Source of the DNA: Candidatus Poribacteria bacterium
GTDB lineage: Bacteria; Poribacteria; WGA-4E; WGA-3G
Length of the DNA stretch: 64,000 bases
Reading direction: 5' to 3'
NCBI GenBank assembly: GCA_965205065.1
Contig: CBDBFT010000001.1
Span: 2,156,836-2,220,835 of the forward strand
Part shown: piece by piece, positions 1-64,000 of the stretch
Numbering within the stretch: the first letter of the stretch is position 1
How the letters are laid out: each line of letters starts with the position of its first letter
Made by a program: the position numbers and the translations under genes
Notes under the pieces: model-generated
Databases searched by the model: none
The model's input: only the letters and a program-made list of their open reading frames with translations
What the model was told of the DNA's origin: nothing

Positions 1-20
1 TCCGTCCACGACTGATCTAA

Positions 21-3000
21 CTTTTAATCGCACCAGTTTGGAATAGAAACGCTGTCAATGCACGTTGTGAAATCTGTTTTGCTTGTACTTTTAATCGCAC
101 CAGTTTGGAATAGAAACAAAAATTAAACGCATCGTCGTAGAATCGAATTTGTTGACCTTTTAATCGCACCAGTTTGGAATAGAAACGATTTTAAAGTGCG
201 AATAGAAATTATAAATGGGAAAACTTTTAATCGCACCAGTTTGGAATAGAAACCTTACCGTTTTCAAGCCTTGATGTGTAAGACATTTTCTTTTAATCGC
301 ACCAGTTTGGAATAGAAACGAAATTGTCCAGATGTCCCCGGCAAGATTGGCGCCGGGCTTTTAATCGCACCAGTTTGGAATAGAAACGAGATCGTAAGCG
401 CGCGCACGCCTGTCAGACTCCTCTTTTAATCGCACCAGTTTGGAATAGAAACAATGAATGATCAGACTGTTATTCGTATCTTTGATCAGCTTTTAATCGC
501 ACCAGTTTGGAATAGAAACCAAATGCGTTGCGGCAAGTTGGGGTTTGCATTCACCTTTTAATCGCACCAGTTTGGAATAGAAACTCCACCTTTGAAAGTT
601 TTCATTAGCTGATTGTTCACTTTTAATCGCACCAGTTTGGAATAGAAACTTCCCATAATATTTCAACTGGGTGACCTTCGTCTGTCTTTTAATCGCACCA
701 GTTTGGAATAGAAACCCTATAAAAGGTGAAATATGAAATCGCAAACAGAATGGAAACTTTTAATCGCACCAGTTTGGAATAGAAACGCAATTGCGTTGAA
801 GCCTCGCGTATCAAAGTTTTCACTTTTAATCGCACCAGTTTGGAATAGAAACACGACGAAGAGGGGCTTTACGAGTGAACTTCATTGACTTTTAATCGCA
901 CCAGTTTGGAATAGAAACAAACCTCCATGCAGTCAACAGGAACATAGGTTTATCACTTTTAATCGCACCAGTTTGGAATAGAAACCCAACACGTCACTTG
1001 AGAATGCGATCACACTGCAAGAACTTTTAATCGCACCAGTTTGGAATAGAAACCGGACAAAATAACATAGCTGTATCAGGTCTATCCTTTTCCTTTTAAT
1101 CGCACCAGTTTGGAATAGAAACATCATAAATGTCATGCGTTGGATTGTTGGGTCTTCAGCCTTTTAATCGCACCAGTTTGGAATAGAAACTGTACTTGAT
1201 TACCTCTCCCATATCTGCATCTTGATCTTTTAATCGCACCAGTTTGGAATAGAAACTCCAAAAATGATGTTTCTATCCTTGATCGGCCTTTACTTTTAAT
1301 CGCACCAGTTTGGAATAGAAACAGTTTATCAGAGTCTTTTTTCTCAATAATCACTTGTCTTTTAATCGCACCAGTTTGGAATAGAAACGTTTTTATGATA
1401 ACCCCGATTTATCAAATCCTTCGAGCTTTTAATCGCACCAGTTTGGAATAGAAACGAGTCTATAGTCGCTTTCCTAAGAAGGTTATGATACCCTTTTAAT
1501 CGCACCAGTTTGGAATAGAAACCTGGCACAACACCACCAGAAAGACGAGACGATATGGTCCTTTTAATCGCACCAGTTTGGAATAGAAACACGCTTACGA
1601 AACTCTTTACACACAGCCACCGTATTCTTTTAATCGCACCAGTTTGGAATAGAAACCCCTCATACGGATTAAATGTAACTTCATCAAGCACCCTTTTAAT
1701 CGCACCAGTTTGGAATAGAAACGGTGGCGACGGTAGAAGTCCGCTTGTGCGTTGCATCCTTTTAATCGCACCAGTTTGGAATAGAAACGTCTGACTGAGT
1801 AACCGGGTGGCGACGGTAGAAGTCCCTTTTAATCGCACCAGTTTGGAATAGAAACAGCACGGATAAAGTCATCTGTCGTTCTTATCTCTGTCGCTTTTAA
1901 TCGCACCAGTTTGGAATAGAAACCAAAGCCAGACAACTCTAAATCATCATACCAAATAAACTTTTAATCGCACCAGTTTGGAATAGAAACAACTCAAAGA
2001 AAATCACATAACGAAAATTATAACCACTTTTAATCGCACCAGTTTGGAATAGAAACATATTCTATAAGAATAGCTATAGTCTTCTTCGTTTCTTTTAATC
2101 GCACCAGTTTGGAATAGAAACACTTTTTACAAGATGATTGATACTACCAAGCGAGGTTCCTTTTAATCGCACCAGTTTGGAATAGAAACCCCCACGTGAC
2201 AGATCAGCAAACACTTGTGTATACTTTTAATCGCACCAGTTTGGAATAGAAACCGCGTCTCCGCAAAAATAAAAGCATGCAAATGGATGCGTCTTTTAAT
2301 CGCACCAGTTTGGAATAGAAACTGGTATCATTATTTTCTTGCTGGTGTGGTTGTTGGCTTTTAATCGCACCAGTTTGGAATAGAAACTGTCAAATAATAC
2401 TCTTTAATCAAGAAGAATACGACGCTTTTAATCGCACCAGTTTGGAATAGAAACGTTTAATTGGGAGAATTTACTTGCGATTTATAATTCACTTTTAATC
2501 GCACCAGTTTGGAATAGAAACGTCAAGGATTTCCTCGCCACGCGCATCTGTTCTACGTCTTTTAATCGCACCAGTTTGGAATAGAAACTGCCCATCTGTC
2601 AGTATAAAAGTCACTCTATTATCTTTTAATCGCACCAGTTTGGAATAGAAACATGTATAGGATATCGCATGCGGTCGAAAATGTTGTCTCTTTTAATCGC
2701 ACCAGTTTGGAATAGAAACCCGACCCAGTCTTTGAGTATTATATTACCATTTTTAACTTTTAATCGCACCAGTTTGGAATAGAAACTGTTATAACAGAGA
2801 AGAGTGTCAGTGAACTTGTAGATGAACTTTTAATCGCACCAGTTTGGAATAGAAACTCCTCTTTGTCACCTCCTCTCTGTGTTATCTATCTCTCTTTTAA
2901 TCGCACCAGTTTGGAATAGAAACTTTGTCGTTAGCCATTGCGTTTCCTCTTTCCTCTACCTTTTAATCGCACCAGTTTGGAATAGAAACTTCCACCACCC

Positions 3001-6000
3001 AGTCTTGTATGCTGATATTTCCTGCGTGCTTTTAATCGCACCAGTTTGGAATAGAAACATAGGTGTGATAGCCAGCAGTGCCAGAACCGAAGCCCTTTTA
3101 ATCGCACCAGTTTGGAATAGAAACACGCCTACGTGCAACCTATTGATGGGAGGAATTCCTTTTAATCGCACCAGTTTGGAATAGAAACGACGCTCAACGC
3201 CACCAATACCGATGCGAGCACCCCACCTTTTAATCGCACCAGTTTGGAATAGAAACGAGGATAACCAGTTCAGCGTTGACAGCGTTGTTGTCTTTCTTTT
3301 AATCGCACCAGTTTGGAATAGAAACAGTGTCCGCACGCAGACGCATATATTTTATTGCTACCTTTTAATCGCACCAGTTTGGAATAGAAACTTTTTCAAA
3401 ACTTGATATTCCATTATAAACCCCCTTTCTTTTAATCGCACCAGTTTGGAATAGAAACAAGAGGAGTATGGTGACAGCGACTTGTGGGACGCACTTTTAA
3501 TCGCACCAGTTTGGAATAGAAACTCTGAATAAAGAGTTGTTTTTGCCAGCATGGCATTCTTTTAATCGCACCAGTTTGGAATAGAAACTATTAATTATAT
3601 GATACAATTATAACGTGGAATCAGGTACTTTTAATCGCACCAGTTTGGAATAGAAACAACTCTGCTTCTGTCTGCTTTTGTGTCAGACCTTCAACTTTTA
3701 ATCGCACCAGTTTGGAATAGAAACTGCCTAATCTGACAGCCAAACAGGCTGCATTAGGCAAGCTTTTAATCGCACCAGTTTGGAATAGAAACGTGAGAAT
3801 TAGTCATTCAAAACTTCGCCAGTGTTTCTTTTAATCGCACCAGTTTGGAATAGAAACTTTATTTATTGATAAATTTCATCTATCTCTTTTTGCTTTTAAT
3901 CGCACCAGTTTGGAATAGAAACGATCAACCGCATCAGCTACATGTGCGGAAACGAGGGCTTTTAATCGCACCAGTTTGGAATAGAAACGCGCGCGGGATC
4001 GCATAGCTGCCGTCAAAGCCGAGATTGACTTTTAATCGCACCAGTTTGGAATAGAAACTTCAACTGCGAACGGTTTTCGCTGGTTAGTAACTATTCTTTT
4101 AATCGCACCAGTTTGGAATAGAAACGATATATATAGATGCAAAATCAGGTATTGTCTGCACTTTTAATCGCACCAGTTTGGAATAGAAACAGGACATGTC
4201 TGATATTGGATTATCAGATGTGTCTGTCCTTTTAATCGCACCAGTTTGGAATAGAAACGGTCTTATCTCATTTGAAGAAGCACCATATCAACGCGCACTT
4301 TTAATCGCACCAGTTTGGAATAGAAACATCCCGACTCGGCAATACTCACAAAAGAGGGTGTATATGCCTTTTAATCGCACCAGTTTGGAATAGAAACGCG
4401 ATTTAATATAAAACTGAAATGGTACGGAGAACGGACTTTTAATCGCACCAGTTTGGAATAGAAACAGTAAATCGGGATTCTGCTCAATTACTGCTAAAAA
4501 GCCTTTTAATCGCACCAGTTTGGAATAGAAACAGTCGTCTCAAGTCTATTATAGCAACTCTTATGAATTCAACTTTTAATCGCACCAGTTTGGAATAGAA
4601 ACTCGCATTCATGCTGACTTTCTTGAAAATCAGCACTTCCTTTTAATCGCACCAGTTTGGAATAGAAACATAATAATTTAACGTAATAGTCTATGTCAAT
4701 GACGTCCCTTTTAATCGCACCAGTTTGGAATAGAAACGACAGCTGCCCTGCCCGGTGCCTATTCATGATAATAGTCTTTTAATCGCACCAGTTTGGAATA
4801 GAAACGTGCGTTTTTCCTGTCTCGTTGTCAACGACTAAAATGCTTTTAATCGCACCAGTTTGGAATAGAAACTTTAATATGTTGATTCTTGATAGCATCT
4901 GACTATAAACCTTTTAATCGCACCAGTTTGGAATAGAAACTATTGTCCAGGCTTTCACTTCAGCAAATAATCATGAACTTTTAATCGCACCAGTTTGGAA
5001 TAGAAACTGCAATATCTATACCTGAATCTCCGCAAGCTGCCGTAGACCTTTTAATCGCACCAGTTTGGAATAGAAACGTTTGTCATTGACGCTGATCGTA
5101 TCCGTTTCATTCGCTTTTAATCGCACCAGTTTGGAATAGAAACCGTCTTGTTTCTGAACAATGAAACCGAGGGCCTTCACTTTTAATCGCACCAGTTTGG
5201 AATAGAAACCGCCAATATCGTAAGCCATTCCGTGCTTTAAGTCCTCGACTTTTAATCGCACCAGTTTGGAATAGAAACTCCAAGTGGGCAATTCAGAGTA
5301 CACCTGCCCGCACCTTCTTTTAATCGCACCAGTTTGGAATAGAAACTGACGATAAAAATCGTACTTGAGGGTAGTGAAATCACTTTTAATCGCACCAGTT
5401 TGGAATAGAAACCTATATCAAGAGCCAACAACTCAAGATTGGACAACCTTTTAATCGCACCAGTTTGGAATAGAAACGCAATCTTCGCATTAGCACAATG
5501 CTTCGCATTAGGTGACTTTTAATCGCACCAGTTTGGAATAGAAACGTGTATAATATATATAGGTTTAGGATTAAGAAGTTCACTTTTAATCGCACCAGTT
5601 TGGAATAGAAACAAATGCGTATGTAAGGCAGTGGTTTTCTTACAATCACTTTTAATCGCACCAGTTTGGAATAGAAACGATAATAGAATATATTAGATTC
5701 AAATTCAACAAATTCGCTTTTAATCGCACCAGTTTGGAATAGAAACGTATCGGCAACTCGTTTTCTACATCTTGAAAATGGACTTTTAATCGCACCAGTT
5801 TGGAATAGAAACTGTTTTTATTTGTGCCTTGACGATATCCTTCCATTGACTTTTAATCGCACCAGTTTGGAATAGAAACCTTGAAGGCGCAGTGATAACA
5901 ATAGAAAAGGTATTGTCCTTTTAATCGCACCAGTTTGGAATAGAAACAGACAATCCACAACTGCATCGCAAGCTTCCAGGTACTTTTAATCGCACCAGTT

Positions 6001-9000
6001 TGGAATAGAAACGATATATTTAATTCAAGCGACAGGAACAGTCGGCACTTTTAATCGCACCAGTTTGGAATAGAAACGCTTGTGCGCGTGCTGCATAGTC
6101 TTGTGTGGTTGCTTCTTTTAATCGCACCAGTTTGGAATAGAAACCTGGCTTTAGTGAGTATTCATGATTATCGGCTGCTGCACTTTTAATCGCACCAGTT
6201 TGGAATAGAAACTTATAGTTGCATTTGCTCCTATAACAAAAAGCAGACTTTTAATCGCACCAGTTTGGAATAGAAACAGCTGATCGCAGCACCGATGACG
6301 CCAGCAACGGATTTGCTTTTAATCGCACCAGTTTGGAATAGAAACAATCGCACCAGTTCTACACAATCACAGTCGCGACAACTTTTAATCGCACCAGTTT
6401 GGAATAGAAACGGCTACGATTTCAACGTCACGGATTACAAAACCACGTTAACTTTTAATCGCACCAGTTTGGAATAGAAACAGTGCATACGGACTCCCGT
6501 TGCACTTGGGTGCTTTTTCTACTTTTAATCGCACCAGTTTGGAATAGAAACAGATCATCTCGTGCAATCTATTGAGATGATTTTCTACTTTTAATCGCAC
6601 CAGTTTGGAATAGAAACTTCTGCAGATGGCGGGATAGAACTAAAAATAACGGGACTTTTAATCGCACCAGTTTGGAATAGAAACCCAAAGGTGCCCCCCA
6701 TCTTCGCACTTTTGGTTTTGGAGCTCTTTTAATCGCACCAGTTTGGAATAGAAACGCAGTAGAAGCAACTGCGGAAACGGAAGATATCCGCCTTTTAATC
6801 GCACCAGTTTGGAATAGAAACACCGTCAGTTCGGACGGTAGACGCTTCAACAATTTTCTTTTAATCGCACCAGTTTGGAATAGAAACCGGTTTGAATAAG
6901 AAAGATAAGAACACAGGGAGAACCTTTTAATCGCACCAGTTTGGAATAGAAACACACAACGCATGATGACGTAGTAACCTTTATCGGTGACTTTTAATCG
7001 CACCAGTTTGGAATAGAAACCGATCAAGTTCTAAAGTTCGCAGGTGAGACACGACTTTTAATCGCACCAGTTTGGAATAGAAACTTCGGTTTTTAGTCTT
7101 GACAATCGGTGTCTTGACTTGCTTTTAATCGCACCAGTTTGGAATAGAAACTTACTTTCTGATGATGATATGCTGCTTGGAGAATCTTTTAATCGCACCA
7201 GTTTGGAATAGAAACGAAGCAGATCCACCTGTGGCGGAGGTTCTTGAAACTGACTTTTAATCGCACCAGTTTGGAATAGAAACATTATTAAACTATAGTC
7301 TATTAGACTTTTGATTATACCCTTTTAATCGCACCAGTTTGGAATAGAAACTTACCTTTTAGTTCAGTTGTAAGGTCGGGAAAATCTGTCTTTTAATCGC
7401 ACCAGTTTGGAATAGAAACTTCAATTGAGTAGCTTTGTATGTGCTGATTTACAACTTTTAATCGCACCAGTTTGGAATAGAAACGCAATATTGGCGATTG
7501 CACTTCCAAACTCGGCAACTCAGCTTTTAATCGCACCAGTTTGGAATAGAAACGTGTTTAGTATTTCCTTTATTCTGCGTCTTGCGTTTCCTTTTAATCG
7601 CACCAGTTTGGAATAGAAACGATATTGCGTTCCGCTTTCGGATATGCATACTCAAGCTTTTAATCGCACCAGTTTGGAATAGAAACTCTGTCACGATAAC
7701 TAATTCTGGTCTCGTCAACAACCTTTTAATCGCACCAGTTTGGAATAGAAACTGTCACGAGCGAATTGTAAAAGACGCTCGTTTGAGCTTTTAATCGCAC
7801 CAGTTTGGAATAGAAACCCTGCTTTATGTATACGGTCACCTGACATACTCACTTTTAATCGCACCAGTTTGGAATAGAAACGGCTCCCATAGCAATTCTG
7901 ATATTCGTTACTATAACCTTTTAATCGCACCAGTTTGGAATAGAAACGTATCTCTTGTTGGACAGCTGATATTACACGCTTGAGAATACTTTTAATCGCA
8001 CCAGTTTGGAATAGAAACTATTTCAACTCTGCGTAGGTTTCTATGTCAACAGCTAACCTTTTAATCGCACCAGTTTGGAATAGAAACAAATACGTTCTGT
8101 TTCAATAACAACATTGTCCCCAACTCGCTTTTAATCGCACCAGTTTGGAATAGAAACAAGGGGGGTTGTAGAGTTGGCGAACAACACAGAAACTTTTAAT
8201 CGCACCAGTTTGGAATAGAAACGCGTTAGTCAAAAGGCAGATTGACAGTGTCAGACCATCCTTTTAATCGCACCAGTTTGGAATAGAAACTCGTTACGAA
8301 TCAAGTTCTTGAGATTGGCACATCTGCTTTTAATCGCACCAGTTTGGAATAGAAACAATATATATAGATGCCAAATCGGGTATCGTCTGCAGCACTTTTA
8401 ATCGCACCAGTTTGGAATAGAAACTCCATCAATTCCTGGTGGCTCCATAACCTCTTGGGTTCTTTTAATCGCACCAGTTTGGAATAGAAACTGAGAGTCC
8501 TCTTTCAAGACTTCGCTTTTACCGTGGTCTGTCTTTTAATCGCACCAGTTTGGAATAGAAACTTGAGATACGGAGCAGCGTTGAGAGTGGATACAGGACT
8601 TTTAATCGCACCAGTTTGGAATAGAAACTTGAAGTCTGTGTGGTCTACACATATCCACATAACCTTGCCTCTTTTAATCGCACCAGTTTGGAATAGAAAC
8701 ATAGGATCACACCTGCCGGCTATTTAGCTAATCAGTATACTTTTAATCGCACCAGTTTGGAATAGAAACGTTTGATACGGATTCTACTTCGGATGATGAT
8801 CATGCCTTTTAATCGCACCAGTTTGGAATAGAAACTATACTATTGATAATCTTCGTACTTCACAGGATTGGCCTTTTAATCGCACCAGTTTGGAATAGAA
8901 ACTGTGGCAACTCATAAACACGCAAGGGATCTGCCTTACTTTTAATCGCACCAGTTTGGAATAGAAACTTGACGTGAAGTACCATAAACCAAAGAATTAT

Positions 9001-9440
9001 TAGGTTCCTTTTAATCGCACCAGTTTGGAATAGAAACGTCTGCTGTTCCGTGTTGTGTGGTGGTTTCCGTTTACTCTTTTAATCGCACCAGTTTGGAATA
9101 GAAACTTGATACAAATTTCAAGTCCCATGTGTGATTTCTCTTTTAATCGCACCAGTTTGGAATAGAAACGCTCTTGTTGGACACTGATATTTCTGAGTTG
9201 TATATCTGCTTTTAATCGCACCAGTTTGGAATAGAAACAAACACTTTAGTGTTTCTCACAATTCTATTTTGTGGCTTTTAATCGCACCAGTTTGGAATAG
9301 AAACCATCCTCTCCAGGCTGCTGATTGATCGTGATGTGGTTCCCTTTTAATCGCACCAGTTTGGAATAGAAACACATTCGAACAGGTGCACCTGACACCA
9401 AAGCATCTCCCTTTTAATCGCACCAGTTTGGAATAGAAAC
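21..9440 (+). CRISPR. Large CRISPR array, about 141 copies of the 30-bp repeat CTTTTAATCGCACCAGTTTGGAATAGAAAC with 35-41 bp unique spacers. Truncated at the window start, so the leader is presumably upstream of position 1.
   Basis: Direct reading: perfect 30-bp repeats at about 67-bp period from 21 (first full repeat) to 9411-9440 (last). The repeat ends in ATAGAAAC, a type I/III-like 8-nt 5' handle, which implies + strand transcription. Spacers are unique apart from a few related pairs. Confidence 0.97.
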
Positions 9441-9608
9441 TGAGGAAGATGAAGTGGATGTCTAAAGTTTATGTCAGAATCGCGGATTATCGCGGATGAC
9501 ACGGAAGGGGTTTCTTGTGCATTTCAAGTTTACTTTCACAAATTGGCGTTAATTTTAGCATAACCCCATAGACGGCAATTTAGTACAGAGAAGGATAATG
9601 AAGGATGA

Positions 9609-10320
9609 ATGTTGTATAAAGAAGCACAATCAAGGATGAATGTGCTACGGCAGTATCAAAAGGGATGGTGTAGGGTGAAGGGGATAGGTGGAAGGTTGGA
9701 AGGTTGGAAGGTTGGAAGAGGGGAAGGATGGAAGGTTGGAAGGTTGGAAGAGGGAAGGATGGAAGAGGGAAGAATGGATGGGAGGAAGGTTGGAAGAAAA
9801 GAAGAGGGAAGGATGGAAGGGTGGAAGGTTAGAGGGTTGTATGGGTGGAAGAAAGAAGCACAATCAAGGATGAATGTGCTACGGCAGTATCAAAAGGGAT
9901 GGTGTAGGGAAAAGGGGATAGATGGAAGGTTGGAAGGTTGGAAGAGGGGAAGGATGGAAGAGGGGAAGGTTGGAAGAGGGGAAGGTTGGAAGAGGGGAAG
10001 GATGGAAGGTTGGAAGGTTGGAAGAAAAGAAGAGGGAAGGATGGAAGGGTGGAAGGTTAGAGGGTTGTATGGGTGGAAGAAAGAAGCACAATCAAGGATG
10101 AATGTGCTACGGCAGTATCAAAAGGGATGGTGTAGGGAAAAGGGGATAGATGGAAGGTTGGAAGGTTGGAAGAGGGGAAGGATGGAAGGGTGGAAGGGTG
10201 GAAGAGGGAAGGATGGAAGAGGGGAAGGTTGGAAGAGGGAAGGATGGAAGGTTGGAAGGTTAGAGGGTTGTATGGGTGGAAGGAAGAAGCACAATCAAGG
10301 ATGAATGTGCTATAGGCATG
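9609..10320. repeat. Composite dispersed repeat: three higher-order units of about 220 bp. Each unit carries the hairpin motif AAGAAGCACAATCAAGGATGAATGTGCTAC plus a GGAAGG(A/T)TGGAAGAGGG minisatellite.
   Basis: Seen in sequence: the 9609-9670 module recurs near 9850 and near 10080. The ORFs across it (9609..10304 and others) are low-complexity translations (EGWKRGRMEEGK / SSILPLFHPS). Confidence 0.85.
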
Positions 10321-10401
10321 ATCGCGGAAGGCACGGAGGAGGTGGATATGCTCCTGAATCTTCTGTGCAAAAACTTTACACACCCAAAGTCACATTAGCA
10401 G

Positions 10402-10431
10402 TTGCCATAATTCAATAGTATGCGTTATAAT
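10402..10431 (+). promoter_or_regulatory. Candidate sigma70-like promoter (TTGCCA-N18-TATAAT) upstream of the dam-cas10 operon.
   Basis: TTGCCA at 10402-10407 and TATAAT at 10426-10431 in an AT-rich region about 60 bp upstream of the 10489 start. The RBS GGAG precedes the ATG. Pattern only; no expression data. Confidence 0.3.
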
Positions 10432-10488
10432 AGGTAAACTATTAACTTCCTATAATATTATACTAACAAGAGAATTCAGGAGAAAGGT

Positions 10489-11511
10489 TTGGAAAACAGT
10501 AAGTTGTTATCATTCTACACGCCTAAAGAAGACTTCCTATTATCACTTAGAGGAAAGGGTAAGCATAAGTATGTACGTTACAACGGCCTCCCGCTGCGAT
10601 ATGCAGGTGGGAAGAGTCTCGGAGTAGGACATATAATTGAACACATTCCAGAAGGAATTGACAAACTTTCCTCTCCATTCATTGGCGGTGGATCAGTTGA
10701 AATCGCATGTGCAAAAGAACTTGGTATGCAGGTCAGAGCCTATGATGTTTTTGATATTCTCGTCAACTATTGGCAGGTGCAACTCTCCACAAGTCAACAA
10801 CTTGCAGAAAAACTTCTGGAATGGGAACCGACAAAAGAAAAGTATGCTGAAATAAAGACTACACTCAAGGGACATTGGACAGGTGAATCTCCTATTTCTG
10901 ATCCATTAGAGTTAGCTGCACACTACTGGTTTAATCATAACCTTTCATACGGACCCGGTTTTCTCGGATGGATGTCAAAGATTTACGAATCAACCAGCAG
11001 GTATATTTCAGCAGTAGAAAAAGTAAGAAAGTTTTCTTGTCCATCATTAGAAGTGCAACCCGGAAGTTTTGAACAAACCATTCCTCAACACAAAGAAGAA
11101 TTCCTTTATTGCGATCCTCCCTATTACCTTGATGATGGTAAAATGTTCAAAGGAATCTATCCACAGCGAAATTTTCCTGTTCATCATAAGGGTTTTAAAC
11201 ATGAAACCCTTCGTGACCTACTGTATGAACATGTAGGAGGGTTCGTGCTTTCATATAATGATTGTGATACAATCAGAAATTGGTATACTGATTTTGAAAT
11301 AATTGAGGTAAAATGGCAGTACACATTAGGACAAGGTGAAACACGGATTGGGAAAAATCGCATAGAAAAGGGTATGGGACATGTTAAAAAGTCTCACGAA
11401 TTGTTAATTATTGGAAAGAGAAAACGTTTATTATTGAACAGTTTTGGAAATAACGTAGAGGTAGAAAATCAGATTTCTGTATATGGCAGTGCAATACCTG
11501 ATTTAGATTAG
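10489..11511 (+). CDS. Dam-family (D12 class, alpha-group) N6-adenine DNA methyltransferase.
   Basis: N-terminal RYAGGK motif (compare Dam WAGGK), SAM-binding PFIGGGSVE (FxGxG) and catalytic DPPY (CDPPYYLDD). It lies 40 bp upstream of cas10 on the same strand. Confidence 0.85.
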   Translation: MENSKLLSFYTPKEDFLLSLRGKGKHKYVRYNGLPLRYAGGKSLGVGHIIEHIPEGIDKLSSPFIGGGSVEIACAKELGMQVRAYDVFDILVNYWQVQLSTSQQLAEKLLEWEPTKEKYAEIKTTLKGHWTGESPISDPLELAAHYWFNHNLSYGPGFLGWMSKIYESTSRYISAVEKVRKFSCPSLEVQPGSFEQTIPQHKEEFLYCDPPYYLDDGKMFKGIYPQRNFPVHHKGFKHETLRDLLYEHVGGFVLSYNDCDTIRNWYTDFEIIEVKWQYTLGQGETRIGKNRIEKGMGHVKKSHELLIIGKRKRLLLNSFGNNVEVENQISVYGSAIPDLD

Positions 11512-11550
11512 ATACATGAAAAAACATACGATACCAAAGGACAAACCACA

Positions 11551-13857
11551 TTGAAACAACAACTTTTAACACTCGCAGCACTCCTACACGACATCGGCAA
11601 ATTTCGGCAACGCGCCACCGGACGCTACACAAAACACCAAGAACATAGCTACGAATTCGTCAACAACGATTTCAATACTTTCTTCGATCCTTGTGGAGAT
11701 ACCTTCAAAAACGCTATCCTAAACCACCATCATAAACCAGAACAACTTCAGCATCTCATAGAAAAACAGGTAGTATTAGCAGACCGTCTCTCCGCATCCG
11801 AACGCGAAGATGAGGAACGAGAAACGGAGGACTTCGTTGCATCTCCGCTCGCTTCTATTATGTCACGCCTTAAATGTGCTGAGAAAGAACATCGCTACAA
11901 ACTGACAAAACTCAATTTTGAACGGGACACGGTCATCCCACAAGAAACCGTTGAGGTCAATGAAAATGATTATGCAGGTTTGTGGGAGAAGTTTAAAGAG
12001 GAATTCAGCACAGCAACAGAAGGTAAAACCTATGAACCAGCACATTATCAAACCATCGTAGCACTCCTACACAAATACACAGTTCGTATACCGTCCGCAA
12101 CGCCGTGGGAAAAAGACGGAAAGAAAACGATCCCAGATATTTCGCTCTACGACCATCTCCGCACAACCGCAGCCATTGCAGCCTGTATCGGACACGAACT
12201 AAATGACGAAAACGAAGTTGACGCAATACTTAATGATACTGAAAAATCAGATCGGCACATAGCCTCGCTTATCAAAGGCGACATTTCGGGTATCCAGGAT
12301 TTTCTCTATCACATCCAATCCGATGGCGCATCCAACCAACTGCGTGGTCGTTCATTCTACCTGCAACTCCTCACGGAAGCAATCGCGCACTATGTCCTAA
12401 AGCAGTTTGAACTTCCTATCACAAACCTAATTCTCGCAAGTGGCGGACACTTCTTTATCCTTGCGCCTTACACCGAATCCAAAGAGAAGTTAAGCACAAT
12501 TCGACAAGAAATATCCCAAAAGTTGTGGGAACTCCATAGAGGCGATATTTCCTGCATGTTAGCGGGTATCTCCATAAAAGCACGCGATTTTAAAACTGAG
12601 AATTTCACGGAAAAATGGGATGCCGTTTCAAAAAAAGTCAATGAAAGAAAACAGCAGAAATGGTCAGAATTAGAAGCAGAACAGATGTTTGATAACCTCT
12701 TTGAGCCAAGCGATGACAGAACTATTAATGAACAGGAAGATGACGAAGAGAAGAAAAGAGACCCTTGGCAGTTTGAAAAACTTGGAAGGAAATTGCGGGA
12801 TGCAAAATATCTTATCACTTACGATATAGCAAAATCAGATATCCTTCCACAACCCAAATGGCACGATGCAATCAATGCCTTCGGTTTAGATGTTGAAGTC
12901 CTGGAAGATACCCGTGCCAAACCTGAACTGCAGGGAGTAAATACTGTTGTCTATAGACTCGGGGATACACGTTTTCTCGAAAATTCAGAAGATTTTCAAT
13001 CGGAAAACAACTTTGTTAGCTACGATTTCCGAATATTTAAACCCGTAATCGCATATCGGCACGATACAGATGAACCCGATAAAATCGCTGATTACAATCA
13101 CCTCGCAAACGCATCAGAAGGTGTTAACTGGTTCGGTGCACTCCGCATGGACGTTGATAACCTCGGCACCGTCTTCAAAGATAAACTTGAGAACGCAACC
13201 ATCTCACGGCATGCAACCTTAAGCAGAGAAATGCGCCTATTTTTTGAAGGATATGTCCCGAAACTATGTAAAGCATATAACGAGAACAAAAATAAACAGA
13301 TTCTTGAACTCATCTACGCTGGTGGTGATGACCTATTCCTTGTCGGTGGGTGGAGTGCGTTGCCTGATATAGCAGAACATATCCGCTCCGAATTTAAACA
13401 CTTTGTCACAGGTGCCCACGTAACGCTTTCAGGTGGTATCGCCATTGAACACATGAAGTATCCGCTTTATCAGTTTGCAGAACGGAGTGGCAATGCAGAA
13501 GACGCTGCAAAGGGTATTGATGAAAACAAGGATGCGATCTCATTTTTACAACTACCGATGAAATGGGAAGAGTTTGCTAAAGTGCGCGAATGGCACGAAA
13601 AGTTTACGAACGTACTAACAGGTCAAGACCAACTACCGCGCGACATACTCACCCGTCTCAGCCAGATATATGAAGATAAAGAGCGGTGGGCATGGCGTTC
13701 ACTCTACTACTTCCATCGACTACAAGAGAGATACAAATATGACGAACAGAAAGATTTTCTACGTGAACTAAAACAGAAACTTAACCACGAAGATTCTTCT
13801 CAATTTAGAGAGGAACTCATCCATGTCATTACCAGATGGACCGCACTACGTATCAGA

Positions 13858-13866
<9 letters not shown>
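11551..13866 (+). CDS. cas10: Cas10 (Csm1-like) large subunit with an N-terminal HD nuclease domain and a GGDD cyclase/Palm motif.
   Basis: LHDIGKF HD motif at residues about 11-17. IYAGGDDLFLVGGW GGDD motif in the C-terminal half. 771 aa. First gene of a csm2-csm5 series. Confidence 0.9.
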
Positions 13867-14632
<766 letters not shown>

Positions 14633-14644
14633 AGGAGGAAACAC

Positions 14645-15478
14645 ATGCCAAGTATTAAACTACACGGAAAAATCTTTCTAAAAGGCACAATAAACGCCTT
14701 AACAGGTTTACACATCGGCGGCAACACAGGTGAATTAGACATCGGCGGTATTGATAATGCAATCATACGAAACGCCTTCAACCGACAGCCTTACATTCCC
14801 GGTTCGTCCCTACGTGGAAAGATGCGAGGTTTACTCGACAGGCACTTTGCAAAGGAATTGAATAGACCTGTCGGTAGAGATGTCCGAGTTAACGAGTGCA
14901 AAACACCGGAAGAATATTATACATGTCCAATTTCTCAAGTTTTCGGTGTCGCACCCATACAACAATTAAGAGGTAAAACGATGCCGACACGTGTGATCGT
15001 CCGAGACACCTTTTTAACTGACGAATCACTGGCAGTACTGGAAAAAGCCGATACCGACACAGATTTCACTGAAATCAAAACAGAGGTAGCAATTGACCGA
15101 ATCACCTCAGCGGCAACACCACGTCAACAAGAACGTGTCCCCGCAGGTGCAAAATTCGGACCATTTCAAATAGTCCACAGTCTCTATACACAGCACGGCA
15201 CTAATTACGACAATCAACTTCAAGACGAACTCAAACTTTTCGACACCGTCCTAAAAGGTATGGAACTCCTTGAAGACGATTACCTCGGCGGCTCCGGTTC
15301 GCGCGGCTCAGGGCAGATAGCATTTGAGAATCTGACGATGACCTTCAAATCGCGTGAATGCTATGAAAAAGTTGATATAGATCCGATAACTATCAATTTG
15401 CCCGAAAACGCAGACATCAAAGCAGTCCGTCAATCCGAATACGTTGAGCAAATTCGGAATGCAATCCCCGCGGAATAG
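14645..15478 (+). CDS. csm3: Csm3 (Cas7-group RAMP backbone subunit).
   Basis: G-rich loop LTGLHIGGNTGE and a QPYIPGSSLRGKMRG motif typical of Csm3. Position in operon. Confidence 0.85.
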   Translation: MPSIKLHGKIFLKGTINALTGLHIGGNTGELDIGGIDNAIIRNAFNRQPYIPGSSLRGKMRGLLDRHFAKELNRPVGRDVRVNECKTPEEYYTCPISQVFGVAPIQQLRGKTMPTRVIVRDTFLTDESLAVLEKADTDTDFTEIKTEVAIDRITSAATPRQQERVPAGAKFGPFQIVHSLYTQHGTNYDNQLQDELKLFDTVLKGMELLEDDYLGGSGSRGSGQIAFENLTMTFKSRECYEKVDIDPITINLPENADIKAVRQSEYVEQIRNAIPAE

Positions 15479-15486
15479 GTACACTT

Positions 15487-16518
15487 ATGGAAGATTATAC
15501 CGTCTATTGCTTACAGTTCAAAACCCAATTACATCTCGGACGCGCCACAGGTGCAGCACAAACTGGCAGCCTCGGCTTAGAGAAAACCGAGACCTACATC
15601 CCCGCAGACACCCTCTTTTCTGCGATATGCCAAACATGGTCAACCTTTTACGACACCGCAAGCCTCACCGATTTTCTCAATCAATACACAGCAGAAAACG
15701 GGACGCTTCCCTTTACCTTAACCTCTGCATTCCCGTACGCACAAAACATCTGTTTCTATCCCAAACCGATGATATGGACAGATAGATCAAAAGAAAGCAA
15801 ACGTATCCAATTTGTGTCGGACAACATATTTCAGCAGATTATTGCAGACAATCCACCAGCATTCGATAAAAAGCAGTTGATTACCGGAGAAAATGTTTGG
15901 ATAAGCGATACGGAAAAAAATCTGTTGAAGATAACAGATGGGGATGATTATGAAATTTGGAAAACTGCTACGCGTCCGCGCGTTACCATCGGTGCACAAA
16001 ACGCCGGATCCGAAATATGGCACGTCCAAACCGTCCAATTCAACAAAAACTGTGGACTCTGGTTCGCTGCGAAATTTGACTCTGATGCAACAAAACAGAA
16101 AGTAGAAACACTACTCCGAGTGCTTGGAGATAACGGCATCGGTGGTGAACGCAACGCTGGATATGGGCAGTTTGAGTTTGCCGAAGCAGAATGTAAGATA
16201 CCGTCAGCAGAAGATAGCACCCAATTTGTAACGCTTTCACCGATATGTCCCAAATCATCGGAGCAACTTGAGCATCTCCTCAAAGGTAATATCGCTTACA
16301 ACCTAAATCCATTAACAGGATGGGTAGGTTCACCAGGTACACATAAAAGGAGAAAAAAGGGCAATATGTTCGCTGAAGGTTCTGTTTTAAATGCTTATGA
16401 CGAACCCGTAGGCAGGTTGATAGATTTAAAACCGAAGGACTACCCGCATCCCGTCTATCGCTACGGATACGCATGGCAGGTCGGTATCAAAGTAGGAGGG
16501 AACTCCGATTCCCGATAA
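15487..16518 (+). CDS. csm4: Csm4 (Cas5-group RAMP).
   Basis: N-terminal LQFKTQLHLGRATG...YIPADTLFSAICQ pattern characteristic of Csm4. Position between csm3 and csm5. The C-terminus runs into the tandem repeat. Confidence 0.8.
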   Translation: MEDYTVYCLQFKTQLHLGRATGAAQTGSLGLEKTETYIPADTLFSAICQTWSTFYDTASLTDFLNQYTAENGTLPFTLTSAFPYAQNICFYPKPMIWTDRSKESKRIQFVSDNIFQQIIADNPPAFDKKQLITGENVWISDTEKNLLKITDGDDYEIWKTATRPRVTIGAQNAGSEIWHVQTVQFNKNCGLWFAAKFDSDATKQKVETLLRVLGDNGIGGERNAGYGQFEFAEAECKIPSAEDSTQFVTLSPICPKSSEQLEHLLKGNIAYNLNPLTGWVGSPGTHKRRKKGNMFAEGSVLNAYDEPVGRLIDLKPKDYPHPVYRYGYAWQVGIKVGGNSDSR

Positions 16519-16700
16519 GGTAGGAGGCCAACTATATAAAACTGGCCGATTCCCGATAAGGTAGGAGGGAACTCCGATTCCCGATAAGGTAGGAGGCCAA
16601 CTATATAAAACTGGCCGATTCCCGATAAGGTAGGAGGGAACTCCGATTCCCGATAAGGTAGGAGGCCAACTATATAAAACTGGCCGATTCCCGATAATGT
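16492..16700. repeat. Three tandem 69-bp units filling the csm4/csm5 junction. Each combines the GGGAACTCCGATTCCC hairpin with a GGCCA-N12-TGGCC hairpin and GGTAGGAGG boxes.
   Basis: Direct reading of 16492-16700. Same core as the 13858-14048 repeat. The core was not seen elsewhere in the window. Confidence 0.9.
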
Positions 16701-16713
16701 TGGAGACATCAGA

Positions 16714-17877
16714 ATGAAACAGAAATACAAACTTGAAACCATCACCCCTGTCCACATCGGATCAGGCGAAACGTTGAATCATATAGATGGCTATTACGTT
16801 AACGGCAGGTGGTATCGCATAGATTTAGACAAAGTATTAGCACATCCATCAACAAACATCAACGCGTTAACCTCCGAAATGTCCAAGCGTGATTTCCGTT
16901 GGAGCGATTACTTCTCACGACACAACATAAATGGTGCTGAACTGTCGGCGTATAGTCTGCTGTGTTCGCAAAGTCCCGAAACAGTCGACATTCGAGAGGC
17001 AATCAAATCTGTTGACAACCGTCCCTACATTCCCGGTAGCAGCATCAAAGGTGCAATCCGCACAGCGTTGTTATCGGATCTGATAAACAGTGATGAAAAC
17101 AGAAAACTCTATAACGATAGTTCAAAATATCTCAACAGGGAAATTGATAAAGGCGCGCCATCAAGACGTAGACCAGAACATCCTGCACGACAGATAGAAA
17201 ACTTAGCTTTTGGTAAAGACCCAAACCATGATTTATTGCGTGCATTACAGGTGAGTGATACTGAACCGCTTGAAAGTGAGGCACTTGCAATTGAAACGGC
17301 ATGGACGGTTACGCTCAACCAAAACAATCAACTTGTTCAGAAGATTGAGGGCAATACAGAATACAAAAACTGTGCAGAGGTAATTCAGGGTGGACAATCA
17401 TTGACATTTACACTCAAAATTGATGATTGGTTACTTGATGATCCTGCATACACTAAACTTGGTTTTACCGATACACAATATGGAGCTATCCACAGTATAT
17501 TTGATGTTTGTTATGGGGTAAATAAAAATTTTATAGATAAAGAAATAAAATTCTATAATAATTTCGCGAGTATCTATAATCTCTATAACGGACTAAACAA
17601 TACGAATGAATCACTCTCAAACGGGGTGTTCATACTGCAAATTGGATGGGGCACAGGATACCTTTCTAACACAGTAACCTCGTCCTTTACGCAAGCAGAG
17701 GATGCACCTGTAGACATTATGGCATTACGAGAACGTTATCGTTTAGGCAGGAGTCGTTCTAATCAACGGCAACCTTATGATGCCCGCGAATTCCCGAAAA
17801 CACGTCGTATCTTATACCGAGGACCAAACCCCATCGCACCACTCGGCTGGGTTAAAATATCACCAATAGAGGATTAA
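16714..17877 (+). CDS. csm5: Csm5 (Cas7-group RAMP).
   Basis: ITPVHIGSGE near the N-terminus and RPYIPGSSIKGAIRTALLS motifs. 387 aa. Last gene of the csm operon. Confidence 0.8.
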   Translation: MKQKYKLETITPVHIGSGETLNHIDGYYVNGRWYRIDLDKVLAHPSTNINALTSEMSKRDFRWSDYFSRHNINGAELSAYSLLCSQSPETVDIREAIKSVDNRPYIPGSSIKGAIRTALLSDLINSDENRKLYNDSSKYLNREIDKGAPSRRRPEHPARQIENLAFGKDPNHDLLRALQVSDTEPLESEALAIETAWTVTLNQNNQLVQKIEGNTEYKNCAEVIQGGQSLTFTLKIDDWLLDDPAYTKLGFTDTQYGAIHSIFDVCYGVNKNFIDKEIKFYNNFASIYNLYNGLNNTNESLSNGVFILQIGWGTGYLSNTVTSSFTQAEDAPVDIMALRERYRLGRSRSNQRQPYDAREFPKTRRILYRGPNPIAPLGWVKISPIED

Positions 17878-17881
17878 AGAA

Positions 17882-18228
17882 CTTTTAATCGCACCAGTTT
17901 GGAATAGAAACTGACAATACTATGTAAAATGTGGTATAATTAAGTACTTTTAATCGCACCAGTTTGGAATAGAAACCATTATAATTGGAGACGGAATATT
18001 TTGCAGTCTAAACTTTTAATCGCACCAGTTTGGAATAGAAACGGGTGATTAATGACTCCCCGTAGCTCAGTGAATAGAGCATGAGGTTTCTACCCTCAGT
18101 GTCACAGGTTTGAATCCTGTCGGGGAGTCCACTTTTAATCGCACCAGTTTGGAATAGAAACACTCCCAAGTTGGACATGACTTATCAATAATGAAAAGCT
18201 TTTAATCGCGCCCGTTGTGTAAAGTTTT
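17882..18228 (+). CRISPR. Second, leaderless mini-array: four perfect copies and one degenerate terminal copy of the same 30-bp repeat. One inter-repeat unit is a tRNA-like gene.
   Basis: Perfect repeats at 17882-17911, 17947-17976, 18013-18042 and 18132-18161. A degenerate copy at 18199-18228 (CTTTTAATCGCGCCCGTTGTG...) marks the trailer end. The first repeat starts 4 nt after the csm5 stop. Confidence 0.9.
18056..18131 (+). tRNA. tRNA-Arg(UCU)-like gene with genome-encoded CCA, sitting between two CRISPR repeats.
   Basis: Manual fold: acceptor CTCCCCG/CGGGGAG, D-stem GCTC/GAGC, anticodon stem TGAGG/CCTCA with loop TTTCTAC (anticodon TCT), T-stem ACAGG/CCTGT, discriminator T, then CCA. Non-canonical D-loop (AGTGAATA, no GG pair) and T-loop (TTTGAAT). 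A19-U56 could covary. It may be a divergent or pseudo tRNA. Confidence 0.7.
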
Positions 18229-18689
18229 TGTCCCTATATGTTTCTGGTGGCTAAAGTTCTCGTCAATAGACAGGTGAAATTAGCAATCTCCTCTGTCTTT
18301 AGCTTACAGAGCAGCTTATGGTTGTGAAAAAACTTTGAAATTCACAAAAACCCCTTCCGTGTCCTCCGTGTCCTCCGCGTAATCCGCGATTCAGACAGTT
18401 AAGTGCCAAATCTTTACACACCATTAGCGTCAATTTAGTTAAATACGTTAGTGAGTTTGATACACCTTTCGCCTCTCTGAGGCTTTGGAAAATCACATAT
18501 CAGCACCCGACAAATCATGACGAATACCAAACGCGTATTCGTCCAAGCGCATTTGGCGTTGATTTCGGTGCAGAAGGTGTATATAGAACACGAATCCGCA
18601 TAAACCTAAGCACCAGTGGTGCGAAAGGTATGGGGCTAAAATCGGTCTTATATAGCCTACCAACAAGAGGGAATATCCTTAAATTGACG

Positions 18690-19270
18690 CAAAAGGTGGT
18701 TGTATAAAGAAGCACAATCAAGGATGAATGTGCTACAAAGAAGCACAATCAAGGATGAATGTGCTACAGCAATATCAATATGGATGTTGGGGGGAGAGTG
18801 GTATTATGAGGATGAATGTTGTAGAAAGAGGCACAATCTAACAGAATGTGCTACAAAGAAGCACAATCAAGGATGAATGTGCTACAGCAGTATCAAAATG
18901 GATGGTGTAGGGGAGAGTGGTATTATGAGGATGTATGTTTTTGAAAGAGGCACAATCTAACAGAATGTGCTACAAAAGAGGCACAATCTAACAGAATGTG
19001 CTACAAAGAAGCACAATCAAGGATGAATGTGCTACAGCAGTATCAAAATGGATGGTGTAGGGGAGAAGGGTAATGAAGGATGAATGTTGTAGAAAGAGGC
19101 ACAATCTAACAGAATGTGCTACAAAGAAGCACAATCAAGGATGAATGTGCTACAGCAGTATCAAAATGGATGGTGTAGGGGAGAGTGGTATTATGAGGAT
19201 GTATGTTTTTGAAAGAGGCACAATCTAACAGAATGTGCTACAAAAGAGGCACAATCTAACGGAATGTCTA
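18690..19270. repeat. Higher-order tandem repeat: about three units of about 190 bp. Each alternates two hairpin motifs (AAGCACAATCAAGGATGAATGTGCT and AGGCACAATCTAACAGAATGTGCT) with GGATGGTGTAGGGGAGAG blocks.
   Basis: Direct reading. No unique spacers, so it is not CRISPR-like. It sits in an about 2.2-kb non-coding, repeat-dense stretch (18230-20560). Confidence 0.8.
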
Positions 19271-19818
19271 TTATTGGTGAAGGTATTGAAGGTTAAGTGA
19301 CAAAAAGTTTACACACCCCAGACGTAACTCAGGTTGCGACGGAGCAGGCATTGGATGTATAATATATAAAACCAGATAGGAGTATAAACAATGCGTATAC
19401 GTTGGAACGTATCAAACATTGGATGTATAATCATCCAATTATGTATAGGGGCTATATTGGTTGCGATCACAATAAAAATCATTAGGTGGATATTATGAGC
19501 TTATAATCGCATCCGTATCGCACACTTGATATGTCCTAAATCTAAAAATAGGTGCGGAATCCACCTCAGTAGACCGTGTTGTTACCGAGTACGTTATAAT
19601 CCTGAAAATCCTATAATCCTGAAAATCTTGGTTCAGACAAGAAAAAATTCATATACCCAAAAACACATGCATTGAGAAATAACTTTACACACCCTTTTCT
19701 ATATACCTGTCGCCCCTCTGGGGCTTACTCTGGTAATATTGACGTTTTCTATATACCTTTCGCCCCTCTGGGGCTTGGCAGGGTGTGGGGACGTTCTTCT
19801 ATAAACATATCGTCCCTA

Positions 19819-19936
19819 ATGAAGATTAAGTTATTAATTGGGTAATATGCGGGCGGGGAAACCCCGCCCCTACGAAATCTTACTCCTACGATGAGGCATA
19901 TCAGTAGAATTACCTGATTATTTATTTAATCTTCAT
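19819..19936. mobile_element. MITE-like element, family A. 118 bp, perfect 11-bp TIRs ATGAAGATTAA/TTAATCTTCAT, internal GC hairpin GGGCGGGGAAACCCCGCCC.
   Basis: Near-identical copies at 20053-20170 and 28646-28763, and a rearranged copy at about 42230-42393. The empty-site sequence GTCCCTACGGGAC occurs nearby (about 19990, 20225, 20290). Confidence 0.75.
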
Positions 19937-20052
19937 ACGGGAATGAAGAGAGGTGGGGTACACATTCTTCTGCTATAAACATATCGTCCCTACGGGACTT
20001 GGGAGCGGGGTAGGGACGTTAGGGACGTTCTTCTATAAACATTCCGTCCCTA

Positions 20053-20170
20053 ATGAAGATTAAGTTATTAATTGGGTAATATGCGGGCGGGGAAACCCCG
20101 CCCCTACGAAATCTTACTCCTACGATGAGGCATATCAGTAGAATTACCTGATTATTTATTTAATCTTCAT
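20053..20170. mobile_element. MITE-like element, family A, copy 2.
   Basis: Near-identical to 19819-19936 including TIRs. Same flanks, CCCTA / ACGGGA. Confidence 0.75.
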
Positions 20171-20339
20171 ACGGGACTGAAGATAGGTGGGGTACACATT
20201 ATTCTGCTATAAACATATCGTCCCTACGGGACTTGGGATGGGTAGGGACGTTAGGGACGTTAGGGACGTTCTGCTATAAACATTCCGTCCCTACGGGACT
20301 TGGGACTTGAGAGGCTTTCTGCCTGGAAGAATCCTTAAG

Positions 20340-20560
20340 GTTACACCCATAGAAACGATGTTTTCATCCTTCCAATCTTCCCATCTTCCCATCTTCCACT
20401 CTTCCACTCTTCCACTCTTCCACTCTTCCATTCTTCCGGATCGGATCGTTTTACGATTGAGTCTCGTGGGTGCATCCTTCCCTCTTCCATCCTTCCCATC
20501 TTCCATCCTTCCCATCTTCCATCCTTCCCTCTTCCATCCTTCCCATCTTCCACCCATCCT
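20340..20560. repeat. GGAAGG-type minisatellite (reverse-complement orientation CTTCC/ATCTTCC).
   Basis: Direct reading. ORFs 20291..20578, 20307..20564 and 20341..20553 are low-complexity artefacts. Confidence 0.85.
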
Positions 20561-20567
20561 CTGAAAC

Positions 20568-23267
20568 CTATTTAACAACTATTAGTCGTCGAGTCTGTTG
20601 GAATGACTCTGTTGTCAACTGGTAGAAATAGAGTCCACTTGCGACACTTTCACCGAAGGCGTTCTTACCATCCCAATAGGCAGCACGACCTCGGTCTTGA
20701 TAGAATCCTACCGATTGGAAACCGAGTGAAAAGGTTCGGACAACGCTACCTGTTGCGTTATATATCGTGATGGATACGTTGCTGTCTTCTGATAGACGAT
20801 AGGGTATCCACGTCTCTGGATTGAATGGGTTGGGATAGTTTTGTAATAACTCGCTCTGTTTCGGTGTGCCAATGCTGTCGAGTGTGACGGATAGAACAGC
20901 TTCTGCGACACTGGGGGGTGTTACTTCAAAGGTGAACGCGTCAGATGCAATATTACCGTCTGAGTCGGTAACGATGAGTTGCATGGTATCACCAACCTGA
21001 ACGACACTTCGGTAGCTGAGGTCCGCTGTAGCAGCGGCGAAGTAGTTATCCTTCACTTGTGTGGTCATAACGTTGTGCGTTCGCAGGTTTTTGACTGTGA
21101 TGTGATAACCGTCGTATGTCTGTTTACCGTCTAAGTGTCCACTTACGATAAATGCCCAATTCTGCTGCTGTGTTGCGATTTCCGTTGCGCTGGGAGCTGC
21201 AGCTGCGTCAGTTTTGTTGCGCCACTCTGCACCGACGAACGTGACATCGCGATCTGTTGTGACATTGACGATATAACCCTGTCCACCCTCAATTTGAAAT
21301 CCGTTATCCGGAGCGTTTGGTGTCCAACCGATGAACCTTTGGTTATCGGCATCAAGTGCGATGACCATTGTTGAACCTGTCAAACCTGCAAATGCTCTTG
21401 CATTCACCGGTTTCGGTGTTGCTAAAGGTAGCGATAGCATGTTCAAGCCTTTTGACAACTTTAGATTGAATATGTTGGCATACCGGTCGCTGTCTTCCTT
21501 GGTGGCGGGTCTCGCGATAAATCCGTGTTTTCGTCCATCGGCTGAGTTATAGTTCCCCACAACAGAACCGTCCTGATTGATATTCCAACCTTCTGTGCTA
21601 ACACTGCCTGGGAATACCAATGGACGTAGTCCGTACTGTAGTGATCCGACAGAAGTTCGGACGATATCGTCTAATCGTTTGGATCTGCCAACGAGAGTTC
21701 CCACATCGTTGATACCGTGCACAAAAAAGTACTCAAACGATGCAGCTTGGGGTAGGTCAAGGGAAATTATCCTCCCGTTAGGTTGCTGCACAAATGGATG
21801 ATAAACACCTTCATCAGAAATGTAGCTACCCACAATCTGTCCACTTGCATTTATAAAATATGCAAAAGTTTCCTGTGCATCTGTTGCTTCAATGATGATG
21901 TCTCCAGAGAATCCGCGTCGGATACCAGCGTCGTCTATAAAGTGTCCTGTTAGTGCGCCAGTTGCATCACTGATGCCGTATATCTCGGTTTGGACAGCAT
22001 TTGGGTAATCGTATTGTGTCAGTTCACCATTTTCTAAGATGACACCGTGAAACAGACCGTCGCTATCCTGATAGTGTCCGGCAGCTGATCCATCGTTTCC
22101 AAGTGCATAGAAATGCGTTTTCTGAGAGTCTGGATAATCATGAGTGGTAAAGACGCCGGAGATGAGCGTAAAAGCGACCTCTTTTCCAGCGGCATTCCGC
22201 GTGTATCCAGCATAATCGTCAAAGTCGCTACTTGCAGTCACCGCTAAAAAGTCTACACCGGGGACATCAATACTCTCAAAAGTAAAGTTGAGTTCTCCAG
22301 GTGTAGGGGTCGGAACGGGAATGTCTACGCCCGGTTCATCAGTGTCTGTTATAGGTCTTGCGATGAATCCGTGCCTCCGTCCATCTGCTGTTTCATAGTG
22401 TCCAACGATGGATCCATCTTGATTGATATTATATCCTTCTGTGCTAACGCTGTCTGGAACCCTAAGGATCTTTAACCCACCTTGAAATGTACCGACAAGT
22501 GTGCCCGGGAAATCATCAATGCGTTTAGTTCGGGCAACGACAACATTAGAATCGTTGATACCGTGTACAAAGAAGTATTCCAGCTGCGCCGCACCTGGCA
22601 GGTCAAGAGAAACAAATCGGCCCCTCGGTGTTCTGACATAAGGATGATATAAACCGTCAGCATCTATGTAACTTCCGACCATACCACCGCTTGCGTTGAC
22701 GAAATCAGCGAATGTTTCAGTCGCGCCGGGGACTTCAATTATTTCGTCTGCCGAGAACCCGCGTCGAACCCCCGATTCGTCTGTAAAGTTTCCTGTTAGT
22801 GCACCTGTGGCGTCACTAATACCGTATATTTCGGTTTGGACGGAACCTGGAAAATCGTATTGTCGCATCTCACCATTTTCTAAGACGACACCGTGGAACA
22901 GTCCATCGTTATCTTCGTAGTGTCCGGCAGCGTTTCCATTATTACCGAGTGCAAAGAAATATGTGTTTTTTGCATCGGGGAATTCGTAAGTTTTAAAGAC
23001 TCCATCAATGAGGGTGAAGGCGACATCTCTTTCGCCATCAGCACTGCGCGTATAACCTGCATAATCCTCAAAGTCGCTACTTGCAGTAATAGATAGACTG
23101 TCTACACCGGGAACCTCTATCGTTTCAAAAGTGTAGTTATCGCTGATAGAAGCGATAACAGGTTGAACGTTCCCTTGCGCGTCAATGTGCAATGGGAAAA
23201 ATGCATTGAGACACATGAAGAACGTAAACACAAAAAACAGTGAACTGGATTTAATCAAATTTCGCAT
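20568..23267 (-). CDS. Secreted multi-repeat protein with a T9SS C-terminal sorting domain (Por_Secre_tail). Paralog 1 of 2.
   Basis: The C-terminal about 80 aa (LLQNYPNPFNPETWIPYRL...ITIYNATGSVVRTF...YWDGKNAFGESVASGLYFYQL) match the T9SS CTD consensus. N-terminal signal peptide (MRNLIKSSSLFFVFTFFMCLNAFF). Two internal about 300-aa duplicated modules. Start set at the ATG at 23267, which has the RBS AAGGAG. Confidence 0.75.
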   Translation of the reverse strand: MRNLIKSSSLFFVFTFFMCLNAFFPLHIDAQGNVQPVIASISDNYTFETIEVPGVDSLSITASSDFEDYAGYTRSADGERDVAFTLIDGVFKTYEFPDAKNTYFFALGNNGNAAGHYEDNDGLFHGVVLENGEMRQYDFPGSVQTEIYGISDATGALTGNFTDESGVRRGFSADEIIEVPGATETFADFVNASGGMVGSYIDADGLYHPYVRTPRGRFVSLDLPGAAQLEYFFVHGINDSNVVVARTKRIDDFPGTLVGTFQGGLKILRVPDSVSTEGYNINQDGSIVGHYETADGRRHGFIARPITDTDEPGVDIPVPTPTPGELNFTFESIDVPGVDFLAVTASSDFDDYAGYTRNAAGKEVAFTLISGVFTTHDYPDSQKTHFYALGNDGSAAGHYQDSDGLFHGVILENGELTQYDYPNAVQTEIYGISDATGALTGHFIDDAGIRRGFSGDIIIEATDAQETFAYFINASGQIVGSYISDEGVYHPFVQQPNGRIISLDLPQAASFEYFFVHGINDVGTLVGRSKRLDDIVRTSVGSLQYGLRPLVFPGSVSTEGWNINQDGSVVGNYNSADGRKHGFIARPATKEDSDRYANIFNLKLSKGLNMLSLPLATPKPVNARAFAGLTGSTMVIALDADNQRFIGWTPNAPDNGFQIEGGQGYIVNVTTDRDVTFVGAEWRNKTDAAAAPSATEIATQQQNWAFIVSGHLDGKQTYDGYHITVKNLRTHNVMTTQVKDNYFAAATADLSYRSVVQVGDTMQLIVTDSDGNIASDAFTFEVTPPSVAEAVLSVTLDSIGTPKQSELLQNYPNPFNPETWIPYRLSEDSNVSITIYNATGSVVRTFSLGFQSVGFYQDRGRAAYWDGKNAFGESVASGLYFYQLTTESFQQTRRLIVVK

Positions 23268-23525
23268 AATATACTCCTTTTTTGGGACTTTCCTACCAAA
23301 GAACAATAATATCATTAGGTCTATGTTTCCATCGTAACGTTTTTTAAGATTATACCCTTTATGGTGTGAAATGTCAACCTACTGCACACTGAGAGTGTGT
23401 AAAGTTATTGTCACTAAACATTCAATACCTTCACCAATAATAGACATTCCTCTCTTGCATCTTTCCACTCTTCCACCCTTCCATCTTTCCACTCTTCCAC
23501 CCTTCTATCCACTGAGAACTGAAAC

Positions 23526-26189
23526 CTATTTAACAACGATCAACCGTCGGGTTTGTTGGAATGACTCTGTTGTCAACTGGTAGAAATAGAGTCCACTTGC
23601 GACACTTTCACCGAAGGCGTTCTTACCATCCCAATAGGCAGCGCGACCCCGGTCTTGATAGAAACCTACCGATTGGAAACCGAGTGAGAAGGTTCGGACA
23701 ACGCTACCTGTTGCGTCATATATCGTGATGGAAACCTTGCTATCTTCCGATAGACGATAAGGTATCCACGTCTCTGGATTGAACGGGTTGGGATAGTTTT
23801 GTAATAGCGCACTATGCTTCGGTGTGCCAATGCTGTCAAGTGTGATGGATAGAACCGCTTCTGCGATACTCGCGGGAGTTACTTCAAAGGTGAACGCGTC
23901 AGATGCAATATTACCGTTTGTATCGGTTACGGTCACTTCCATAGTATCACCAACCTGCACGACATTTCGGTAACTGAGGTCTGCTGTAGCCGCGGCGAAG
24001 TAGTTATCTTTTACTTGGGTGGTCATAAGGTTATGCGTTCGCAGGTTTTTGACTGTGATGTGGTACCCATCGTATTTATGCTTACCTTCCAAGTGTCCGC
24101 TTACGATAAATGCCCAGACTTCTTTTTGCTTAGATACGGCAGCGGGTGCAGCGGTTATCTCCGATTGATTTGTCCAGGGTGCCCCGACGAATAGAACACT
24201 GCGAGTTTCTGGGACGTTGACAATATATCCTTGTCCACCTTCAATTGTGAATCCATCGTCGGGCGCGCTTGGTGTCCAACCGATGAACCGTTGGTTTTCA
24301 GCATCAAGTGCGATTACCATTGTTGATCCAGCGATTCCCGCGAGTGATTTTGCTGTCATCGGCTGCTGTGTTGCTAAAGGTAGCGACAGCGAGTTCAGAC
24401 CTTTGGTGAGTGTAACGTTGAAGATGTTGCCGAAATTGTCACTTACTGTTTTTTCAGCGAGTCTTGCGATAAATCCGTGTCTGCGTCCATCCGCTGTATC
24501 ATAGTGTCCGACGACAGAACCATCCTGATTGATATTCCAACCCTCCGTGCTAACAGCACCGGGAAACTGCAATTCTTGTAGGTTGAGAGGACTGCCGACA
24601 TAAGTACGTGGAACATCACCGACCTCTTTGGCTCTACCAACGACAGCTCTTGCATTGTTGAGTCCGTGGAGAAAGAAGTATTCCAGGTTTGTTGCGTTTG
24701 GCAGGTCAATAGATAGAAATCTTCCGATTGAACTGCGCATGTATGCATGATATACCCCTGCGGCATCCTGGTAGCTGCCGACGATATGGCCTGTCCAACT
24801 CACAAAATCGGCATAAGTTGCCGATGCACTGGGAGCTTCAACTACTGTATCCCCTGAGAACCCACGACGAACACCAGAGGCATCTATATAACTGCCTGTC
24901 AATGCCCCCGTTGCATCACTTAGACCGTATATCTCGGTTTGAACTGCATCCGGAAAATCGTATCGTCGCAATTCGCCATTCTCTAAGATGACACCGTGGT
25001 ACAAACCATTGCTATCTTTGTAGTGTCCAGCAGCTGTCCCGTCATTACCGAGTGCATAGAAATAGGTTCCCTGCGAGTCAGGATAATCATAAGTGGTAAA
25101 AACGCCATTGATAAGTGTAAAAGCGACATCTTTTTCATCATTAGCATTCCGCATGTTGCCGGCGTAATCAAAAAAGTCGCTACTGGCAGTTACCGCTAAG
25201 AAATCTACACCGGGAACATTAATACTCTCAAAAGTATAGTTGAGTGCGGGGGGCACAACACCGGGTCGCGCTTGTGGAGTCCCCGGTTTCGGTCTCGCGA
25301 TAAACCCGTGTCTACGTCCATCCGCAGAGTCATAATGTCCTACGATAGAGTTGTCCTCATTAACATTCCATCCTTCCGTGCTGACGCTGCCTGGAAACTG
25401 CAATTCTTGTAAGGCGACCGGATTACCGGCATAAGTGCGTGGGACATCACCCGCCGTTTTGGCTCGACCGACAGCAATCAGGGCACTGTTGATTCCATGG
25501 AGAAAGAAGTATTCGAGATTTGCTTCTACAGGAAGGTCGAGTGTTGCAAAACTACCCCCTGGTCCACGCAGGTATGCATGATAATTACCTTCGGTGTCTA
25601 CGTAGCTACCCACGACATTGCCTATCGTGCTTACAAAGTCAGCATAAGTTTCCGTTGCGCCAGGATACGCAATTATTTCATCTCCTGAAAAACCACGACG
25701 CACACCGGCAGCATCCGTAAAATTACCAGTCAGTACACCCGTTGAATCGCTATACCCGTATATCTCCGTTTGGACAGCACCCGGATAATCGTATTGCCGC
25801 AACTCCCCGTTTTCTAATATGACGCCGTGGAAGAGTCCGTCGCTATCTTCGTAGTGTCCGGCTGCGACCCCATTATTACCGAGTGCGTAGAAATAAGTAT
25901 TTTGTGCCTCAGGGAAATCATAAGTTGTGTAAACGCCATCTATGAGTGTAAACGCGACGAATTTTTCACCATCAACACTATGCGTATAGCCTGCGTAATC
26001 CTCAAAGTCGCTACTGGCTGTTAAAGCTAAGAAATCTACACCGGGTACTTCTATCGTTTCAAAAGTATAGTTGTCACTAAGGGATGCTGCAACGTTTTGC
26101 GCTGTAGCGTTTGGTGGAAAAAAGGCATTGAGACATAGAGACATTGAAAACATGAAGAATAGAAAATAGGTTTTAATCAAATTTTGCAT
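23526..26189 (-). CDS. Secreted multi-repeat protein with a T9SS C-terminal sorting domain. Paralog 2, tandem to 20568..23267.
   Basis: Same architecture. The C-terminal 190 aa are nearly identical to the neighbour's. Signal peptide MQNLIKTYFLFFMFSMSLCLNAFF. Confidence 0.75.
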   Translation of the reverse strand: MQNLIKTYFLFFMFSMSLCLNAFFPPNATAQNVAASLSDNYTFETIEVPGVDFLALTASSDFEDYAGYTHSVDGEKFVAFTLIDGVYTTYDFPEAQNTYFYALGNNGVAAGHYEDSDGLFHGVILENGELRQYDYPGAVQTEIYGYSDSTGVLTGNFTDAAGVRRGFSGDEIIAYPGATETYADFVSTIGNVVGSYVDTEGNYHAYLRGPGGSFATLDLPVEANLEYFFLHGINSALIAVGRAKTAGDVPRTYAGNPVALQELQFPGSVSTEGWNVNEDNSIVGHYDSADGRRHGFIARPKPGTPQARPGVVPPALNYTFESINVPGVDFLAVTASSDFFDYAGNMRNANDEKDVAFTLINGVFTTYDYPDSQGTYFYALGNDGTAAGHYKDSNGLYHGVILENGELRRYDFPDAVQTEIYGLSDATGALTGSYIDASGVRRGFSGDTVVEAPSASATYADFVSWTGHIVGSYQDAAGVYHAYMRSSIGRFLSIDLPNATNLEYFFLHGLNNARAVVGRAKEVGDVPRTYVGSPLNLQELQFPGAVSTEGWNINQDGSVVGHYDTADGRRHGFIARLAEKTVSDNFGNIFNVTLTKGLNSLSLPLATQQPMTAKSLAGIAGSTMVIALDAENQRFIGWTPSAPDDGFTIEGGQGYIVNVPETRSVLFVGAPWTNQSEITAAPAAVSKQKEVWAFIVSGHLEGKHKYDGYHITVKNLRTHNLMTTQVKDNYFAAATADLSYRNVVQVGDTMEVTVTDTNGNIASDAFTFEVTPASIAEAVLSITLDSIGTPKHSALLQNYPNPFNPETWIPYRLSEDSKVSITIYDATGSVVRTFSLGFQSVGFYQDRGRAAYWDGKNAFGESVASGLYFYQLTTESFQQTRRLIVVK

Positions 26190-26238
26190 AATATATTCCT
26201 TTCTTGGGTCTTTTTATTTAATGATCAATAACATGCAT

Positions 26239-27048
26239 TTAGAAAGTGCTATTATTTGTCCCTGCAGCCAAACCTGATGTGAACCGCTTCACTGCAGCAA
26301 GCATCTTCACTTCGTCGTCCATATATTCTTCAATTACATTGATGATTGCACTCCCCACAATAACGCCGTCAGCGACTTTTGCAACCTGTCCTGCCTGTTC
26401 AGGTGTTGAAACACCAAACCCGACACTAATCGGTTTATCGGTATGCTTACGCAGTTCAGTTATCATCGGTGCGACTTCGTCAGACAAAGTTGCCCGCGCA
26501 CCTGTTACACCTGTCAATGAGACACAATAGATAAATCCTGTACTCACCGATGCAATACGCTGCATCCGTTCTGGTGAACTTGTCGGAGCGACAAGAAAAA
26601 TGGTTGAGAGATTATAGTACGGAGCCACTTCCAAAAGAGGTTGTGCCTCCTCTGGTGGTAAATCAGGGACGATAACACCGTCAACACCTGCGTCTTGAGC
26701 AGTTTCACAAAACAGTGATTCCCCTATACTGAAGATCGGATTATAGTAACTCATCAGTGCAATGGGAATATCTGTATGCTGACGGAGTGTTTTTACCATC
26801 TCAAGTATCTGTTGCAGTGAGGTACGATGTTTGAGCGCACGTTCGCTGGCACGTTGGATCGTAGGGCCATCTGCTATCGGATCAGAAAAGGGGACACCGA
26901 GTTCTATAAGGTCAGCACCTGCTTCTTCAAGTGCCAGGAGCAGTTTTTCGGTGTGTTCGAGCGTCGGATCCCCCGCACACAAGTAAGGCATAAATGCGCG
27001 CCTGTTTTGCTCGCGGAGAATTTTAAATTTCTTGTCAATTCGATTCAT
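26239..27048 (-). CDS. trpA: Tryptophan synthase alpha subunit.
   Basis: GVPFSDPIADGPTIQ motif. 269 aa. TIM-barrel TrpA family pattern. Confidence 0.85.
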   Translation of the reverse strand: MNRIDKKFKILREQNRRAFMPYLCAGDPTLEHTEKLLLALEEAGADLIELGVPFSDPIADGPTIQRASERALKHRTSLQQILEMVKTLRQHTDIPIALMSYYNPIFSIGESLFCETAQDAGVDGVIVPDLPPEEAQPLLEVAPYYNLSTIFLVAPTSSPERMQRIASVSTGFIYCVSLTGVTGARATLSDEVAPMITELRKHTDKPISVGFGVSTPEQAGQVAKVADGVIVGSAIINVIEEYMDDEVKMLAAVKRFTSGLAAGTNNSTF

Positions 27049-27179
27049 AGATAGGATTTTTTTTTCTACTTACAAGGGACTTGACTAAATTATACGATGT
27101 ATAGAGCGAATTGTCAAGTAGTTTTCTGAGGACACAACAACAACCAAAATTGATTGAAAATACGCAAATACTATGCTAT

Positions 27180-27545
27180 TATAGATGTATGGAAGGATGG
27201 AAGAGGAAGAGGAAGAGGAAGATTGGAAGAGGAAGGTTGGAAGAGGGGAAGAGGGGAAGGATGGAAGAGGAAGATTGGAAGGGTGGAAGAGGGAGATTGG
27301 AAGGATGGAAGGGTGGAAGAGGAAGATTGGAAGAGGAAGATTGGAAGGGTGGAAGAGGGAGATTGGAAGGGTGGAAGAGGAAGATTGGAAGAGGAAGATT
27401 GGAAGAGGAAGATTAGAAGAGGAAGATTGGAAGGGTGGAAGAGGGAGATTGGAAGAGGAAGATTGGAAGAGGAAGATTGGAAGAGGAAGATTGGAAGGTT
27501 GGAAGAGGGAGATTGGAGGAGTGGAAGAGGAAGAATACGGCAGAG
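27180..27545. repeat. GGAAGA/GGAAGG minisatellite (GAAGAGGAAGATTGGAAGGGTGGAAGAGGGAGATTG units).
   Basis: Direct reading. The overlapping ORFs 27111..27416, 27154..27579 and 27185..27556 are artefacts. Confidence 0.85.
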
Positions 27546-27579
27546 TAACAGTTTAAGAGTCTATTTCAGGAGATTTTAG

Positions 27580-28632
27580 ATGATAATCAGAACAAGAGCA
27601 CCCGTTCGTATTGATTTTGCTGGTGGTTGGAGTGATGTGGCACTCTTCACAGAAGAATCAGAAGGACGTGTCGTCAACGGGACGATAAATCGTTACGCTT
27701 ATGCAACGCTCGTATGTGAAAGTCAAACCGAATTTCCCGATTCAGTTGAATTGCAGCGTGTCTTGGATAAAAAGATTAGTATCTACTCCGCCGATTTTGA
27801 TATGTTTGTGGAGGCAGAAGATGTCCGTCAACTTGAATACGACGGAAATATTGACCTCGTTAAGGCAGCTGTTCGTCAAATGTCAATCCAGATAGGGAGC
27901 TTTGACCTTATTACACAGTCAAATGCACCCCCTGGGAGTGGACTTGGTACTTCCGCTGCTATGGGAGTCGCATTAATTGGCGTGTTAGGGGCAATTAAGG
28001 ATGTTACATATCTGCCTTACCAATATGCAGAACTTGCAAGTCGTATTGAACGGCATGAGCTCGGTATCCTCGGGGGCAAACAAGATCACTACGGTAGTGC
28101 TGTCGGTGGTATCAATTTTATGGCGTTTCAAGGTGAAGATGTCAAAACATCACCGATAAAATTACCTCCACAAATTCGTTATGAATTGGAAAAAAACCTT
28201 GTGTTGTGCTATACTGGACAATCTCGACTTTCTGGCGATATCCACAAGAATGTCACACAAGCGTATAAGAGCGGTGAACCGAGTGTGCGGACAGCTCTTG
28301 AAAACCTTAAAGCAATCGCAGAATCCACTAAGACAGCACTCATGCGCGGTCGTCTAACAGAATTCGGTGAACTCCTAACTGAGAATTGGCAGAACCAGCA
28401 GAAACTGCACCCATCTGTCTCAAATGAACAGATAGATAAACTATTCAAGATAGCACATGAACAAGGTGCTATAGGTGGAAAAGCTTGTGGTGCGGGTGGC
28501 GGAGGATGTCTACTCTTTTACTGTCAACCTACACGCGAACACAACGTCCGTAAGAAACTTGAAGAAACAGGGACTCAGATAATTGACTTCAACTTTGATT
28601 TTGAAGGACTCCAGATATGGAGATCGGAATAA
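27580..28632 (+). CDS. GHMP-family sugar/small-molecule kinase.
   Basis: GHMP signature PPGSGLGTSAAMGVALIGVL and a C-terminal GGGGCLLFY. The specific substrate cannot be called. Confidence 0.7.
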   Translation: MIIRTRAPVRIDFAGGWSDVALFTEESEGRVVNGTINRYAYATLVCESQTEFPDSVELQRVLDKKISIYSADFDMFVEAEDVRQLEYDGNIDLVKAAVRQMSIQIGSFDLITQSNAPPGSGLGTSAAMGVALIGVLGAIKDVTYLPYQYAELASRIERHELGILGGKQDHYGSAVGGINFMAFQGEDVKTSPIKLPPQIRYELEKNLVLCYTGQSRLSGDIHKNVTQAYKSGEPSVRTALENLKAIAESTKTALMRGRLTEFGELLTENWQNQQKLHPSVSNEQIDKLFKIAHEQGAIGGKACGAGGGGCLLFYCQPTREHNVRKKLEETGTQIIDFNFDFEGLQIWRSE

Positions 28633-28645
28633 ACAGTACCATTGC

Positions 28646-28763
28646 ATGAAGATTAAGTTATTAATTGGATAATACGCGGGCGGGGAAACCCCGCCCCTAC
28701 GAAACCTTACTCCTACGATGAGTCATATCAGTAGAATTACCTGATTATTTATTTAATCTTCAT
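28646..28763. mobile_element. MITE-like element, family A, copy 3.
   Basis: Same 118-bp element, with TIRs, between the GHMP kinase and moxR. Confidence 0.7.
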
Positions 28764-28789
28764 CAAATGGTACTAAAACGCAATATCTA

Positions 28790-29818
28790 ATGAAAGGCAT
28801 ATACATGGAAAACAAACATATTGAGACAGATTTAGAGGCAGCAGAATTTTTAAAGACTGCTCGGGAAAATATACTAAACGAAATAAAAAAACGTATCGTG
28901 GGACAAAGTGATGTTATTGATCAACTTCTCATAGCACTCTTTTCGCAAGGACACTGTCTCCTTGTAGGTGTACCCGGATTAGCGAAGACTTTACTCATCA
29001 GTACCTTTTCCAAAATACTTGAACTTCCATTTAATCGCATCCAATTTACACCTGACCTCATGCCTTCAGACATTATCGGAACGGATATTATTGAGGAGGA
29101 AGTGAATACGGGGAAACGTGCTTTTCGTTTTATTAAGGGACCTGTTTTTGCCAATGTCGTTCTCGCTGATGAGATTAACCGCACCCCCCCAAAAACGCAA
29201 GCCGCACTCCTACAAGCAATGCAGGAATACAAGGTTACAGCAGGTGGCAATACTTACGGATTAGAACTCCCCTTCTTTGTGTTAGCTACGCAGAACCCAA
29301 TTGAGCAGGAAGGAACATACCCTCTACCTGAAGCGCAACTTGACCGCTTTATGTTCAACATCTACATTGACTATCCAGAGAAATCTGAAGAGAAAGAAAT
29401 TGTGCTGACAACGACTTCCGCTTATGAGCCTGAAATTGAACCGATTATCACAGGTGAAGAGGTGTTGAGATTACAACAGATAGTACGTAAAGTGCCAATT
29501 GCTGAAGCGATGGTAGACTACGCTGTGGAATTGAGCGTCAATACCCGTCCTACACAACCCGATGCACCAGATTTCATTAAAGATTGGGTTAATTGGGGAG
29601 CAGGTCCACGGGCATCACAATATCTTGTGTTGGGTGCAAAGGCGCGCGCAATCATGCACGGACGTTATCACGTCAGCTACGAGGACATAAAGGCTGTGGC
29701 AAAACCTGTCCTACGACACCGAATATTGACAAACTTTAATGCGGAAGCAGATGGAATTACCAGTCTGGATATTATCTCACAATTGCTGGAAAAAGTTGAA
29801 CCACCAGAGGTAAATTGA
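28790..29818 (+). CDS. MoxR-family AAA+ ATPase.
   Basis: Walker A GHCLLVGVPGLAKT, about 340 aa, MoxR-like layout. Confidence 0.8.
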   Translation: MKGIYMENKHIETDLEAAEFLKTARENILNEIKKRIVGQSDVIDQLLIALFSQGHCLLVGVPGLAKTLLISTFSKILELPFNRIQFTPDLMPSDIIGTDIIEEEVNTGKRAFRFIKGPVFANVVLADEINRTPPKTQAALLQAMQEYKVTAGGNTYGLELPFFVLATQNPIEQEGTYPLPEAQLDRFMFNIYIDYPEKSEEKEIVLTTTSAYEPEIEPIITGEEVLRLQQIVRKVPIAEAMVDYAVELSVNTRPTQPDAPDFIKDWVNWGAGPRASQYLVLGAKARAIMHGRYHVSYEDIKAVAKPVLRHRILTNFNAEADGITSLDIISQLLEKVEPPEVN

Positions 29819-30002
29819 TTCTCACATCATACAGATGAGAACGTTATGAAAAAAGAAAATACTGACCTTGATACTCTTAGGATAGATAGAAGCAAACTCT
29901 CTGTTATATCACTGTTTGATAAATCAGATGATAAAACGTATTGGCTTTCAAAAACACCACAGGAACGCTTAGCAGCACTTGAATTGATGCGGCAAATAAA
30001 CT

Positions 30003-30449
30003 ATGGCTACGATCCAACTACCGCACGACTTGAAAGAGTTCTTGAAATTGTTGAATTCCCATCAGGCTGAGTATCTTCTCATTGGAGGATACGCTGTAAG
30101 TTACCACGGATATCCACGTACAACATTTGACATGGATATATGGGTCGCAACACAGAGAGAAAACGCAGAGAAGATGGTTGACGTTTTGAGAGAATTCGGT
30201 TTTGAAACCGATCAATTGACTGTAGACCTTTTTATGAAACAGAATCAGATTGTCAGATTGGGAAATCCACCGTTCAGAATTGAAATCATGACAACGATTT
30301 CTGGTGTTAGCTTTGAGGATTGTTATCCGAAGCGGATTACTGATGTGATTGATGGTGTTGATGTTAAAATTATCAATTTAGAACACCTGAAAATAAACAA
30401 AAGTGCAAGTGGTCGTCATAAAGATTTAGAGGACTTGGAACATCTTTGA
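30003..30449 (+). CDS. Nucleotidyltransferase-fold protein, possibly a toxin-antitoxin-type partner of the overlapping small ORF 29846..30070.
   Basis: EYLLIGGYAVSYHGYPRTTFDMDIWV resembles minimal nucleotidyltransferase domains. It overlaps the upstream 74-aa ORF. Weak call. Confidence 0.4.
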   Translation: MATIQLPHDLKEFLKLLNSHQAEYLLIGGYAVSYHGYPRTTFDMDIWVATQRENAEKMVDVLREFGFETDQLTVDLFMKQNQIVRLGNPPFRIEIMTTISGVSFEDCYPKRITDVIDGVDVKIINLEHLKINKSASGRHKDLEDLEHL

Positions 30450-30475
30450 GATTTGACGGGCTGAGGTATACGTAA

Positions 30476-31066
30476 ATGGAAGATAGAGAACTTAAACCAC
30501 ACAATTCAGAATTACCATCCATGCAACCTACACTCCTCACAGCTGAAGACCTATGGAAACAAGCTGATGACGGCTATCGATATGAATTGGTAAAAGGCGT
30601 AATACATAGAAAACCCTTCGTTGGATTTGCACACGGTGTTCTGAGGAGTAAGATTGCAAGTTGTCTTTATAAGTCTGTTAAAAAGAACAAATTAGGGTGC
30701 GTATGTAGTGCAGGCACAGGGTATAAGATCTCTCAAAATCCAGATACCGTATTGGCACCAGATGCATCCTTTATTCACAAAGCAGCAATTGATGAAAAAG
30801 GCATTCCGAAAGGTTACTGGGAGGGTGCGCCTGATCTTGCAGTTGAAGTTATCTCTCCAAGCGATACTTACACAGAGGTAGCGGAGAAGGTAGATGAATG
30901 GTTACACGCGGGTTGCGCGATGGTCTGGGTAATAGATCCGCGTAGAGAGACTGTGGCAGTGTATCGGTCGCCTGAAGATATGACTGTTTTGCGGGGAGAT
31001 GATATCCTTGATGGCGAGGATGTTATTGAAGGGTTTGCGTGTCAAGTGCGGGACCTTTTCGTGTAA
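30476..31066 (+). CDS. Uma2-family (DUF820) putative endonuclease.
   Basis: YELVKGV near the N-terminus, PDLAVEVISPSD core and C-terminal GFACQVRDLF, typical of Uma2. Confidence 0.7.
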   Translation: MEDRELKPHNSELPSMQPTLLTAEDLWKQADDGYRYELVKGVIHRKPFVGFAHGVLRSKIASCLYKSVKKNKLGCVCSAGTGYKISQNPDTVLAPDASFIHKAAIDEKGIPKGYWEGAPDLAVEVISPSDTYTEVAEKVDEWLHAGCAMVWVIDPRRETVAVYRSPEDMTVLRGDDILDGEDVIEGFACQVRDLFV

Positions 31067-31073
31067 GATCTAT

Positions 31074-32444
31074 TCAACCGTCAGTGTTGTTTTCCTGTTC
31101 GTATTCGTCCAGTTTTCTGTATATCGTTCGCACACCGATACCGAGTATTTTTGCCGCTTCTGTCTTATTGTTACCCGTTTCTTTAAGTGTCTTATAGATG
31201 GCTGCTTTTTCAATCTCCTCCATTTTCATGCCGACCCATCCGATGACCTTTTCCTCATCCAGTATTGGCAGAAATTCGTCTGTCTTTTGCAGGTCTCCCC
31301 GCTGTTCTACCGATGTAGCTATTGATGTCACCTCTTCTGGTGTCAGATTCTCCAGTTCCTGTTGACTCGCTAAGAGCACATCATAAGCTTTTCTAAAAAC
31401 ATCAGCAGCATCGTCAGTATCTGCGTTATGCATCAAATCTTTTTCCGCATCGGTCATTGGGATGGACGTCTGATCTTCAGGGTTAGTCGTTGAATTAAGC
31501 AAGCGCGACCCATACGCAATCAATGCAAGGATTGTCTTGTATATGGCTTCATTTTTTGCAGCGACACTCTCAGGTGTTGGATTTATGACCTGTATAGATG
31601 TACCGCGTTCATCTACAACGTGAACAGGAAGTTGGGAATGTCCGAGTCCTAACTCCTTAGGAAAATCTTCAATCTGAAGTTCATCTGAAGTTGCTATGAT
31701 CATCGCGGATTCAACCGCATTTTTGAGTTGTCGGATATTTCCGGGTAAATCTGCATTTTTGAGATAGTCGAGTGCATCCGCTTTTATGCCGGTAACGGTT
31801 TTGTTATGTCTGTCGTTCAATTCTGCTATGAAAGCATCTACAAAAAGGGGTATGTCTTCGCGTCTGTCCCGCAGCGGAGGGATGTGGATCTGAAATAGGT
31901 TCAGTCTATAATATAGGTCTTGCCTAAACTTGTTCTCCTTGACCGATTGACCGAGATTGACGTTTGTTGCAGCGATAATACGTACATCAACTTTTACGTT
32001 TCTTTCTCCGCCGAGTCGTGTGAATTCTTGTGTCTCTAACACTCGGAGAAACTTCACCTGTACTTCGGGAGACATTTCTGCTATTTCATCAAGGAATAAC
32101 GTGCCACCATCTGCAAGTTCGAACATACCACGTCGTTGACTCGTAGCACCTGTAAAAGCCCCCTTTTCATGTCCAAAAAGTTCACTTTGCAGGAGGTCTT
32201 GGTAAAGCACGCCGCAGTTTACTGCTTGAAAGGAACGGTTGTTGCGAGGACTGTTCTCGTGGATGGTTCTTGCGATAACATCTTTTCCAACACCTGTTTC
32301 CCCTGTGACGAGGACAGTTGCGGTCGTCGGTGCAACCTGCTGGACTTTACGTATAACAGCCTGCATCGCTTCAGATTCACCGATGATGGAGGTCGTATTA
32401 GGATTAGCAGGAGATTTTGGATGCTTCATTTTATCTCCCTTCAA
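31074..32444 (-). CDS. Sigma-54-dependent transcriptional activator (AAA+ sigma54-interaction domain plus C-terminal Fis-type HTH), with no receiver domain.
   Basis: GETGVGKDVIARTIH Walker A, ESELFGHEKGAFTGA (GAFTGA motif), and C-terminal AAKILGIGVRTIYRKL. Confidence 0.85.
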   Translation of the reverse strand: MKGDKMKHPKSPANPNTTSIIGESEAMQAVIRKVQQVAPTTATVLVTGETGVGKDVIARTIHENSPRNNRSFQAVNCGVLYQDLLQSELFGHEKGAFTGATSQRRGMFELADGGTLFLDEIAEMSPEVQVKFLRVLETQEFTRLGGERNVKVDVRIIAATNVNLGQSVKENKFRQDLYYRLNLFQIHIPPLRDRREDIPLFVDAFIAELNDRHNKTVTGIKADALDYLKNADLPGNIRQLKNAVESAMIIATSDELQIEDFPKELGLGHSQLPVHVVDERGTSIQVINPTPESVAAKNEAIYKTILALIAYGSRLLNSTTNPEDQTSIPMTDAEKDLMHNADTDDAADVFRKAYDVLLASQQELENLTPEEVTSIATSVEQRGDLQKTDEFLPILDEEKVIGWVGMKMEEIEKAAIYKTLKETGNNKTEAAKILGIGVRTIYRKLDEYEQENNTDG

Positions 32445-32460
32445 TAACGAGGTAGGTTTG

Positions 32461-33198
32461 CTAAACTATTATGTCAAGAATTATTTGCGGATCTTTCTTC
32501 ACTTCCTCAAACACCTGAAAACCATCACGACACGCAGCTTCGCACAATCTTCTCATCACAACGCCTTTGAGGGCATAATTTGAGGTGCGGAGTTTTTTCT
32601 GTAAATCTCTGCCGGTTTCAACCACGTGGACATTCTGTAAGTCCTCATTAACTGCCTTTCTCTGACTTTTTGGCAGTAGGAAAATTAGTGGCACTGAACG
32701 TTCCACTTCAAAAACACGCTGTAAAGATTGAATGTCGTCAGGTCTCAATAACGAGAATACGAGGTCGTAATACTCAAGCAGTTCTATTGTGCGTTCAGGA
32801 ACACCACTCTCACCAAATTCCAATATCTCAAGTTCGTGAAGTGGCGCGGTATCAAAGGGGATAACGATATCCTTTTCGTTGACAGGTTCCATCTTCTCGT
32901 CAACTCGGCAGTAATACCACGGATAATAGAGGTCGATGGTAGTTTTACCGTAGTCTTCGTGTTCACGGACCAGCTTTAAACCTTCACGCAATTGGACAGA
33001 CATAGGTCCGGTGAACATCTCTCCAGCGGGTAGTCGGTAGTCTCTATCCTTGTTATACCACCCCTCTTCATTGAAACCACACAGTTCCTTTATACGAGAC
33101 TTAAGACGATCAGAAGAACGACAATCTTCAGATCTAAGCGGGTTTTCAAGTTTGTGCTTTTGTCCTGTTGTGTATGCGTTAAAGATCAGAATTTTCAT
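32461..33198 (-). CDS. Hypothetical protein.
   Basis: 245-aa ORF with no recognisable motifs. It abuts secF. Confidence 0.4.
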   Translation of the reverse strand: MKILIFNAYTTGQKHKLENPLRSEDCRSSDRLKSRIKELCGFNEEGWYNKDRDYRLPAGEMFTGPMSVQLREGLKLVREHEDYGKTTIDLYYPWYYCRVDEKMEPVNEKDIVIPFDTAPLHELEILEFGESGVPERTIELLEYYDLVFSLLRPDDIQSLQRVFEVERSVPLIFLLPKSQRKAVNEDLQNVHVVETGRDLQKKLRTSNYALKGVVMRRLCEAACRDGFQVFEEVKKDPQIILDIIV

Positions 33199-33201
33199 AT
33201 A

Positions 33202-34368
33202 TTATGCTTCCGCTTCCTGTTCTCGTCGTTGCCATAGATATACGATTGGACTGGCGATAAACACTGAGGAATATGTTCCGATTAGCACACCAACGATGAG
33301 TGCTAAAGCGAATGTGTTGATTTCCTCACCCGAGCTGGAAAGTACAAAAATCACAGCAACAACAAACAACGTCGTCAGGGATGTAATCACAGTGCGACTT
33401 AGCGATTGATTGATGCTACGGTTTAGTACTTCTACATATTCTGTGCCGCGTAAAGAGATGCCGTTTTCTCTGATTCGGTCAAATACAACGATTGTGTCAT
33501 TGAGCGAGTATCCGATAATCGTGAGGAACGCTGCGACGGTAGGCAGATTAATCTCTTTTGATAACACAGCAAACAGACCTAACGTGATCAGAACATCGTG
33601 AACGAGTGCTGCGATTGCGCCGATGGCAAAACGGAACTCAAACCGCCAAGAAATATAAATCAGCAGAATAGCGATAGATGAGAGAACAGACCAAAGGGCT
33701 GACCACTTAAGGTCGCGTCCTACACTGGGTCCGACTTCAGTAACATTTACACTATCAGAAACAGCATGCCAATCATCTCCACCTTCCAAGAGTGCTTCTG
33801 TAAGTATTCCACCGATACTTGCCTGTAATTGGACAATAGCATTCTCCGTTAGGTCTATGCCAAATTCATTTAGAAAGACAAGTTGAATTGCGGTACCATC
33901 AGCGAAGGTTTCTACTTGCTCAATTTCGTTACGTCGTTGTAAATTGCCGTCAATTAATTCAACTGTTGTACCGGGTTTCAGTAGATGTGCTTTCTCTATT
34001 GAACTGCTCAATTGAAGACTTTTTGCAGTCGCGTCACCGGGGTCTCCCATGACGGGTATATCATAAGTCTGTTTCTGAAATTCAGGACGATGTCCCATTG
34101 AGATGAAGGCTTTATTTTCGTTAGGTTCAAGTTGTATCTTTACGTCTTCGTATCCTAATTCGGCTAACTTCGTTTGCAATTCTACTGCTGTTACCGATTT
34201 ATCAAATTTCGCTTCTATTTTCACGCCTCCGCGAAAATCGATGCCAAAATTGGGTCCCCCGTGAGCGACAAGGAATACGATACCGATAAGGATAATACAA
34301 GCAGAGAACAAAAACCCTGCACGATGTTTACTGATAAAATCAAACTTAGTATCTCTTAAAAATTCCAA
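33202..34368 (-). CDS. secF: Protein translocase subunit SecF, with an extended periplasmic insert.
   Basis: PNFGIDFRGG and IIGYSLNDTIVVFDRIREN SecF motifs. Confidence 0.85.
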   Translation of the reverse strand: MEFLRDTKFDFISKHRAGFLFSACIILIGIVFLVAHGGPNFGIDFRGGVKIEAKFDKSVTAVELQTKLAELGYEDVKIQLEPNENKAFISMGHRPEFQKQTYDIPVMGDPGDATAKSLQLSSSIEKAHLLKPGTTVELIDGNLQRRNEIEQVETFADGTAIQLVFLNEFGIDLTENAIVQLQASIGGILTEALLEGGDDWHAVSDSVNVTEVGPSVGRDLKWSALWSVLSSIAILLIYISWRFEFRFAIGAIAALVHDVLITLGLFAVLSKEINLPTVAAFLTIIGYSLNDTIVVFDRIRENGISLRGTEYVEVLNRSINQSLSRTVITSLTTLFVVAVIFVLSSSGEEINTFALALIVGVLIGTYSSVFIASPIVYLWQRREQEAEA

Positions 34369-34424
34369 TTTTTTATCCTTTCCAATTGTGCTTTGGCTAC
34401 ACGGACGGGAAAACTCCGCCCATA

Positions 34425-36377
34425 CTAAATACTTAATTTCTGCACGTCACGATTACCGATGACTAAACCGTATATCTCACGGGTGACGACAATTGCCGTG
34501 AACATACTTGCCAGAATACCGATACCAAGTGTGACCGCAAACCCCCTAATTGGACCGGTACCAAAATGATATAAGACGAGAGCAGTAAAGAAAGTTGTAA
34601 GATTAGCATCCAAAATTGTTATAAATGCGCGTTGATAACCGCTCGTAATCGCAGCCCAAACAGCCTTACCTGACCGTAACTCCTCCCGTATCCGTTCAAA
34701 GATGAGCACATTTGCGTCAACAGCCATGCCGATGGTAAGCACAAGTCCAGCGATACCTGGAAGTGTTAATGCCGCGCCAAAACCTGCCAAAGCACTTATG
34801 ATGATGACCATATTAAAGATAAGGGCAATAATCGCGATGATGCCTGACAACCTATAGTAAATTATCATAAAGACCAGGATAAATGCCATGCCAATCACAG
34901 CTGCTTTTATACCGTTATCAATAGACTCTTGACCGAGGGTGGGACCGACAGTCCGTTCTTCTCCGACTTGAACGCCAACAGGAAAAGCACCTGCATTCAA
35001 GATATTTGAAAGATAGTTTGCTTCCTCACTTGTAAAATTTCCCTCAATCTGAGCATGTCTTCTAAGCTGATCTCTGATGACTGGAGCAGACTGTACCTTA
35101 TCATCAAGAAGAATTGCCAAGTGTTCTCCGATATGGTCACCAGTGACTTTTGCGAATTTGCTGCTACCTTGACTATCCAATGTCATAGAAACCACGATGT
35201 TAAAGTTGGGTCCAGTCTGAGGTCTTGAATCCTCAATGTTGTGTCCTGTTAAGAGTACCGGACTTTCCAAGACATACCAGGCACCGGTTTCGTGATGATA
35301 ACGAATTTCTTCGTTATCTCCCAGTTCTTCTTCTGAAGGTGGAGGCGTATTTGCTGAACCGGTCCACAGGCTGCCACCTGTTGGTGATTTCTTTGCCATT
35401 TTAAATTCTAAGCGTCCCATAGTCTGGACAATACGGAGCGGTTCTGATGAGTCTTTTGCACCCGGCAACTCTATGATTATTCTTGGACGATTCGCCTCCT
35501 GGCGAATAGAAGGTTCTGCAACACCGAAAGCATCCACTCTATTACGCAACACGATCAACACCTGTTGAATTGCCTCATCGCTGTACTCTTGCATGCCTTT
35601 TTCAGTTAGACTGAGACGGTACATTGATGCTGAATCTGTTTCCGTAACGACCTCTGCATCCTCAAAAAAGTCTACATTGTTCAAAAGTTCAACTGCTTTT
35701 TTCAGATATGTTTCCTTTTCATCCTTTTCAGATTTCAAACGGGAAGGGATTTCAACAAGAACGTCAAGTGCATCTTCACCACTCACCATTTCGGCTTGTC
35801 GGCATATAATCTGTTCAGCTTTAAGCGTTTCGGGAATAGCATAAGCATTATCTCTTAGCAATGCTGCCTTTGATTTTTCTAAATCAACTTCAAGCACAAG
35901 GTGAACGCCACCTTTCAAATCTAATCCTAATTTCAGTCGGTTTGCGGGTAGAAGTCTCCTTAACGTCGTCGGGATACTCCCGTATAGATGCAAATTCTCA
36001 AGTGTTTCAGTCGGGTTTTCTTTTGCTTTATCAGATATGAGTCGGACGAAAAATTCTTTTTCTTCAGTACTGTCAAACTCATAGTCGACATTTTCTTCAA
36101 ATTCCATGTTCTTTAAATGGACATTGAAGACGTCTTGCAGTTCATCGATTGCTTCTTGTAAGTTTTTACCTTCAGGGTAGTCGACGTCTGCTAAGTTTAC
36201 CTTAAAAGCGTTATCCTCTGTGAATTCAAAAGGAGGAAGGTCTTCTTGGATCCACAGCGGTAGGTTACCGTACAGGGGTAGGTATAAACTATCCGGTGTA
36301 GGCATAAGGTACAAAAGCGATAATAGCAAAACGCCGATGATTAAAACAATTTTCCAGATATTGAATCTGTACATCAA
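34425..36377 (-). CDS. secD: Protein translocase subunit SecD.
   Basis: LTLPGIAGLVLTIGMAVDANVLIFERIREE. 650 aa. Adjacent to secF. Confidence 0.9.
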   Translation of the reverse strand: MMYRFNIWKIVLIIGVLLLSLLYLMPTPDSLYLPLYGNLPLWIQEDLPPFEFTEDNAFKVNLADVDYPEGKNLQEAIDELQDVFNVHLKNMEFEENVDYEFDSTEEKEFFVRLISDKAKENPTETLENLHLYGSIPTTLRRLLPANRLKLGLDLKGGVHLVLEVDLEKSKAALLRDNAYAIPETLKAEQIICRQAEMVSGEDALDVLVEIPSRLKSEKDEKETYLKKAVELLNNVDFFEDAEVVTETDSASMYRLSLTEKGMQEYSDEAIQQVLIVLRNRVDAFGVAEPSIRQEANRPRIIIELPGAKDSSEPLRIVQTMGRLEFKMAKKSPTGGSLWTGSANTPPPSEEELGDNEEIRYHHETGAWYVLESPVLLTGHNIEDSRPQTGPNFNIVVSMTLDSQGSSKFAKVTGDHIGEHLAILLDDKVQSAPVIRDQLRRHAQIEGNFTSEEANYLSNILNAGAFPVGVQVGEERTVGPTLGQESIDNGIKAAVIGMAFILVFMIIYYRLSGIIAIIALIFNMVIIISALAGFGAALTLPGIAGLVLTIGMAVDANVLIFERIREELRSGKAVWAAITSGYQRAFITILDANLTTFFTALVLYHFGTGPIRGFAVTLGIGILASMFTAIVVTREIYGLVIGNRDVQKLSI

Positions 36378-36536
36378 ATGCTCCTATTTTCTAAACTATA
36401 GTAGATTTTAGATTTACTTGGACACTCTCCATCGGTTCGGTTAGGAAACCGAACTTACTGTGAAGCGGAAGCGTATATTTATTTCTATGTTTCATTATAT
36501 ATTTCAGATGCAGAATTAGGCATATTACATAATGGA

Positions 36537-36609
36537 TGCGCCTGGGAGGAATCGAACCCCCGACACGAGGCTTAGGAAGCCCCTGCTCTATCCGCTGAGC
36601 TACAGGCGC
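36537..36609 (-). tRNA. tRNA-Arg(CCU).
   Basis: Reverse-complement fold: acceptor GCGCCTG/CAGGCGC, D-arm TAGCTCAGCGGATAGAGCA, anticodon loop TTCCTAA (anticodon CCT), T-arm GGGGGTTCGATTCCTCC. No encoded CCA. The ORF 36391..36612 is an artefact. Confidence 0.85.
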
Positions 36610-36693
36610 CAATCCGTTAGAACTCCATAATTTTAAGTTTCAATCTGTCCCCTTCTGTTAATGGCGCAGTTCGGAATTGAACCATATTTTCAG

Positions 36694-37218
36694 TTAAATT
36701 TCAACCAGAGAAAAGATCGGTTGATTCGGTACTTTTCTACGTCCCTCAAATTTCGTAAGTTCTAACAATAGCGCAATACCTACAACGTTCCCGCTAAGTT
36801 TTTTAACAAGTTCAATGGATGCTGCAAGTGTGCCACCCGTAGCTAAGACATCATCGCAAATCAGAACGCGACTTCCGTCTGGAAAAGCGTCCTGGTGGAT
36901 AGCGAGTGTGTCAACACCGTATTCCAGATCGTAGGTCACCTCGTAACAGTCATAAGGTAACTTGCCACTCTTACGAATAGGAACAAACCCGATTCCCAGA
37001 CGATGTGCAAGAGCAGCACCGAGAATAAAACCACGAGCGTCAATCCCTACAACTACGTCTATCATCTCAGATTTGAAACGGTTTACGAATATATCAATTG
37101 CAGCATTAAAGGCTGACCCATTACTTAACAGCGGTGTAATATCTTTAAAGGATACGCCGGGTTTGGGAAAATTAGGTATATCTCGTATAAACTTTGTAAA
37201 GTCGCTCATAGATGTCAA
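36694..37218 (-). CDS. apt: Adenine phosphoribosyltransferase.
   Basis: VVGIDARGFILGAALA PRPP-binding region. 174 aa. Confidence 0.85.
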   Translation of the reverse strand: MTSMSDFTKFIRDIPNFPKPGVSFKDITPLLSNGSAFNAAIDIFVNRFKSEMIDVVVGIDARGFILGAALAHRLGIGFVPIRKSGKLPYDCYEVTYDLEYGVDTLAIHQDAFPDGSRVLICDDVLATGGTLAASIELVKKLSGNVVGIALLLELTKFEGRRKVPNQPIFSLVEI

Positions 37219-37259
37219 TCAGTTTTTATATGGTATTTATACTGCGCCATTTTCCGTTC

Positions 37260-38312
37260 TTAGGTTGATGCAGCGTGAGGATGCATCATAATCTTCATGC
37301 CCTGTCGGGACTCCATTACTTCAAATGCCTTTTCTATCTCAACAAGTGGGAAGTGGTGTGTGATAAGCGGTTCTACGCGAACTAAACCTCTTTCAAGAAG
37401 ACGAACTGCCAATTCATGATGACGCGGAACACATCCATGGGAACCGGTTACAAAACACTCTTTATAGTGAATTGTATTGGAAAGCACTTGCATTGGACGC
37501 ATCGTCTTTGGTAGTCCTCCGAATAGGTTTACATAGCCGCGGTGTGCTACCATATCAACACCTTGCTCGTGTGCTTCAACGGAACCACAAGTCGTTACGA
37601 CTATATCCGGACCTTCACCATCCGTTTCTTCAAGACAACGTTCAACGACATCCTCCTCTTCAGAAGCGATATAAATATCTGCTTCGTAGAACTTAGCTAT
37701 CTCCATCCGAAGTTTGCTTCTTTGTATACCGATAACCTTTGTCGCTCCCATCACTCGCGCGAGGTCGATCATCATACATCCAATCGGTCCCAATCCGATA
37801 ATGGCAACGGACTTTCCAAGCGACATATTGACGAGTTCAAGTCCGTTAATAGCACAAGCGAGCGGTTCAGCAAGCGCAGCATCATCAAAACTCAGACCTG
37901 TACCAAAGGTTGTGACGGGACCTTCCTCTAAAACAAGACGCGGGAGTTTCATATACTGTGCAAAAGCACCCGGAATTTGGTAACCGATGGCGTAATTGAT
38001 ATGGCAATTATTACCGAGACCGTTTCTGCACCAATGGCACTGACCACACGGCACATCCGCACCGATGGATACGCGATCTCCCTCCTTAACACGCGTTACA
38101 TCCTTGCCGACTTTGACAATTACACCTGAATTTTCATGTCCGATAATGGTGGGAGGTTCAACACGAGGATTGCCGTGGTGAAAGATGCGGACATCTGACC
38201 CGCATATACTGACAGATTCTACTCGCATCAATGCAGATTCGTTATCTATTTCGGGTTCTGGAACATCCCGAACATCAAACTTTTCAAGGCTTTCAAGTAT
38301 AGCCGCTTTCAT
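37260..38312 (-). CDS. Zn-dependent medium-chain dehydrogenase (threonine/sorbitol dehydrogenase-like).
   Basis: CGSD, GHENSGVI, CGQCHWC zinc motifs and a GLGPIGC Rossmann motif. Confidence 0.8.
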   Translation of the reverse strand: MKAAILESLEKFDVRDVPEPEIDNESALMRVESVSICGSDVRIFHHGNPRVEPPTIIGHENSGVIVKVGKDVTRVKEGDRVSIGADVPCGQCHWCRNGLGNNCHINYAIGYQIPGAFAQYMKLPRLVLEEGPVTTFGTGLSFDDAALAEPLACAINGLELVNMSLGKSVAIIGLGPIGCMMIDLARVMGATKVIGIQRSKLRMEIAKFYEADIYIASEEEDVVERCLEETDGEGPDIVVTTCGSVEAHEQGVDMVAHRGYVNLFGGLPKTMRPMQVLSNTIHYKECFVTGSHGCVPRHHELAVRLLERGLVRVEPLITHHFPLVEIEKAFEVMESRQGMKIMMHPHAAST

Positions 38313-38336
38313 ATTTTTCCTTGTTGTTTGTAAGGT

Positions 38337-39410
38337 TTACGATGGATGTATAAGCACTTTTGCGTAAAACTCGCTTCTATTTTTCATCAGGTGTAGTATG
38401 TTCATGCTATCTTTTAGCGAAACTGTGTGTGTTATCAACGGATACAGGTCTAACTTATGCGTTGCCATTGCCTGTAAAACTGTGCGCCAATCGTCGTTAT
38501 TTCCGGATGTGCTGTAATCAGAATTCCACGTTCCGAACACTTTCGCTTCTCTCCGCATCAACTGTGAAATAAGCGGTGCAGGTAATGTTACATCTGCAGC
38601 GGGATTGCCGAGTAGAACGACACTGCCTCCACGTCCAACATTTCTGAAGACGTTGCGATATGTTTCTGGTACACCTGCAGCTTCAATACAGACATGCGCG
38701 CCTTTTCCTTCAGTATAGTCGTTCACGACGTTAACTGCGTCTGCTTCTGTGCTGTTAAAGACATTTTCAAATCCGACACGTCGTGCAAGTTCAAGTTTTT
38801 CTGGAACAACATCAAACAGAAGCACCTGTGCTGATCCCATGATTTTTGCCCACTGTGCGACCATTAACCCTATCGGTCCGGTTCCAAAAATAGCAACCGT
38901 TTTGCCGACAAGTGGCTCTTGAACCCTCCGAATTGCATGGAGTGCCACTGCAGCGGGTTCGGTCTGTGCTGCTTCTTCTAATGAGACACCATTTGGCACT
39001 CGGAGTATGTTCTCTTTCGGTGCGACAACATACTCTGCAAATGCCCCGTTACTTCGTGATCCGAGGTAATCGTAGTCGCTGCATTGTGCGTATCTTCCAC
39101 TCTCACATGCAGTGCATTTACCACACCATAAAAGTGGAAAAACAACGACCTTTTCACCTACCGCAATACTATCAACTTCTGAACCGCAAGCGTCAACAGT
39201 TCCAGCGAATTCGTGTCCACAGACTGTTGGGAATCTGTATGTTCCTTTTGAGAAAATCCGTGGGATATCTGAGCCGCATACACCACAGAAACCGATTCTG
39301 ACACGGACTTGTCCATCAGAGACAGTCGGAATAGGTATCTGTTCTAATCGCAAATCTCCAACCGCGTGCAGGACAAGTGCCTCCATCAACGGGTTGCTCA
39401 TCATCCACAT
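38337..39410 (-). CDS. Zn-dependent medium-chain dehydrogenase, second paralog.
   Basis: CGVCGSDIP, GHEFAGTV, CGKCTACESG and GTGPIG motifs. Confidence 0.8.
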   Translation of the reverse strand: MWMMSNPLMEALVLHAVGDLRLEQIPIPTVSDGQVRVRIGFCGVCGSDIPRIFSKGTYRFPTVCGHEFAGTVDACGSEVDSIAVGEKVVVFPLLWCGKCTACESGRYAQCSDYDYLGSRSNGAFAEYVVAPKENILRVPNGVSLEEAAQTEPAAVALHAIRRVQEPLVGKTVAIFGTGPIGLMVAQWAKIMGSAQVLLFDVVPEKLELARRVGFENVFNSTEADAVNVVNDYTEGKGAHVCIEAAGVPETYRNVFRNVGRGGSVVLLGNPAADVTLPAPLISQLMRREAKVFGTWNSDYSTSGNNDDWRTVLQAMATHKLDLYPLITHTVSLKDSMNILHLMKNRSEFYAKVLIHPS

Positions 39411-40192
39411 CTCTCTTTAAGACCCTGTGCGATTGCCTGACGGATCTGTTGGATATTCTCTCTTCGGGACCCGGATGTATGAAATACACTGCTGCTGCCG
39501 CCGACCAAAATATCTGCCCCTGCTGCTACCATTTTAGGGATATTTTTGAAACTGACATTTCCATCAACTTCTATCGGTAGTTCAGCACCGTTTTTATCCA
39601 AAAAAGTGCGACATTCCTCTATTTTTCGCAAAGTCGCCGGTACTAATTTCTGTCCAGCAAATCCTGGGTTGACCGTCATAATAAGCACGAAGTCCAACTT
39701 ATCAACAACATACGTTAATGCGGAAAGCGGCGTTGCTGGATTCAAAGCAACACCCGATTTTATACCGTGCCCCTGAATAAGAGATAAAGTCCTATCCAAA
39801 TGGATAGCAGATTCAGCATGGATTGCGATCTGTTGGACACCGATGTTGGCAACTGCTTCCACAAAGAAATCGTTATTGTTTACCATCAAGTGAATGTCAA
39901 AAGCGCAGTCTGTTTTTTGACGTAGTTGTTCAATGAGTGCCAACCCAATCGGCATGTTTGGAACGAAGTGTGCGTCCATCAAGTCAAAATGAAGCAGGTT
40001 TATTCCCGCTTTTTCTAACTCACGTAAATCTTCTTCCAGGTTACAGAGATCAGCACACATCACTGAAGGTGCTATGCTGATATTTTTATCTGCGGGACTA
40101 AGGCTTTGACTCTCATGAGTCGGCAAGATATTACTCCAATCAAATACGGGTTTCTCAAATATTATTATAACATTAATTGAGTAAATTGTCAA
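39401..40192 (-). CDS. rpe: Ribulose-phosphate 3-epimerase family protein, with an N-terminal extension.
   Basis: IAPSVMCADLCNL...HFDLMDAHFVPN matches the Rpe core (IAPSILSADF...DVMDGHFVPN). Confidence 0.7.
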   Translation of the reverse strand: MTIYSINVIIIFEKPVFDWSNILPTHESQSLSPADKNISIAPSVMCADLCNLEEDLRELEKAGINLLHFDLMDAHFVPNMPIGLALIEQLRQKTDCAFDIHLMVNNNDFFVEAVANIGVQQIAIHAESAIHLDRTLSLIQGHGIKSGVALNPATPLSALTYVVDKLDFVLIMTVNPGFAGQKLVPATLRKIEECRTFLDKNGAELPIEVDGNVSFKNIPKMVAAGADILVGGSSSVFHTSGSRRENIQQIRQAIAQGLKERCG

Positions 40193-40195
40193 ATA

Positions 40196-40800
40196 ATGGT
40201 TAGATTAGATGGAATGGGAAGGTTGGAAGAGGGGAAGGATGGAAGAGGGGAAGGATGGAAGAGGGGAAGGATGGAAGAGGGGAAGGATGGAAGAGGGGAA
40301 GGTTGGAAGAGGGGAAGGTTGGAAGAGGGGAAGGTTGGAAGAGGGGAAGGTTGGAAGAGGGGAAGGATGGAAGATGGGAAGGATGGAAGATGGGAAGGAT
40401 GGAAGATGGGAAGGTTGGAAGAGGGGAAGGATGGAAGAGGGGAAGGATGGAAGATGGGAAGGATGGAAGAGGGGAAGGTTGGAAGAGGGGAAGGATGGAA
40501 GAGGGGAAGGTTGGAAGAGGGGAAGGATGGAAGAGGGGAAGGATGGAAGATGGGAAGGATGGAAGATGGGAAGGTTGGAAGAGGGGAAGGATGGAAGAGG
40601 GGAAGGATGGAAGATGGGAAGGATGGAAGAGGGGAAGGTTGGAAGAGGGGAAGGATGGAAGAGGGGAAGGATGGAAGATGGGAAGGATGGAAGATGGGAA
40701 GGATGGAAGAGGGGAAGGTTGGAAGAGGGGAAGGATGGAAGATGGGAAGGATGGAAGAGGGGAAGGATGGAAGAGGGGAAGGGGTTGTTGTATAAAGCAG
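40196..40800. repeat. About 600-bp GGAAGG(A/T)TGGAAGAGGG minisatellite, the largest copy.
   Basis: Direct reading. All overlapping ORFs (40189..40809 and others) are artefacts. Followed by the AGCACAATCAAGGATGAATGTGCT hairpin and a GTGTAAAGTTTTTGTC motif. Confidence 0.9.
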
Positions 40801-41003
40801 CACAATCAAGGATGAATGTGCTACGGCAGTATCAAAATGGTTGAGGTAGGGTGAACGATAATGAAGGATGGGTGTGTAAAGTTTTTGTCACTATAAGTGT
40901 CAATTTTGGGATCTCATAAGCTCTTAATAGTAGTAGGCACTCTCCGAGTGCCGTTGTCCGAAACATTTTACTGCAAAAGCTCTTAATAGTAGTAGGCACT
41001 CTC

Positions 41004-41118
41004 ATGAAGTTTAAATAATTAAACGGGTAATTTCTTGTTTGCATAATGCAGGCACACCATTCTGCTGGCGAGGTTTCCTAACCTCGCCAAATTACCCAAA
41101 TATTTTCTTTAACTTCAT
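41004..41118. mobile_element. MITE-like element, family B. 115 bp, TIRs ATGAAGTTTAAAT.../...AACTTCAT, internal hairpin GGCGAGGTTTCCTAACCTCGCC. Inserted in a palindromic REP-like unit.
   Basis: Flanks GGCACTCTC | element | CCGAGTGCC reconstitute the palindrome GGCACTCTCCGAGTGCC that is seen intact at about 40935. A second copy is at 53241-53355. Confidence 0.65.
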
Positions 41119-41216
41119 CCGAGTGCCGTTGTCCGAAACATTTTACTGCAAAATCAATATGTTTTTTGGTATACTTGAGATATAATACCATTTCTACAGT
41201 AAATTAGGAGAAAAAC

Positions 41217-42224
41217 ATGAACAAACCACCAGAAGCGTTCATCAGCGTTGATGAAGAACGACTTCTCAGCTTCAGCACTGCTTGTTTTGAAAAAGCAGGT
41301 ATCACACACGAACATGCCGCACTTATCAGCAGATTGCTTGTAAACTCCGATCTACGCGGAGTCCGAAGCCACGGGACACGAACACTCAGCGGATACTGCG
41401 GCGGATTCGAAAACGGCAGCCTCAACCCCAATCCAAACATCCACGTTATGCATGAAACACCGACTGCAGTCGTGCTAAATGGAGATGGAACACTCGGATA
41501 TCTTCCGATGGTGCGTGCCACAGAACATGCAATCGCTAAAGCGAAAGAGGTCGGTATCGGTATGGGACTCGTCCGTTATATCGGACACTACGGCTCCGCA
41601 GGACATTATGCCCGTCTATGTAACGCAGCAGGCTGCATCGGTTTTTCCGTGCAAGGTTACCAGAACCATGGAAATGCCGGCGGGCAGGATCCAAAACCGC
41701 AACTCGGTTACTACGGTAACCCGCCTATCTGTTTTGCGATTCCGTCTGCCGATGAACCACCGGTCATACTTGATGCAGCAACATGCATTATGGCAGATTA
41801 CCAACGCGGTCCTGAATATGATGAACTGCTCTCCTTTATCCCCGCAGCATTCTTCAAGAGTATCGGTTATACCGCAGTCGCCTGTCTACTCGGTGGGGCA
41901 TTAACCGGTTTCACTGAACCCGCACCCGAAGATACAGCAAAATGGGGTGGTGCAAAACGCCACGGCGGAATGGTACTCGCTATACATATTGAATCGGTTG
42001 TGCCACCCGAACTTTTCCACGCTGAGGTTGACCGAATGGTACGGGACATCCGAGAAACATATCAACCCTTGCCAGGTACAGATGAAGCACTCCTACCCGG
42101 TGCAATTGAAGAAGAACGAACTGCGCTGCATCGTCGCGAAGGTATACGATACGGGGAAATGGAGCAAGCCTCCGCACGTGCAGTAAGTGAAAGGCTCAAC
42201 GTGCCGCTACCGTGGGATGAATAG
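41217..42224 (+). CDS. Ldh_2 family (malate/L-lactate/sulfolactate dehydrogenase-like) oxidoreductase.
   Basis: DLRGVRSHG motif and overall Ldh_2 layout. 335 aa. Confidence 0.65.
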   Translation: MNKPPEAFISVDEERLLSFSTACFEKAGITHEHAALISRLLVNSDLRGVRSHGTRTLSGYCGGFENGSLNPNPNIHVMHETPTAVVLNGDGTLGYLPMVRATEHAIAKAKEVGIGMGLVRYIGHYGSAGHYARLCNAAGCIGFSVQGYQNHGNAGGQDPKPQLGYYGNPPICFAIPSADEPPVILDAATCIMADYQRGPEYDELLSFIPAAFFKSIGYTAVACLLGGALTGFTEPAPEDTAKWGGAKRHGGMVLAIHIESVVPPELFHAEVDRMVRDIRETYQPLPGTDEALLPGAIEEERTALHRREGIRYGEMEQASARAVSERLNVPLPWDE

Positions 42225-42229
42225 GTTTA

Positions 42230-42393
42230 AAGGTAGTAATACGCGGGCGGGGAAACCCCGCCCCTACGAAACATTACAGGATTACAGGATTTTAGCAGGA
42301 TAAGACAGCGGGCGGGGAAACCCCGCCCCTACGAAACATTACTCCTACGATGAGGCATATCAGTAGAATTACCTGATTATTTATCTAATCTTC
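42230..42393. mobile_element. Rearranged family-A MITE-like copy with a duplicated GC hairpin.
   Basis: Two GCGGGCGGGGAAACCCCGCCCCTACGAAAC cores, then the shared 3' half ending CTAATCTTCAT. The left TIR is missing. Confidence 0.55.
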
Positions 42394-42441
42394 ATCCGAG
42401 TGCCGTTGACTTAAAGGTAGTAGGCACACTCCGTGTGCCGT

Positions 42442-45147
42442 TCACTTACGGTAACTGTTTGTATGTTCATGAATAGGTTGCCGTTCTCGGTTAGCGTCTG
42501 GGTCTGCGCGGCGAGCAATACCTGTAATTGCATCTACAGATTCATCTGCCTTAAATCGCTGATATAGTTTATGCGACTTTGCAGCCATAGATGGATTCTT
42601 CAAGGCGCGATAACAACGCATCATATTGTAATGTGCGTCTAAATCTTCAGGATCAACCGTAAGTGTTTCCTGAAACTGTGTCAAAGCCGTTTCATACTCA
42701 CGTTTTAGAAAGTGCATTCTCCCCAATTGATTTAGCACACGGGTGTCACGTGGGAACTGTGCTACTGCACTTTGAAGATGCTGAATCGCTGTGTCGTAAT
42801 TGCCGTAGGATTCTTGAACGAGTGCAAAAAAGTAGTGAACCTTTGCCCGATGTAGATTAGTCGGCAGCATGCTTCGCTGAATTTCAAAGGCTTTATTGAG
42901 CATCGCTTCTGCAGTTTTCATGTCCCCCTCTTTTATGCTACATCGTGCCAGATTCACCCATCCATCTAAATAATCAGGTTCAATTTTAGTTACTTCCCGA
43001 AAAGCAGTCTGTGCTGCTCTGAGGTCTCCTTGTAGGAACAGTCCTATCCCGTAGTCATTCCATCTTTCGCGAGCATTTGCTATCTTTGTATAGTCTTGTT
43101 GTTCGTGGCTCGTCGTAACATCTCGCGTTGTTGGTTTGACATCCGTTTTTACATGAAGGGTTGCTTTTGCATCTGCCATGACGGTAATCGGTAGATTTGG
43201 AATTGCTTTGATTTCTCCTGCAACATCTGATGTATCACCTGTCCAAACCCATCTCCCGTTGTCATAGCCTTTGCCGACTTGTAAGTCTGTATGTTCAGGG
43301 TCTCGAACACCTGCATAAGCCCACTGCGTATGCCACCAATTGAACTTACGGTAGTTTAGTTTTGCTTCAACAGAGAGCATGCCGTCACTGTCGGGTGGGA
43401 TTTCCAAACGGTATCGGACGGTATCGGCAGCACCGGGAGGTATTGTGCGGGAATAGAGTACAGTTCGCATTGCCCACACATTCCGTTTGTTGATAAGGTT
43501 GCCGTGTGCATCAAGCATATAACTGCGGTAAAAATGTGCCCCCGGATCAACAGGTCCGTTGCCATCCGGCTCTGCAATATGACCATTCCAGAATACGATT
43601 TTTCCATTTTCATCACTGATCTTTAGCTCAAGCCAGATGTCAAAAGCATCAATTGTTCCTGTGGGGAATTGATGACCAACCCCGCGTGTGCGAACAACAA
43701 CCTCAATTAAGGGTTTTTCACCACGTGCAACCTGAACCCCATCTTTGGGTATCGGTTTACCGTTAGCAAACAGGTCTAAAGTTATGACATCATTCTGCAA
43801 AAAGTCTATCACAGCTTGGAGTTGTGCCTCATGTTTATTGACATAAGGGAGAGCAGTATTCGCAGCGGGAAAGCGATGGCTATGAACCTTACCATCTATA
43901 TTTCCAGCATCTTTAGAATCTACAAGAGGCATGTGACAATCAACACATTTCTGTGCAGTATCGGGATAATAGAACGACAAAGCACCTTGATGGGAAACGC
44001 CGCTTTTTTGCCATTGATCGTAGTCGTTGAAACCGCGGACCCAGCGAAAATTGTTGACAGGAAAATCCAGATGTGCCTTATGACAAGTTGAGCAGAATTC
44101 TGCAGTATTGTTGCGATGGAAGGGTTTGAGGAAACTCTTCTTATGCGGTTCTGGATCAAGACGGATGAGATAGTTATGCAAACTTCGGATAAGGCGGTTG
44201 TTGCTTGATGCTAAATCGTGTAGTGGTGGATACTTTATTATGTATCCGCTGTTTCCCATTGTATCCTTTACGGTTTCCATAGAGTGGCAGGCAGTGCATG
44301 CTAATCCTGCTTGTGCTGCGGGGGTATGCATATTCTCTCGTATCGGTTTATCCATCACCCCATTGAGCAGTATTGCAGGATCATGGCAACCTCCGCACCA
44401 TTTTGAGGATTGTATGTCGTTGACCTCCTGCATATAGATGATAGATTTTCTGTACCACTGGTTATTGAACGAGGAGAAGTGATGCGCTGATTCGTTCCAC
44501 TGTTTATATATATCGGGATGACATCCTGCAGTAGCACATGTTTCAGAAGTTAGAAAAAAATCGGTTGGAATGAGATCGCCAGTTTCCGTTTCGACAGAAG
44601 CTGGAAAAAAATGTCCTGTAGGTCCACCACCTTCGTCATACATACTTGCTGGTGGAAATGCGGGGTTCTTGACAAGATAGTTCTCTTCTGGAAAAAAGTG
44701 TTGAGATAACTTAGCACCAATCGGGAAAAATACAATACCAATTAAAACACCAATAATGATCTTCTTGAATATCGGTGTGAGGTCGTTATTGTCTCGTAAC
44801 AGATGAATGCAAAAAAGAAAACTACCTATGCTGATGCTGACGATATGTAAATAGAGAATCCAACGGTAAGGGGTAATCGAGCCGACAATCATTAGACACA
44901 CACCTGTAACGATACCGACGATTATGCAGATAACGCTGACGCGACCGAGGGGCGTTATTTTTTTTAGTGTCTTATAGATATACACACTAAATGGTATGAC
45001 TAATAGAATACCGAGAACTAAGTGCAACAGGATGTTGGATATATAGAAGAGAGTCGGTTCACCGAAACTGAAAAGATACGCGCTATTTAAGAGCAATAGG
45101 AGAAAAACAGATATGATAAATTTTCGCATGCATTCACCCGTTAACAA
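42442..45147 (-). CDS. Membrane-anchored multihaem cytochrome c with a C-terminal TPR domain.
   Basis: N-terminal hydrophobic helices. Haem motifs CGGCH, CTACH, CSTCH, CVDCH plus CATAGCH. TPR-like repeats in the C-terminal 250 aa. Confidence 0.7.
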   Translation of the reverse strand: MLTGECMRKFIISVFLLLLLNSAYLFSFGEPTLFYISNILLHLVLGILLVIPFSVYIYKTLKKITPLGRVSVICIIVGIVTGVCLMIVGSITPYRWILYLHIVSISIGSFLFCIHLLRDNNDLTPIFKKIIIGVLIGIVFFPIGAKLSQHFFPEENYLVKNPAFPPASMYDEGGGPTGHFFPASVETETGDLIPTDFFLTSETCATAGCHPDIYKQWNESAHHFSSFNNQWYRKSIIYMQEVNDIQSSKWCGGCHDPAILLNGVMDKPIRENMHTPAAQAGLACTACHSMETVKDTMGNSGYIIKYPPLHDLASSNNRLIRSLHNYLIRLDPEPHKKSFLKPFHRNNTAEFCSTCHKAHLDFPVNNFRWVRGFNDYDQWQKSGVSHQGALSFYYPDTAQKCVDCHMPLVDSKDAGNIDGKVHSHRFPAANTALPYVNKHEAQLQAVIDFLQNDVITLDLFANGKPIPKDGVQVARGEKPLIEVVVRTRGVGHQFPTGTIDAFDIWLELKISDENGKIVFWNGHIAEPDGNGPVDPGAHFYRSYMLDAHGNLINKRNVWAMRTVLYSRTIPPGAADTVRYRLEIPPDSDGMLSVEAKLNYRKFNWWHTQWAYAGVRDPEHTDLQVGKGYDNGRWVWTGDTSDVAGEIKAIPNLPITVMADAKATLHVKTDVKPTTRDVTTSHEQQDYTKIANARERWNDYGIGLFLQGDLRAAQTAFREVTKIEPDYLDGWVNLARCSIKEGDMKTAEAMLNKAFEIQRSMLPTNLHRAKVHYFFALVQESYGNYDTAIQHLQSAVAQFPRDTRVLNQLGRMHFLKREYETALTQFQETLTVDPEDLDAHYNMMRCYRALKNPSMAAKSHKLYQRFKADESVDAITGIARRADPDANRERQPIHEHTNSYRK

Positions 45148-45168
45148 ATTGTAACTTTTGCGTCTACG

Positions 45169-45939
45169 TTATCCTGCCGTATATCCTCCATCAATTGGCA
45201 AGGCGATACCGGTGACGAATGCGGATTCATCGGAGGCAAGGTATAAGGCACCATAAGCGATTTCATCGGGTTGTCCGAGTCTCCGCATCGGATGTTTATT
45301 GGCGAGTTTCTGATATTCTTCTGGGGTTCTGACGACTCCAGCAACTAAAGGGGTTTCTACAAAACCTGGACAGATACAGTTGACCCGGATATTGTCCTCC
45401 GCATAGTCAAGTGCCATGCCGCGGGTCAAGTTTGTGACTGCCCCTTTTGATGCTATGTATGCAGCGCGAACATCAGCACCTACCAATCCATAAATTGAGG
45501 ACATATTGATGATTGATCCACTACCATTCTCCTTCATTGCAGGTATAGCTGCCTTTGAACAGAGAAAGACACCGTTCAAGTTTACATTTAGACAACGGTG
45601 CCAATCCGCTTCTGCTAAATCAGCGACAGGTAGACGCATAGCAATACCGGCATTGTTTAGGAGAATATCAAGTTTTCCGAATAGTCGGATGGTATGCTCC
45701 ACCATCTGCTCAGTGTTATCTCTTATTGTCACATCGGTGTGAATGAAAGCAGCTGCGTTGTTGTTCTCTTTGATGTTAGCGACGGTTTGGTTTCCGCCCT
45801 GTTTATCTATATCTGCTACAACTACCTTTGCGCCGTGTTGTGCAAAAAGTATGGCAGTTGCTTTGCCAATTCCAGATGCTGCACCTGTGATGATTGCCAC
45901 CTTACCTTTGAGTCGCACAGTTAGATTTTTTCCTTCCAA
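45169..45939 (-). CDS. SDR-family oxidoreductase.
   Basis: TGAASGIGKA Rossmann motif and an SDR catalytic-region pattern (S...Y...K). Confidence 0.8.
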   Translation of the reverse strand: MEGKNLTVRLKGKVAIITGAASGIGKATAILFAQHGAKVVVADIDKQGGNQTVANIKENNNAAAFIHTDVTIRDNTEQMVEHTIRLFGKLDILLNNAGIAMRLPVADLAEADWHRCLNVNLNGVFLCSKAAIPAMKENGSGSIINMSSIYGLVGADVRAAYIASKGAVTNLTRGMALDYAEDNIRVNCICPGFVETPLVAGVVRTPEEYQKLANKHPMRRLGQPDEIAYGALYLASDESAFVTGIALPIDGGYTAG

Positions 45940-46901
45940 GCAGCGGGATTCTGTTCGGGTTCCCCGATTCTGTTTCTCAACACCCCGATATTTTCAACTT
46001 CAAGTTCAATGACATCTCCCGGTTGTATCCATCTGTCAAGTTCCCATCCACATCCTTTCCCGACAGTACCGGATCCTAAGAAGTCTCCTGGAAAGAGGGT
46101 TTCTGACTGTGAGACAAAAGATATCATCTCAGCGAAAGAGTAATACATATCCGAGGTATTTCCTTCTGTCCAGATTTCTCCGTTTACGCGTGCGATCATA
46201 TTGAGATTATACGGATTCCCGATTTCATCAGGTGTTACGAGCCAGGGACCCATTATGTTACTATTATCAAAATCCTTTCCTTTTGCGGGCCCGAGTGACA
46301 ATGTCATGTGTCGGAATTGAATGTCTCGTGCGCTAATATCGTTATAAATTGTGTATCCAGCGATGTATTCTGGTGCTTCATCTATTGAGATGTTTTTTCC
46401 TTGTTTCCCGATGTATATTCCCCATTCAAGTTCAAAATCAAGTTTTTCTGTGTAGTTGGGCCACGTAACGACTGCTTCGTGACCGGCAATAGAGGCAGGG
46501 CTTGTACTGCCGCGATAGTAGTTTGGCAGTTTGTACCATTCTGGCGATATTTCTTTTCCTGTAATGCGCGCTGCAGCGTCCATATGTTCTTTGAATACGC
46601 CGAAATCGCGTAGACTTGTTGGTTGTGGAATTGGTGCCAGTAGTTCTACTTCTGAAATGGGAAAAATGCCCTTAGACGCATCAGCATGTATATTAGGTTC
46701 ATCCTGTTTGCGTGATTTTTGGATGCGTGCAATATAGTCTGATGTTTCGTCAATACAATCATGAGCAAAAACCTCAATCATATTTCGCGCACTTAGATTG
46801 AGATTCAGAATACTGTCTTTATCAATCCACACGCCGATATGTGCATCATCAAGTGTAGCAGATTTGTCAAACGATGGGTGTTTGAAAGTTACCAATTTCA
46901 C
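45921..46901 (-). CDS. Fumarylacetoacetate hydrolase (FAH) family protein.
   Basis: FAH-fold length and a conserved C-terminal region. Moderate confidence, from pattern only. Confidence 0.6.
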   Translation of the reverse strand: MKLVTFKHPSFDKSATLDDAHIGVWIDKDSILNLNLSARNMIEVFAHDCIDETSDYIARIQKSRKQDEPNIHADASKGIFPISEVELLAPIPQPTSLRDFGVFKEHMDAAARITGKEISPEWYKLPNYYRGSTSPASIAGHEAVVTWPNYTEKLDFELEWGIYIGKQGKNISIDEAPEYIAGYTIYNDISARDIQFRHMTLSLGPAKGKDFDNSNIMGPWLVTPDEIGNPYNLNMIARVNGEIWTEGNTSDMYYSFAEMISFVSQSETLFPGDFLGSGTVGKGCGWELDRWIQPGDVIELEVENIGVLRNRIGEPEQNPAAWKEKI

Positions 46902-47218
46902 AATAGTACCTCAACAGAAATTAAAAAATAACTATGAAAGGACAATTACCACGTAAGGAATTATAGCATTTTTTACAGTTTTTATCATCACATTTATCCG
47001 CATAGCCAATAAGACATCTATAACAAGTTGCATTGATGAATGTGTTGCAAAGTTACAAAGAAGCACAATCAGGACTTACGCATTTTTATGAAATGGTGTA
47101 TACTATTTAGCAAGGAAGTTGACTTTTCGCTTGACTTTTACACCCAACAAGATGTAAACTTAATACATATATACATTCAAAATTCACCATAATGTAATTC
47201 TTAGGGAATTGAAGACGC

Positions 47219-47809
47219 ATGAAACATCATTTTTCATATCAGAAACCGCTTGCACTGCTATTATGTTGTATCTTTATACTAATTACGAGTATCCAACCTG
47301 CTGATGCGGGTAAAGGAAATCGGACTTTGTCAATCTCACTGCTTGTATCGGGCTTAGGATTACAAGTCGGTAGCACGTTCCTAAATGCCTCTGCTGAAAA
47401 CAGGTATGAAGACTACCTCTCTGCTGTTATCCAATCCGATATTCAGAGTCAAAAGAGCGATGTTGTCGCTTACAAAAATGCCAGTGTATCAATGTCTCGC
47501 GCAGGATATGGATTTATCGGACTCGCCGTAATCATATCTATTCTTGACCAATTGAGTGAGAGTTCAAAAGACTCGGAGACTGTACCACAACAAGATATGA
47601 ACACCTTGTCCGGAAGAATGGGACAGAATATTTTTAGTTCGTCAAGCCTTTCATATTTAATGGCACACTTAAACACATCTTTTCATCATTCACCTTTTGA
47701 GTATTCAAAGGGACAATATTCAAGGGGTGTTGGTTTGTATCCCTCTTATGCCATTTCTTATGACTGTGAAAGGCAGAGGACAAACCTACAGTTCACGTTC
47801 CGTTTTTAG
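47219..47809 (+). CDS. Hypothetical secreted protein.
   Basis: Signal-peptide-like N-terminus (LALLLCCIFILITSIQPADA). Confidence 0.45.
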   Translation: MKHHFSYQKPLALLLCCIFILITSIQPADAGKGNRTLSISLLVSGLGLQVGSTFLNASAENRYEDYLSAVIQSDIQSQKSDVVAYKNASVSMSRAGYGFIGLAVIISILDQLSESSKDSETVPQQDMNTLSGRMGQNIFSSSSLSYLMAHLNTSFHHSPFEYSKGQYSRGVGLYPSYAISYDCERQRTNLQFTFRF

Positions 47810-47877
47810 GTCAACCGAATATATGAATATTACGAGAAATTTTCAAAGAGGCCATAATTTTCAAAGAGGATATTAGG

Positions 47878-49020
47878 ATGAATTCACACCGTACTATTGC
47901 TCAAACACTATCTCAAAACTTGACTCTGAAAACCGCATCACTGCTATACCTCTCTTTTTTTCTTATTGCTGTTCTATCTGCTGGTTGTACCAATAGTGAA
48001 GACTTTGCCAATCCATTGGATGCTGATAACTTGAAAACAGCAGGTGCACCTGAATTGAAACTTTATGCGGGGGATAAAGAGGTTAGAGTTACTTGGATAG
48101 ATACCGAACAAGAGGGAATAAAGGCATATAAGATATATAGGCGTTCAAGAAGTGACTCAGATGAACCGTTTGCGTTAATTGCTACGGTGGATGCGCCAGC
48201 TAACGAGTTTATTGACACAGATAACATAGAAAATGACCGTCTTGATGAGTTCGGACGACCACTTGCGTATGCGTATCGTATCTCATACATTGACACTAAT
48301 GATGTTGAAACCCCCGATCCGACTAATCCTCCGGGCTCGAATCAAGAACCGTTTCGACATTGGCAGATAGCCACTGTAAAGCCGAGTATTGCACCACCTG
48401 TCCCTGTTGTCACACTTGGTGATCCGGTAGACCTTGCCGTGCATCTATTTTGGAGCGACTACGAATTTCCTAATGATTTTGCTACTTTCCGTGTATACGC
48501 TGTAATAGATGATGGAAAAACTGAGTATCCTGTCTTTAGACATATCGCTGAAATAGAACGAGATGATCAAGGGGTCATTGATAAGGGTTATGCTGACGAA
48601 AATTTCAGTGAGGATGGTGTGACAAAGATATATCGTGTTGCTGCTGTGGATATATTTGGTGTTGAAGGCATTACCACTATTTCTGCGACATCCCCTAATT
48701 TGCCGCCTGCCCCTCCATCAAATGTTCAGGCAGCATATATTTTCCGTTCACTGTTTAACAACAAGTATGATGCTACGATTTCTTGGACTGCAAATACAGA
48801 GCCAGATCTTGCAGGATACCAAATCTTCACCGAAGATGCAGAGGGTAATTTGTTCGTCCGCGGAACAGCGAACCGTTATGAGACAGAAATCACTTTCCCC
48901 GGTGAAGACCCGCCGCCAGGAGGTGAGGAACCTTTTCGAACCTATTATATCACAGCGTATGACAATACGCCTGGACCTGATGGGAAACGCGACCATAGCG
49001 AGATGGTAATGGCAGAATAA
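47878..49020 (+). CDS. Hypothetical lipoprotein with fibronectin-III-like repeats.
   Basis: Lipobox-like LSAGC. Repeated 'VTWIDTE...YKIYRR' and 'ISWTANTEPDLAGYQIF' FN3-like segments. Confidence 0.5.
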   Translation: MNSHRTIAQTLSQNLTLKTASLLYLSFFLIAVLSAGCTNSEDFANPLDADNLKTAGAPELKLYAGDKEVRVTWIDTEQEGIKAYKIYRRSRSDSDEPFALIATVDAPANEFIDTDNIENDRLDEFGRPLAYAYRISYIDTNDVETPDPTNPPGSNQEPFRHWQIATVKPSIAPPVPVVTLGDPVDLAVHLFWSDYEFPNDFATFRVYAVIDDGKTEYPVFRHIAEIERDDQGVIDKGYADENFSEDGVTKIYRVAAVDIFGVEGITTISATSPNLPPAPPSNVQAAYIFRSLFNNKYDATISWTANTEPDLAGYQIFTEDAEGNLFVRGTANRYETEITFPGEDPPPGGEEPFRTYYITAYDNTPGPDGKRDHSEMVMAE

Positions 49021-49077
49021 TATTTATAATTGCTTTATGAGATTAGATCAATAAAGAGGATGTGGGGAGGATATAAA

Positions 49078-50031
49078 ATGCACCTTAGTTTTCGCTTTTT
49101 ATTTGGATTAGTGATCGTTATACTATTAGCAAGTTCACCGCCCAGTTGTTATTTTTCTGCCCAGACTGTCCCTGTTTCGCAGCTTACGACGATTCAGACA
49201 GCGGAACCGATAGGCAAAGGGGGTTCAAACACCTCAATTGGGTTCTTTCAACATTCTGTTGAAAGGGTGCGGCCCGATCCTATCCAAGATGTTGTAATTG
49301 GAGGTTTTGAGAAATCTCACCACGTTTCACTTGAAGTTGAGACATATCTTCTACCTGTCCGGTTTACTTACGGCTTAAGCGACCAACTTGATTTAAATCT
49401 CGGTGCGACTGTCTCTATAGGTGATGTGCATAAAATAGTACACAATTTCTATGATACTGTAAATCCCGAGCTCGCTTCCGACCGCGTTTACGACCAACCC
49501 GTCTATGATGGTATGATTGGACTAAAGTATAACTTAAAACCTGAACGCAATGATGGGTTTCCAAGCATATCTGTTGGCGGAAATTTTTTCTCTGGATTTA
49601 CCGCAGATGACAGACTTAATTCTGACAGGGAATTTCTTGATCATAGTCCAATTGATGGTTATCCTTATGCTGCTATGAACGCCTATTGTGTAGGTACTCA
49701 AAGGTTTCGAAAGTATTTCAAATTCCACGCTGGTGCCGGGGTATACTTATCTTCCAAATCGCTTAGGACGACAGATTCTTTTCCGCTGACGTGGCAGTTG
49801 GGAGGCGAAATCGCAATTGCGGACAACATGTGGTTTGCTGCTGATTACACAAATATCATTCACCATGTAGGAATACATATCTCAAATATTATCGGTCTGG
49901 CATTCCGATATGAAACGTCCAAATCATTGGCATTCCAACTCGGTCTTAACAACCAACCAGGGTTTCATTTCAGTCTGACGTTAGGCGGAGAAAAAGCACA
50001 AGAAGTTGAGGGTAATAAACTACTTTTTTAG
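49078..50031 (+). CDS. Hypothetical outer-membrane beta-barrel protein.
   Basis: Signal peptide (MHLSFRFLFGLVIVILLASS), alternating amphipathic strands and a C-terminal Phe. Start set at the ATG at 49078, which has the RBS GGGGAGG. Confidence 0.5.
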   Translation: MHLSFRFLFGLVIVILLASSPPSCYFSAQTVPVSQLTTIQTAEPIGKGGSNTSIGFFQHSVERVRPDPIQDVVIGGFEKSHHVSLEVETYLLPVRFTYGLSDQLDLNLGATVSIGDVHKIVHNFYDTVNPELASDRVYDQPVYDGMIGLKYNLKPERNDGFPSISVGGNFFSGFTADDRLNSDREFLDHSPIDGYPYAAMNAYCVGTQRFRKYFKFHAGAGVYLSSKSLRTTDSFPLTWQLGGEIAIADNMWFAADYTNIIHHVGIHISNIIGLAFRYETSKSLAFQLGLNNQPGFHFSLTLGGEKAQEVEGNKLLF

Positions 50032-50081
50032 TTAAACCCGTCATGCAAAACAGCACTTGACAAAGCACTAATTTCATATAA

Positions 50082-50543
50082 TTGGCATATAATATGAGAG
50101 CAGTTATACAACGTGTCAAATCAGCAAGTGTGAAGGTAGATGGTGAACTCGTTTCTGAAATTGGAGCGGGTTTACTTATTTTTCTCGGCATTGCACATGA
50201 TGATAGTCAAGCAGAGATAGATTATATTGCAAACAAAGCGGCACATTTGCGTATCTTTGAAGATGCTGATGGAAAAATGAACTGTTCGCTTCTTGACACC
50301 GGTGGTTCAGCACTCGTCGTATCACAATTTACGTTATATGGAGATTGCCGCAAAGGTAGACGTCCAAGTTTTATCCATGCTGCCCGTCCAGAAACAGCAA
50401 ACGCACTTTATGAGGCGTTTATCGCTGCCCTAAAACAGCAGAACATACAAACTTATGGTGGGACTTTTCAAGCGATGATGGATGTGGAATTGATTAACGA
50501 TGGACCGGTTACAATTCTATTGGATAGTGATAAGCAGTTTTGA
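50082..50543 (+). CDS. dtd: D-aminoacyl-tRNA deacylase.
   Basis: [15 protein letters not shown]...LLIFLGI and SQFTLYGD motifs. 153 aa. Confidence 0.85.
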
Positions 50544-50581
50544 ACCAAACATGAGCAAGGCTCTAAGACACAAAACATAAA

Positions 50582-51439
50582 ATGCAACATTCTGAGTACA
50601 TTAATACAATCAAACAAGGGGACTGCATTGCGTTGATGTCAGAAATGCCACCTGCATGTGTTGATCTTGTCATAACAGACCCCCCTTTTGCTATTGACTT
50701 TAAAGCTACTCGGCACAACTATAATCGTACAGGAGACCGCGTTCTTCAAGGTTATAATGAAATTGAGGGAAGTGACTACTTAACTTTTACACTTGATTGG
50801 CTTTCAGAAGCAACAAGAGTGTTAAAAGAATCTGGGAGCATGTATATCTTCTCAGGTTGGAATTATCTGAAAGACCTCTTGATTGCTATTGATGAATGTA
50901 AACTTATAACAATCAACCATCTCATTTGGAAATATCAGTTTGGGGTTGTTACCAAGCGAAAGTACGTGACGTCTCACTATCATTGCCTTTTCTTATGTAA
51001 AAACGACAAAAAACGACAATTTTACCCGTACTGCCGTTTTGATAAAGATACAAAGACTGAAACTGGTGGATCTGCACACTATAAAGACAAGGAGGATGTC
51101 TGGGAAATCAAGAGAGAATATTGGCAAGGTGCTATAAAAACACCGACTAAACTGCCAGCTGAACTCATTGAAAAAATACTTGATTATTCCAGTCAGAAGG
51201 GTGATGTTGTTTTGGATCCGTTTTTAGGTTCTGGACAAGTCGCAGTCGTTAGCAAAATGAAGGGTCGTCATTATATAGGTTTTGAGATTGTGCCGGAATA
51301 TTATGAATTTGCTTGTAAGAGAGTTGAATCAGGAAAGTATTTAATTCATAAAACAGAAGCTGAATGGATTTCTTTTGAAAATAACGGACTTGATGACACA
51401 ACGGACATTTTTGGTATGGCGTTGAATCAACAATCATAA
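50582..51439 (+). CDS. Beta-class DNA N6-adenine/N4-cytosine methyltransferase, apparently an orphan.
   Basis: Motif IV LVITDPPFA near the N-terminus and motif I DPFLGSGQ near the C-terminus (the beta permutation). Confidence 0.75.
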   Translation: MQHSEYINTIKQGDCIALMSEMPPACVDLVITDPPFAIDFKATRHNYNRTGDRVLQGYNEIEGSDYLTFTLDWLSEATRVLKESGSMYIFSGWNYLKDLLIAIDECKLITINHLIWKYQFGVVTKRKYVTSHYHCLFLCKNDKKRQFYPYCRFDKDTKTETGGSAHYKDKEDVWEIKREYWQGAIKTPTKLPAELIEKILDYSSQKGDVVLDPFLGSGQVAVVSKMKGRHYIGFEIVPEYYEFACKRVESGKYLIHKTEAEWISFENNGLDDTTDIFGMALNQQS

Positions 51440-51478
51440 TTCAGATTATGCAAATTTCATGAAAAGGAGGACAAACAA

Positions 51479-52279
51479 ATGACGCAAGTTGTTCCCTTAC
51501 GATACGACACCGCTTTTAAAAAAGCGTTCAGCCAACCAGAGATCTTCTGTCACTTTGCTGAAGATGTCTTAGGTATCAAATTCCATACCGATGAGGTACA
51601 TCGCGGTTACAAATTTCTTAAACCCATCGGGCAGGTTGATATTGAATACGATCTGTTTGCCGAGGATCCTGAATCTCGTATTGTGGTTGAGATACAACAC
51701 GTTAAAGAACATCATTTCTATGATCGTTTCCTATATTATCATCTCATCAATCTCGTGGAACAGGTAAAAAACAGCAAGGCATACCAGTTCGATCGGACAG
51801 TTTATACGATTGTTGTCTTAACGAGTCCTTATAGTGAAAACGAAATTGACTTTAGTGTGGCTATCACGGATTTCAACCCTATCAACGAATTTAACCGCAA
51901 AGTCGATGTATATCCACATCAACTTGTATTTGTGGTGCCTCGTATGCTCAACGATAAGACACCAACCGGTATAAAAGCGTGGTTGGAACTTGTACTGGAT
52001 TCTCTGGATGGAGAGATGGACGAGGGTCGCTACAACTCACCGATTTTTGAACAGGTGATTGATGCGGTTAAAATTGACAACATTTCGCCTGCTGAGCGTA
52101 GGATACTTAAGGATGAAGAGTCTTGGGAAGATACCTTAATTGACGTAACGCAGCGGGAAACGCAGCGTGAAAAAGAGACGATTGCCCGCGCACTAATTAG
52201 CGAAGGGGTAAGCACCGAAGTCATCGCAAGAGCAACAGGTATCCCGGAAATTGACATCGAAAAACTGAAGCAATCATAG
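51479..52279 (+). CDS. Rpn/YhgA-family PD-(D/E)XK recombination-promoting nuclease / putative transposase.
   Basis: N-terminal RYDTAFKKAFSQPEI (compare RpnA HDAVFKQFL), DIEYD...VVEIQH core and a C-terminal GVSTEVIARATGIPEIDIEKL tail. Confidence 0.65.
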   Translation: MTQVVPLRYDTAFKKAFSQPEIFCHFAEDVLGIKFHTDEVHRGYKFLKPIGQVDIEYDLFAEDPESRIVVEIQHVKEHHFYDRFLYYHLINLVEQVKNSKAYQFDRTVYTIVVLTSPYSENEIDFSVAITDFNPINEFNRKVDVYPHQLVFVVPRMLNDKTPTGIKAWLELVLDSLDGEMDEGRYNSPIFEQVIDAVKIDNISPAERRILKDEESWEDTLIDVTQRETQREKETIARALISEGVSTEVIARATGIPEIDIEKLKQS

Positions 52280-52293
52280 ACATTGAGGTGTGC

Positions 52294-53139
52294 TTATGGA
52301 TCTCTTTTGTGAAACGCATCAATCTTTTCCTGCAAAAACTTTACACAGTATGGAATCTGTTCTTCGGTAAGTCCATGCAGAACAACTGCACCATCATAAC
52401 CGCACTCGCTTAGTAAACGGAGATATTGGTCGTAATCCAGCAGTCCTGTTCCTGCAGCAAGATGTCCCGCTTCTCCATCCCGGTCCAAATCTTTCGCGTG
52501 TGCAAGGACAATGTCTTTTCCTAAGAGCGTAAAAGCCTCGTCAAGAATATCCCGCATCTGTGGTAATTCACCTTTATGGAATATGTTTGCCCCATCCATA
52601 ACTACCTTCAGGTAAGGTGATTGCATTTCATCAAGTAGGCGGCGTGCCTTCTTTGCGGAGTCAATCACATTGGAAACTTCCGGTTCCATTGCCAACGTAA
52701 CTCCATATTCCTCAGCAATCTCTAACGCTTTCTCCATTGACTGAACAAGATCATGCCATGCGTCTATTGCGTTGTTATCAGGATGAGCCCGCCACATACT
52801 GTGTGGGTTGCGTGAACCAGTACATAACGTTATCACTGATGTTCCAAGTGGCTTACACTGTCCTGCAACATAACGCAATTTATCTAAACCCGCTTCCCGT
52901 TTTTGAACATTTGGGTCAATCATATTGTATGTTCCAGATAGCGCAACGATTTTTATTCCTCTATCCTCTATCGCTTGACGAATCTTGTCAGTAGATGTTC
53001 CACCTTTTGAAACATGGTACTGTAAGAAATATACCTCTTGTGTCACCACAGAATCAAGCGTTTCTTCTAAAGTCTCTCTATGAATAGTACCTTCCATAAG
53101 ACCAATGTTCATACGTCTCTCCAAATTTGTTAGTAGCAC
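52294..53139 (-). CDS. Sugar-phosphate isomerase/epimerase (xylose-isomerase-like TIM barrel).
   Basis: Family-level pattern: length and conserved His/Glu/Asp positions. Moderate. Confidence 0.55.
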   Translation of the reverse strand: MLLTNLERRMNIGLMEGTIHRETLEETLDSVVTQEVYFLQYHVSKGGTSTDKIRQAIEDRGIKIVALSGTYNMIDPNVQKREAGLDKLRYVAGQCKPLGTSVITLCTGSRNPHSMWRAHPDNNAIDAWHDLVQSMEKALEIAEEYGVTLAMEPEVSNVIDSAKKARRLLDEMQSPYLKVVMDGANIFHKGELPQMRDILDEAFTLLGKDIVLAHAKDLDRDGEAGHLAAGTGLLDYDQYLRLLSECGYDGAVVLHGLTEEQIPYCVKFLQEKIDAFHKRDP

Positions 53140-53240
53140 TTATTATTAACCCATAGGTGTAAAGTTAAGATAGCTTAGAAGCTCTGAGGAATCACTCTGA
53201 ATCCTTATGGTTATACGGGTTTTCTTCTTTTCAGTCCCTA

Positions 53241-53355
53241 ATGAAGTTAAAATAATACTTTGGGTAATTTGGCGAGGTTAGGAAACCTCGCCAGCGGGGG
53301 AATGAACCTGCATCATGGGAACAGACAATTACCGAATTAATTATTTGATCTTCAT
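53241..53355. mobile_element. MITE-like element, family B, copy 2.
   Basis: ATGAAGTTAAAATAA...GGCGAGGTTAGGAAACCTCGCC...TTTGATCTTCAT, flanked by CCCTA / ACGGGAC like the family-A copies. Confidence 0.65.
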
Positions 53356-53597
53356 ACGGGACTGAAGAGGGTTTCTGGCATCGAAAATCCTTAACTTTAC
53401 ACCTATAGTAGCATTTATTCTTAACCCTACAATAAACAGACAGCTCCTTGATTATACATTACGAATAATCAAATGACAAGGATAGTGTCCATTTGGGGTG
53501 TGTATGTATTTTGTCACCTTTTTCAGAAGAGACGGCACTCGGAGAGTGCCTACTACTATTAAGATCAATTATAAGAAATTGACGGCGCGGCGTAATT

Positions 53598-54782
53598 GTG
53601 ATAGAATCTGACCTTATGAAGATAATCGTTGCTCCTGATTCATTTAAAGGAAGCGTCACGGCATTGGAAGCAGCGAAGTCAATTGAACAAGGACTTCGAC
53701 GTGTACTTCCAGATGCAATCATAGATAAAATCCCAATGGCTGATGGGGGTGAAGGTACTGTTCAATCTCTTGTTGATGCGACAGGTGGACAATTCCGTAC
53801 TGAACGCGTTCTTGATCCTCTCGGCAACGAAATTGAAGCACAATACGGATTACTATCTGATGGTGCCAGCTCATATAACTGTGCTGTCATTGAGATGGCA
53901 TCTGCTTCAGGTTTAACACTCGTTCCAACTGAGAAACGAAACCCGCTACTTACGACAACTTACGGCACAGGTCAACTTATACGTTCCGCATTAGAAAGGA
54001 GATGTAGAAGACTGATTATCGGGATCGGTGGCAGTGCGACAAACGATGCAGGTGCTGGTATGGCTGAAGCACTCGGTGTACGTTTCTTGAATGTAGATGG
54101 CAATCCAATTAACATGGCAATAGGACGCGGCGGAGGAGGATTGACAGAAATAACATCTATAGATATTGCGGGTATCCATCCAGCAATATCTGAAACCGAG
54201 ACTGTTGTCGCATGTGATGTCAACAACCCTTTGACAGGTTCAGATGGAGCATCTCACGTCTATGGACCGCAGAAGGGGGCAACACCGGAGATGGTGAGAA
54301 CTCTTGATGACAATCTATCCCACTTTGATGACATCCTAACACAAACGTTTGGTCAATCTTATGATAGTATTCCCGGTGCAGGGGCTGCGGGTGGTTTGGG
54401 TGCTGGTCTTATGGCGTTCCTCAATGCCAGATTAAGACTTGGCGTTGATATTATGATTGATGCTGTTAATCTGAGAGAACGCATGAAAGGAGCATCACTG
54501 GTGATTACAGGAGAGGGACAGATAGATTTTCAGACAGCGTTTGGGAAGACACCTATAGGTGTTGCTAAGGTCGCAAAAGAAGCCAATATTCCTGTCATAG
54601 CAATTGCAGGGGGAATCGGTGAAGGTGCCGAAACTGTTTATGCCAAAGGTATTGATAGCATGTTAGGTATCGTCCACGCACCGATGTCTCTTGAAGATGC
54701 GGTTGAAGGTGCTTTGCAATTAATTGCTGATACTGCTGAGCAAGCTGCGAGATTAGTCATGATCGGTAAACATCTTCATTAG
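53598..54782 (+). CDS. glxK: Glycerate kinase.
   Basis: MKIIVAPDSFKGS N-terminus and a GGSATNDAGAGM motif. Confidence 0.85.
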   Translation: MIESDLMKIIVAPDSFKGSVTALEAAKSIEQGLRRVLPDAIIDKIPMADGGEGTVQSLVDATGGQFRTERVLDPLGNEIEAQYGLLSDGASSYNCAVIEMASASGLTLVPTEKRNPLLTTTYGTGQLIRSALERRCRRLIIGIGGSATNDAGAGMAEALGVRFLNVDGNPINMAIGRGGGGLTEITSIDIAGIHPAISETETVVACDVNNPLTGSDGASHVYGPQKGATPEMVRTLDDNLSHFDDILTQTFGQSYDSIPGAGAAGGLGAGLMAFLNARLRLGVDIMIDAVNLRERMKGASLVITGEGQIDFQTAFGKTPIGVAKVAKEANIPVIAIAGGIGEGAETVYAKGIDSMLGIVHAPMSLEDAVEGALQLIADTAEQAARLVMIGKHLH

Positions 54783-54890
54783 ACGTGAGTTTGATAAATC
54801 AGAACAAATAACTACGTAGGTTGGGTTGAGGTACGAAACCCAACATCTTTACGCATTATAGGCGCCTAAATGTTGGGTTTCGTGCCTCAA

Positions 54891-56353
54891 CCCATAGGTG
54901 TCAACTTAAGAAAGATTAACGTTGTTTTTATACGATTAAAAGTGTTGCAAAAATTAAACACCTCTTGCATAATATAGAGTAAAGTTATTTTTATCTTATA
55001 AACTTATCAAGAGGTGTTCCAATGTTCATAATAACACAAGTTTCTAACATCATGCAAGAACTTTTCAACCCTTCAGTCGATCAAATAGTTCGGGAGTTAG
55101 GGATTATCCAAAGAATCCGAAAACTCCCGTTTGCCCGCTTCATTCAGACACTTGTATGTGGGTGGTTCGAAAAACCAGATGCGAGTTATGCTGATCTTGC
55201 TAATACAGCACAAGATTTGGGTATTGATATTTCTCGACAAGCGATTGCAAAACGGATGACCCCTGAGACAGCTAAAATACTCAAGGCAACACTTGAAGTA
55301 GCAGCAACTCAAGTCCTGACTGCGAGGAAGCAATATCTTCCGATGTTGGATCAGTTCACTGGTGTATATGTACAAGACAGCACTTGGATTGCCCTGCCAG
55401 ATGAACTTCACACAATACATGAAGCACCACGCAATAAGGGCAAACAACCCAAATCTGCCTTGAAACTCCAACTTTGCTTTGATGTTTTGACAGGCACTTT
55501 TCATCACTTTGATCTAACTGATGGGGTCATACCTGATAGTAAGGCTGCAGAACATTTTTCACCATTGCCTGAGGGAAGTTTGTGTTTAGCAGACCTCGGA
55601 TACTTTTCATTGGATGCGTTTGAAAAAATGACACAAAAGGGTGTCTCTTGGATATCAAAACTCAAAGCCAGATGTAAGCTATTTGACGAACTTGAAGAAC
55701 ATCTTTGTTTGACAGAGCGTCTTACCTCAGAAACCTTAGACGTTATTGATTTTAACTGCTTCATCGGTGCTACTAAGAAACTGCCTATACGGCTTGTCGC
55801 ATTACGACTTTCTGAAGAACAAGCAAACAGCCATCGCCGTGCCATCAGACGCGAAGCGGCGCGAAGAGGGGACACTCCATCAAAAGAACGCCTAAAACGC
55901 GCTGAGTGGTATGTTTTTATTACAAATGTTGATGCGACACAACTATCAGTAGAACAGATTGCAGCAACCACTCGCGTTCGATGGCAAGTTGAACTCATGT
56001 TTAAATGTTTCAAAAGTGTCGGAGAAGTAAACAAATCACGCAGAGAAAAACCATATGCTATTTTATGTGAGGTATATGCCAAACTTATAACACAACTCCT
56101 AAGACACTGGGTTATGATAGCAAGCGGTTGGCGATGTATACACCACAATATCATCAAAACAGCAGAACTCATTAATCTATACGCACGCAAAATTACAATC
56201 AGTTTGGGTAAATCCAAAACCGCACTACGAAAAACTCTTGAAGAAATAAAACAAACCTTACAAAAAAGTCAGAAGAGGATACAAAATCAAGGGAAAAACA
56301 CAACTTTAGTACTTCTACAAGGAGTAGAAAATCCTTAAGTTGACACCTATGGG
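54891..56353 (+). mobile_element. IS4-family insertion sequence (transposase CDS 55022..56338) with about 18-bp TIRs CATAGGTGTCAACTTAAG, inserted in a long palindromic intergenic element.
   Basis: Transposase with DDE_Tnp_1-like motifs (VYVQDSTW, CLADLGYFS, RVRWQVELMFKCFK). Inverted termini read directly. A direct duplication GGGTTTCGTGCCTCAACCC flanks the element. Confidence 0.75.
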
Positions 56354-56482
56354 TTTCGTGCCTCAACCCAACCTACGGATACATTCTTGATTTAATTATC
56401 AAACTCACGTTCATTAGAGATAGTGTGGGTTGGATTTCGCCAAAAAACGTATCCCAACCCACAAGCAGATATAATTTCCTGT

Positions 56483-57817
56483 TTACAACAATACTGCGAC
56501 ATCCTTCATGAAATCATCAGTTTCGTTCTGCCATCTCTTGAGTTCATCGGCTAAGGATTGAATGCGTTCCGCATGTTCAGGTTGTTCTGCGAGGTTATTC
56601 ATTTCCCACGGGTCTGCTTCTAAGTCGAAAAGTTGGATATAGTCAGTCCCTTTACCTGTGTTTTTAGAAACATAGTGTCGGATGAGTTTCCATTTTCCGT
56701 TGCTGACAGTGCGATGAATGTCTTTGTAAGCAGCGAAAACTGAATCGCGAACTTTGTCTACGCATCCTTCCATCAACGGAACTAAGCTGATACCTTCAAC
56801 TGTATCTGGACAGTCGACGTTTGTCAGATCACATACTGTTGGGAACAGGTCGTATAGATAGGTTAGAGCATCTACGGTTTGACCTTCAGGAATGCCAGGT
56901 CCAGCGAATATTGAGGGGACACGGATACTGTGATCGTAGACGTTCTGTTTGCCAAACAGACCGTGTTGTCCTACAGCGAGTCCATGGTCAGCAGTATAGA
57001 TGACGATGGTGTTATCAAGATGACCACTTGCTTCCAATGTTTGTATGACGCGTCCCATTTCATAATCTTGATGTGAAATCATACCGTAGTAATCTGCGAT
57101 GTGTTGCTGTACGACTTCTGGTGTGCGTGGGAACGGTGCCAATACTTCATCACGAATCCGCATCTCTCCGTTGTCAAACGGATGTTCGGGAAGAAAGTTC
57201 TCTGGGAGTGGAATGTCTTCTGGTGGATACATTGTTGCGTATTCACCTGGTGGTGTTCTGGGATCGTGCGGCGAAGTAAAGGAGAGATAAGCGAAAAACG
57301 GGTCTTCTCGGTTGTATGTTTCTATAAACTCAACAACAGGGTCTGTGAAAAGTGTCGTAGAGAACTTATCTCCAACGTATCTGTCATCAGCTGGGTATTT
57401 GCCTGTCGGGTCAAAATCAAAGACATTGACTTTATATTGGTTGCTCATACCGCCGAAGAAGATTTTGGCACCACCATCAAAGCTGTTATTAAACGTATTT
57501 CTGTCATTGTGCCACTTGCCGGCAAAGAATGTGTTGTATCCCGATTCGCGCATGGTTTGAGGCCAAACAGCTAAATCAGGGTTAAGTTGGTTTCCTCCGC
57601 TGCGGAATAGGTTTGCACTTGTAAGGACAGCGGCACGACTTGGTACACAGACTGCCCCGACGAGAGACCCCATAATATGTGTCTGTCGGAAGGTTGTGCC
57701 GCGTTCCATAAGTGAATCCATTGTTGGTGTTTTGACGGTTGGATCGCCCATCCCACCGATGGCATCCCATCTGTGGTCGTCAGCGATAATAAATAGAACA
57801 TTAGGTTGTGATGGCAT
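56483..57817 (-). CDS. Formylglycine-dependent sulfatase.
   Basis: CVPSRAAVLTS (C-x-P-x-R) motif. 444 aa. Confidence 0.85.
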   Translation of the reverse strand: MPSQPNVLFIIADDHRWDAIGGMGDPTVKTPTMDSLMERGTTFRQTHIMGSLVGAVCVPSRAAVLTSANLFRSGGNQLNPDLAVWPQTMRESGYNTFFAGKWHNDRNTFNNSFDGGAKIFFGGMSNQYKVNVFDFDPTGKYPADDRYVGDKFSTTLFTDPVVEFIETYNREDPFFAYLSFTSPHDPRTPPGEYATMYPPEDIPLPENFLPEHPFDNGEMRIRDEVLAPFPRTPEVVQQHIADYYGMISHQDYEMGRVIQTLEASGHLDNTIVIYTADHGLAVGQHGLFGKQNVYDHSIRVPSIFAGPGIPEGQTVDALTYLYDLFPTVCDLTNVDCPDTVEGISLVPLMEGCVDKVRDSVFAAYKDIHRTVSNGKWKLIRHYVSKNTGKGTDYIQLFDLEADPWEMNNLAEQPEHAERIQSLADELKRWQNETDDFMKDVAVLL

Positions 57818-57906
57818 GATTCCTCCTATGATGAGTTGTCAGTTGTCAGTTTTTAGTTATCAGTTAATTTAGCGTTCTTATGAAAACTTGTAAAGGAAAA
57901 ATTCTA

Positions 57907-59052
57907 ATGAAGATTGCAACTATTGAACAATTCTATCCACGTCGTCGGATGCGGTTTGTAAAAATTACAACGGACACCGGCATCGTTGGATGGGGTGAAA
58001 CAACACTTGAAGGTAAACCGAAGAGTACCTGGTCGGCAGTTGAAGAACTTGCCGAGTATTTTATCGGTAAAGATCCGTTACGTATTGAACACCATTGGCA
58101 GCATGTCTACCGATCCGCATTCTTCCGAGGTGGCAATATCTTGATGTCTGCCTTGTCCGGAATTGATCAAGCACTATGGGATATTGCGGGCAAATTTTAC
58201 GATGTGCCGACGTATCAACTCTTAGGTGGTGCTGTGCGTGACCGAATCCGCGTTTATGCACATTGGGGTATCGGCAGTTTAACTGACGAAGGCAAAGCCG
58301 CTGCAAAAGAACGGCTTGAATCTTTACAGCAGAAAGGCGGTTACACAGCGTTTAAGAGCGGTCCTGGTGGCAAATGGCGTGGTCATGAACCTCCTGCCGT
58401 GATTGACGCGTTTGTTGAACGTGCCTATCTGATGCGCGAATGGGTAGGTCCGGATGTTGAACTTGCCTTTGATTTTCACGGTAAGATGACACCTGCACTT
58501 GCGATTGAAATCTGTCATGAACTTAAAGGTATGCGTCCAATGTTCGTTGAAGAACCTGTCCCACAAGAGAACGTTGATGCGTTAAAGGTAGTTTCTGACC
58601 ATGTTCCATTTCCGATTGCCACAGGCGAACGTCTGCTGACACGCTGGGGTTTTCGTGAAGTTTTTGAGAAACAAGCAGTTGCTTATCTACAACCTGATAC
58701 TTCCCACGCTGGCGGTATTACCGAACTGAAGAAAATCGCTAATATGGCTGAGGTGTACTATATGCATATTGCACCGCATTGCGCGATTGGACCGATTGCT
58801 TTTTCTGCCTCCCTTCATGTTGATGCTGTTGTGCCGAATTTCTTAATCCAAGAACAGATTGATGCCGGTTTAGGTGCTGGTTTGTTTAAAGAAGATTGGC
58901 AAGTGAAAAACGGACACATTGAATTACCAACGAAACCCGGACTCGGTTTTGAGATTGATGAGAAAGAGGCGGAACAGACGCTTGATACCTATCCAGAAGA
59001 ACTCGGCGGCGAATACTATTATGACATTGACGGTAGCGTTGCGGATTGGTAG
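57907..59052 (+). CDS. Enolase-superfamily dehydratase (D-galactonate dehydratase / mandelate racemase-like).
   Basis: MKIATIEQF...ITTDTGIVGWGE N-terminus and metal-ligand D/E positions. Start set at the ATG at 57907. Confidence 0.75.
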   Translation: MKIATIEQFYPRRRMRFVKITTDTGIVGWGETTLEGKPKSTWSAVEELAEYFIGKDPLRIEHHWQHVYRSAFFRGGNILMSALSGIDQALWDIAGKFYDVPTYQLLGGAVRDRIRVYAHWGIGSLTDEGKAAAKERLESLQQKGGYTAFKSGPGGKWRGHEPPAVIDAFVERAYLMREWVGPDVELAFDFHGKMTPALAIEICHELKGMRPMFVEEPVPQENVDALKVVSDHVPFPIATGERLLTRWGFREVFEKQAVAYLQPDTSHAGGITELKKIANMAEVYYMHIAPHCAIGPIAFSASLHVDAVVPNFLIQEQIDAGLGAGLFKEDWQVKNGHIELPTKPGLGFEIDEKEAEQTLDTYPEELGGEYYYDIDGSVADW

Positions 59053-59073
59053 ACGCAATCCATCAGACAAAAT

Positions 59074-60234
59074 TATACCATTTAAATTATATATTTTCCC
59101 TTTTATATATTTTTGATTTCTGCTATACTTTTTTTAATTCTACAAATTAGAGGTTAGAAATCAATGAACATCAAACCCCCAGAGATTACAGAAAGTGTTT
59201 CAGAGTTGAAGCGTTTGATAAGAAAATCACCAAAAGGTTTTCACAAGCAAAGACTTACAATGCTATATCTATATCGGAGCGGCCAGGTAAAAACTCGTAA
59301 AGAAGCAGCAGAGATGATAGGTGTCCACCGAAAAACGGTTGGAAAATGGTTATCAACTTATGCCTCCGCAGGACTTAATGGACTTTTGGAACGAGATTAT
59401 TCCTCTGGGCGTCCTCATCAACTCACTAAAGAACAACAAGAACTTTTGCGTGAGAAACTCCAAGACCCGGAAGGTTTCTCAAGTTACCACCAGATTATAG
59501 ATTATATTGAAGAGACATTTGGTGTCAAAATGAACTATCATGCTGTTTATGCTTTAGTCCACTATAAATGGAATGCCAAACTCAAGGTGCCCCGCAAAAG
59601 TCACGAAAAAAAAAACGAAAAAGCGTGTGATGAGTTCAAGCTAAACTTCGGAGAAACAATCAAGACTGCCATTTCAGAGAAAGTTTCTTCTTTTGAAACG
59701 ATCCGGATCTTTTGTCAAGATGAGACAAGATTTGGTTTATTGCCTGTTTCATATCGGCGTATTACCTTGCCCGGTATCAAACCGATTACTAAGGTCAGTT
59801 ATACTTATGAGAACTTTTATCTATATGGTGCTGTAGAACCGATAACAGGACAAAGTTTCTTTCTTGAGATGCCTTTGCTCAATGGTTCTTGTTTCCAAGT
59901 ATTCCTTGATGAGTTTGCTAAAGTTTATCATTCATCTCTAAATGTCCTTGTTCTTGATAATGGGCGTTTTCATCACGGGAAATCTCTACAAATACCTGAT
60001 AATGTCATTTTGGTTTTTCTACCACCTTATAGTCCTGAACTGAACCCTATAGAAAGACTTTGGCAAGACACAAAAGCAAAGTTATTTGAAAATGTCTTCA
60101 CAGCCATAACAGAAATGCAGAACAAACTTACCGAAATATTGAAAAAATATACGGAAACCACTATTGCAAGTATAACAAATACCGATTATATAACAAAAGT
60201 GGCAAATGGAATATAATTTAATACAAATGGTATT
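59074..60234 (+). mobile_element. IS630-family insertion sequence (transposase CDS 59164..60216) with imperfect about 20-bp TIRs.
   Basis: Transposase with N-terminal HTH and a DDE region with YSPELNPIE. Left TACCATTTAAATTATAT and right ATATAATTTAATACAAATGGTA are inverted. Confidence 0.75.
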
Positions 60235-60239
60235 ATATA

Positions 60240-60986
60240 TCAAACAACCGGTTTACGATGTGAAACATAAGGCGGTTCAAGCATTAACTTCTGATCTTCC
60301 TCAGTCATCATATTGTGGAGTGCTTCGTCATATCTTTCTCGTCCCCAAGAGGCATGTCCTGGAGAATACTTGAACAGAATTGAACGACGTTGATGTGTTG
60401 CTGTCCACGGTAAAGTGCCGTGCGTCAACGCTTCTGTGAAGATGACAACATCACCTGCTTTCTGATGGACTGGTGCCATACAGGTTCTGTTTTCTACTAC
60501 GGGACGGAACTGTGGCGGACACGGATAGTTGCTTTTATGACTACCAGGAATACAACAGAATCCACCATGTCCAGGAAGCATGTCTGTCAATGCCCACGAC
60601 ACAACGGTCAAACCGTTATACATCCTGTCATTACGAAAGACATAGTATTGTGATGGATCGTAAGGTGTACCGCCACCATGAAGTGTACCGCCTGGATTCC
60701 CATCTATCATCAAGATTCCGTAGACATGATCAAGTCGGAATTTTGGTCCGACAATTTCTGCTAAACACGGCATGATGCGGGGGTGATTGAGAAGTTTACG
60801 AAAAGCATCGTTTTCCCAGCTTAAGAATCCACCGAATCGTTGTGAATGGATGTTATCATTAGCCGGTGCAGGATAGTTTTGTGCGTCTATCAACGCATTC
60901 AATTCCGTGAGTTCATCATTTTGTAAAACACCTTCAATATTGACATATCCCCATAGGTCAAACAGATATTTTTCTTCAGCGTTCAT
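60240..60986 (-). CDS. Phytanoyl-CoA dioxygenase (PhyH)-like Fe(II)/2OG oxygenase.
   Basis: H-x-D...H pattern and GGFCCIPGSHK. Moderate. Confidence 0.55.
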   Translation of the reverse strand: MNAEEKYLFDLWGYVNIEGVLQNDELTELNALIDAQNYPAPANDNIHSQRFGGFLSWENDAFRKLLNHPRIMPCLAEIVGPKFRLDHVYGILMIDGNPGGTLHGGGTPYDPSQYYVFRNDRMYNGLTVVSWALTDMLPGHGGFCCIPGSHKSNYPCPPQFRPVVENRTCMAPVHQKAGDVVIFTEALTHGTLPWTATHQRRSILFKYSPGHASWGRERYDEALHNMMTEEDQKLMLEPPYVSHRKPVV

Positions 60987-61016
60987 ACAGTATCTCCCCA
61001 GTTTGTGCTATTACGC

Positions 61017-61340
61017 TTATTGATGTGGTGAGCGCGAGGTTGGTAGTAAACGTGTAACAACGATCTTGGATCGGTCGATGAGTTCACCGACTCGTGCTGA
61101 GATTTCGTTAACCCATCGGTCATCCTCATAGACTGCAGCGTAGAGCCGTTCCCGCTGTTCTTCACTTTCAAACCGACGGATCCAGACGTAAAGATCGTCC
61201 TCTTCTTCACCGATGAAACTACCGATAACGACCATACCTTTAGAAATTTGGAAAGGTATGACCGTTTCTTCCATGTATTTCACCCAGTTTTCATGTTGTC
61301 CGGGTTGTGTTCTATATTGACGTAGTTCAAAAAATGCCAT
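61017..61340 (-). CDS. NIPSNAP-family protein.
   Basis: MAFFELRQYRTQPG N-terminus. Start set at the second ATG, which has a GGAG RBS. Confidence 0.6.
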   Translation of the reverse strand: MAFFELRQYRTQPGQHENWVKYMEETVIPFQISKGMVVIGSFIGEEEDDLYVWIRRFESEEQRERLYAAVYEDDRWVNEISARVGELIDRSKIVVTRLLPTSRSPHQ

Positions 61341-61423
61341 ATAAATCTCCTTCATTTTTAAAAATCAAGATTCCAAAACGCCTTTATTGCTAACTTACTT
61401 TCATTAGATTAGACTTATATCTC

Positions 61424-62359
61424 TTACTGTTTATTTTCCTGCTCCGCAGGAATAGATTGACCTACAGGTTCTTTTTGCCACCGTTTCTGTATAGCATGAA
61501 CATGGAGGTAATTCCCCAATTCTTGCAAATCTATATGCTCATAATCCTCTTTAGCAATAACAATTGTAAGGTTTTCACAAAATTTCCTTTCGGTATATAT
61601 AGCTCTGATGAAGGATTCAATTATCTCAACAAGCATTATTTCTCGAGGGACTTGAATTCGAGCATCTTTTGTGCCTATAATTGGGATTACAAGGTTGCTG
61701 AGTCTACCATGTGTGCCGATATACTGCCAAAGTTTTGTGAGACTTTGCCTAACATTTTCAAGTGAACTTACTACACCTTCTTCATTCAACTCATCAATTG
61801 CGACTAAGTAAACGACCTGATTTTTAGGAGATACTTTTACCACAGTGCCAAAGTCGTAGCGTTTTGTGTTGCCAGACTTATTTTCCACTAGCGTATATTT
61901 TTCATCCTGCAATGTTCCCACTAATTCTTGGTGAAGATGATCGACCTTATCATAATACTTTTTTGTAAATTGCCCCTGCAAACTATCTTCAGAAATCATT
62001 CCATCTGACATATCTGTATCAAAAGTGGTATTTGTACCAATAATAATATCTCCTTTCATATTAAAAATGTTGCCTACTTGAATTATTATTGAAATGTCTG
62101 TTCCTTCTAAGCGTTCACGTACCGAAAGCATCCTTTTGGATTTTCGCCGGACATCTATAGTAGTGAAAACTAATGCTCCACTAGCGCATACAATTAATAC
62201 CCAAAAGTTCCCAGATGCCCATTGCATAGCATCAGGAATGAAAAAAGCGGACATTTCAATTAGCAACCAAGCCCCGCCTAGGATACTTAGAAAGGTTTTC
62301 AATCCCCCAATTAATAGGGATCGGCGTTGGTTTTTAGAAAGGAGAATAGGCAATTTCAT
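61424..62359 (-). CDS. ThsA-like Thoeris effector candidate: two N-terminal TM helices plus a macro-like domain.
   Basis: Hydrophobic helices at about residues 14-36 and 44-66. Macro-like motifs DISIIIQVGNI...GDIIIGTNTTFD and NLVIPIIGTKDARI. 4-bp overlap with the upstream TIR gene. Confidence 0.55.
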   Translation of the reverse strand: MKLPILLSKNQRRSLLIGGLKTFLSILGGAWLLIEMSAFFIPDAMQWASGNFWVLIVCASGALVFTTIDVRRKSKRMLSVRERLEGTDISIIIQVGNIFNMKGDIIIGTNTTFDTDMSDGMISEDSLQGQFTKKYYDKVDHLHQELVGTLQDEKYTLVENKSGNTKRYDFGTVVKVSPKNQVVYLVAIDELNEEGVVSSLENVRQSLTKLWQYIGTHGRLSNLVIPIIGTKDARIQVPREIMLVEIIESFIRAIYTERKFCENLTIVIAKEDYEHIDLQELGNYLHVHAIQKRWQKEPVGQSIPAEQENKQ

Positions 62360-62859
62360 AAACCTAATTTATCATATACACTTTCGGCGTAATAATATGG
62401 GCCTGTTTTTCCTTCTTGTTTCAAAGACGCATGGGTTTCAGGCCAAGTTGATAAGGCATGACCTAGAATAATGGCGTTGAAGCAGATATGAACAGCCAAT
62501 TGATCGTCGATAGTGGGCGGACACCGATCCGTATCTTGGAATCTTAAACCGTTCAAGTTAACGCCGATTATTGGTAAACCTAAATCCAATGCTTGTTCCA
62601 TTTCCCATTGTACAAACTTATGGAGGTAGCGCGTACTTTCACCAATCAAAACAATTAAACTTTTAGCCGACTGAATCCGTTTTCTGAGTTCGCGTTTGAT
62701 TTTTTCTTCTGCATTATATTCAGATGCCTTATTCAAGTCTTGTCCATGATAAAAGTTGAAGTGTGTATCGTGGTTTCGTTTCCACGTTTGCATTATCTGG
62801 TAGTAACGAAAGTCATTATAACCGTCAAAGCAAACGTAGACTCTGTCTTTATTTGCCAT
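62356..62859 (-). CDS. ThsB-like TIR-domain protein (DUF1863/MTH538 type).
   Basis: RVYVCFDGYNDFRYYQIMQTWKRN and SLIVLIGESTRYLHKFVQWEMEQALDLGLPIIGVNLN parallel the B. cereus ThsB segments RVFFSFHYQDVIDFRVNVVRNHW and VLIGSQTFNRRWVRYEIMKSIEKGNKIIGIHIN. Confidence 0.7.
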   Translation of the reverse strand: MANKDRVYVCFDGYNDFRYYQIMQTWKRNHDTHFNFYHGQDLNKASEYNAEEKIKRELRKRIQSAKSLIVLIGESTRYLHKFVQWEMEQALDLGLPIIGVNLNGLRFQDTDRCPPTIDDQLAVHICFNAIILGHALSTWPETHASLKQEGKTGPYYYAESVYDKLGL

Positions 62860-63598
62860 AATCTCACCTTCTTACTTTTAAAATTAATCAAAATTATGAT
62901 TTAATTTTGTAGCTAATTGCAGGTATATGTCTTATGTTACGTACATCTTCTCATAAGGATATCGATTAAAAACTGCCTATAGAAAATTAACGGATCTATT
63001 TCAAAAATTTTCATTATAGAGGCATAAGGCAATTTGTGGATCCTACGATGGACACTAAGTTCGATTCTTCAAGAATCATATATATAGTGAACTTTAGAAT
63101 TAATGAAACACTTCACAAAGGTCAAGGTGGCTTCGTCCTTATGCGGGGTGTTCTTTGTAAACGTTCAAATGTCCCATTAATTATTCACTTTACTATAGTT
63201 TACCACACTACAACCGATCATAACCATAACCTTTTCCAGTAATCTCATAAAGCGGAGATGCGGCTTGGAAATGTATATCCGCATCTGAGTCTTCCAAAAG
63301 AGTTTCAAGCAACTTGATCGGACTATCACTTTTTGCGTCTCCTAACGCTTGTATAATATTGATTCGGAATGCGCGTTCTGTTTGGTCAGCATGCAACTTC
63401 AACACGGAGGAATTCAATAGAATCTAACTCCGGTAGACATCCGGTTAAGTCCAGTGTTCTAATAGTGAGTTTAAACGGAGACTTAACTTTGTAATTGTTC
63501 ATGAGATATGACCTACCAATAATCAAGATTGTAATGAGGTATAAAAGTCTACCACCCGTTTTGTCTATGTGTCAAGTGGATTTTAAAGTTGAACAAGG

Positions 63599-64000
63599 TT
63601 ATCTATCGCCCGGTTGTCTGTTGGTTAGGCGGATATCGTTTAGGATGTCATCCCAATCCCACAGAAGCACAGTGCCATCTTCAGACCCGCTTGCAAGCGT
63701 TTTACCATCGGGTGAGAAGGTTAAAGCATTTATCGGCTCTGTATGACCGTAAAGTGTTAGCAGCCTAACGCCAGTTGTCATATCATATAACTGAATCTGT
63801 GCTTCACAGAACCAATCATGCAAGAGATGATGTGCCTCAAGAAAGATGGTGTTATCAGGGGATATTGCATAAACCCTTATGTTCAAGGATGAGTCACTTC
63901 CATCTATATCACCAATTGGAAGTGGTTCAGTTGGTACACTGACGTCCCATAATAAAACTTCAGAACGACTACCACAGGCGAGTATATTGCCATCTGCAGA
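63599..64000 (-). CDS. WD40-repeat protein fragment, partial at the window edge. An adjacent HEAT-like ORF is at 63208..63417.
   Basis: LASGSEDGTVLLWDW and HTEPINALTFSPDG WD motifs. The reading frame stays open upstream to the window end. Confidence 0.4.
   Translation of the reverse strand, partial: SADGNILACGSRSEVLLWDVSVPTEPLPIGDIDGSDSSLNIRVYAISPDNTIFLEAHHLLHDWFCEAQIQLYDMTTGVRLLTLYGHTEPINALTFSPDGKTLASGSEDGTVLLWDWDDILNDIRLTNRQPGDR

What the first reader, a model, noticed from the sequence alone, without database searches (positions are those of the whole stretch)
21..9440. Very large array with overlapping and variant spacer pairs (primed or serial acquisition)
About 140 spacers in one array is exceptional.

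- Adjacent spacers 1723-1758 and 1789-1825 share the 20-mer GGTGGCGACGGTAGAAGTCC, offset by 17 nt (overlapping protospacers).
- Spacers 4126-4160 and 8357-8394 differ at 4 positions over 35 nt (same target, variant alleles).
- Spacers 7948-7988 and 9170-9208 share CTCTTGTTGGACA(G)CTGATAT.

This indicates repeated encounters with related mobile elements and escape variants. Spacer lengths (35-41) fit type III/I-style adaptation.
Basis: seen in the sequence. Interest (0 to 1): 0.5.

Follow-up and report, generated by a model that had tools for sequence, protein, structure and literature searches.

The report
Large ordinary CRISPR array, Poribacteria symbiont
This is a real but otherwise ordinary, very long CRISPR immune-memory array of a sponge-symbiont bacterium (Candidatus Poribacteria); three spacer pairs record repeated sampling of related invaders, which is normal for this array family, and the oddest thing nearby is a complete tRNA gene sitting between CRISPR repeats in a second mini-array.

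Summary
Positions 21-9440 contain 141 identical 30-nt repeats (CTTTTAATCGCACCAGTTTGGAATAGAAAC) and 140 unique spacers of 34-42 nt. The window starts inside a spacer, so the array is longer. All three reported spacer pairs exist and exceed shuffled controls. No other pair does.

The array lies beside an intact type III-A (Csm) operon in a Candidatus Poribacteria genome. Relatives carry the same repeat family in arrays of at least 93, 79 and 63 repeats. Those arrays are fed by cas4-cas1-cas2 within composite type I-B + III-A loci.

Related spacer pairs are routine in this family: 35 in 2,079 spacers, 30 in the same orientation. Non-duplicate pairs are not clustered along arrays. The "variant allele" pair differs only at every third base, which fits diverged gene copies rather than escape mutants. 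Priming is not shown; only the adjacent overlapping pair hints at it. Coding-strand bias is weak, about 57-62% antisense. No protospacer was found in any database searched.

Verdict: a large new member of a known kind, of low to moderate interest.

The more unusual feature is a 4-repeat mini-array at 17882-18161. One "spacer" is a complete tRNA-Arg(UCU), conserved in a related genome. Another holds a near-consensus promoter.

The parts
1..20 (+). 3' end of a further spacer; the array continues beyond the window's 5' edge, towards the inferred leader
   Evidence: TCCGTCCACGACTGATCTAA directly precedes the first repeat. It is shorter than any spacer in the array.
21..9440 (+). CRISPR array A: 141 identical 30-nt repeats and 140 unique spacers (34-42 nt). 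The oldest end is at 9440.
   Evidence: Polarity is inferred from relatives, where consensus repeats lie next to cas2 and degenerate repeats lie at the far end.
1723..1825 (+). Adjacent spacers 25 and 26 (1723-1758, 1789-1825). Their protospacers overlap by 20 nt and together rebuild a 53-nt target stretch.
   Evidence: The 5' flank of protospacer 25 reads CCG. The forward strand has stop codons in all 3 frames; the reverse strand is open in all 3 (read from the sequence).
4126..4160 (+). Spacer 61, the newer copy of a variant-allele pair with spacer 124
   Evidence: 31 of 35 positions identical, same 5' start, differences at positions 0, 15, 21 and 27.
8357..8394 (+). Spacer 124, the older copy of the variant-allele pair; it extends 3 nt further at its 3' end
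7948..7988 (+). Spacer 118; shares a 22-nt core with spacer 136 (1-nt indel, flanks diverge)
   Evidence: score 18 against a shuffle maximum of 15.
9170..9208 (+). Spacer 136, the partner of spacer 118
9441..10488 (.). Non-coding stretch between array A and the cas genes. It is full of dispersed GGAAG-type and hairpin repeats. A promoter-like site lies at 10402-10431 (TTGCCA-18-TATAAT).
   Evidence: An inverted copy of 9472-9541 lies at 18322-18397.
10489..11511 (+). D12-class N6-adenine DNA methyltransferase, first gene of the operon
   Evidence: PF02086, E 3.9e-34. Conserved in L036.
11551..13866 (+). cas10/csm1, with an HD motif at residue 13 and a GGDD motif at residue 591
14074..14632 (+). 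csm2 (Cas11) fused to an N-terminal cold-shock domain
   Evidence: PF00313 plus PF03750; the same fusion in 11 fetched loci (10 Poribacteria genome loci and metagenome locus L074). The start codon was placed after the 39-nt tandem repeats at 13850-14081.
14645..15478 (+). csm3 (RAMP)
15487..16518 (+). csm4 (RAMP plus Csm4_C)
16714..17877 (+). csm5 (RAMP). A 100% identical protein is on a 5.9-Mb NCBI/ENA contig. Homologues are named type III-A Csm5 of Candidatus Poribacteria.
17882..18161 (+). CRISPR mini-array B: 4 repeats identical to those of array A, starting 4 nt after the csm5 stop codon
17911..17940 (+). Near-consensus sigma-70 promoter (CTGACA-18-TGgTATAAT) inside the first spacer of array B, pointing into the array
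   Evidence: only 8 sites this strong occur in the 64 kb, and 6 of them lie directly upstream of genes.
18043..18131 (+). 89-nt unit in a spacer position: 13 nt followed by a complete tRNA-Arg(UCU) with encoded CCA (18056-18131). The CCA abuts the next repeat.
   Evidence: ARAGORN; Rfam, 61.4 bits; 75 of 76 nt identical in syntenic L036.
18199..18228 (+). Degenerate terminal repeat of array B (CTTTTAATCGCGCCCGTTGTGTAAAGTTTT)

Best explanation
Array A is the long spacer archive of a class 1 CRISPR-Cas locus in a Candidatus Poribacteria (sponge symbiont) chromosome.

Inferred from relatives: spacers are taken from invader DNA by a Cas4-Cas1-Cas2 module that lies upstream, off the window. They are inserted at the leader end, also off the window. 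A 5' PAM, probably YCN/CCN, fixes their orientation and 5' boundary, while the 3' end varies.

Inferred: the array is transcribed on the + strand and cut by a Cas6 into crRNAs carrying the 8-nt AUAGAAAC handle.

Shown: these crRNAs can load the adjacent, intact Csm (type III-A) complex. Inferred: they probably also load a type I-B Cascade encoded elsewhere, as in relatives.

The three related spacer pairs come from independent re-sampling of the same or homologous invader sequences. One pair is two diverged alleles of one PAM-defined site in a coding gene. One is two overlapping sites taken in successive acquisitions. One is a short conserved motif shared by two otherwise different elements. 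This is the normal behaviour of this array family and is not a special mechanism.
For: - Repeat and spacer structure.
- The three pairs exceed shuffled controls and no others do.
- An intact csm operon lies next to the array, with HD and GGDD motifs in Cas10.
- Source clade and the same repeat family in about 20 Poribacteria loci, all co-oriented with csm and many of them large.
- cas4-cas1-cas2 lies directly upstream of such arrays (L019, L004, L132), and I-B genes cas8b-cas7-cas5-cas3 lie in the same loci.
- Repeat degeneracy increases away from cas2.
- Family-wide there are 35 related pairs in 2,079 spacers, 30 of them co-oriented. Many share the 5' start but differ in 3' end. The 5' flanks recovered from offset pairs are YCN in 6 of 9.
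- Stop codons are symmetric between strands, and codon-model antisense bias is weak.
- The differences in pair 61/124 are all in one codon phase and synonymous: read from the sequence.
Against: - No cas1, cas2, cas4, cas6 or type I gene lies in the 64-kb window. The leader is off the window. The adaptation route and a shared type I effector are therefore inferred from relatives whose Csm5 is at most 80% identical.
- No protospacer was found, so the PAM, the nature of the targets and the true coding strand remain unverified. Searches: IMG/VR, the phage collection (17), the plasmid collection (59), and local searches against fetched loci and the rest of the window (27, 46, 80).
- The YCN flank rests on 9 pairs from different organisms.
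- Array A ends in a perfect repeat rather than a degenerate one, unlike the relatives.
Confidence: 0.8

Rival explanations
1. Primed adaptation. A partly mismatched older spacer, recognised by a type I-B Cascade-Cas3, triggered bursts of new acquisition from the same invader. This would produce the overlapping adjacent pair 25/26 and the updated allele 61 of old spacer 124.
For: - Pair 25/26 is adjacent and co-oriented. The chance that at least one of 3 pairs is adjacent is about 0.04.
- All three window pairs, and 30 of 35 family pairs, are co-oriented.
- Relatives carry I-B interference genes plus cas4-cas1-cas2 in the same locus.
- Priming is established for type I-B (Haloarcula hispanica; my own knowledge).
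Against: - Across the family, non-duplicate related pairs are spread along arrays as random pairs would be (mean F 0.53, KS p 0.62).
- Co-orientation is equally explained by a PAM acting on the same or overlapping sites.
- Pairs 61/124 and 118/136 are 63 and 18 spacers apart.
- No type I genes lie in this window, and no target was found that would show clustering of protospacers.
Confidence: 0.2
2. The array serves type III only. Spacers are taken without a PAM, or from RNA by a reverse-transcriptase-Cas1, and retained only if the crRNA is antisense to invader transcripts.
For: - The only effector genes in the window are csm genes.
- There is a slight antisense tendency: T exceeds A in spacers, and sense-like calls are 44-46% in the window and 42-45% in 582 spacers from relatives.
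- The 53-nt stretch rebuilt from pair 25/26 is open only on the reverse strand.
Against: - The bias is weak (estimated 57-62% antisense) and not significant for the window alone (p 0.2-0.45).
- Stop codons number 249 against 252 on the two strands.
- Many family pairs share the 5' register, which argues for a PAM-type ruler.
- Relatives have Cas4 and ordinary Cas1, not a reverse-transcriptase-Cas1.
- In S. thermophilus type III-A, spacers insert in both orientations (PMC8860593).
Confidence: 0.08
3. The pairs are products of duplication inside the array followed by mutation, not of separate acquisitions.
For: Thirteen near-identical spacer pairs in the family are clustered at short distances, the pattern expected from slippage duplications. 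Such duplications are well documented (PMC8047081).
Against: - None of the window's pairs is a duplicate.
- Pair 25/26 overlaps at an offset and carries different flanking target sequence.
- Pair 61/124 differs in 3' length by 3 nt of additional sequence, and its changes are phased on codons.
- Pair 118/136 diverges completely outside a 22-nt core.
Confidence: 0.03
4. The similarities are chance matches or low-complexity matches between unrelated spacers.
For: The 13-mer and 14-mer taken alone are at chance level; the longest shared word is at least 13 in about 20% of shuffles. Pair 61/124 begins with ATATATATA.
Against: The alignment scores of 26.5, 20 and 18 all exceed the maximum of 15 from 40 shuffled sets. 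The 20-mer was never reached in 300 shuffles.
Confidence: 0.02

Closest known systems
Composite type I-B + type III-A CRISPR-Cas loci of Candidatus Poribacteria, for example TARA scaffold L132 and chromosomes OZ242381.1 and OX638351.1
   Same: Same 30-nt repeat family, differing at 0-4 positions. Same csm gene order. Arrays co-oriented with csm and often very long. Spacers of about 36-37 nt.
   Different: In this window, csm6/CARF, cas4, cas1, cas2 and the leader are missing downstream of csm5. A mini-array containing a tRNA stands in their place. A Dam-like methyltransferase heads the operon. No spacer is shared with any relative.
Very long CRISPR arrays such as that of Haliangium ochraceum (587 spacers; PMC8047081)
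   Same: An array of more than 100 spacers, in the rare upper tail of bacterial array sizes.
   Different: About a quarter of the record length. Within its own clade, arrays of this size are common.
Primed adaptation in type I systems (I-E, I-F, and I-B of Haloarcula hispanica; my own knowledge)
   Same: Multiple co-oriented spacers from one target, and an older mismatched spacer paired with a newer matching variant.
   Different: Positional clustering of related spacers is not seen family-wide. Neither the interference genes nor the targets are available here.
Type III-A adaptation in Streptococcus thermophilus (PMC8860593)
   Same: A Csm effector next to the array. Both coding orientations are represented among spacers. 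That study found tRNA and rRNA genes to be uptake hot spots.
   Different: Here the adaptation module in relatives includes Cas4, and pairs share a 5' register, which implies a PAM. The tRNA unit is a whole 76-nt gene plus 13 nt, not a normal-length spacer.
Synthetic polycistronic tRNA-guide RNA arrays (my own knowledge)
   Same: In mini-array B, a tRNA is placed between guide or repeat units in a single transcript. RNase P and RNase Z cleavage would therefore cut the transcript at defined points.
   Different: This one is natural, is conserved in two genomes, and lies in a class 1 context that depends on Cas6. No experiment shows co-processing.

Membership tests
CRISPR array (class 1, Cas6-type repeat) | Regularly spaced, near-identical direct repeats of 23-50 nt | tested here: met
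   141 identical 30-nt repeats, with a period of 64-72 nt.
CRISPR array (class 1, Cas6-type repeat) | Unique spacers of similar length | tested here: met
   140 spacers of 34-42 nt with no duplicates; the best pair is 31 of 35 identical.
CRISPR array (class 1, Cas6-type repeat) | Adjacent cas genes | tested here: met
   cas10 and csm2-5 lie at 11551-17877, starting about 2.1 kb downstream of the array's end at 9440.
CRISPR array (class 1, Cas6-type repeat) | Leader at one end and a degenerate repeat at the other (polarity) | tested here: inconclusive
   The 5' end is off the window and the 3' end carries a perfect repeat. Relatives show the leader next to cas2 and degenerate repeats at the far end. 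Array B ends in a degenerate repeat.
CRISPR array (class 1, Cas6-type repeat) | Spacers match mobile genetic elements | tested here: not met
   No hit in the phage or plasmid collections, in 6 IMG/VR scans, or in locally held loci. Viruses of sponge symbionts are probably poorly represented in these collections, so this is weak negative evidence.
CRISPR array (class 1, Cas6-type repeat) | 8-nt 5' handle derived from the repeat's 3' end (AUUGAAAC-like), produced by Cas6 | tested here: inconclusive
   The repeat ends in ATAGAAAC, and in relatives in ATTGAAAC. No cas6 gene lies in the window and there are no RNA data.
Type III-A (Csm) effector module | Cas10 with an HD nuclease motif and a GGDD cyclase palm | tested here: met
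   PF01966, PF18211 and PF22335. HD at residue 13 and GGDD at residue 591.
Type III-A (Csm) effector module | Csm2 (Cas11), Csm3, Csm4 and Csm5 in operon order | tested here: met
   Pfam Csm2_III-A, RAMPs, Csm4_C and RAMPs. Sources name the homologues type III-A Csm5.
Type III-A (Csm) effector module | Associated CARF effector (Csm6 or Csx1) | tested here: not met
   None in the window. Relatives have one after csm5. L036 keeps only an N-terminal remnant.
Type I-B system sharing the array, with Cas4-Cas1-Cas2 adaptation | cas8b-cas7-cas5-cas3 and cas4-cas1-cas2 in the locus | tested here: not met
   Absent from the 64-kb window. Present in relatives L004, L019 and L132. The region upstream of the array cannot be seen.
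Primed adaptation | New spacers cluster in time and on one strand around a mismatched priming protospacer | tested here: inconclusive
   One adjacent overlapping pair (p about 0.04). Family-wide there is no positional clustering of non-duplicate pairs, but they are co-oriented. No targets could be mapped.
tRNA (Rfam RF00005), for the unit at 18056-18131 | Cloverleaf scoring above the family threshold, with an anticodon loop and acceptor stem | tested here: met
   ARAGORN calls tRNA-Arg(tct). Rfam gives 61.4 bits against a gathering threshold of 29. A20 and C35 are present. The universal G19-C56 pair is replaced by A19-U56 (read from the sequence).

The most novel reading that the evidence does not exclude
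A functional tRNA-Arg(UCU) gene is maintained as a "spacer" unit inside a CRISPR mini-array, forming a natural tRNA-crRNA polycistron. It is driven by a consensus promoter that itself occupies a spacer slot. On this reading, tRNA supply and crRNA or Csm expression are functionally coupled. The tRNA might provide RNase P/Z processing sites. Alternatively, a needed AGA-decoding tRNA might anchor the locus against loss. A more speculative origin is capture of a mature, CCA-ended tRNA by the integrase, because the CCA is joined directly to the repeat and most other Poribacteria tRNA genes seen here (5 of 8) lack an encoded CCA.
Probability: 0.15. Interest if true: 0.7.

Novelty: new member of a known kind. 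Interest (0 to 1): 0.3.

Why it matters
The array itself adds little new. It confirms, in a long-read chromosome, that sponge symbionts such as Poribacteria keep very deep CRISPR memories. It also shows that repeated capture of the same PAM-defined site from diverged relatives of an invader is routine in this repeat family.

The 140 spacers, none yet matched to a target, could serve as host-assignment probes for Poribacteria viruses and plasmids once sponge viromes are available.

The part that might matter more is the neighbouring mini-array. A complete, conserved tRNA gene and a consensus promoter each occupy a spacer position between perfect CRISPR repeats. I found no description of this arrangement in the papers searched. 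If it is functionally linked, it would be a natural counterpart of the engineered tRNA-guide arrays.

Tried and rejected
**Protospacer searches, all negative**
- Whole array against 50,697 phage records: only chance 30-nt hits, E 0.7.
- Whole array against PLSDB plasmids: no match.
- IMG/VR exact or degenerate patterns for the 20-mer, the variant-allele spacer, its two back-translated peptide frames, the third pair's core, and a leader-side spacer: 0 hits each.

**Self-targets and shared spacers**
- No window spacer matches the rest of the window, any of about 130 fetched loci, or any spacer of related arrays.

**Source genome**
- Exact look-ups of Cas10, Csm5 and P0001 found no indexed contig.
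- The cluster look-up gave no accession.
- The leader and the genes upstream of array A therefore could not be read.

**tRNA context**
- An exact 38-nt tRNA pattern gave 0 hits in JGI metagenomes.
- No tRNA lies next to csm5 in 21 other Poribacteria loci or within arrays of 81 metagenome loci.

**Other**
- No base bias at spacer ends that could reveal a PAM.
- The inverted repeat flanking the csm cassette (9472-9541 and 18322-18397) proved to be a dispersed short element also found beside arrays in relatives. I do not read it as a transposon end.
- Local protospacer mining for a PAM returned only array-to-array matches, because diverged repeats escaped masking.
Full report
**Observation**

A regex scan for the repeat CTTTTAATCGCACCAGTTTGGAATAGAAAC finds 145 exact copies in the window, all on the + strand and with no variant.
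- 141 of them form array A at 21-9440, with 140 spacers of 34-42 nt, mean 37.1.
- The window opens with the last 20 nt of another spacer, so the array is truncated by the window edge.
- The other four copies form a second mini-array, B, at 17882-18161.

**Are the pairs more than chance?**

In an all-against-all local alignment of the 140 spacers on both orientations, the three pairs score 26.5, 20 and 18. The next best pair scores 12.5, and the best score in each of 40 shuffled spacer sets was 11-15. Judged by exact shared words alone, only the 20-mer stands out. The longest shared word in 300 dinucleotide-preserving shuffles was at most 17, while 13-14-mers occur in about 5-20% of shuffles. 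So there are exactly three related pairs among 9,730 possible pairs, all in the same orientation.

**What the pairs are**

*Pair 61/124 (4126-4160 and 8357-8394).*
- It has the same 5' start, and one member extends 3 nt further at the 3' end.
- Its four differences are at spacer positions 0, 15, 21 and 27, all in one codon phase (chance about 1/27).
- In the forward frame the three complete codons change synonymously (GCA/GCC, TCA/TCG, ATT/ATC; peptide IYIDAKSGIVC). In the matching reverse frame three of four changes are synonymous.
- This is what two diverged homologues of a protein-coding gene look like. It is not what CRISPR escape mutations look like.

*Pair 25/26 (1723-1758 and 1789-1825).*
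- The spacers are adjacent in the array and overlap by 20 nt at an offset of 17.
- Together they rebuild 53 nt of target. The forward strand of this stretch has stop codons in all three frames, and the reverse strand is open in all three.
- The three bases upstream of protospacer 25 are CCG.

*Pair 118/136.*
- It shares only a 22-nt core with a 1-nt indel, and its flanks are unrelated.
- It is therefore a conserved motif present in two otherwise different sequences.

**Context in the window**

Between arrays A and B lies one + strand operon:
- a D12-class adenine methyltransferase;
- Cas10, with HD at residue 13 and GGDD at residue 591;
- Csm2 fused to an N-terminal cold-shock domain;
- Csm3, Csm4 and Csm5.

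Pfam scans of all other sizeable ORFs to the end of the window found housekeeping genes, transposases, a second methylase and a ThsA-like protein. They found no cas1, cas2, cas4, cas6, CARF protein or type I gene.

**Source and relatives**

Csm5 homologues place the window in Candidatus Poribacteria, symbionts of marine sponges.
- The best species-representative genomes are 78% identical.
- A 100% identical Csm5 sits on a 5.9-Mb NCBI/ENA contig that could not be retrieved.

About twenty Poribacteria loci carry the same repeat family, differing at 0-4 positions and always co-oriented with csm. Their arrays reach at least 93, at least 79, 63, 59 and 54 repeats, some counted only as far as the 10-kb flank.

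In these relatives, cas4-cas1-cas2 lies immediately upstream of the array (L019, L004). The canonical locus reads cas8b-cas7-cas5-cas3, then cas10-csm2-5, then accessory genes, then cas4-cas1-cas2, then the array (L132). This is a composite type I-B + III-A locus with one adaptation module.

Repeats are consensus next to cas2 and become steadily more degenerate at the far end (L019, L014, L009, L006). The leader is therefore at the 5' end. By inference, the newest spacers of array A are at low coordinates and its leader and adaptation genes lie off the window.

Enrichment of CRISPR in sponge symbionts is already documented (PMC5099237). A review states that typical bacterial arrays hold fewer than 50 spacers, arrays above 100 are rare, and the record is 587 (PMC8047081). 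The array is large but not exceptional, least of all for its clade.

**Is the spacer sharing special?**

I extracted 2,079 spacers from 63 arrays of this repeat family. These were the window, the Poribacteria loci, and 81 stretches found in JGI metagenomes with a degenerate repeat pattern. The same comparison gave 35 related pairs.
- That is 1.7 pairs per 100 spacers family-wide, against 2.1 per 100 in the window.
- 30 of the 35 are co-oriented (p 2e-5).
- The 13 near-identical pairs cluster at short array distances. This is the pattern of slippage duplication.
- The 22 non-duplicate pairs are spread as random pairs would be (mean cumulative rank 0.53, KS p 0.62), yet 18 of them are co-oriented.
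- Many have offset 0, meaning the same 5' start, a variable 3' end and scattered substitutions, exactly like window pair 61/124.
- For nine offset pairs, the partner reveals the 5' flank: CCG, CCA, CCT, CCG, TCG, TCG, TTT, CTT and TAG. That is YCN in six of nine.

I read this as acquisition anchored on a 5' PAM, the role known for Cas4-Cas1-Cas2, repeated at different times on related invaders. It does not support bursts of primed uptake. Only the adjacency of pair 25/26 hints at coupled acquisition; the chance that at least one of three pairs is adjacent is about 0.04.

**Strand bias**

No target was found, so I tested coding-strand bias from the spacers themselves.
- Stop codons are symmetric: 249 forward and 252 reverse. 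Eight spacers are closed in all forward frames and nine in all reverse frames.
- A codon-usage classifier trained on the window's genes assigns the correct strand to 80-96% of host 37-mers, depending on the score threshold.
- It-46% of window spacers sense-like, which is not significant.
- It-45% of the 582 spacers from relatives sense-like (p about 0.01-0.02, or 5e-5 in the first version).
- This corresponds to an estimated 57-62% antisense.

The bias is weak. It is compatible with acquisition blind to coding strand plus mild selection by the Csm complex. It is not compatible with an array shaped by type III alone. In S. thermophilus type III-A, spacers also insert in both orientations and bias arises by selection (PMC8860593).

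**Target searches**

Targets were sought in the phage and plasmid collections, in six IMG/VR scans, and among all fetched loci and the rest of the window. No convincing hit and no self-target appeared. No spacer is shared with any related array, as expected for fast-turnover arrays of different species.

**Mini-array B**

Array B begins 4 nt after the csm5 stop codon. It reads R-35 nt-R-36 nt-R-89 nt-R-37 nt-degenerate R.

*The tRNA unit.*
- The 89-nt unit is 13 nt followed by a complete tRNA-Arg(UCU) whose encoded CCA abuts the next repeat (ARAGORN; Rfam 61.4 bits).
- The tRNA is unusual. It has C1-G72 and U73. Its D-loop is AGUGAAUA and its T-loop UUUGAAU, so the near-universal G19-C56 elbow pair is replaced by A19-U56, a compensated change (from alignment with the window's other tRNA-Arg).
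- AGA makes up about 9-10 per 1,000 codons in the window's genes.

*The promoter.*
- The first 35-nt "spacer" contains CTGACA-18-TGgTATAAT, an 11-of-12 match with an extended -10, pointing into the array.
- Only eight sites this strong exist in the 64 kb. Six of them sit directly upstream of genes, including the csm operon at 10402-10431.
- It is therefore probably a real promoter.

*Conservation in L036.*
- L036 is a syntenic contig from a related species, 85-93% identical in DNA across the methylase, csm genes, trpA and downstream genes.
- It has the same unit: a partial repeat, 17 nt, the tRNA, CCA, a repeat, a spacer and a repeat.
- The tRNA is 75 of 76 identical, although about 7 changes would be expected at the flanking divergence.
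- The neighbouring spacers differ between the two genomes, and a CARF-gene remnant follows csm5.

The tRNA unit is thus selectively retained while the array around it changed.

*Distribution and origin.*
- It was absent from 21 other Poribacteria loci and from all metagenome arrays examined.
- An exact tRNA pattern found nothing in JGI metagenomes.
- Literature searches found no natural tRNA gene within a CRISPR array.
- The most economical reading is that array B is the remnant of the downstream array seen in relatives, left after deletion of csm6, cas4, cas1, cas2 and the leader, and that a functional tRNA gene is lodged in it.
- Whether the CRISPR context matters to the tRNA, or the tRNA to the CRISPR system, is open.

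**Verdict**

The array is a large new member of a well-known kind, with all its quantitative features typical of its clade. Interest in the finding as stated is low to moderate. The tRNA-bearing, promoter-bearing mini-array is the part worth a follow-up.

Noticed in passing
window 18043-18131 (tRNA 18056-18131); L036 9595-9687: A complete tRNA-Arg(UCU) with encoded CCA occupies a spacer position between perfect CRISPR repeats in a 4-repeat mini-array just after csm5. It is 75 of 76 identical in a syntenic genome of a related species, while the neighbouring spacers differ. The tRNA has C1-G72 and U73, and A19-U56 in place of the universal G19-C56. Five of 8 other Poribacteria tRNA genes seen here lack an encoded CCA.
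   Followed up: partly
window 17911-17940 (within spacer 17912-17946): The first spacer of mini-array B is a near-consensus sigma-70 promoter (CTGACA-18-TGgTATAAT) pointing into the array and towards the tRNA. Only 8 sites this strong occur in the 64 kb, and 6 of them lie directly upstream of genes.
   Followed up: partly
window 14074-14632: Csm2 (Cas11) carries an N-terminal cold-shock (CSD, OB-fold) domain. The same fusion, contiguous in frame, occurs in 11 fetched loci (10 Poribacteria genome loci and metagenome locus L074). Other relatives, for example L132 with a 146-aa Csm2, lack it. I do not know of a described CSD-Cas11 fusion, and the literature was not searched for it.
   Followed up: partly
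window 13850-14081 and 16489-16705: Tandem repeats lie inside the csm operon's intergenic gaps: a 39-nt unit about 5 times before csm2 and a 69-nt unit 3 times before csm5. They are built on GTAGGAGGGAACTCCGATTCCCGA, a hairpin plus a Shine-Dalgarno-like GGAGG. Single copies sit just upstream of csm2 or csm5 in L004, L005 and L006.
   Followed up: partly
window 10489-11511: A Dam-like (D12 class) N6-adenine methyltransferase is the first gene of the csm operon, behind a strong promoter-like site at 10402-10431. It is conserved in L036 but absent from this position in L019 and L132.
   Followed up: no
L107 3313-3342 (Ga0075122_10011593): A phage-like metagenome contig with a tRNA cluster (Met, Tyr, Leu, Leu) carries a single copy of this CRISPR repeat family. 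It lies 1 nt after the CCA of tRNA-Leu(UAA), in reverse orientation, and is followed by a partial tRNA. It is a candidate viral solitary repeat unit, possibly an RNA anti-CRISPR or anti-repeat, embedded in a tRNA operon.
   Followed up: partly
L006 spacers at 12901-12940 and 13631-13667: Two spacers of a related Poribacteria array are themselves reverse complements of a variant of the CRISPR repeat (…ATTCCAAACTGGTGCGATTAGAAG…). They were therefore taken from DNA that carries such repeats, either another array or a mobile element with a repeat mimic.
   Followed up: partly
   Followed up: partly
window 9441-10320, 18229-20560, 27190-27534, 40216-40782 and elsewhere: Intergenic DNA is packed with dispersed repeat families. 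These include GGAAG(G/A)-type 8/16-nt microsatellites, an AAAGAAGCACAATCAAGGATGAATGTGCTAC hairpin element, and a GAATCGCGGATTA…ACACGGAAGGGG element that flanks the csm cassette in inverted orientation and recurs beside arrays in relatives. In several relatives such elements interrupt the arrays.
   Followed up: partly
window 4670-4699, minus strand (spacer 4670-4707): One spacer of array A holds an 11-of-12 sigma-70 match (TTGACA-18-TATTAT) on the minus strand. It may be a chance site, since about one is expected in the window, or it may be an antisense promoter inside the array.
   Followed up: no
window 50582-52279 and 61424-62359: Other defence-type genes lie in the window: an N6/N4 DNA methylase next to a PD-(D/E)XK protein, and a ThsA-like Macro-domain protein (Thoeris).
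   Followed up: no

Follow-up and report, generated by a model that had tools for sequence, protein, structure and literature searches.

Candidatus Poribacteria are sponge symbionts. Within a 64,000-nucleotide stretch of one Poribacteria genome (the window), we analyzed a tRNA gene that occupies the place of a spacer in a CRISPR array. The repeat of this array is 30 nt long (CTTTTAATCGCACCAGTTTGGAATAGAAAC) and is present in 145 mismatch-free copies: 141 of them, at 21-9440, form a giant array upstream of dam and csm1-5, and the other four, at 17882-18161, form a mini-array behind csm5, which is where the tRNA gene sits (Table 1). All of Csm1 to Csm5 match NCBIfam equivalog families above the cut-offs, and the relatives of this Csm5 assign the organism to Poribacteria. 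The genes from csm1/cas10 to csm5 lie beside an array in the same orientation, whose repeats end in ...AUAGAAAC, as in a type III-A locus. These are the only cas genes that were identified in the window, which is annotated in part: no Cas9 was found, and cas6, csm6, cas1, cas2, and cas4 are all missing from it.

Table 1. Features of the CRISPR-Cas locus in the window
Feature	Position	Strand	Remarks
Array 1	21-9440	+	141 perfect repeats; spacers of 34-42 nt; runs off the start of the window
Dam-type N6-adenine DNA methyltransferase gene (dam)	10489-11511	+	Marks the csm sub-lineage that bears the tRNA
Type III-A effector operon, csm1-csm5	11551-17877	+	
csm1/cas10	11551-13866	+	
Cold-shock-domain-csm2 fusion	13925-14632	+	Cold-shock domain is N-terminal
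csm3	14645-15478	+	
csm4	15487-16518	+	
csm5	16714-17877	+	
Repeat R1 of the mini-array	17882-17911	+	Begins 4 nt past the csm5 stop codon
"Spacer" 1	17912-17946	+	Promoter-like, near the sigma-70 consensus: CTGACA, 18-nt gap, TGgTATAAT
Repeat R2	17947-17976	+	
Spacer 2	17977-18012	+	
Repeat R3	18013-18042	+	
5' leader	18043-18055	+	13 nt, GGGTGATTAATGA
tRNA-Arg(UCU)	18056-18131	+	C1-G72, U73, encoded CCA; D-loop AGUGAAUA; T-loop UUUGAAU
Repeat R4	18132-18161	+	Starts on the base after CCA
Spacer 4	18162-18198	+	37 nt
Degenerate terminal repeat	18199-18228	+	First ~15 nt match the repeat, followed by a MITE-like inverted-repeat end, GTGTAAAGTTTTTG

Neither an integrase nor a prophage was found near the tRNA, whose neighbors are csm5, MITE-like repeats, and T9SS-sorted proteins, and the 3' half of the tRNA occurs just once in the window. 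No terminator is predicted on the tRNA strand up to 18700, and this includes the stretch between csm5 and the tRNA. A MITE-bearing trailer sequence lies behind both of the window's arrays, with the tRNA retained in one copy only, which suggests that the trailer region was duplicated.

The tRNA gene and its loops

An earlier note on this DNA had described an 89-bp "spacer" holding a cloverleaf with anticodon UCU and an encoded CCA, with the next repeat starting immediately after the CCA. ARAGORN, Rfam, and the sequence itself all agree with this description. ARAGORN calls a tRNA-Arg(tct) at 18056-18131, including the CCA, and the Rfam tRNA model (RF00005) gives 61.4 bits (E = 7e-11). The note had also proposed a covariance-model check, and this score is well over the gathering threshold of 29. 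The stems of the cloverleaf are 7, 4, 5, and 5 bp long, and the alignment to the Rfam model flags no non-standard pairs in them. Reading off the sequence, we find the conserved U8, A14, U33, R37, G53-C61, and T54-A58, and the cloverleaf is the minimum-free-energy fold even if the flanking repeats are added. The CCA is encoded at 18129-18131, and the following repeat begins directly at 18132. C1-G72 and U73 are both unusual in a bacterial tRNA-Arg, and this counts against our preferred explanation below.

Perfect repeats at 18013-18042 and 18132-18161 frame the unit, just as complete repeats flank a canonical spacer on both sides. However, at 89 nt (18043-18131), it lies outside the 34-42 nt of the other 142 spacers in the window and is the sole over-length unit among 144. 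Nor does it resemble a canonical spacer in having a near-identical match among the viral and plasmid sequences searched or in turning over between strains; instead, it persists in four genomes that share no other spacer (see below). We also asked whether other Poribacteria "spacers" of odd length contain tRNAs: units of 104-360 nt turned out to be MITE-like or merged units, and none of them matched an Rfam family. As for codon usage, AGA accounts for 100 of the 517 arginine codons (19%) in 23 genes of the window. Because AGA is in regular use, the genome should need a tRNA-Arg(UCU).

The earlier note had remarked that the tRNA lacks G18 and G19 and has U instead of C56. If we number the D-loop (AGUGAAUA) as A14 G15 U16 G18 A19 A20 U20a A21, then part of this stands: G19 is replaced by A, and U56 is present, but G18 can still be supplied, and A20, the identity base for ArgRS, is kept. 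In the elbow contact between G18-G19 and U55-C56, the G19-C56 pair is thus replaced by A19-U56. To see how U56 relates to this D-arm, we can compare the 52 distinct environmental tRNAs that contain exactly the same D-arm 20-mer (GTAGCTCAGTGAATAGAGCA) with the other tRNAs from the same loci: U56 is present in 46 of the 52 but in just 14 of the 308 others (Fisher p = 8e-39). Because U56 covaries with the D-arm, we consider that A19:U56 is a compensated tertiary pair, although not in the canonical form. The note's conjecture that the deviations in the loops might be compensatory is borne out by this covariation.

The D-arm 20-mer is found exactly in 89 metagenome loci and in 11 viral contigs from IMG/VR. 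Of the 52 distinct tRNAs with this D-arm, 47 are tRNA-Arg, and 34 have the anticodon UCU; C1-G72 and an encoded CCA are common to several of them. At least five tRNAs are present in 30 of the 100 loci, with up to 25 within a few kilobases. A T4-type RNA ligase gene adjoins the tRNA in one locus, and the surroundings that we sampled are mostly genes from no known family. The A19:U56 class of tRNA-Arg seems to have been little noticed, yet it is common in phage-like tRNA clusters. Its nearest member is 78% identical to the array tRNA. Matches to tRNAs from cultured phages are 73-86% identical, which is the level expected of any tRNA-Arg. Each of the eight other Poribacteria tRNAs that we inspected has the usual GG in the D-loop and TTCGA or TTCAA in the T-loop.

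Related loci and evidence for selection

Three other Poribacteria assemblies also carry this tRNA beside the same repeat: L036 (CAZURU01), L161 (ERZ23491400), and L165 (ERZ23491296). L036 is the only tRNA-positive locus among 23 Poribacteria loci from species-representative genomes; L161 and L165 were found via the contigs of the closest Csm1 proteins. With the Rfam model, the three orthologous tRNAs score 62.9 bits (L036), 60.9 bits (L161), and 51.0 bits (L165). In all four loci, tRNA and repeats point in the same direction, and all four belong to a sub-lineage with dam beside csm1. A fifth locus with dam (L163) ends at the edge of its contig. No tRNA was found in dam-less loci whose Csm1 is 82-83% identical, nor beside the arrays of about 20 other csm loci from Poribacteria. 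(Dam itself is too widespread in Poribacteria to trace the lineage.)

L036 and the window are in synteny, with 85-88% nucleotide identity across dam-csm1-4 and with trpA downstream. Behind csm5 in L036, just ~100 nt from the start of csm6 remain; then come 18 nt from the 3' end of a repeat, a 17-nt leader, and the tRNA with its CCA, so a deletion has joined the csm6 stub to a half-repeat just 5' of the tRNA. Beyond the CCA come a repeat, a spacer, a repeat, a spacer, and a degenerate repeat, and the 3' junction is the same as in the window. L161 and L165 have another order, cas3-cas1-cas2-array-tRNA-...-dam-csm1-5, with the tRNA after the last repeat of the upstream array. Past the CCA, they have a MITE's right end, repetitive elements over about 350 nt, and a perfect solitary repeat. 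In L161, a spacer comes next, and after it a partial repeat interrupted by another MITE end; this terminal junction is the same as the window's junction at 18199-18228. The insertion in L161 is about 360 nt, lies exactly after the CCA, and has TCCA at either end, as though a target site had been duplicated where the CCA once met a repeat. In L165, a deletion of the leader stops 3 nt before C1. From these layouts, we infer an ancestral array whose trailer end read repeat-leader-tRNA-repeat-spacer-terminal repeat.

The full layout in related loci is cas6, cas7, cas5, and cas3 (type I-B), csm1-5, a CARF/Csm6-like gene, cas4, cas1, cas2, and a long array, often with a second array upstream. The relatives are therefore I-B/III-A hybrids, and their cas1 is type I-B-like. 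Beside the tRNA, both the window and L036 have lost csm6, cas4, cas1, cas2, and most of an array.

The four copies of the tRNA differ only at nucleotide 38 in the anticodon loop (C or U) and at nucleotide 45 in the variable loop (U or G), and the L165 copy also has a 1-nt insertion in the D-arm. In contrast, between the window and its relatives, 22-27% of four-fold degenerate sites differ in csm1-4, and 5-14% differ in dam. Given these rates, 76 nt would show no more than one change with a probability of 1e-9 to 7e-3, or of 0.10 for the least diverged dam comparison; if neutral divergence is dam-like (5-9%), then the conservation is weaker evidence, with p ~0.007-0.1 per comparison. The last 12 nt of the leader are identical in three of the four genomes. 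The spacers around the tRNA have turned over completely: among 1,293 Poribacteria spacers, none is shared between the four loci, and this includes the trailer-side spacers, which are normally the most conserved part of an array. Furthermore, four rearrangements, independent of one another, stop at the edges of the tRNA, namely the deletion in L036, the insertion in L161, the leader deletion in L165, and the junction of csm5 with the array in the window. The retention of the tRNA in just one of the two trailer copies fits selection for one intact gene. Overall, the tRNA appears to be under selection. The L165 copy, which has lost the leader, has a C13-C22 mismatch in the D-stem, and scores just 51 bits, hints that the gene is dispensable or under relaxed constraint there, or that the assembly contains an error.

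Among the interpretations that the earlier note had offered, a functional tRNA is the best supported, given the covariance-model score, the conserved positions, the A19:U56 pair, and the conservation in four genomes despite the turnover of spacers. We therefore think that selection has probably kept a true tRNA-Arg(UCU) gene here, occupying a spacer position in the older, trailer end of a CRISPR array of Poribacteria.

Proposed expression and origin, and alternative explanations

Since the tRNA and the repeats have the same orientation in all four loci, the tRNA would be transcribed as part of the pre-crRNA or by read-through from csm. In the window, transcription of the tRNA may also come from the promoter-like "spacer" 1, which lies two units before it. 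This "spacer" matches 11 of the 12 consensus positions for sigma-70 and has the TG of an extended -10 element, and its transcription start is predicted to lie around R2. The entire 9.6-kb giant array has a single 11-of-12 match, which is on the opposite strand and is without the TG. Extended -10 motifs are present in 7 of 1,188 Poribacteria spacers, and two of these sit 2-3 units upstream of a tRNA (p = 8e-4). L036 and L161 do not have a promoter-like spacer.

The maturation of the tRNA can be modeled from what is known of these enzymes. An encoded CCA is the usual determinant for bacterial RNase P, and Cas6 of type I and III systems cleaves within the repeat, 8 nt short of its 3' end. A Cas6 that is encoded elsewhere in the genome would cut the downstream repeat 22 nt beyond the CCA, so that in the intermediate, AUAGAAAC and the leader would precede the tRNA, and 22 nt of repeat would follow it. 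RNase P would cut at C1, which would remove the repeat tag and the 13-nt leader, and 3'-to-5' exonucleases, which also trim type III crRNAs, would remove the 22-nt trailer back to the CCA. The freed tRNA would read AGA codons, and the adjacent crRNAs would still be made normally. The role of the tRNA would then be in translation, not in targeting. We also considered whether the unit could be a targeting guide: a crRNA in the tRNA sense would pair only with antisense RNA, and there was no match to the unit among the 1,293 Poribacteria spacers, so such a guide has no evident target.

The leader (GGGUGAUUAA) is complementary to positions 4-14 of the repeat (-11.2 kcal/mol). This pairing is stronger than that of 98-99% of control 13-mers, and in the predicted fold of the Cas6-cut intermediate, it lengthens the acceptor stem by about 14 bp. 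The pairing could form a processing stem, could mask a repeat, or could be a footprint of the unit's origin. Although the leader pairs with the repeat, as the anti-repeat of a tracrRNA would, no Cas9 was found in the partly annotated window, and the leader is deleted in L165.

The leader pairing also bears on whether the cloverleaf might be kept mainly to give RNase P a place to cut or to halt exonucleases, either separating the csm mRNA from the crRNAs or shielding the 3' end of the pre-crRNA, rather than for its use in translation. This would account for the strength of the pairing and the 14-bp extension of the acceptor stem, and it would suit the locus in the window and in L036, which is without cas6 and has the tRNA less than 200 nt past csm5 with no predicted terminator between them. 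But in L161 and L165, the tRNA closes array 1, ahead of dam-csm, and so does not lie between the csm mRNA and the crRNAs; moreover, L165 has lost the leader. Also, the anticodon loop, A20, A37, and other positions that relate to translation are intact and conserved, and RNase P and RNase Z cannot make the 8-nt, repeat-derived 5' tag of a crRNA. We consider this explanation to be quite improbable. As for the earlier note's proposal of punctuation by RNase P/Z, these enzymes are no substitute for Cas6, and two relatives hold the tRNA upstream of csm. Separation of the csm mRNA from the crRNAs may occur as a side effect. The note had also raised the relic of an integration event. An inert relic, whether an over-length spacer or an integration scar that holds a copy of a tRNA, could explain why the unit is a lone outlier among 144 and why the L165 copy has two lesions, and spacer uptake by type III-A systems reportedly draws heavily on tRNA genes (PMC8860593). 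Yet the unit is conserved, rather than decaying, in four genomes, despite full turnover of the spacers and 22-27% synonymous divergence of the neighboring genes; its stems are all intact; and no integrase, prophage, or att duplication (such as a second 3' half of the tRNA) lies nearby. We view an inert relic as very unlikely. The tRNA might instead be a safeguard, in that tying an essential or limiting tRNA-Arg(UCU) to the CRISPR locus would make the loss of the array, of its transcription, or of processing by Cas6 harmful to the cell, a concept akin to that of the CreTA modules discussed below. The persistence of the tRNA amid changing surroundings and the hybrid I-B/III-A nature of the related loci are consistent with such an addiction device, but AGA is not rare in the window, no CreT-like mini-ORF with consecutive AGA or AGG codons lies near the locus, and the neighbors of the tRNA were not protected, as shown by the losses of csm6, cas4, cas1, cas2, and most of the array in the window and L036. 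The chance that it is such a device seems to us to be very slight.

This leaves the origin, which is the least certain part of our preferred explanation of a selected tRNA gene. We favor the capture of foreign DNA into the array, either by an over-length integration by Cas1-Cas2 or by recombination with a virus-borne mini-array, because the A19:U56 class is common in phage-like clusters and is unlike the host tRNAs that we inspected. The base-exact fit between the CCA and the next repeat suggests integration by Cas1-Cas2 or repeat-to-repeat recombination, rather than random deletion. In Streptococcus thermophilus, type III-A adaptation prefers clusters of tRNA and rRNA genes (PMC8860593). Viral contigs in IMG/VR carry mini-arrays and solitary repeats of the same repeat family, some of them behind promoter-like sequences. 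No identical or near-identical tRNA was found in IMG/VR, in the INPHARED phages, or in the PLSDB plasmids; no viral sequence had the junction of T-loop...CCA with the repeat; and no viral contig was found with a tRNA beside repeats. The insert, at 89 bp, is far longer than the 34-42 nt that the system otherwise measures out, and this counts against capture by Cas1-Cas2. After its capture, the tRNA would have been retained by selection while the surrounding array was deleted, invaded by MITEs, and relocated behind csm5 from the end of array 1. In its most complete form, this scenario holds that Cas1-Cas2 or recombination with a mini-array installed a working phage tRNA gene as an over-length "spacer," which the host then domesticated, with its maturation coupled to transcription of the array and to Cas6. 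We give this whole chain of events a rather small chance. We also considered two other ideas about the origin. Capture of a mature tRNA by a reverse transcriptase, as suggested by the CCA abutting the repeat, is not supported: the relatives have a plain Cas4-Cas1-Cas2 with no reverse transcriptase seen, although the adaptation genes of this genome itself lie outside the window, and a 5' leader of 13-17 nt is present. And the encoded CCA does not mark the gene as foreign, as Poribacteria tRNA genes are a mixture of those with and without CCA.

Alternatively, the gene may be native, the ordinary and possibly the only tRNA-Arg(UCU) gene of the lineage, and may have been engulfed at the trailer end of the array by array recombination and repeated deletions, which would have stripped away dispensable DNA as far as the edges of an essential gene and left repeats on both sides. 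Its function would be the same as in our preferred explanation; only the origin would differ. A native gene would explain why the tRNA is found in the trailer, where an array is oldest and changes least; why separate deletions and insertions go no further than the edges of the gene; and why, of the two apparent copies of the trailer in the window, just one keeps the tRNA. With AGA in regular use, such a tRNA is also needed. On the other hand, an exact junction of CCA with the repeat is present in two genomes, and probably was in the ancestor of L161, and random deletions would rarely make such a junction. The structural class of the tRNA is also unlike that of the eight other Poribacteria tRNAs, about 20 other csm loci of Poribacteria have no tRNA at the side of an array, and the L165 copy looks damaged. 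We judge that a native origin has a modest chance of being correct.

Comparison with known systems

Full-text searches of the literature, aimed at finding a precedent, turned up no published case of a tRNA gene in a spacer slot, so the earlier note's view of the arrangement as highly unusual holds up. CRISPR arrays are usually seen as stores of targeting sequences. Here, an array seems to carry a conserved and expressed-looking tRNA gene as cargo; that is, it would be the carrier of an apparently functional RNA of a housekeeping type. If the complete capture scenario above is correct, then CRISPR arrays would be a route for acquiring functional genes, and the translation of AGA codons would be tied to keeping the CRISPR locus. 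This raises the questions of whether whole genes can be installed by Cas1-Cas2 or by array recombination, whether Cas6 and the nucleases that trim crRNAs take part in tRNA maturation, and whether an embedded tRNA stabilizes part of a CRISPR locus against loss.

Other non-spacer DNA is found amid repeats, such as insertions of IS elements or MITEs, or cas genes between arrays, and Poribacteria arrays of the same kind contain MITE-filled "spacers" of 326-360 nt. In contrast to these insertions, the tRNA insert is a complete RNA gene with a base-exact junction to the repeat and no transposon ends, and it is conserved across genomes.

CreTA modules of type I CRISPR-Cas systems encode a toxin, CreT, that sequesters tRNA-Arg(UCU) and is repressed by a guide (PMC8501985). 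Like the locus in the window, they combine a small, degenerate mini-CRISPR beside cas genes with a link to tRNA-Arg(UCU). The difference is that the tRNA gene itself is present here, and the toxin mini-ORF was not found: a scan for an ORF of this kind, with a strong ribosome-binding site and consecutive rare AGA or AUA codons, gave a single hit, at 54262, far from the locus. We therefore set aside a CreTA-like toxin, as there is none near the locus and AGA is not rare.

Another related group is that of virus-borne mini-arrays, solitary repeat units, and RNA anti-CRISPRs (PMC10651486, PMC11656645), in which a promoter belongs to each brief repeat-spacer-repeat stretch. The mini-array in the window likewise has a promoter-like first "spacer," and contigs in IMG/VR carry the same repeat family. 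However, the window's mini-array is chromosomal, and its trailer junction is common to the relatives.

The tRNA itself resembles the tRNA-Arg(UCU) genes of phages, which share its D-arm (GTAGCTCAGTGAATAGAGCA) and its T-loop (UUUGAAU, giving A19:U56), often with an encoded CCA and in some cases with C1-G72. Those genes sit in tRNA clusters, whereas the array tRNA is in a CRISPR array on a bacterial chromosome.

Finally, the arrangement can be viewed as a natural counterpart of the tRNA-guide-RNA arrays that are made for multiplex genome editing. In these engineered tRNA-gRNA ("PTG") arrays, tRNAs alternate with guides, and the host's RNase P and 3' enzymes free both. As in PTG arrays, tRNA and CRISPR guide units would be parts of one transcript. 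But the array in the window is natural and has one tRNA among the crRNA units; the ends of its guides would be set by Cas6 cutting within the repeats rather than by the tRNA; and the tRNA itself is apparently the selected product.

Mosaicism and repeats in the csm operon

Between the window and L036, another Poribacteria locus with the same tRNA, the Csm5 proteins are 59% identical overall, versus 91% nucleotide identity in the final 93 nt of csm5 and 76-90% identity for the proteins from the adjoining csm1-4. Because of this uneven similarity, sequence comparison indicates that csm5 is a mosaic and that recombination has occurred inside the csm operon. The fusion of csm2 to a cold-shock domain recurs in the gene calls of many related Poribacteria loci (L159, L160, L161, L167, L170, and L171). 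The tandem repeats at the csm1/csm2 and csm4/csm5 junctions, of 39/77 nt and 69 nt (AGGTAGGAGGGAACTCCGATTCCCGA...), contain repeated GGAGG motifs that resemble ribosome-binding sites.

Long tracts of GGAAGG-type tandem repeats (period of about 8 nt) flank the entire block of dam, csm genes, and mini-array on one side, and their reverse complement flanks it on the other; the inverted repeats that result are as long as 87 nt. The open reading frame within these repeats is probably not a gene.

Features of the window and of related Poribacteria loci
Feature	Locus	Position	Strand	Detail
GGAAGG-type tracts	window	9690-10320; 20350-20559		
Open reading frame	window	9609-10304		231 aa
csm2 fusion	window	13925-14632		N-terminal cold-shock (CSD/OB) RNA-binding domain
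Tandem repeats, csm1/csm2 junction	window	13850-14081		39/77 nt
Tandem repeats, csm4/csm5 junction	window	16489-16705		69 nt
csm5	window	16714-17877		
csm5	L036	8320-9480		
Mini-array "spacer" 1	window	17912-17946		near-consensus sigma-70 promoter, extended -10 (CTGACA, 18-nt gap, TGgTATAAT)
Extended -10 spacer	L165	8471-8510		
MITE-like elements	window	9456-9545; 18214-18425		
MITE-like element	L009	16960-17285		
MITE-like element	L017	3512-3845		
MITE-like element	L161	1843-2135		
tRNA-Arg(CCU), second tRNA	window	36537-36609	-	63.4 bits
Spacers matching viral repeats	L006	12901-12940; 13631-13667		

tRNA-Arg genes of two types

A widespread class of tRNA-Arg, mostly UCU, was found in the metagenome and viral loci (L050-L149). 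It has the D-loop AGUGAAUA and the T-loop UUUGAAU, so that A19:U56 replaces G19:C56. Many of these genes belong to densely packed tRNA clusters, the largest with 25 genes, and one (in L125) adjoins a gene for a T4-type RNA ligase. The window's second tRNA is of the ordinary type, with G1-C72, GG, and C56 and without an encoded CCA.

Insertions and promoter-like spacers in the arrays, and virus-borne repeats

The MITE-like elements belong to two families, with inverted ends GGGTGTGTAAAGTTTTTG and GTCAGAATCGCGGATTATCGCGG, and they insert into CRISPR repeats and trailer regions; the resulting "spacers" are 326-360 nt long. Since copies lie 3' of each of the window's two arrays, its trailer region seems to have been duplicated. 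Besides the promoter-like first "spacer" of the mini-array, a second extended -10 spacer occurs in L165, another Poribacteria locus, where it precedes the tRNA by three units.

Two spacers of L006, a Poribacteria relative, match CRISPR-repeat-like sequences on IMG/VR viral contigs (L150-L158). Two of these contigs (L151 and L155) carry 3-repeat mini-arrays, and two others (L154 and L157) carry solitary repeats behind promoter-like sequences. It appears that in this CRISPR system viruses carry repeats and, at the same time, hosts carry spacers directed against those repeats.

Follow-up and report, generated by a model that had tools for sequence, protein, structure and literature searches.

Characterised members of the IS630 family and of the related Tc1/mariner transposons insert almost only at TA, which they duplicate, as documented for ISY100 of Synechocystis (PMC2170065) and for Mos1 (PMC5481204); TA targeting is regarded as a defining property of the Tc1/mariner/IS630 superfamily, some members of which are widely used genetic tools. 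The known MITE derivatives of IS630 include Correia and RUP (PMC2817692). Another set of bacterial IS inserts specifically into repetitive extragenic palindromes (REPs), some into the loop, and the survey of these elements covers the families IS3 (IS1397, ISKpn1), IS110 (ISPpu9/10, ISPa11, IS621), IS4 (ISRm22), IS256 and IS5, with IS630 absent (PMC1525189). The individual REP-targeting IS are each restricted to a single REP family in their host, implying recognition of sequence. Two further groups of short repeats are relevant for comparison. Nezha elements are intergenic cyanobacterial MITEs of about 120-170 bp that share TIRs with the full-length IS ISNpu3; they were described with flanking direct repeats, and hairpin-loop targeting was not reported (PMC3184786). 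The PATEs of the IS200/IS605 group and the REP/RAYT elements (REPINs) lack TIRs, are mobilised on single strands by Y1 HUH transposases and have a short, fixed motif beside their insertion site.

We analysed a 64-kb stretch of DNA, hereafter the window, from a sponge symbiont of the Candidatus Poribacteria. It carries two families of short repeats, A and B. The comparisons below indicate that these are probably MITEs of an IS630/mariner-type IS that inserts at the dyad of hairpins and palindromes, usually with the duplication of a single base pair.

Two families of short elements in the window

The window contains five full elements of 115-118 bp and a truncated one, with the ends ATGAAG...CTTCAT, and each of the five full elements occupies the loop of a perfectly paired hairpin. 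Family A is represented by three copies of 118 bp on the forward strand: A1 (19819-19936), in the hairpin GTCCC-TA[element]AC-GGGA, A2 (20053-20170) and A3 (28646-28763), which is flanked by the GHMP-kinase and MoxR genes and occupies the hairpin AGTACCATT-GC[element]CA-AATGGTACT. The two copies of family B, 115 bp each, are B1 (41004-41118, forward strand), in GGCACTC-TC[element]CC-GAGTGCC, and B2 (53241-53355), which is on the reverse strand, opposite to B1, in CAGTCCC-TA[element]AC-GGGACTG at the centre of a MITE of a third family, C (53152-53407). The TIR of this carrier, CATAGGTGTAAAGTTAAG, is of the same end type as that of an IS4-family IS at about 54893-56351. A1 and A2 are identical (118/118), A1 and A3 match at 114 of 118 positions, B1 and B2 are 82% identical, and the identity between the two families is about 60-70%. 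Because A1 and A2 lie in a tandem duplication (19788-20238; two matched 217-bp copies, 19788-20004 and 20022-20238, 98% identical, with a start-to-start spacing of 234 bp), they were counted as one insertion; of the two GTCCC/GGGAC hairpins in each tandem copy, one is filled and the other empty.

Most of the description in an earlier note on this DNA, made from the sequence alone, was borne out. The five full copies were recovered at 19819, 20053, 28646, 41004 and 53241, recomputation reproduced the central GC-rich hairpins, and both the insertions at palindrome centres and the empty forms nearby were found within the window. The perfect 11-bp TIRs reported in the note are correct for family A, where an imperfect inverted repeat runs on to about 28 bp. 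A rearranged family-A copy had been placed at 42230; a decayed copy does exist there on the forward strand, with homology beginning at about 42236 (42236-42395). It has lost its left end through a deletion that includes the left TIR and the hairpin arm on that side, the internal GC hairpin module is present twice, and the right junction CTTCAT^CC-GAGTGCC is intact (here and below, the caret marks the junction or insertion point). Termini that fit the pattern ATGAAGWTNAA-N11-GGTAAT number 11 true cases in the window, compared with 0.16 expected from shuffled sequences.

Both families have the general properties of MITEs: their length does not suffice for a protein-coding gene, they are dispersed, with five and a half copies in 64 kb, and they are polymorphic for presence, with B2 missing in a related strain. 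The note had viewed them as non-autonomous, MITE-like elements that depend on mobilisation in trans, a view that our results support. In an Rfam search at gathering thresholds, the two families matched no known RNA family. They have no sequence relationship to Nezha and reside in Poribacteria, not in cyanobacteria; a cyanobacterial link, through Nezha or through the small dispersed repeats of Elhai, was considered and dropped, because the homologues are from Poribacteria and in view of the proteins encoded in the window, among which there are a sigma-54 activator, proteins with T9SS sorting domains and a multihaem cytochrome that has TPR repeats. Three of the window proteins had no record in exact look-ups.

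An IS630-family IS with the same ends

A 1241-bp IS bounded by the same 28-bp ends as the MITEs is present in Candidatus Poribacteria genomes and is common in this phylum, to which the window belongs. The shared terminal module consists of ATGAAG, 16 AT-rich bases and GGTAAT. When nine MITE ends were aligned with eight IS ends, ATGAAG and the TAAT of GGTAAT were invariant and the preceding GG was kept in nearly all sequences; the right end of B2 is identical at 27 of 28 positions to the IS end in locus L125. The homology stops at the 28-bp module, the interior of the MITEs being an unrelated hairpin cassette. It is because the same ends bound an IS of the IS630 family that families A and B are assigned to this IS. 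The window holds no copy of the 1241-bp IS, and its presence in the source genome is presumptive. Two IS in the window that were examined as possible partners, of the IS4 family (55022-56338) and IS630-like (59164-60216), lack ATGAAG ends and were rejected; the junctions of the latter are not clean enough for it to serve as an internal control for TA insertion. Locus L033 was discarded as a second copy of the 1241-bp IS after tblastn detected no transposase there.

The general organisation of the IS, namely, a single ORF in about 1.2 kb, TIRs of about 28 bp and a product with N-terminal HTH domains and a DDE_3 domain, is that of the IS630/Tc1/mariner superfamily, to which ISY100 and Mos1 belong. 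In locus L017, the IS (2046-3286) encodes a 384-aa protein that matches Pfam DDE_3 (1.9e-22) along with HTH_32, HTH_29 and HTH_23, and scores 174.3 bits against the NCBIfam IS630 model NF033545, for which the cut-off is 100 bits. The best fold matches to PDB identified by Foldseek for an AF2 model of moderate quality (mean pLDDT 63.8) are to mariner Mos1 (E 2e-4 to 7e-4); the PDB search with the sequence itself returned nothing meaningful. The motifs of the RNase-H-like DDE core, YQDEFGF, IQDN and NPIE, could be aligned with their counterparts in the ordinary IS630-like transposase encoded in the window, to which the protein is only 23% identical overall, and across 29 sequences D191, E192 and N331-P332-I333 are invariant, and D273 and E334 are nearly so. 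What sets this transposase apart from its IS630/Tc1/mariner relatives is an extra lysine- and proline-rich segment of about 23 aa (PQIRPFAKPTPPKWTGKPSNKIGKLAKLP) located between the second and the third residue (D and E) of the catalytic triad.

The transposase has 652 homologues, almost all of 384 aa, and many of the respective contigs are exactly 1241 bp long. Twenty independent copies of the 1241-bp IS come from two long-read metagenomes (ERZ18545484 and ERZ25069191), with identical transposases within each metagenome. A genome scan for the family yielded more than 117 stretches in Poribacteria genomes among the matches listed, and the matches listed are almost all from Poribacteria MAGs. 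Closed Poribacteria chromosomes with the family include OY762266.1, OZ244889.1 and OZ244616.1, and the copies in MAGs of Anaerolineales and Chloroflexi (L027, L060, L064) may stem either from transfer among sponge symbionts or from errors of binning; a metagenome scan with the transposase gave no confirmed locus.

Target sites and the single-base duplication

The target rule was derived from 97 unique independent sites in MAGs and metagenome contigs, 78 occupied by MITEs and 19 by the IS. Inverted repeats of at least 5 bp flank 78 of the 97 sites compared with 2.7% of random positions, and at 69 of the 97, exactly 2 nt separate the stem from the element on both sides, a register found at 0.14% of random positions. 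In this attachment to palindromes, mostly in one register, the elements resemble the REP-targeting IS. The same base occurs on both sides of the element at 72 of the 97 sites (chance, 0.253; p = 8e-24). TA is found on both sides at only one of the 97, and the canonical TA duplication was accordingly rejected. MITE and IS copies obey one insertion rule, according to which the element is centred on the dyad of the hairpin or palindrome, most often 2 nt away from the stem on either side, and both orientations of the element are found in the same type of hairpin. The stems around the elements comprise at least 26 different words, and each of the four bases is found at the centre. Given that stems and loops vary in sequence, structure and not sequence appears to be recognised. 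This differs from the REP-targeting IS with their single REP families, since the Poribacteria elements use many unrelated stems. The target hairpins are REP-like and could themselves be elements of the REP/PATE type. In the IS110 family, a DEDD recombinase works together with a guide RNA; the Poribacteria IS leaves no room for such an RNA.

Empty sites are available in the window for two of the target hairpins. GTCCC-TAC-GGGAC (GTCCCTACGGGAC) occurs unoccupied at 19986-19998, 20220-20232 and 20287-20299, and GGCACTC-TCC-GAGTGCC (GGCACTCTCCGAGTGCC) at 53534-53550 on the reverse strand and at 40936-40952, with a variant at 42423-42439. In the filled state the former reads ...TA[element]AC..., with the centre base of the loop duplicated. 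B1 has its own reference: the empty tandem copy of its host unit (40917-40975, forward strand) retains an intact GGCACTC-TCC-GAGTGCC, and the filled unit at 40976 reads ...TC[element]CC.... Pairs of empty and filled sites compared over long context differ by exactly one base, and tandem units whose flanks match perfectly for 24 nt on either side are found in both states. The loop is 3 nt long in 49 of 52 empty GTCCC/GGGAC copies and mostly so in the empty hairpins of other target families, among them 27 of the CAAACT/AGTTTG family. With 3-nt loops in the empty hairpins, the usual duplication is 1 bp, the centre base of the loop. The empty forms expected under a 1-bp duplication were matched exactly 21, 14, 5 and 5 times. 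Under a 2-bp AT duplication, with the element redefined as GAAG...CTTC, the expected empty sites were found 0 times for all 77 sites tested, and this option was rejected. No requirement for TA is apparent in empty sites, TCC being one of the loops. REP-targeting IS1397 reportedly duplicates 3-4 bp.

The statement in the earlier note that there is no obvious TSD is thus right in that duplications of 2-9 bp are lacking, but the comparison of empty and filled sites, which the note proposed, gave one base and not zero. The refuting condition given in the note presupposed that a MITE of the DDE type shows a TSD of 2-9 bp; the DDE-type element here duplicates 1 bp, and for this reason the dichotomy does not apply.

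At 25 of the 97 sites, the bases on the two sides differ. Recombination between copies of the IS (L144-152 versus L153) accounts for one of these, and others lie in even palindromes (GT^AC, AG^CT) or 4-nt loops, such as TC^CT in GGCGAGGTT-TCCT-AACCTCGCC, for which a zero-bp insertion is equally possible. A cut 2 nt from the stem whatever the loop size is contradicted by a 5-nt loop, TTAAT, that became TTA^AAT. These sites bring up a variant of our explanation, in which insertion always falls on the dyad, with 1 bp duplicated in odd loops and 0 bp in even loops and palindromes, as opposed to a fixed 1-nt stagger. Empty 4-nt-loop hairpins are indeed common (29 copies of GGCGAGGTT-TCCT-AACCTCGCC and 23 of GTGCGGTT-AGGA-AACCGCAC), the filled ones read TC^CT and AG^GA, even palindromes are split with no duplication (GT^AC, TT^AA, AG^CT), and the TTAAT loop also conforms. 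However, rare 3-nt versions of these loops, TCT and AGA (2-5 copies), would give the same filled sequences with a 1-bp duplication, 4-nt loops are seldom filled (1-2 of about 50), recombination is documented to generate chimeric flanks, and the 4-nt loop at L050 was apparently hit off-centre with a 1-bp duplication (TTA^AT). On balance, we consider this variant a serious but rather unlikely one.

Comparison of strains bears on another possibility, namely that the hairpin arms travel with the element or arise upon insertion, for instance, through inverted duplication of the target. In favour of this, the intergenic region at the A3 locus is short in three relatives, which are 90% identical, and contains neither the MITE nor the arms AGTACCATT/AATGGTACT, and no hairpin-only state was seen at this locus in the relatives examined. 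Against this stand the diversity of stem words around the same element, the 49 empty GTCCC-NNN-GGGAC and 27 empty CAAACT/AGTTTG hairpins with 3-nt loops, the tandem units with identical flanks in both states, and the fact that the hairpins belong to other repeats, namely REP-like units and the family-C MITE, in which the hairpin forms the centre, all of which makes a joint origin of arms and element very improbable. In the related strain L154, B2 is missing and the corresponding right flank retains an unbroken GTCCC-TAC-GGGAC. In a sister strain, L118, the right junction is that of A3, but the element there belongs to family B. The occupation of one site by different families is compatible with excision and re-insertion, and also with recombination.

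Equally improbable is that insertion is random or follows the TA rule and that hairpin loops are only tolerated sites where insertions survive. REP-like repeats and the centres of MITEs probably represent neutral sites, and other IS in the window are nested as well, the IS4-family IS at about 54893-56351 residing in a REP-like palindrome; selection, however, cannot produce the single-nucleotide precision of the 2-nt register, 10 of 10 and 9 of 10 recently made IS copies in the two metagenomes are already in hairpins, and TA flanks are nearly absent.

The weakest of the alternatives is that in the earlier note, according to which the elements are PATE-like IS200/IS605 derivatives with subterminal hairpins, mobilised as single strands by a Y1 (HUH) transposase with no duplication: central hairpins, the wealth of hairpins in general, the lack of 2-9 bp duplications and weak Y1_Tnp and TnpB (OrfB_IS605) matches near some IS copies (L138, L129), which may relate to the REP-like target hairpins, speak for it, but the elements have clear 28-bp TIRs in place of unlike left and right subterminal hairpins, these ends bound a DDE IS, the flanks are symmetric and variable with no conserved tetra- or pentanucleotide beside one end, both orientations occur in one hairpin type, and a base pair is duplicated, so that this assignment is hardly credible. 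As to a tnpA (Y1) element with matching ends, for which the note proposed a search, the sole full-length element found with such ends encodes a DDE transposase; the broader suggestion of a hairpin-targeting transposase is supported by the positions of the elements in hairpins and palindromes.

A possible mode of target capture and its implications

A mechanism can be envisaged in which the transposase would bind the element ends through its N-terminal HTH domains and the element would be excised by DDE chemistry, as in Tc1/mariner/IS630. The complex would then capture a target that is already sharply distorted, either a hairpin or cruciform that has been extruded or the centre of a palindrome, which bends easily, and the two 3' ends would be joined to phosphates that lie on either side of the apex base, at a distance of one nucleotide, such that repair would yield the 1-bp duplication. 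We know of no precedent for a 1-nt stagger among DDE transposases. The extra lysine- and proline-rich segment of about 23 aa is, speculatively, a candidate for the altered target capture. The full proposal, that a clade of IS630/Tc1-mariner gave up the TA target for sequence-independent recognition of the hairpin or cruciform apex with a 1-bp duplication, and that the ~23-aa insertion is responsible, is put forward tentatively, as a possibility that falls slightly short of an even chance.

Judging from the insertion sites, these elements would differ from all characterised IS630/mariner relatives, with the hairpin tip of variable sequence as the target and one base duplicated instead of TA. 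If the proposal is correct, target capture in the Tc1/mariner/IS630 fold can be re-wired, and this new mode of capture by a DDE transposase would represent a natural structure-guided integrase, in a tractable system that consists of a protein of 384 aa, ends of 28 bp and short hairpins as targets. In practical terms, MITE finders and annotation pipelines that require a TSD of at least 2 bp will miss families A and B. The elements can be used as strain markers, as the earlier note suggested, because they are polymorphic between close strains. With these elements, IS630 joins the families that home to extragenic palindromes, and insertion of this kind explains the nested, repeat-in-repeat structures of Poribacteria genomes.

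MITE copies in the window

Two families of short MITEs with the ends ATGAAG...CTTCAT lie where the earlier note had placed them: family A with three 118-bp copies, A1 (19819-19936), A2 (20053-20170) and A3 (28646-28763), and family B with two 115-bp copies, B1 (41004-41118) and B2 (53241-53355, in reverse orientation). A decayed family A copy, with its right end at 42395, has lost the left end along with the left arm of the host hairpin and carries a duplicated GC hairpin module. The degenerate pattern ATGAAGWTNAA-N11-GGTAAT detects 11 true termini in the window, compared to 0.16 predicted by shuffles. The perfect 11-bp terminal inverted repeats (TIRs) noted earlier hold for family A, where the repeat extends, imperfectly, to about 28 bp. 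The terminal module is the only part common to both families; the central GC-rich hairpin is present in each, as distinct cassettes that form the differing interiors. Neither family matched an Rfam family. A1 and A2 are identical (118/118) and represent one insertion because both sit in units of one 234-bp tandem duplication, so that the earlier copy count, although all the elements are present, included this insertion twice. In single-strand folding, the element prolongs its host hairpin into a single long one, in which the host stem is followed by 2 nt and then by the TIR stem, with z-scores of -5 to -7.

The A3 locus shows turnover at one site. In a sister strain (L118, 11055-11207; 98% protein identity), this locus harbors a family B element instead of family A, with the same right junction, CTTCAT:CAAATGGTA (here and below, the colon marks the junction with, or position of, the element); this element is 5'-truncated, and its internal 24-bp segment is triplicated. 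The difference suggests a hot spot at which the element was replaced or re-inserted. At 90% identity, three relatives have neither the MITE nor the hairpin arms, and a hairpin-only state was not found among the relatives compared.

The 1241-bp partner

The comparison locus L017 (OY762266.1) contains two ends in inverted orientation, 1241 bp apart, with a single ORF between them that encodes a protein of 384 aa, counted from the likely start MAKPHK. This predicted transposase contains the Pfam domains DDE_3 (1.9e-22) and HTH_32/29/23 and scores 174 bits against the NCBIfam IS630-family model (cut-off 100). Its AlphaFold model has a moderate mean pLDDT of 63.8, with the catalytic core mostly at 65-94; the best seven PDB matches are all to the mariner Mos1 transposase, and retroviral integrase cores come next. 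By sequence and modelled fold, the partner belongs to the IS630 family. There are 652 homologues, nearly all of 384 aa. Many metagenome contigs are exactly 1241 bp long, as is characteristic of multi-copy repeats that have collapsed, and look-up of three homologous proteins yielded 20 independent genomic IS copies, each exactly 1241 bp. Given that the transposase is identical among copies within each of two metagenomes, the IS has been recently active.

When 9 MITE ends and 8 IS ends are aligned, all share one module; at its right end, B2 matches one IS end in 27 of 28 positions, and the homology between MITEs and IS stops directly after GGTAAT. From these common ends, families A and B are identified as MITEs of the 1241-bp IS, in agreement with the earlier proposal of MITE-like elements mobilised in trans: the same ends bound an IS with a DDE transposase. 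The 64-kb window contains no copy of this IS, and the IS4-family and IS630-like elements of the window were rejected as partners, their ends being unrelated. The transposase is 23% identical to that of the window's ordinary IS630-like element and differs from the latter by about 23 additional residues, K/P-rich and modelled as a loop, that separate the second D from the E; they are a candidate target determinant, nothing more. The non-coding flanks comprise 71 bp before the ORF and 15 bp after it, so that the 1241-bp IS has no room for an IS110-type guide RNA.

Target hairpins and the size of the duplication

All two-ended elements from the window and the fetched loci, in metagenome-assembled sequence, were deduplicated by their flanks, giving 97 sites (78 MITE, 19 IS). 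Flanking inverted repeats of 5 bp or more are present at 78 of the 97 sites, compared to 2.7% of random positions in the same loci, and at 69 sites (0.14% of random positions) the stem is separated from the element by exactly 2 nt on each side. The insertion into palindromes described in the earlier note is borne out. The bases directly left and right of the element are identical at 72/97 sites (chance 0.253, p = 8e-24); TA is found on both sides at a single site. The stems include at least 26 different 5-bp words, and the centre base varies (A 19, G 14, T 14, C 10). Both orientations occur among the IS copies in the loop TCC/GGA, which is strand-asymmetric (TC:CC, GG:GA). Full-length IS are as strict as the MITEs, with 17/19 in register and 15/19 with the same base. 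At the level of these sites, MITEs and IS are shown to follow one target rule, in which TA is not used. The partner, alike to the IS630 family in sequence and fold, is unlike it in the behavioural hallmark of that family, TA target and TA duplication. The earlier assignment to the IS200/IS605 type fails on the TIRs, on the target motif and on the partner, an IS630-family DDE element.

Empty target hairpins are abundant and mostly have 3-nt loops: 49/52 for GTCCC-NNN-GGGAC, 27/44 for the CAAACT/AGTTTG REP-like family, 11/12 for GGCAC.C and 8/8 for GCGCTT. For three duplication models, we sought the exact predicted empty sites in 955 kb, with 9 nt of context per side. Those predicted by a 1-bp duplication were found 21, 14, 5, 5, 3... 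times; those predicted by duplication of AT (element GAAG...CTTC) were found 0 times at all 77 sites in the 955 kb; and those predicted by zero duplication are present for 4-nt-loop hairpins only. Within the window, two tandem units, compared with 24 nt of context per side, are empty (GGCACTC-TCC-GAGTGCC, 40917) and filled (TC[B1]CC, 40976), and differ by the element and one C. Locus L101 provides three more empty/filled pairs, with one extra A each. In the related strain L154, a MITE of another family, C, lies between the AP-endonuclease and glycerate-kinase genes without B2, with an intact GTCCC-TAC-GGGAC beside an identical right flank. The usual outcome is a 1-bp duplication of the loop centre base. 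The earlier statement that there is no obvious target-site duplication needs correction: a single base is duplicated.

At about a quarter of the sites, the bases left and right of the element differ. Some of these are chimeric: at one locus, nine contigs have TT:AC and one more contig, identical to them in the right flank, has AA:AC, which indicates recombination between IS copies. Others are even palindromes split mid-way (GT:AC, TT:AA, AG:CT), or an AGGA/TCCT hairpin inside family B MITEs, with a 4-nt loop, filled as AG:GA or TC:CT. Strictly dyad-centred insertion, with 0 bp duplicated at even sites and 1 bp at odd sites, fits: even palindromes are split in the middle, and empty 4-nt-loop forms exist. 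A stagger fixed at 1 nt fits as well, if it acted on rare hairpin variants with 3-nt loops, and empty forms of such variants also exist.

Genomic context and a possible mechanism

Family C (53152-53407, also 20333-20352; TIR CATAGGTGTAAAGTTAAG) has an end type common to the IS4-family IS at ~54893-56351. Families A and B have its central hairpin, CAGTCCC-TAC-GGGACTG, as their preferred target, and the elements are therefore nested. The IS4-family IS (nest 54772-56421) is itself inside a REP-like palindrome, with TGGGTTTCGTGCCTCAACCCA on both sides, within a further TIR-bounded carrier (TTAGACGTGAGTTTGATAA...), and L154 lacks this entire nest of 1.65 kb. Also missing from this syntenic contig are the ordinary IS630-like IS with a 350-aa transposase (59072-60236) and a PD-(D/E)XK 'transposase' gene (51479-52279), both of them strain-specific insertions. 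Several intergenic regions (9673-10270, 20350-20560, 23440-23520, 27200-27550 and 40100-40800) contain long tandem arrays of an 8-bp repeat (TGGAAGGT-like, on either strand), some of them read through by spurious ORFs. A hairpin repeat, AAGAAGCACAATCAAGGATGAATGTGCTAC, dispersed or in tandem, is present at 18700-19270, 9583-10310 and 40759-40861, with unit spacing of 118 and 150 bp. On Poribacteria contigs, a small Y1_Tnp-like ORF (L138, 1010-1402) and a TnpB (OrfB_IS605) gene (L129, from 4125) lie near IS copies. It is possible that the REP-like target hairpins are in turn related to RAYT or IS200/605.

The window also includes, at 1-9470 and 10489-17877, a very large CRISPR array of ~144 repeats of 30 nt adjoining a type III-A (Csm) operon. 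The operon, preceded by a D12-class adenine methyltransferase gene, encodes Cas10 with an HD domain, the RAMP proteins Csm3/4/5, and a Csm2 that carries a cold-shock (CSD) domain as an N-terminal fusion. Directly downstream, a short second array (18013-18160) bears a tRNA-Arg(TCT) gene (18056-18131) in spacer position, exactly between two CRISPR repeats (CTTTTAATCGCACCAGTTTGGAATAGAAAC).

Genes near the elements encode T9SS sorting-domain proteins, a multihaem cytochrome with TPR repeats and a sigma-54 activator, and the nearest homologues carry the name Candidatus Poribacteria. This gene content and these homologues rule out Nezha-like MITEs of a filamentous cyanobacterium. An end-pattern scan of 185,579 species genomes detected more than 117 stretches, and among the 80 matches listed nearly all are Poribacteria MAGs. 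The window can thus be placed in a poribacterium, a symbiont of sponges. Three matches are in bins assigned to Chloroflexi: an element of 98 bp that has these same ends, in the hairpin GCGGACT-T:T-AGTCCGC (Anaerolineales MAG L027, 1828-1925), and one matching end each in L060 and L064. They are due either to transfer among sponge symbionts or to mis-binning.

IS that target REP sequences are known in the IS3, IS110, IS4, IS256 and IS5 families, IS630 not being among them (PMC1525189), and IS630-derived MITEs include Correia and RUP (PMC2817692). In the part of the literature that was covered, we found no description of Poribacteria MITEs, hairpin-targeting IS630 members or a 1-bp duplication. 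For the IS630 family, cut-and-paste transposition is established: in ISY100, cleavage falls exactly on the 3' ends, and strand transfer takes place at TA, which is duplicated (PMC2170065). The target DNA in the strand-transfer complex of Mos1 has a severe bend and flipped bases (PMC5481204). The transposase clade described here would capture DNA already distorted at the dyad, whether a hairpin or cruciform that has been extruded or a palindrome centre that kinks easily, and would join the element ends at positions offset by one nucleotide, on either side of the apex base. The use of many stems independent of sequence argues for structure recognition, and we infer from the insertion sites that this clade probably recognises the structure of its target.

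Follow-up and report, generated by a model that had tools for sequence, protein, structure and literature searches.

Insertion sequences (IS) of the ISKra4 group form family p-MULT 4 of the prokaryotic Mutator-like transposases (Guerillot et al. 2014, PMC3942029). Their ends are inverted repeats of 18-39 bp in which a terminal C is conserved, direct repeats of 8-9 bp flank them, and insertion preferentially takes place 13-17 bp upstream of the -35 hexamer of a sigma-A/sigma-70 promoter, which can lie beside either end of the element when the inverted repeats are near-perfect (PMC3942029). Transposition in this group goes through a circular intermediate. The window analysed here is a 64-kb stretch of a Poribacteria genome, for which a preliminary description had listed three dispersed modules: a hairpin, a purine-rich minisatellite and a "GTGTAAAG box". 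Other families of modular MITE-like repeats are BOX of pneumococcus (boxA-boxB(n)-boxC), the Correia elements of Neisseria and ERIC of enterobacteria, which share with the present elements a small size, intergenic position, high copy number, terminal inverted repeats, an internal module of variable copy number and a frequent location beside promoters. REP/BIME sequences, associated with RAYTs, are reportedly short imperfect palindromes preceded by GTAG, a combination said to be the hallmark of REPs. The repeats of the window are real, yet they are a known kind of mobile DNA. Probably, the pattern consists of ISKra4-group MITEs, their fragments and solo ends, with modular interiors, to which most of the hairpins and minisatellites belong, and with tracts that change in place.

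The box and its parent insertion sequence

All six box positions listed previously (10370, 18215, 19300, 19690, 23395, 40870) were real, and additional copies at 9456, 18402 and 53496 brought the total in the window to about nine. Allowing up to three mismatches, GTGTAAAGTTTTTGTC matched seven times (1.04 expected). The match at 52331 was due to chance: it lies within coding sequence, has no GGGT prefix and is conserved in an ortholog. A logo of 90 unique copies showed the full unit to be a conserved block of 22 nt, GGGTGTGTAAAGTTTTTGTCAC, with a sharp outer edge at which the information content fell from 1.26 to 0.03 bits. Boxes commonly formed convergent pairs 0.1-1.5 kb apart (120-1500 bp); close divergent pairs were not seen. 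At least eight different subterminal sequences shared this one end. Direct repeats of 9 bp flanked the pairs at the sampled loci L088 and L100 (9/9 each), L029 and L067 (8/9 each) and L070 (7/9), against a chance expectation of about 0.05 among some 25 pairs, which is a rough estimate and not a tool-computed value. At most convergent pairs, the window's own elements included, no recognisable target duplication was present.

An intact IS of 1,453 bp begins and ends with the box sequence (IR-L GGGTGTGTAAAGTTTTTGTAC..., IR-R ...GTACAAAAACTTTACACACCC). One related genome of 5.78 Mb holds six identical copies with duplications of 8-9 bp, which were swapped among the six; the copy at L108 had a 9/9 duplication. 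Between its inverted repeats, in L108-L115, the IS encodes a transposase of 439 aa (P0127), which scored 230.8 bits against the NCBIfam model NF033572 ISKra4 (cut-off 205), followed by 82 bits for NF033529 ISLre2, far under the ISLre2 cut-off. The 22-bp block (GGGTGTGTAAAGTTTTTGTCAC ... GTGACAAAAACTTTACACACCC) lies in the published length range and carries the terminal C, and the duplications at L088, L100, L029, L067, L070 and L108 have the published size. Judged from the sequences, a Mutator-like ISKra4-group IS of sponge-symbiont Poribacteria, placed in p-MULT 4, has the box as its terminal inverted repeat (IR).

The short box-bounded elements measured 120-930 bp, and no transposase was encoded on the inner side of any short IR pair. 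With their size below about 1 kb, their lack of a transposase, the IRs shared with an autonomous IS and their many copies (about 120 unique IR ends in the roughly 0.9 Mb sampled), they are MITEs. Two intermediates link the 1,453-bp IS to them: a 330-bp internal-deletion derivative (L099, 463-793), in which about 15 codons from the start and about 45 from the end of the transposase gene are retained, and a frameshifted copy (L106, 2628-4330), which scored 213 bits once the frame was corrected. The earlier proposal of a non-autonomous repeat family was therefore sound, since the short elements have ISKra4-group IRs and 9-bp target duplications without a transposase. The 64-kb window itself contained neither the transposase nor a full-length IS, only transposase-less derivatives, fragments and solo ends; full-length copies elsewhere would presumably supply the 439-aa DDE transposase that moves them in trans.

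Several other candidates for mobilisation were rejected. Open reading frames (ORFs) inward of solo boxes were ordinary genes (ECF sigma factor, TPR, Uma2, enoyl reductase, S49 peptidase and others). No matching IR pair encloses the Rpn/YhgA-like (Transposase_31) gene between boxes in L072, nor the PDDEXK_2 gene beside the chance match at 52331. The signature of IS1 is GGnnnTG with 8-9 bp. As a parent, the IS1 family was superseded by the ISKra4 evidence, and a tblastn search with InsA/InsB found nothing. A cyanobacterial origin or a CRISPR-associated transposon had been suspected from a CRISPR repeat beside a tRNA and from TGT... ends. Both were rejected: no tnsB/C or tniQ was found, the cas genes are type III-A csm, and proteins of the window include sigma-54 activators and T9SS sorting domains. 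A scan of genomes assigned the repeats to Poribacteria.

IS copies and MITEs coincided with synteny breaks and with the swapped target duplications, and therefore likely drive rearrangement, as well as assembly breaks, in sponge-symbiont genomes. For the 40-kb locus, orthologs of the Ldh_2 gene (86-90% identity) have another upstream neighbour, so that no clean comparison of filled and empty sites was obtained.

Promoters beside the inverted repeats

Outward-facing TTGACA-N16-18-TATAAT promoters began 13-18 nt beyond the IR tip at 32 of 121 unique IR-flank junctions, with a peak at 15-16 nt. Elsewhere the count was at most two at every position, and inward-facing controls totalled three. In the window, the IRs at 23393 and 10364 are examples. 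Transposition of these elements makes a 9-bp target duplication and places the IR tip 13-18 bp upstream of a sigma-70-type -35 hexamer. Boxes recur near gene starts because ISKra4-group IS insert upstream of such hexamers; the box, earlier suggested as a possible promoter or operator element, is not a promoter, and its position follows from the documented insertion 13-17 bp upstream of -35 (PMC3942029).

A cis-regulatory role of the box, as a promoter element or as an operator or activator site of a global regulator centred near -62, would turn the convergent pairs into divergent promoter regions. It could account for the 26% of boxes that precede consensus promoters at a constant spacing and for solo boxes upstream of ordinary genes. 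We consider it very unlikely, however. The identical 22-mer makes up both ends of a multi-copy, transposase-encoding IS, target duplications of 9 bp are present, and many IR tips lack a flanking gene or promoter altogether or point towards the 3' ends of genes (e.g. 9456, 18213, 18402, 40870), while the fixed distance itself is the insertion preference of the ISKra4 group (PMC3942029). Sigma-54, CRP-like and Bacteroidetes-type readings of the box, inspected by eye, did not fit the consensus spacings.

The 32 independent junctions show uncultivated Poribacteria to use canonical TTGACA-N17-TATAAT promoters and, as the IR tips mark promoters, the elements provide a free promoter map. The promoter-upstream targeting of the ISKra4, ISLre2 and TnGBS transposases is also replicated independently here, by non-autonomous elements of a distant phylum.

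Hairpins, minisatellites and MITE interiors

The features of the window are collected in the table.

Table. Repeat-associated features of the 64-kb window (positions are those of the window)
Feature	Position	Strand	Remarks
Degenerate left IR (GGATGTCTAAAGTTTATGTCAG)	9456..9477	+	15 nt from last repeat of 141-repeat CRISPR array
About 3 tandem 228-nt higher-order units (hairpin unit + minisatellite block), then fourth hairpin	9618..10313	+	
Right IR (GGGTGTGTAAAGTTTTTGCACA)	10364..10385	-	'b-type' subterminal sequence
Promoter-like site TTGCCA-18-TATAAT	10402..10431	+	16 nt beyond IR tip; faces Dam-methylase/csm operon
211-bp MITE	18213..18423	.	IRs 18213-18234 (+) and 18402-18423 (-); left tip truncates CRISPR repeat
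Array of two hairpin variants (loops ATCAAGGATGAA, ATCTAACAGAA)	18700..19267	+	118/150/268-nt higher-order repeats; without minisatellite
IR	19297..19318	-	'c-type' subterminal sequence; weaker promoter-like TTGCGA-18-TATAAT 15 nt past tip
IR (GGGTGTGTAAAGTTATTTCTCA)	19673..19694	-	another copy
Minisatellite, two blocks	20369..20559	-	8 nt downstream of stop codon of T9SS-sorted gene 20568-23315
Consensus promoter TTGACA-17-TATAAT of gene 20568-23315	23349..23377	-	15 nt beyond IR tip at 23393
IR (GAGTGTGTAAAGTTATTGTCAC)	23393..23414	+	'c-type' subterminal sequence
Short minisatellite	23447..23509	-	between IR subterminal module and stop codon of gene 23526-26189
Orphan minisatellite, 14/22-nt units	27190..27534	+	no box or hairpin within kilobases
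rpe consensus promoter TTGACA-17-TATAAT (12/12)	40164..40192	-	
Purine-rich minisatellite, 35.4 copies of 16-nt unit GGGAAGGWTGGAAGAK	40216..40782	+	Tandem Repeats Finder, unit-by-unit list
One hairpin unit, shortened by neighbouring IR	40783..40869	+	
Stem-loop core of that hairpin: 6 bp, A.A mismatch, 3 bp, tetraloop	40799-40824		
Perfect 22-nt IR GGGTGTGTAAAGTTTTTGTCAC	40870..40891	+	tip left, inner side right
Degenerate extra IR (GGGTGTGTATGTATTTTGTCAC)	53496..53517	+	upstream of glycerate kinase

With up to one mismatch, the hairpin AGCACAATCAAGGATGAATGTGCTAC matched ten times in the window, always on the + strand (9623, 9857, 10085, 10288, 18711, 18742, 18860, 19010, 19128, 40799), where none was expected by chance. 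It combines the features of a REP, namely an imperfect palindrome, a 5' GTAG (GTAG+GCACA..TGTGC), high copy number and extragenic position; only four hairpin clusters lay inside ORFs. Its orientation was independent of the direction of flanking genes, as would be expected of selfish DNA more than of an RNA signal.

It is possible, though we find it doubtful, that the hairpin arrays and perhaps the minisatellite belong to a separate REP/BIME-type system that multiplies through a RAYT (REP-associated Y1 transposase) or through local duplication and nests in or beside ISKra4-type MITEs merely since both accumulate in permissive intergenic DNA. The reverse complement of the hairpin is indeed GTAG plus an imperfect palindrome (GTAGCACATTCATCCTTGATTGTGC), and compensatory changes preserve its upper stem (TCA/TGA in 138, TCT/AGA in 52 and ACT/AGT in 3 copies at the sampled loci). 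An identical 22-mer of the hairpin occurs in at least eight species-level MAGs, arrays with a period of 82-99 nt have conserved hairpins and diverged spacers, and small palindromic modules appear as clean indels within an orthologous MITE. Moreover, no IR was found within 400 nt at 53 of 87 hairpin loci. A RAYT-like Y1 transposase with REPs does exist in Poribacteria (L073), but it is probably not the mobiliser of the hairpin, since this sole RAYT found is flanked by REPs of another sequence (AGCACCAGCGGTGCGA...), and tblastn over about 0.8 Mb of hairpin-centred loci gave no further Y1 transposase. In several complete IR-bounded elements, moreover, the place of the hairpin is constant, and the density of boxes per non-coding kb was 3.4-fold higher within 400 nt of hairpins than elsewhere (1.24 vs 0.36), with a box nearby at 34 of the 87 loci. 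The modules thus co-occur beyond chance, as the preliminary description had anticipated.

Its claim that the same modules flank several of five loci stood in part. The modules do recur, but all three were found together only at 9.5-10.4 and 40.2-40.9 kb. In the former, the higher-order array is the interior of a box-bounded element (9456-10385). The 23.4-kb locus has minisatellite and box, the 18.2-19.7-kb region hairpins and boxes without minisatellite, and the 20.4- and 27.2-kb loci minisatellite alone, with neither IR nor canonical hairpin nearby. The five tracts are real too, but those at 20.4 kb, the longer one, and at 23.4 kb are paralogs from a tandem gene duplication and not independent. 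At 40 kb, the IR at 40870 belongs not to the minisatellite but to an adjacent short element (40870 to about 41155); this box is directed away from the minisatellite and disrupts the hairpin unit, and a left IR is no longer present in the stretch from the minisatellite to the rpe promoter. "Composite" is a loose word for these arrangements, as hairpin and minisatellite also occur without the box. Since both occur without an IR, they do not depend on the MITE for their existence, nor perhaps for their spread. Complete IR-bounded elements with minisatellite and hairpin were nevertheless found in L067 (two), L070 and L008 (several MAGs), and single-IR fragments of the same layout in L012, L030, L046 and L006. 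The elements of L067 and L070 lie at different sites and are 96.6% identical.

For the 40-kb minisatellite, Tandem Repeats Finder gave a period of 16, 95% matches and the consensus GGGAAGGATGGAAGAG; the exact copy number of minisatellites still depends on assembly. Another tract spans 9689-10284 (+). The pattern GGAAGGWTGGAAGAGG, with up to two mismatches, occurred 75 times (0.06 expected), and all five tracts lay between ORFs, as had been described. In the 40-kb tract, identical unit variants stand in runs (aaaa, tttt, xxx) and a 'taxata' block is repeated; these patterns indicate that local slippage and unequal exchange probably took place. Elsewhere in Poribacteria, GGAAG-type tracts were just 36-92 nt long and situated within MITE subterminal modules.

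The MITE interiors are modular, and one common subfamily comprises, in this order, a left IR, 9-nt subterminal repeats (CGCGGAKKA), a GGAAG-rich tract and one or more REP-like hairpin units of conserved structure (GTAG + GCACA...TGTGC). From the subterminal module of this one subfamily, the minisatellite may have grown by local expansion, in this genome up to 35 units (567 bp) at 40.2 kb. We infer that purine tract and hairpin units expand and contract in place via replication slippage and unequal recombination, and that fragments may outlast IRs lost by decay, nested insertion or IS-mediated rearrangement. A cellular function would not be needed for the pattern.

The preliminary description had called the tracts slippage-prone and contingency-like. 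Slippage is supported by inference from the identical-variant runs, the higher-order duplications and the unequal lengths of paralogous copies. A role as contingency (phase-variation) tracts or as structured DNA or RNA switches, the copy number of which would tune the rpe and trpA/GHMP kinase promoters via H-DNA, G-quadruplex or a purine-rich 5' leader, appears quite unlikely to us. In its favour, the tracts are promoter-proximal, the 40-kb one starting 23 nt upstream of the rpe -35. The 27-kb tract directly follows a promoter-like site (27154-27182, 10/12), and 45 nt separate its end from the GHMP-kinase ATG; the tract, beginning at the predicted start site, would form an mRNA leader of about 390 nt. 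The G-rich strand, read directly, has GG/GGGG runs every 4-8 nt, and the 95% matches point to recent homogenisation and hence instability. Contingency tracts, however, lie in coding sequence or a core promoter, where a changed number of units switches expression, whereas the present ones, with units of 16 or 14/22 nt, are intergenic and outside the -35/-10 interval; two of them (20.4 and 23.4 kb) sit downstream of stop codons, and the same tract is short and part of MITE subterminal modules in other Poribacteria.

ORFs of 186-211 aa in several frames, from both strands, cross the 40-kb tract, and the first locus abuts a CRISPR array, which might suggest coding repeats, a CRISPR-like array, a known RNA family or an assembly artefact. 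These readings are highly improbable. The frames are open only because the 16-nt unit has no stop codons, and its period of 16 cannot be divided by 3. What separates the hairpins is not a set of unique spacers but diverged tandem units homologous to each other. Rfam families gave no match, even at E<=1, and patterned unit variants, together with homologous short tracts in independent MAGs, speak against an artefact.

An unlikely extension of the ISKra4-group reading is that hairpin and purine tract constitute a second, independently selected or mobile system riding the promoter-targeting MITE. Its variants would be a RAYT-type REP under structural selection on the stem, or a G-rich H-DNA/quadruplex tract or purine-rich leader. 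If true, Poribacteria would possess a natural "promoter-proximal cassette" modulating transcription or local recombination.

Relation to known systems

A literature search found no description of such MITEs or of these repeats in Poribacteria. A single documented mechanism, together with local repeat dynamics, accounts here for the three-module repeat, and annotators of Poribacteria MAGs can mask the elements and drop the spurious ORFs of about 200 aa across the tracts.

The closest relatives are the ISKra4 group, with which the present elements share the transposase family (NF033572, 231 bits for the full-length relative), near-perfect 22-bp IRs with terminal G...C, duplications of 8-9 bp and insertion 13-18 bp upstream of a sigma-70-type -35, on either side of the element. 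They differ in that the window holds transposase-less derivatives and solo ends only, that the MITE interiors are unrelated repeats (REP-like hairpins, 9-nt subterminal repeats and the purine minisatellite) and that the host belongs to an uncultivated sponge-symbiont phylum. TnGBS ICEs and ISLre2 (p-MULT 3) have a related DDE fold and target sites 15-17 bp upstream of sigma-A promoters. They do so, however, in one orientation (IRr at the promoter), whereas here promoters were found beside ends of every subterminal type; conjugation genes are absent here, and the score of the transposase falls well short of the ISLre2 cut-off.

Hairpins of the present kind resemble REP/BIME sequences in being high-copy and intergenic, in occurring singly, as inverted pairs or in arrays, and in keeping their stem by compensatory changes. 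Their stem is short (6+3 bp) and A/T-rich when compared to classical REPs, no RAYT flanked by this hairpin was found in the loci sampled, and many of the hairpins are embedded in IR-bounded MITEs. With respect to BOX, Correia and ERIC, the present elements differ in their 16-nt purine-rich internal unit of up to 35 copies and in the at least eight subterminal sequences joined to one IR. Unlike for those repeats, both the parent IS and the target rule are identifiable here.

The box and its parent element

The preliminary description of this DNA had reported a composite of hairpin, purine-rich minisatellite tract and conserved box, with the box as a possible promoter or operator, and had proposed either a non-autonomous repeat family or contingency-like tracts. 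The modules themselves were confirmed. The box occurred seven times in the window at ≤3 mismatches (1.04 expected), with further copies under relaxed matching. Alignment of 90 unique copies gave a 22-nt conserved block, GGGTGTGTAAAGTTTTTGTCAC. At its outer edge the information content fell from 1.26 to 0.03 bits; on the inner side it decayed across a few bases, and at least eight unrelated subterminal types followed inward. Box pairs were often convergent, 120-1500 bp apart, and five of them, at comparison loci from other genomes, were flanked by 9-bp direct repeats: L088 (GTGAAAATG, 9/9), L100 (CACGTGTGC, 9/9), L029 (8/9), L067 (8/9) and L070 (7/9). By our own estimate, chance would give about 0.05 such cases among some 25 pairs. 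Judged by these features, the box is a transposon end, a terminal inverted repeat (IR).

A metagenome scan with the IR led to L099, a 330-bp IR-bounded element. Its 64-codon ORF joins the first ~15 codons of a transposase to the last ~45 and matched NCBIfam NF033572 (ISKra4 family transposase) at positions 389-422 of 422 (E 3.6e-7); longer fragments matched at E 1e-24. In L106, these IRs enclose a ~1.7-kb copy with a frameshifted gene, whose frame-corrected translation scored 213 bits (cut-off 205). Intact homologs were numerous. One of them, P0127 (439 aa, 230.8 bits), was encoded by six identical copies in a single 5.78-Mb genome, each a 1,453-bp element with IR-L GGGTGTGTAAAGTTTTTGTAC..., IR-R ...GTACAAAAACTTTACACACCC and 8-9-bp duplications. 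The flanks of these copies shared 67-80% nucleotide identity with named Poribacteria MAGs, and the same small repeats were present. L099, L106 and P0127 thus document a series from autonomous IS over decayed IS and internal-deletion derivative to MITEs with a foreign interior. The proposal of a non-autonomous family was right: on sequence grounds, the elements are ISKra4-group MITEs whose interior is modular and contains, among other parts, a tandem-repeat tract. The searchable literature yielded no account of these elements in Poribacteria.

In the 5.78-Mb genome (L108-L113, ERZ26167216 ctg495924), the 9-bp duplications were swapped among the six IS copies: L109-left equalled L110-right, L110-left L111-right and L111-left L109-right, while L112 and L113 were reciprocal. 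This indicates that recombination between IS copies inverted or rearranged large chromosome segments. An orthologous MITE of two species (L029 1326-2030, L047 1208-1952) was 97.3% identical inside and 90-92% in the flanks; homogenisation of MITE copies may occur. A 34-nt palindromic module (GCCAAATGCGCGTTTGGC), cleanly present or absent, and a 71-nt duplication set the two copies apart, and small palindromic units seem to be gained and lost one by one.

Tracts and hairpins inside and outside the elements

Complete IR-bounded elements in several MAGs shared a recurrent layout: IR-L, 9-nt subterminal repeats (TCTATTTGTCAGAATCGCGGATTACGCGGAGGA...GGAAGGGG), a GGAAG-rich tract, one or more hairpin units and IR-R (...CGCGGAAAGTGCGGAGGAGGTGGATATGCTCCTGAATCTTCTGTGCAAAAACTTTACACACCC). 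Complete examples were found at L067 (two elements), L070 and L008, and single-IR fragments at L012, L030, L046 and L006. A window element (9456-10385) had this layout with the hairpin and tract unit triplicated. The preliminary description would have been refuted by modules co-occurring no more than by chance; they did co-occur beyond chance. Box density, counted per non-coding kb, was 1.24 at ≤400 nt from hairpins vs 0.36 elsewhere, and 9/13 tracts outside the window lay ≤90 nt from a hairpin. The association is nevertheless loose, since 53 of 87 hairpin loci had no IR nearby and the 20.4- and 27.2-kb tracts stood alone.

The minisatellite motif occurred 75 times in the window (0.06 expected), and comparison with the window ORFs confirmed that all tracts are intergenic. 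ORFs of ~200 aa across the 40-kb tract were rejected as coding, being open only because the unit lacks stop codons; a protein repeat is ruled out because a 16-nt period cannot encode one. Listed unit by unit, this tract consists of three variants, GGAAGGATGGAAGAGG, GGAAGGTTGGAAGAGG and GGAAGGATGGAAGATG, grouped in runs (aaaa, tttt, xxx), with repetition of one six-unit block. Such runs and the repeated block point to single-unit slippage and unequal exchange in the recent past. In other genomes tract length was just 36-92 nt; the 344-nt and 567-nt tracts are expansions particular to the window's genome. At the 3' flanks of two paralogous genes, the 20.4- and 23.4-kb tracts have the same junction but differ in length (156 vs 63 nt), which indicates change in place after duplication.

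These tandem paralogs encode proteins of 915 and 887 aa with FlgD-Ig and T9SS C-terminal sorting domains; internal repeats of 846/831 nt run through the genes. Their relatives lie directly downstream of Ldh_2 in L088, so the block moved relative to the window. A promoter-like site with extended -10 (TTGAAA-17-TATTAT, 10/12) stops 7 nt ahead of the 27-kb minisatellite (region 27154-27534); were this site used, the GHMP-kinase mRNA would have the 344-nt purine tract as its 5' leader.

The hairpin, AGCACAATCAAGGATGAATGTGCTAC, occurred ten times in the window at ≤1 mismatch. It folds into 6 bp, an A.A mismatch, 3 bp and a tetraloop (-9.7 kcal/mol, z = -4.5). Of 220 GCACA...TGTGC copies, 138 had TCA/TGA, 52 TCT/AGA and 3 ACT/AGT as upper stem; changes on both sides indicate that pairing is kept. 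Its reverse complement starts with GTAG, a feature of REPs. Scanning one genome per species with the hairpin 22-mer gave at least 87 loci; those with a name were all in Candidatus Poribacteria MAGs, from at least 8 species. Arrays in other MAGs had an 82-99-nt period, the hairpin being invariant and the remainder of the unit diverged. Orientation was independent of neighbouring gene direction, which speaks against a strand-specific role at the RNA level.

A RAYT-like Y1 transposase of Poribacteria (L073 5740-6430, Pfam Y1_Tnp 1.8e-28) is flanked by a REP that differs from the hairpin, AGCACCAGCGGTGCGAxAGGTAT, in three direct and two inverted copies. This REP and its relative TATACCTxTCGCCCCTCTGGGGCTT also occur in the window. 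Members of another dispersed family begin with the G+C-rich hairpin GCGGGCGGGGAAACCCCGCCCCTACGAAA and reach ~90 nt in length; two of its copies lie inside a 234-bp tandem repeat.

Features of the window
Feature	Position	Strand	Remarks
Minisatellite	40216-40782		period 16, 35.4 copies, 95% matches, consensus GGGAAGGATGGAAGAG; tandem-repeat analysis and direct reading
Related tract	9689-10284	+	
Related tract	20369-20559	-	
Related tract	23447-23509	-	
Related tract	27190-27534	+	
rpe promoter	40192-40164		12/12
IR	40870-40891		perfect; inner side towards right
IR	10364-10385		16 nt from TTGCCA-18-TATAAT site facing methylase/csm operon
IR	19297		15 nt from weaker promoter-like site
IR	23393		15 nt from consensus promoter of gene 20568-23315
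Short element	40870 to about 41155		nested 115-nt insertion
115-nt element	41004-41118, 53241-53355		two copies in inverted orientation, 79% identical, 12 kb apart
59-nt module, intact copy	40920-40978		
Tandem paralogs	20568-26189		
GCGGGCGGGGAAACCCCGCCCCTACGAAA family	19843, 20077, 28670, 42237, 42302		34395 weaker
234-bp tandem repeat	19788-20293		
REP of L073 and relative	about 18610-18635, 19700-19780		
tRNA-Arg(TCT)	18056-18131		in 89-nt spacer place 18043-18131
CRISPR mini-array	17882-18215		4.5 repeats
Array ends at IR tip	9441-9477, 18198-18234		IR at 9456 and 18213
Cold-shock/Csm2 ORF	13925-14632		Pfam 7.6e-11, 5.3e-31
39-nt repeats	region 13857-14632		AAACAGGTAGGAGGGAACTCCGATTCCCGACATATTGAA, 4.9 copies
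69-nt repeats	16492-16705		related to AAACAGGTAGGAGGGAACTCCGATTCCCGACATATTGAA

The 40-kb locus and the CRISPR region

The 40-kb locus opens on the left with the rpe promoter; after a 23-nt spacer come, in this order, the 567-nt tract, a single hairpin unit and the perfect IR. No left IR survives there. Sequence left of this IR runs on into the next hairpin unit at other loci, so the IR belongs to a separate short element, which interrupted a hairpin array. A 59-nt module is duplicated here, and the 41-kb copy of the 115-nt element (CATGAAG...CTTCAT ends) splits its second copy.

Synteny breaks in this region: upstream of Ldh_2 orthologs (86-90% identity) lies a periplasmic-binding-protein gene. 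Across L096, L088-L095, L097 and the window, the DNA upstream of Ldh_2 varied among Poribacteria: one species has a 45-bp spacer, another an 882-bp MITE (9-bp duplication perfect) and a WD40 gene, a third a TnpB (Cas12f-like) gene, and the window rpe and the minisatellite (40.2-41.2 kb). The nearest relatives of the window showed 88-91% identity in syntenic coding DNA.

Among the proteins encoded in the window are T9SS-sorted surface proteins, a multihaem/TPR protein and sigma-54 activators; those of a type III-A csm operon are encoded beside a 141-repeat CRISPR array. Both CRISPR arrays end abruptly at an IS IR tip: 15 nt separate the 141-repeat array from its IR, and of the mini-array's final repeat ~17 nt remain before the IR. 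The lack of a visible target duplication at either junction hints at IS-mediated deletion or rearrangement of the array ends. Within the mini-array, directly after the csm operon, a tRNA-Arg(TCT) with encoded CCA fills the place of a spacer between two perfect repeats, its CCA flush with the next repeat. Cues to the transcribed strand of the arrays conflict, a weak Rfam CRISPR-DR2 match lying on the - strand and a degenerate terminal repeat suggesting +. One ORF joins a cold-shock domain to Csm2; 39-nt tandem repeats lie between cas10 and this ORF, and 69-nt repeats between two later csm genes.

Insertion beside promoters

Outward from the IR tip, a perfect TTGACA followed after 15-16 nt, then N17 and a -10 hexamer, in 13/95 junctions. 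Under a relaxed definition, an outward promoter started 13-18 nt from the tip in 32 of 121 unique junctions (9 at 15 nt, 13 at 16 nt, 5 at 17 nt), with ≤2 per position outside this range and three inward-facing in total. Where the duplication was visible (L067, L070), the 15-nt offset equalled the 9-bp duplication plus 6 bp. The offset was found with every subterminal type and therefore belongs to the IR and transposase, not the cargo. Neither a promoter or operator role of the box nor contingency-like tracts found support; the proximity to promoters, which had prompted the first of these ideas, is nonetheless genuine, and insertion targeting accounts for it.

For the ISKra4 group and ISLre2/TnGBS, IRs of 18-39 bp with terminal C and direct repeats of 8-9 bp have been reported, together with insertion upstream of sigma-A promoters at a distance of 13-17 bp, which applies to both sides of an element if its IRs are near-perfect (PMC3942029). 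The promoter offset of the Poribacteria box is this same property.
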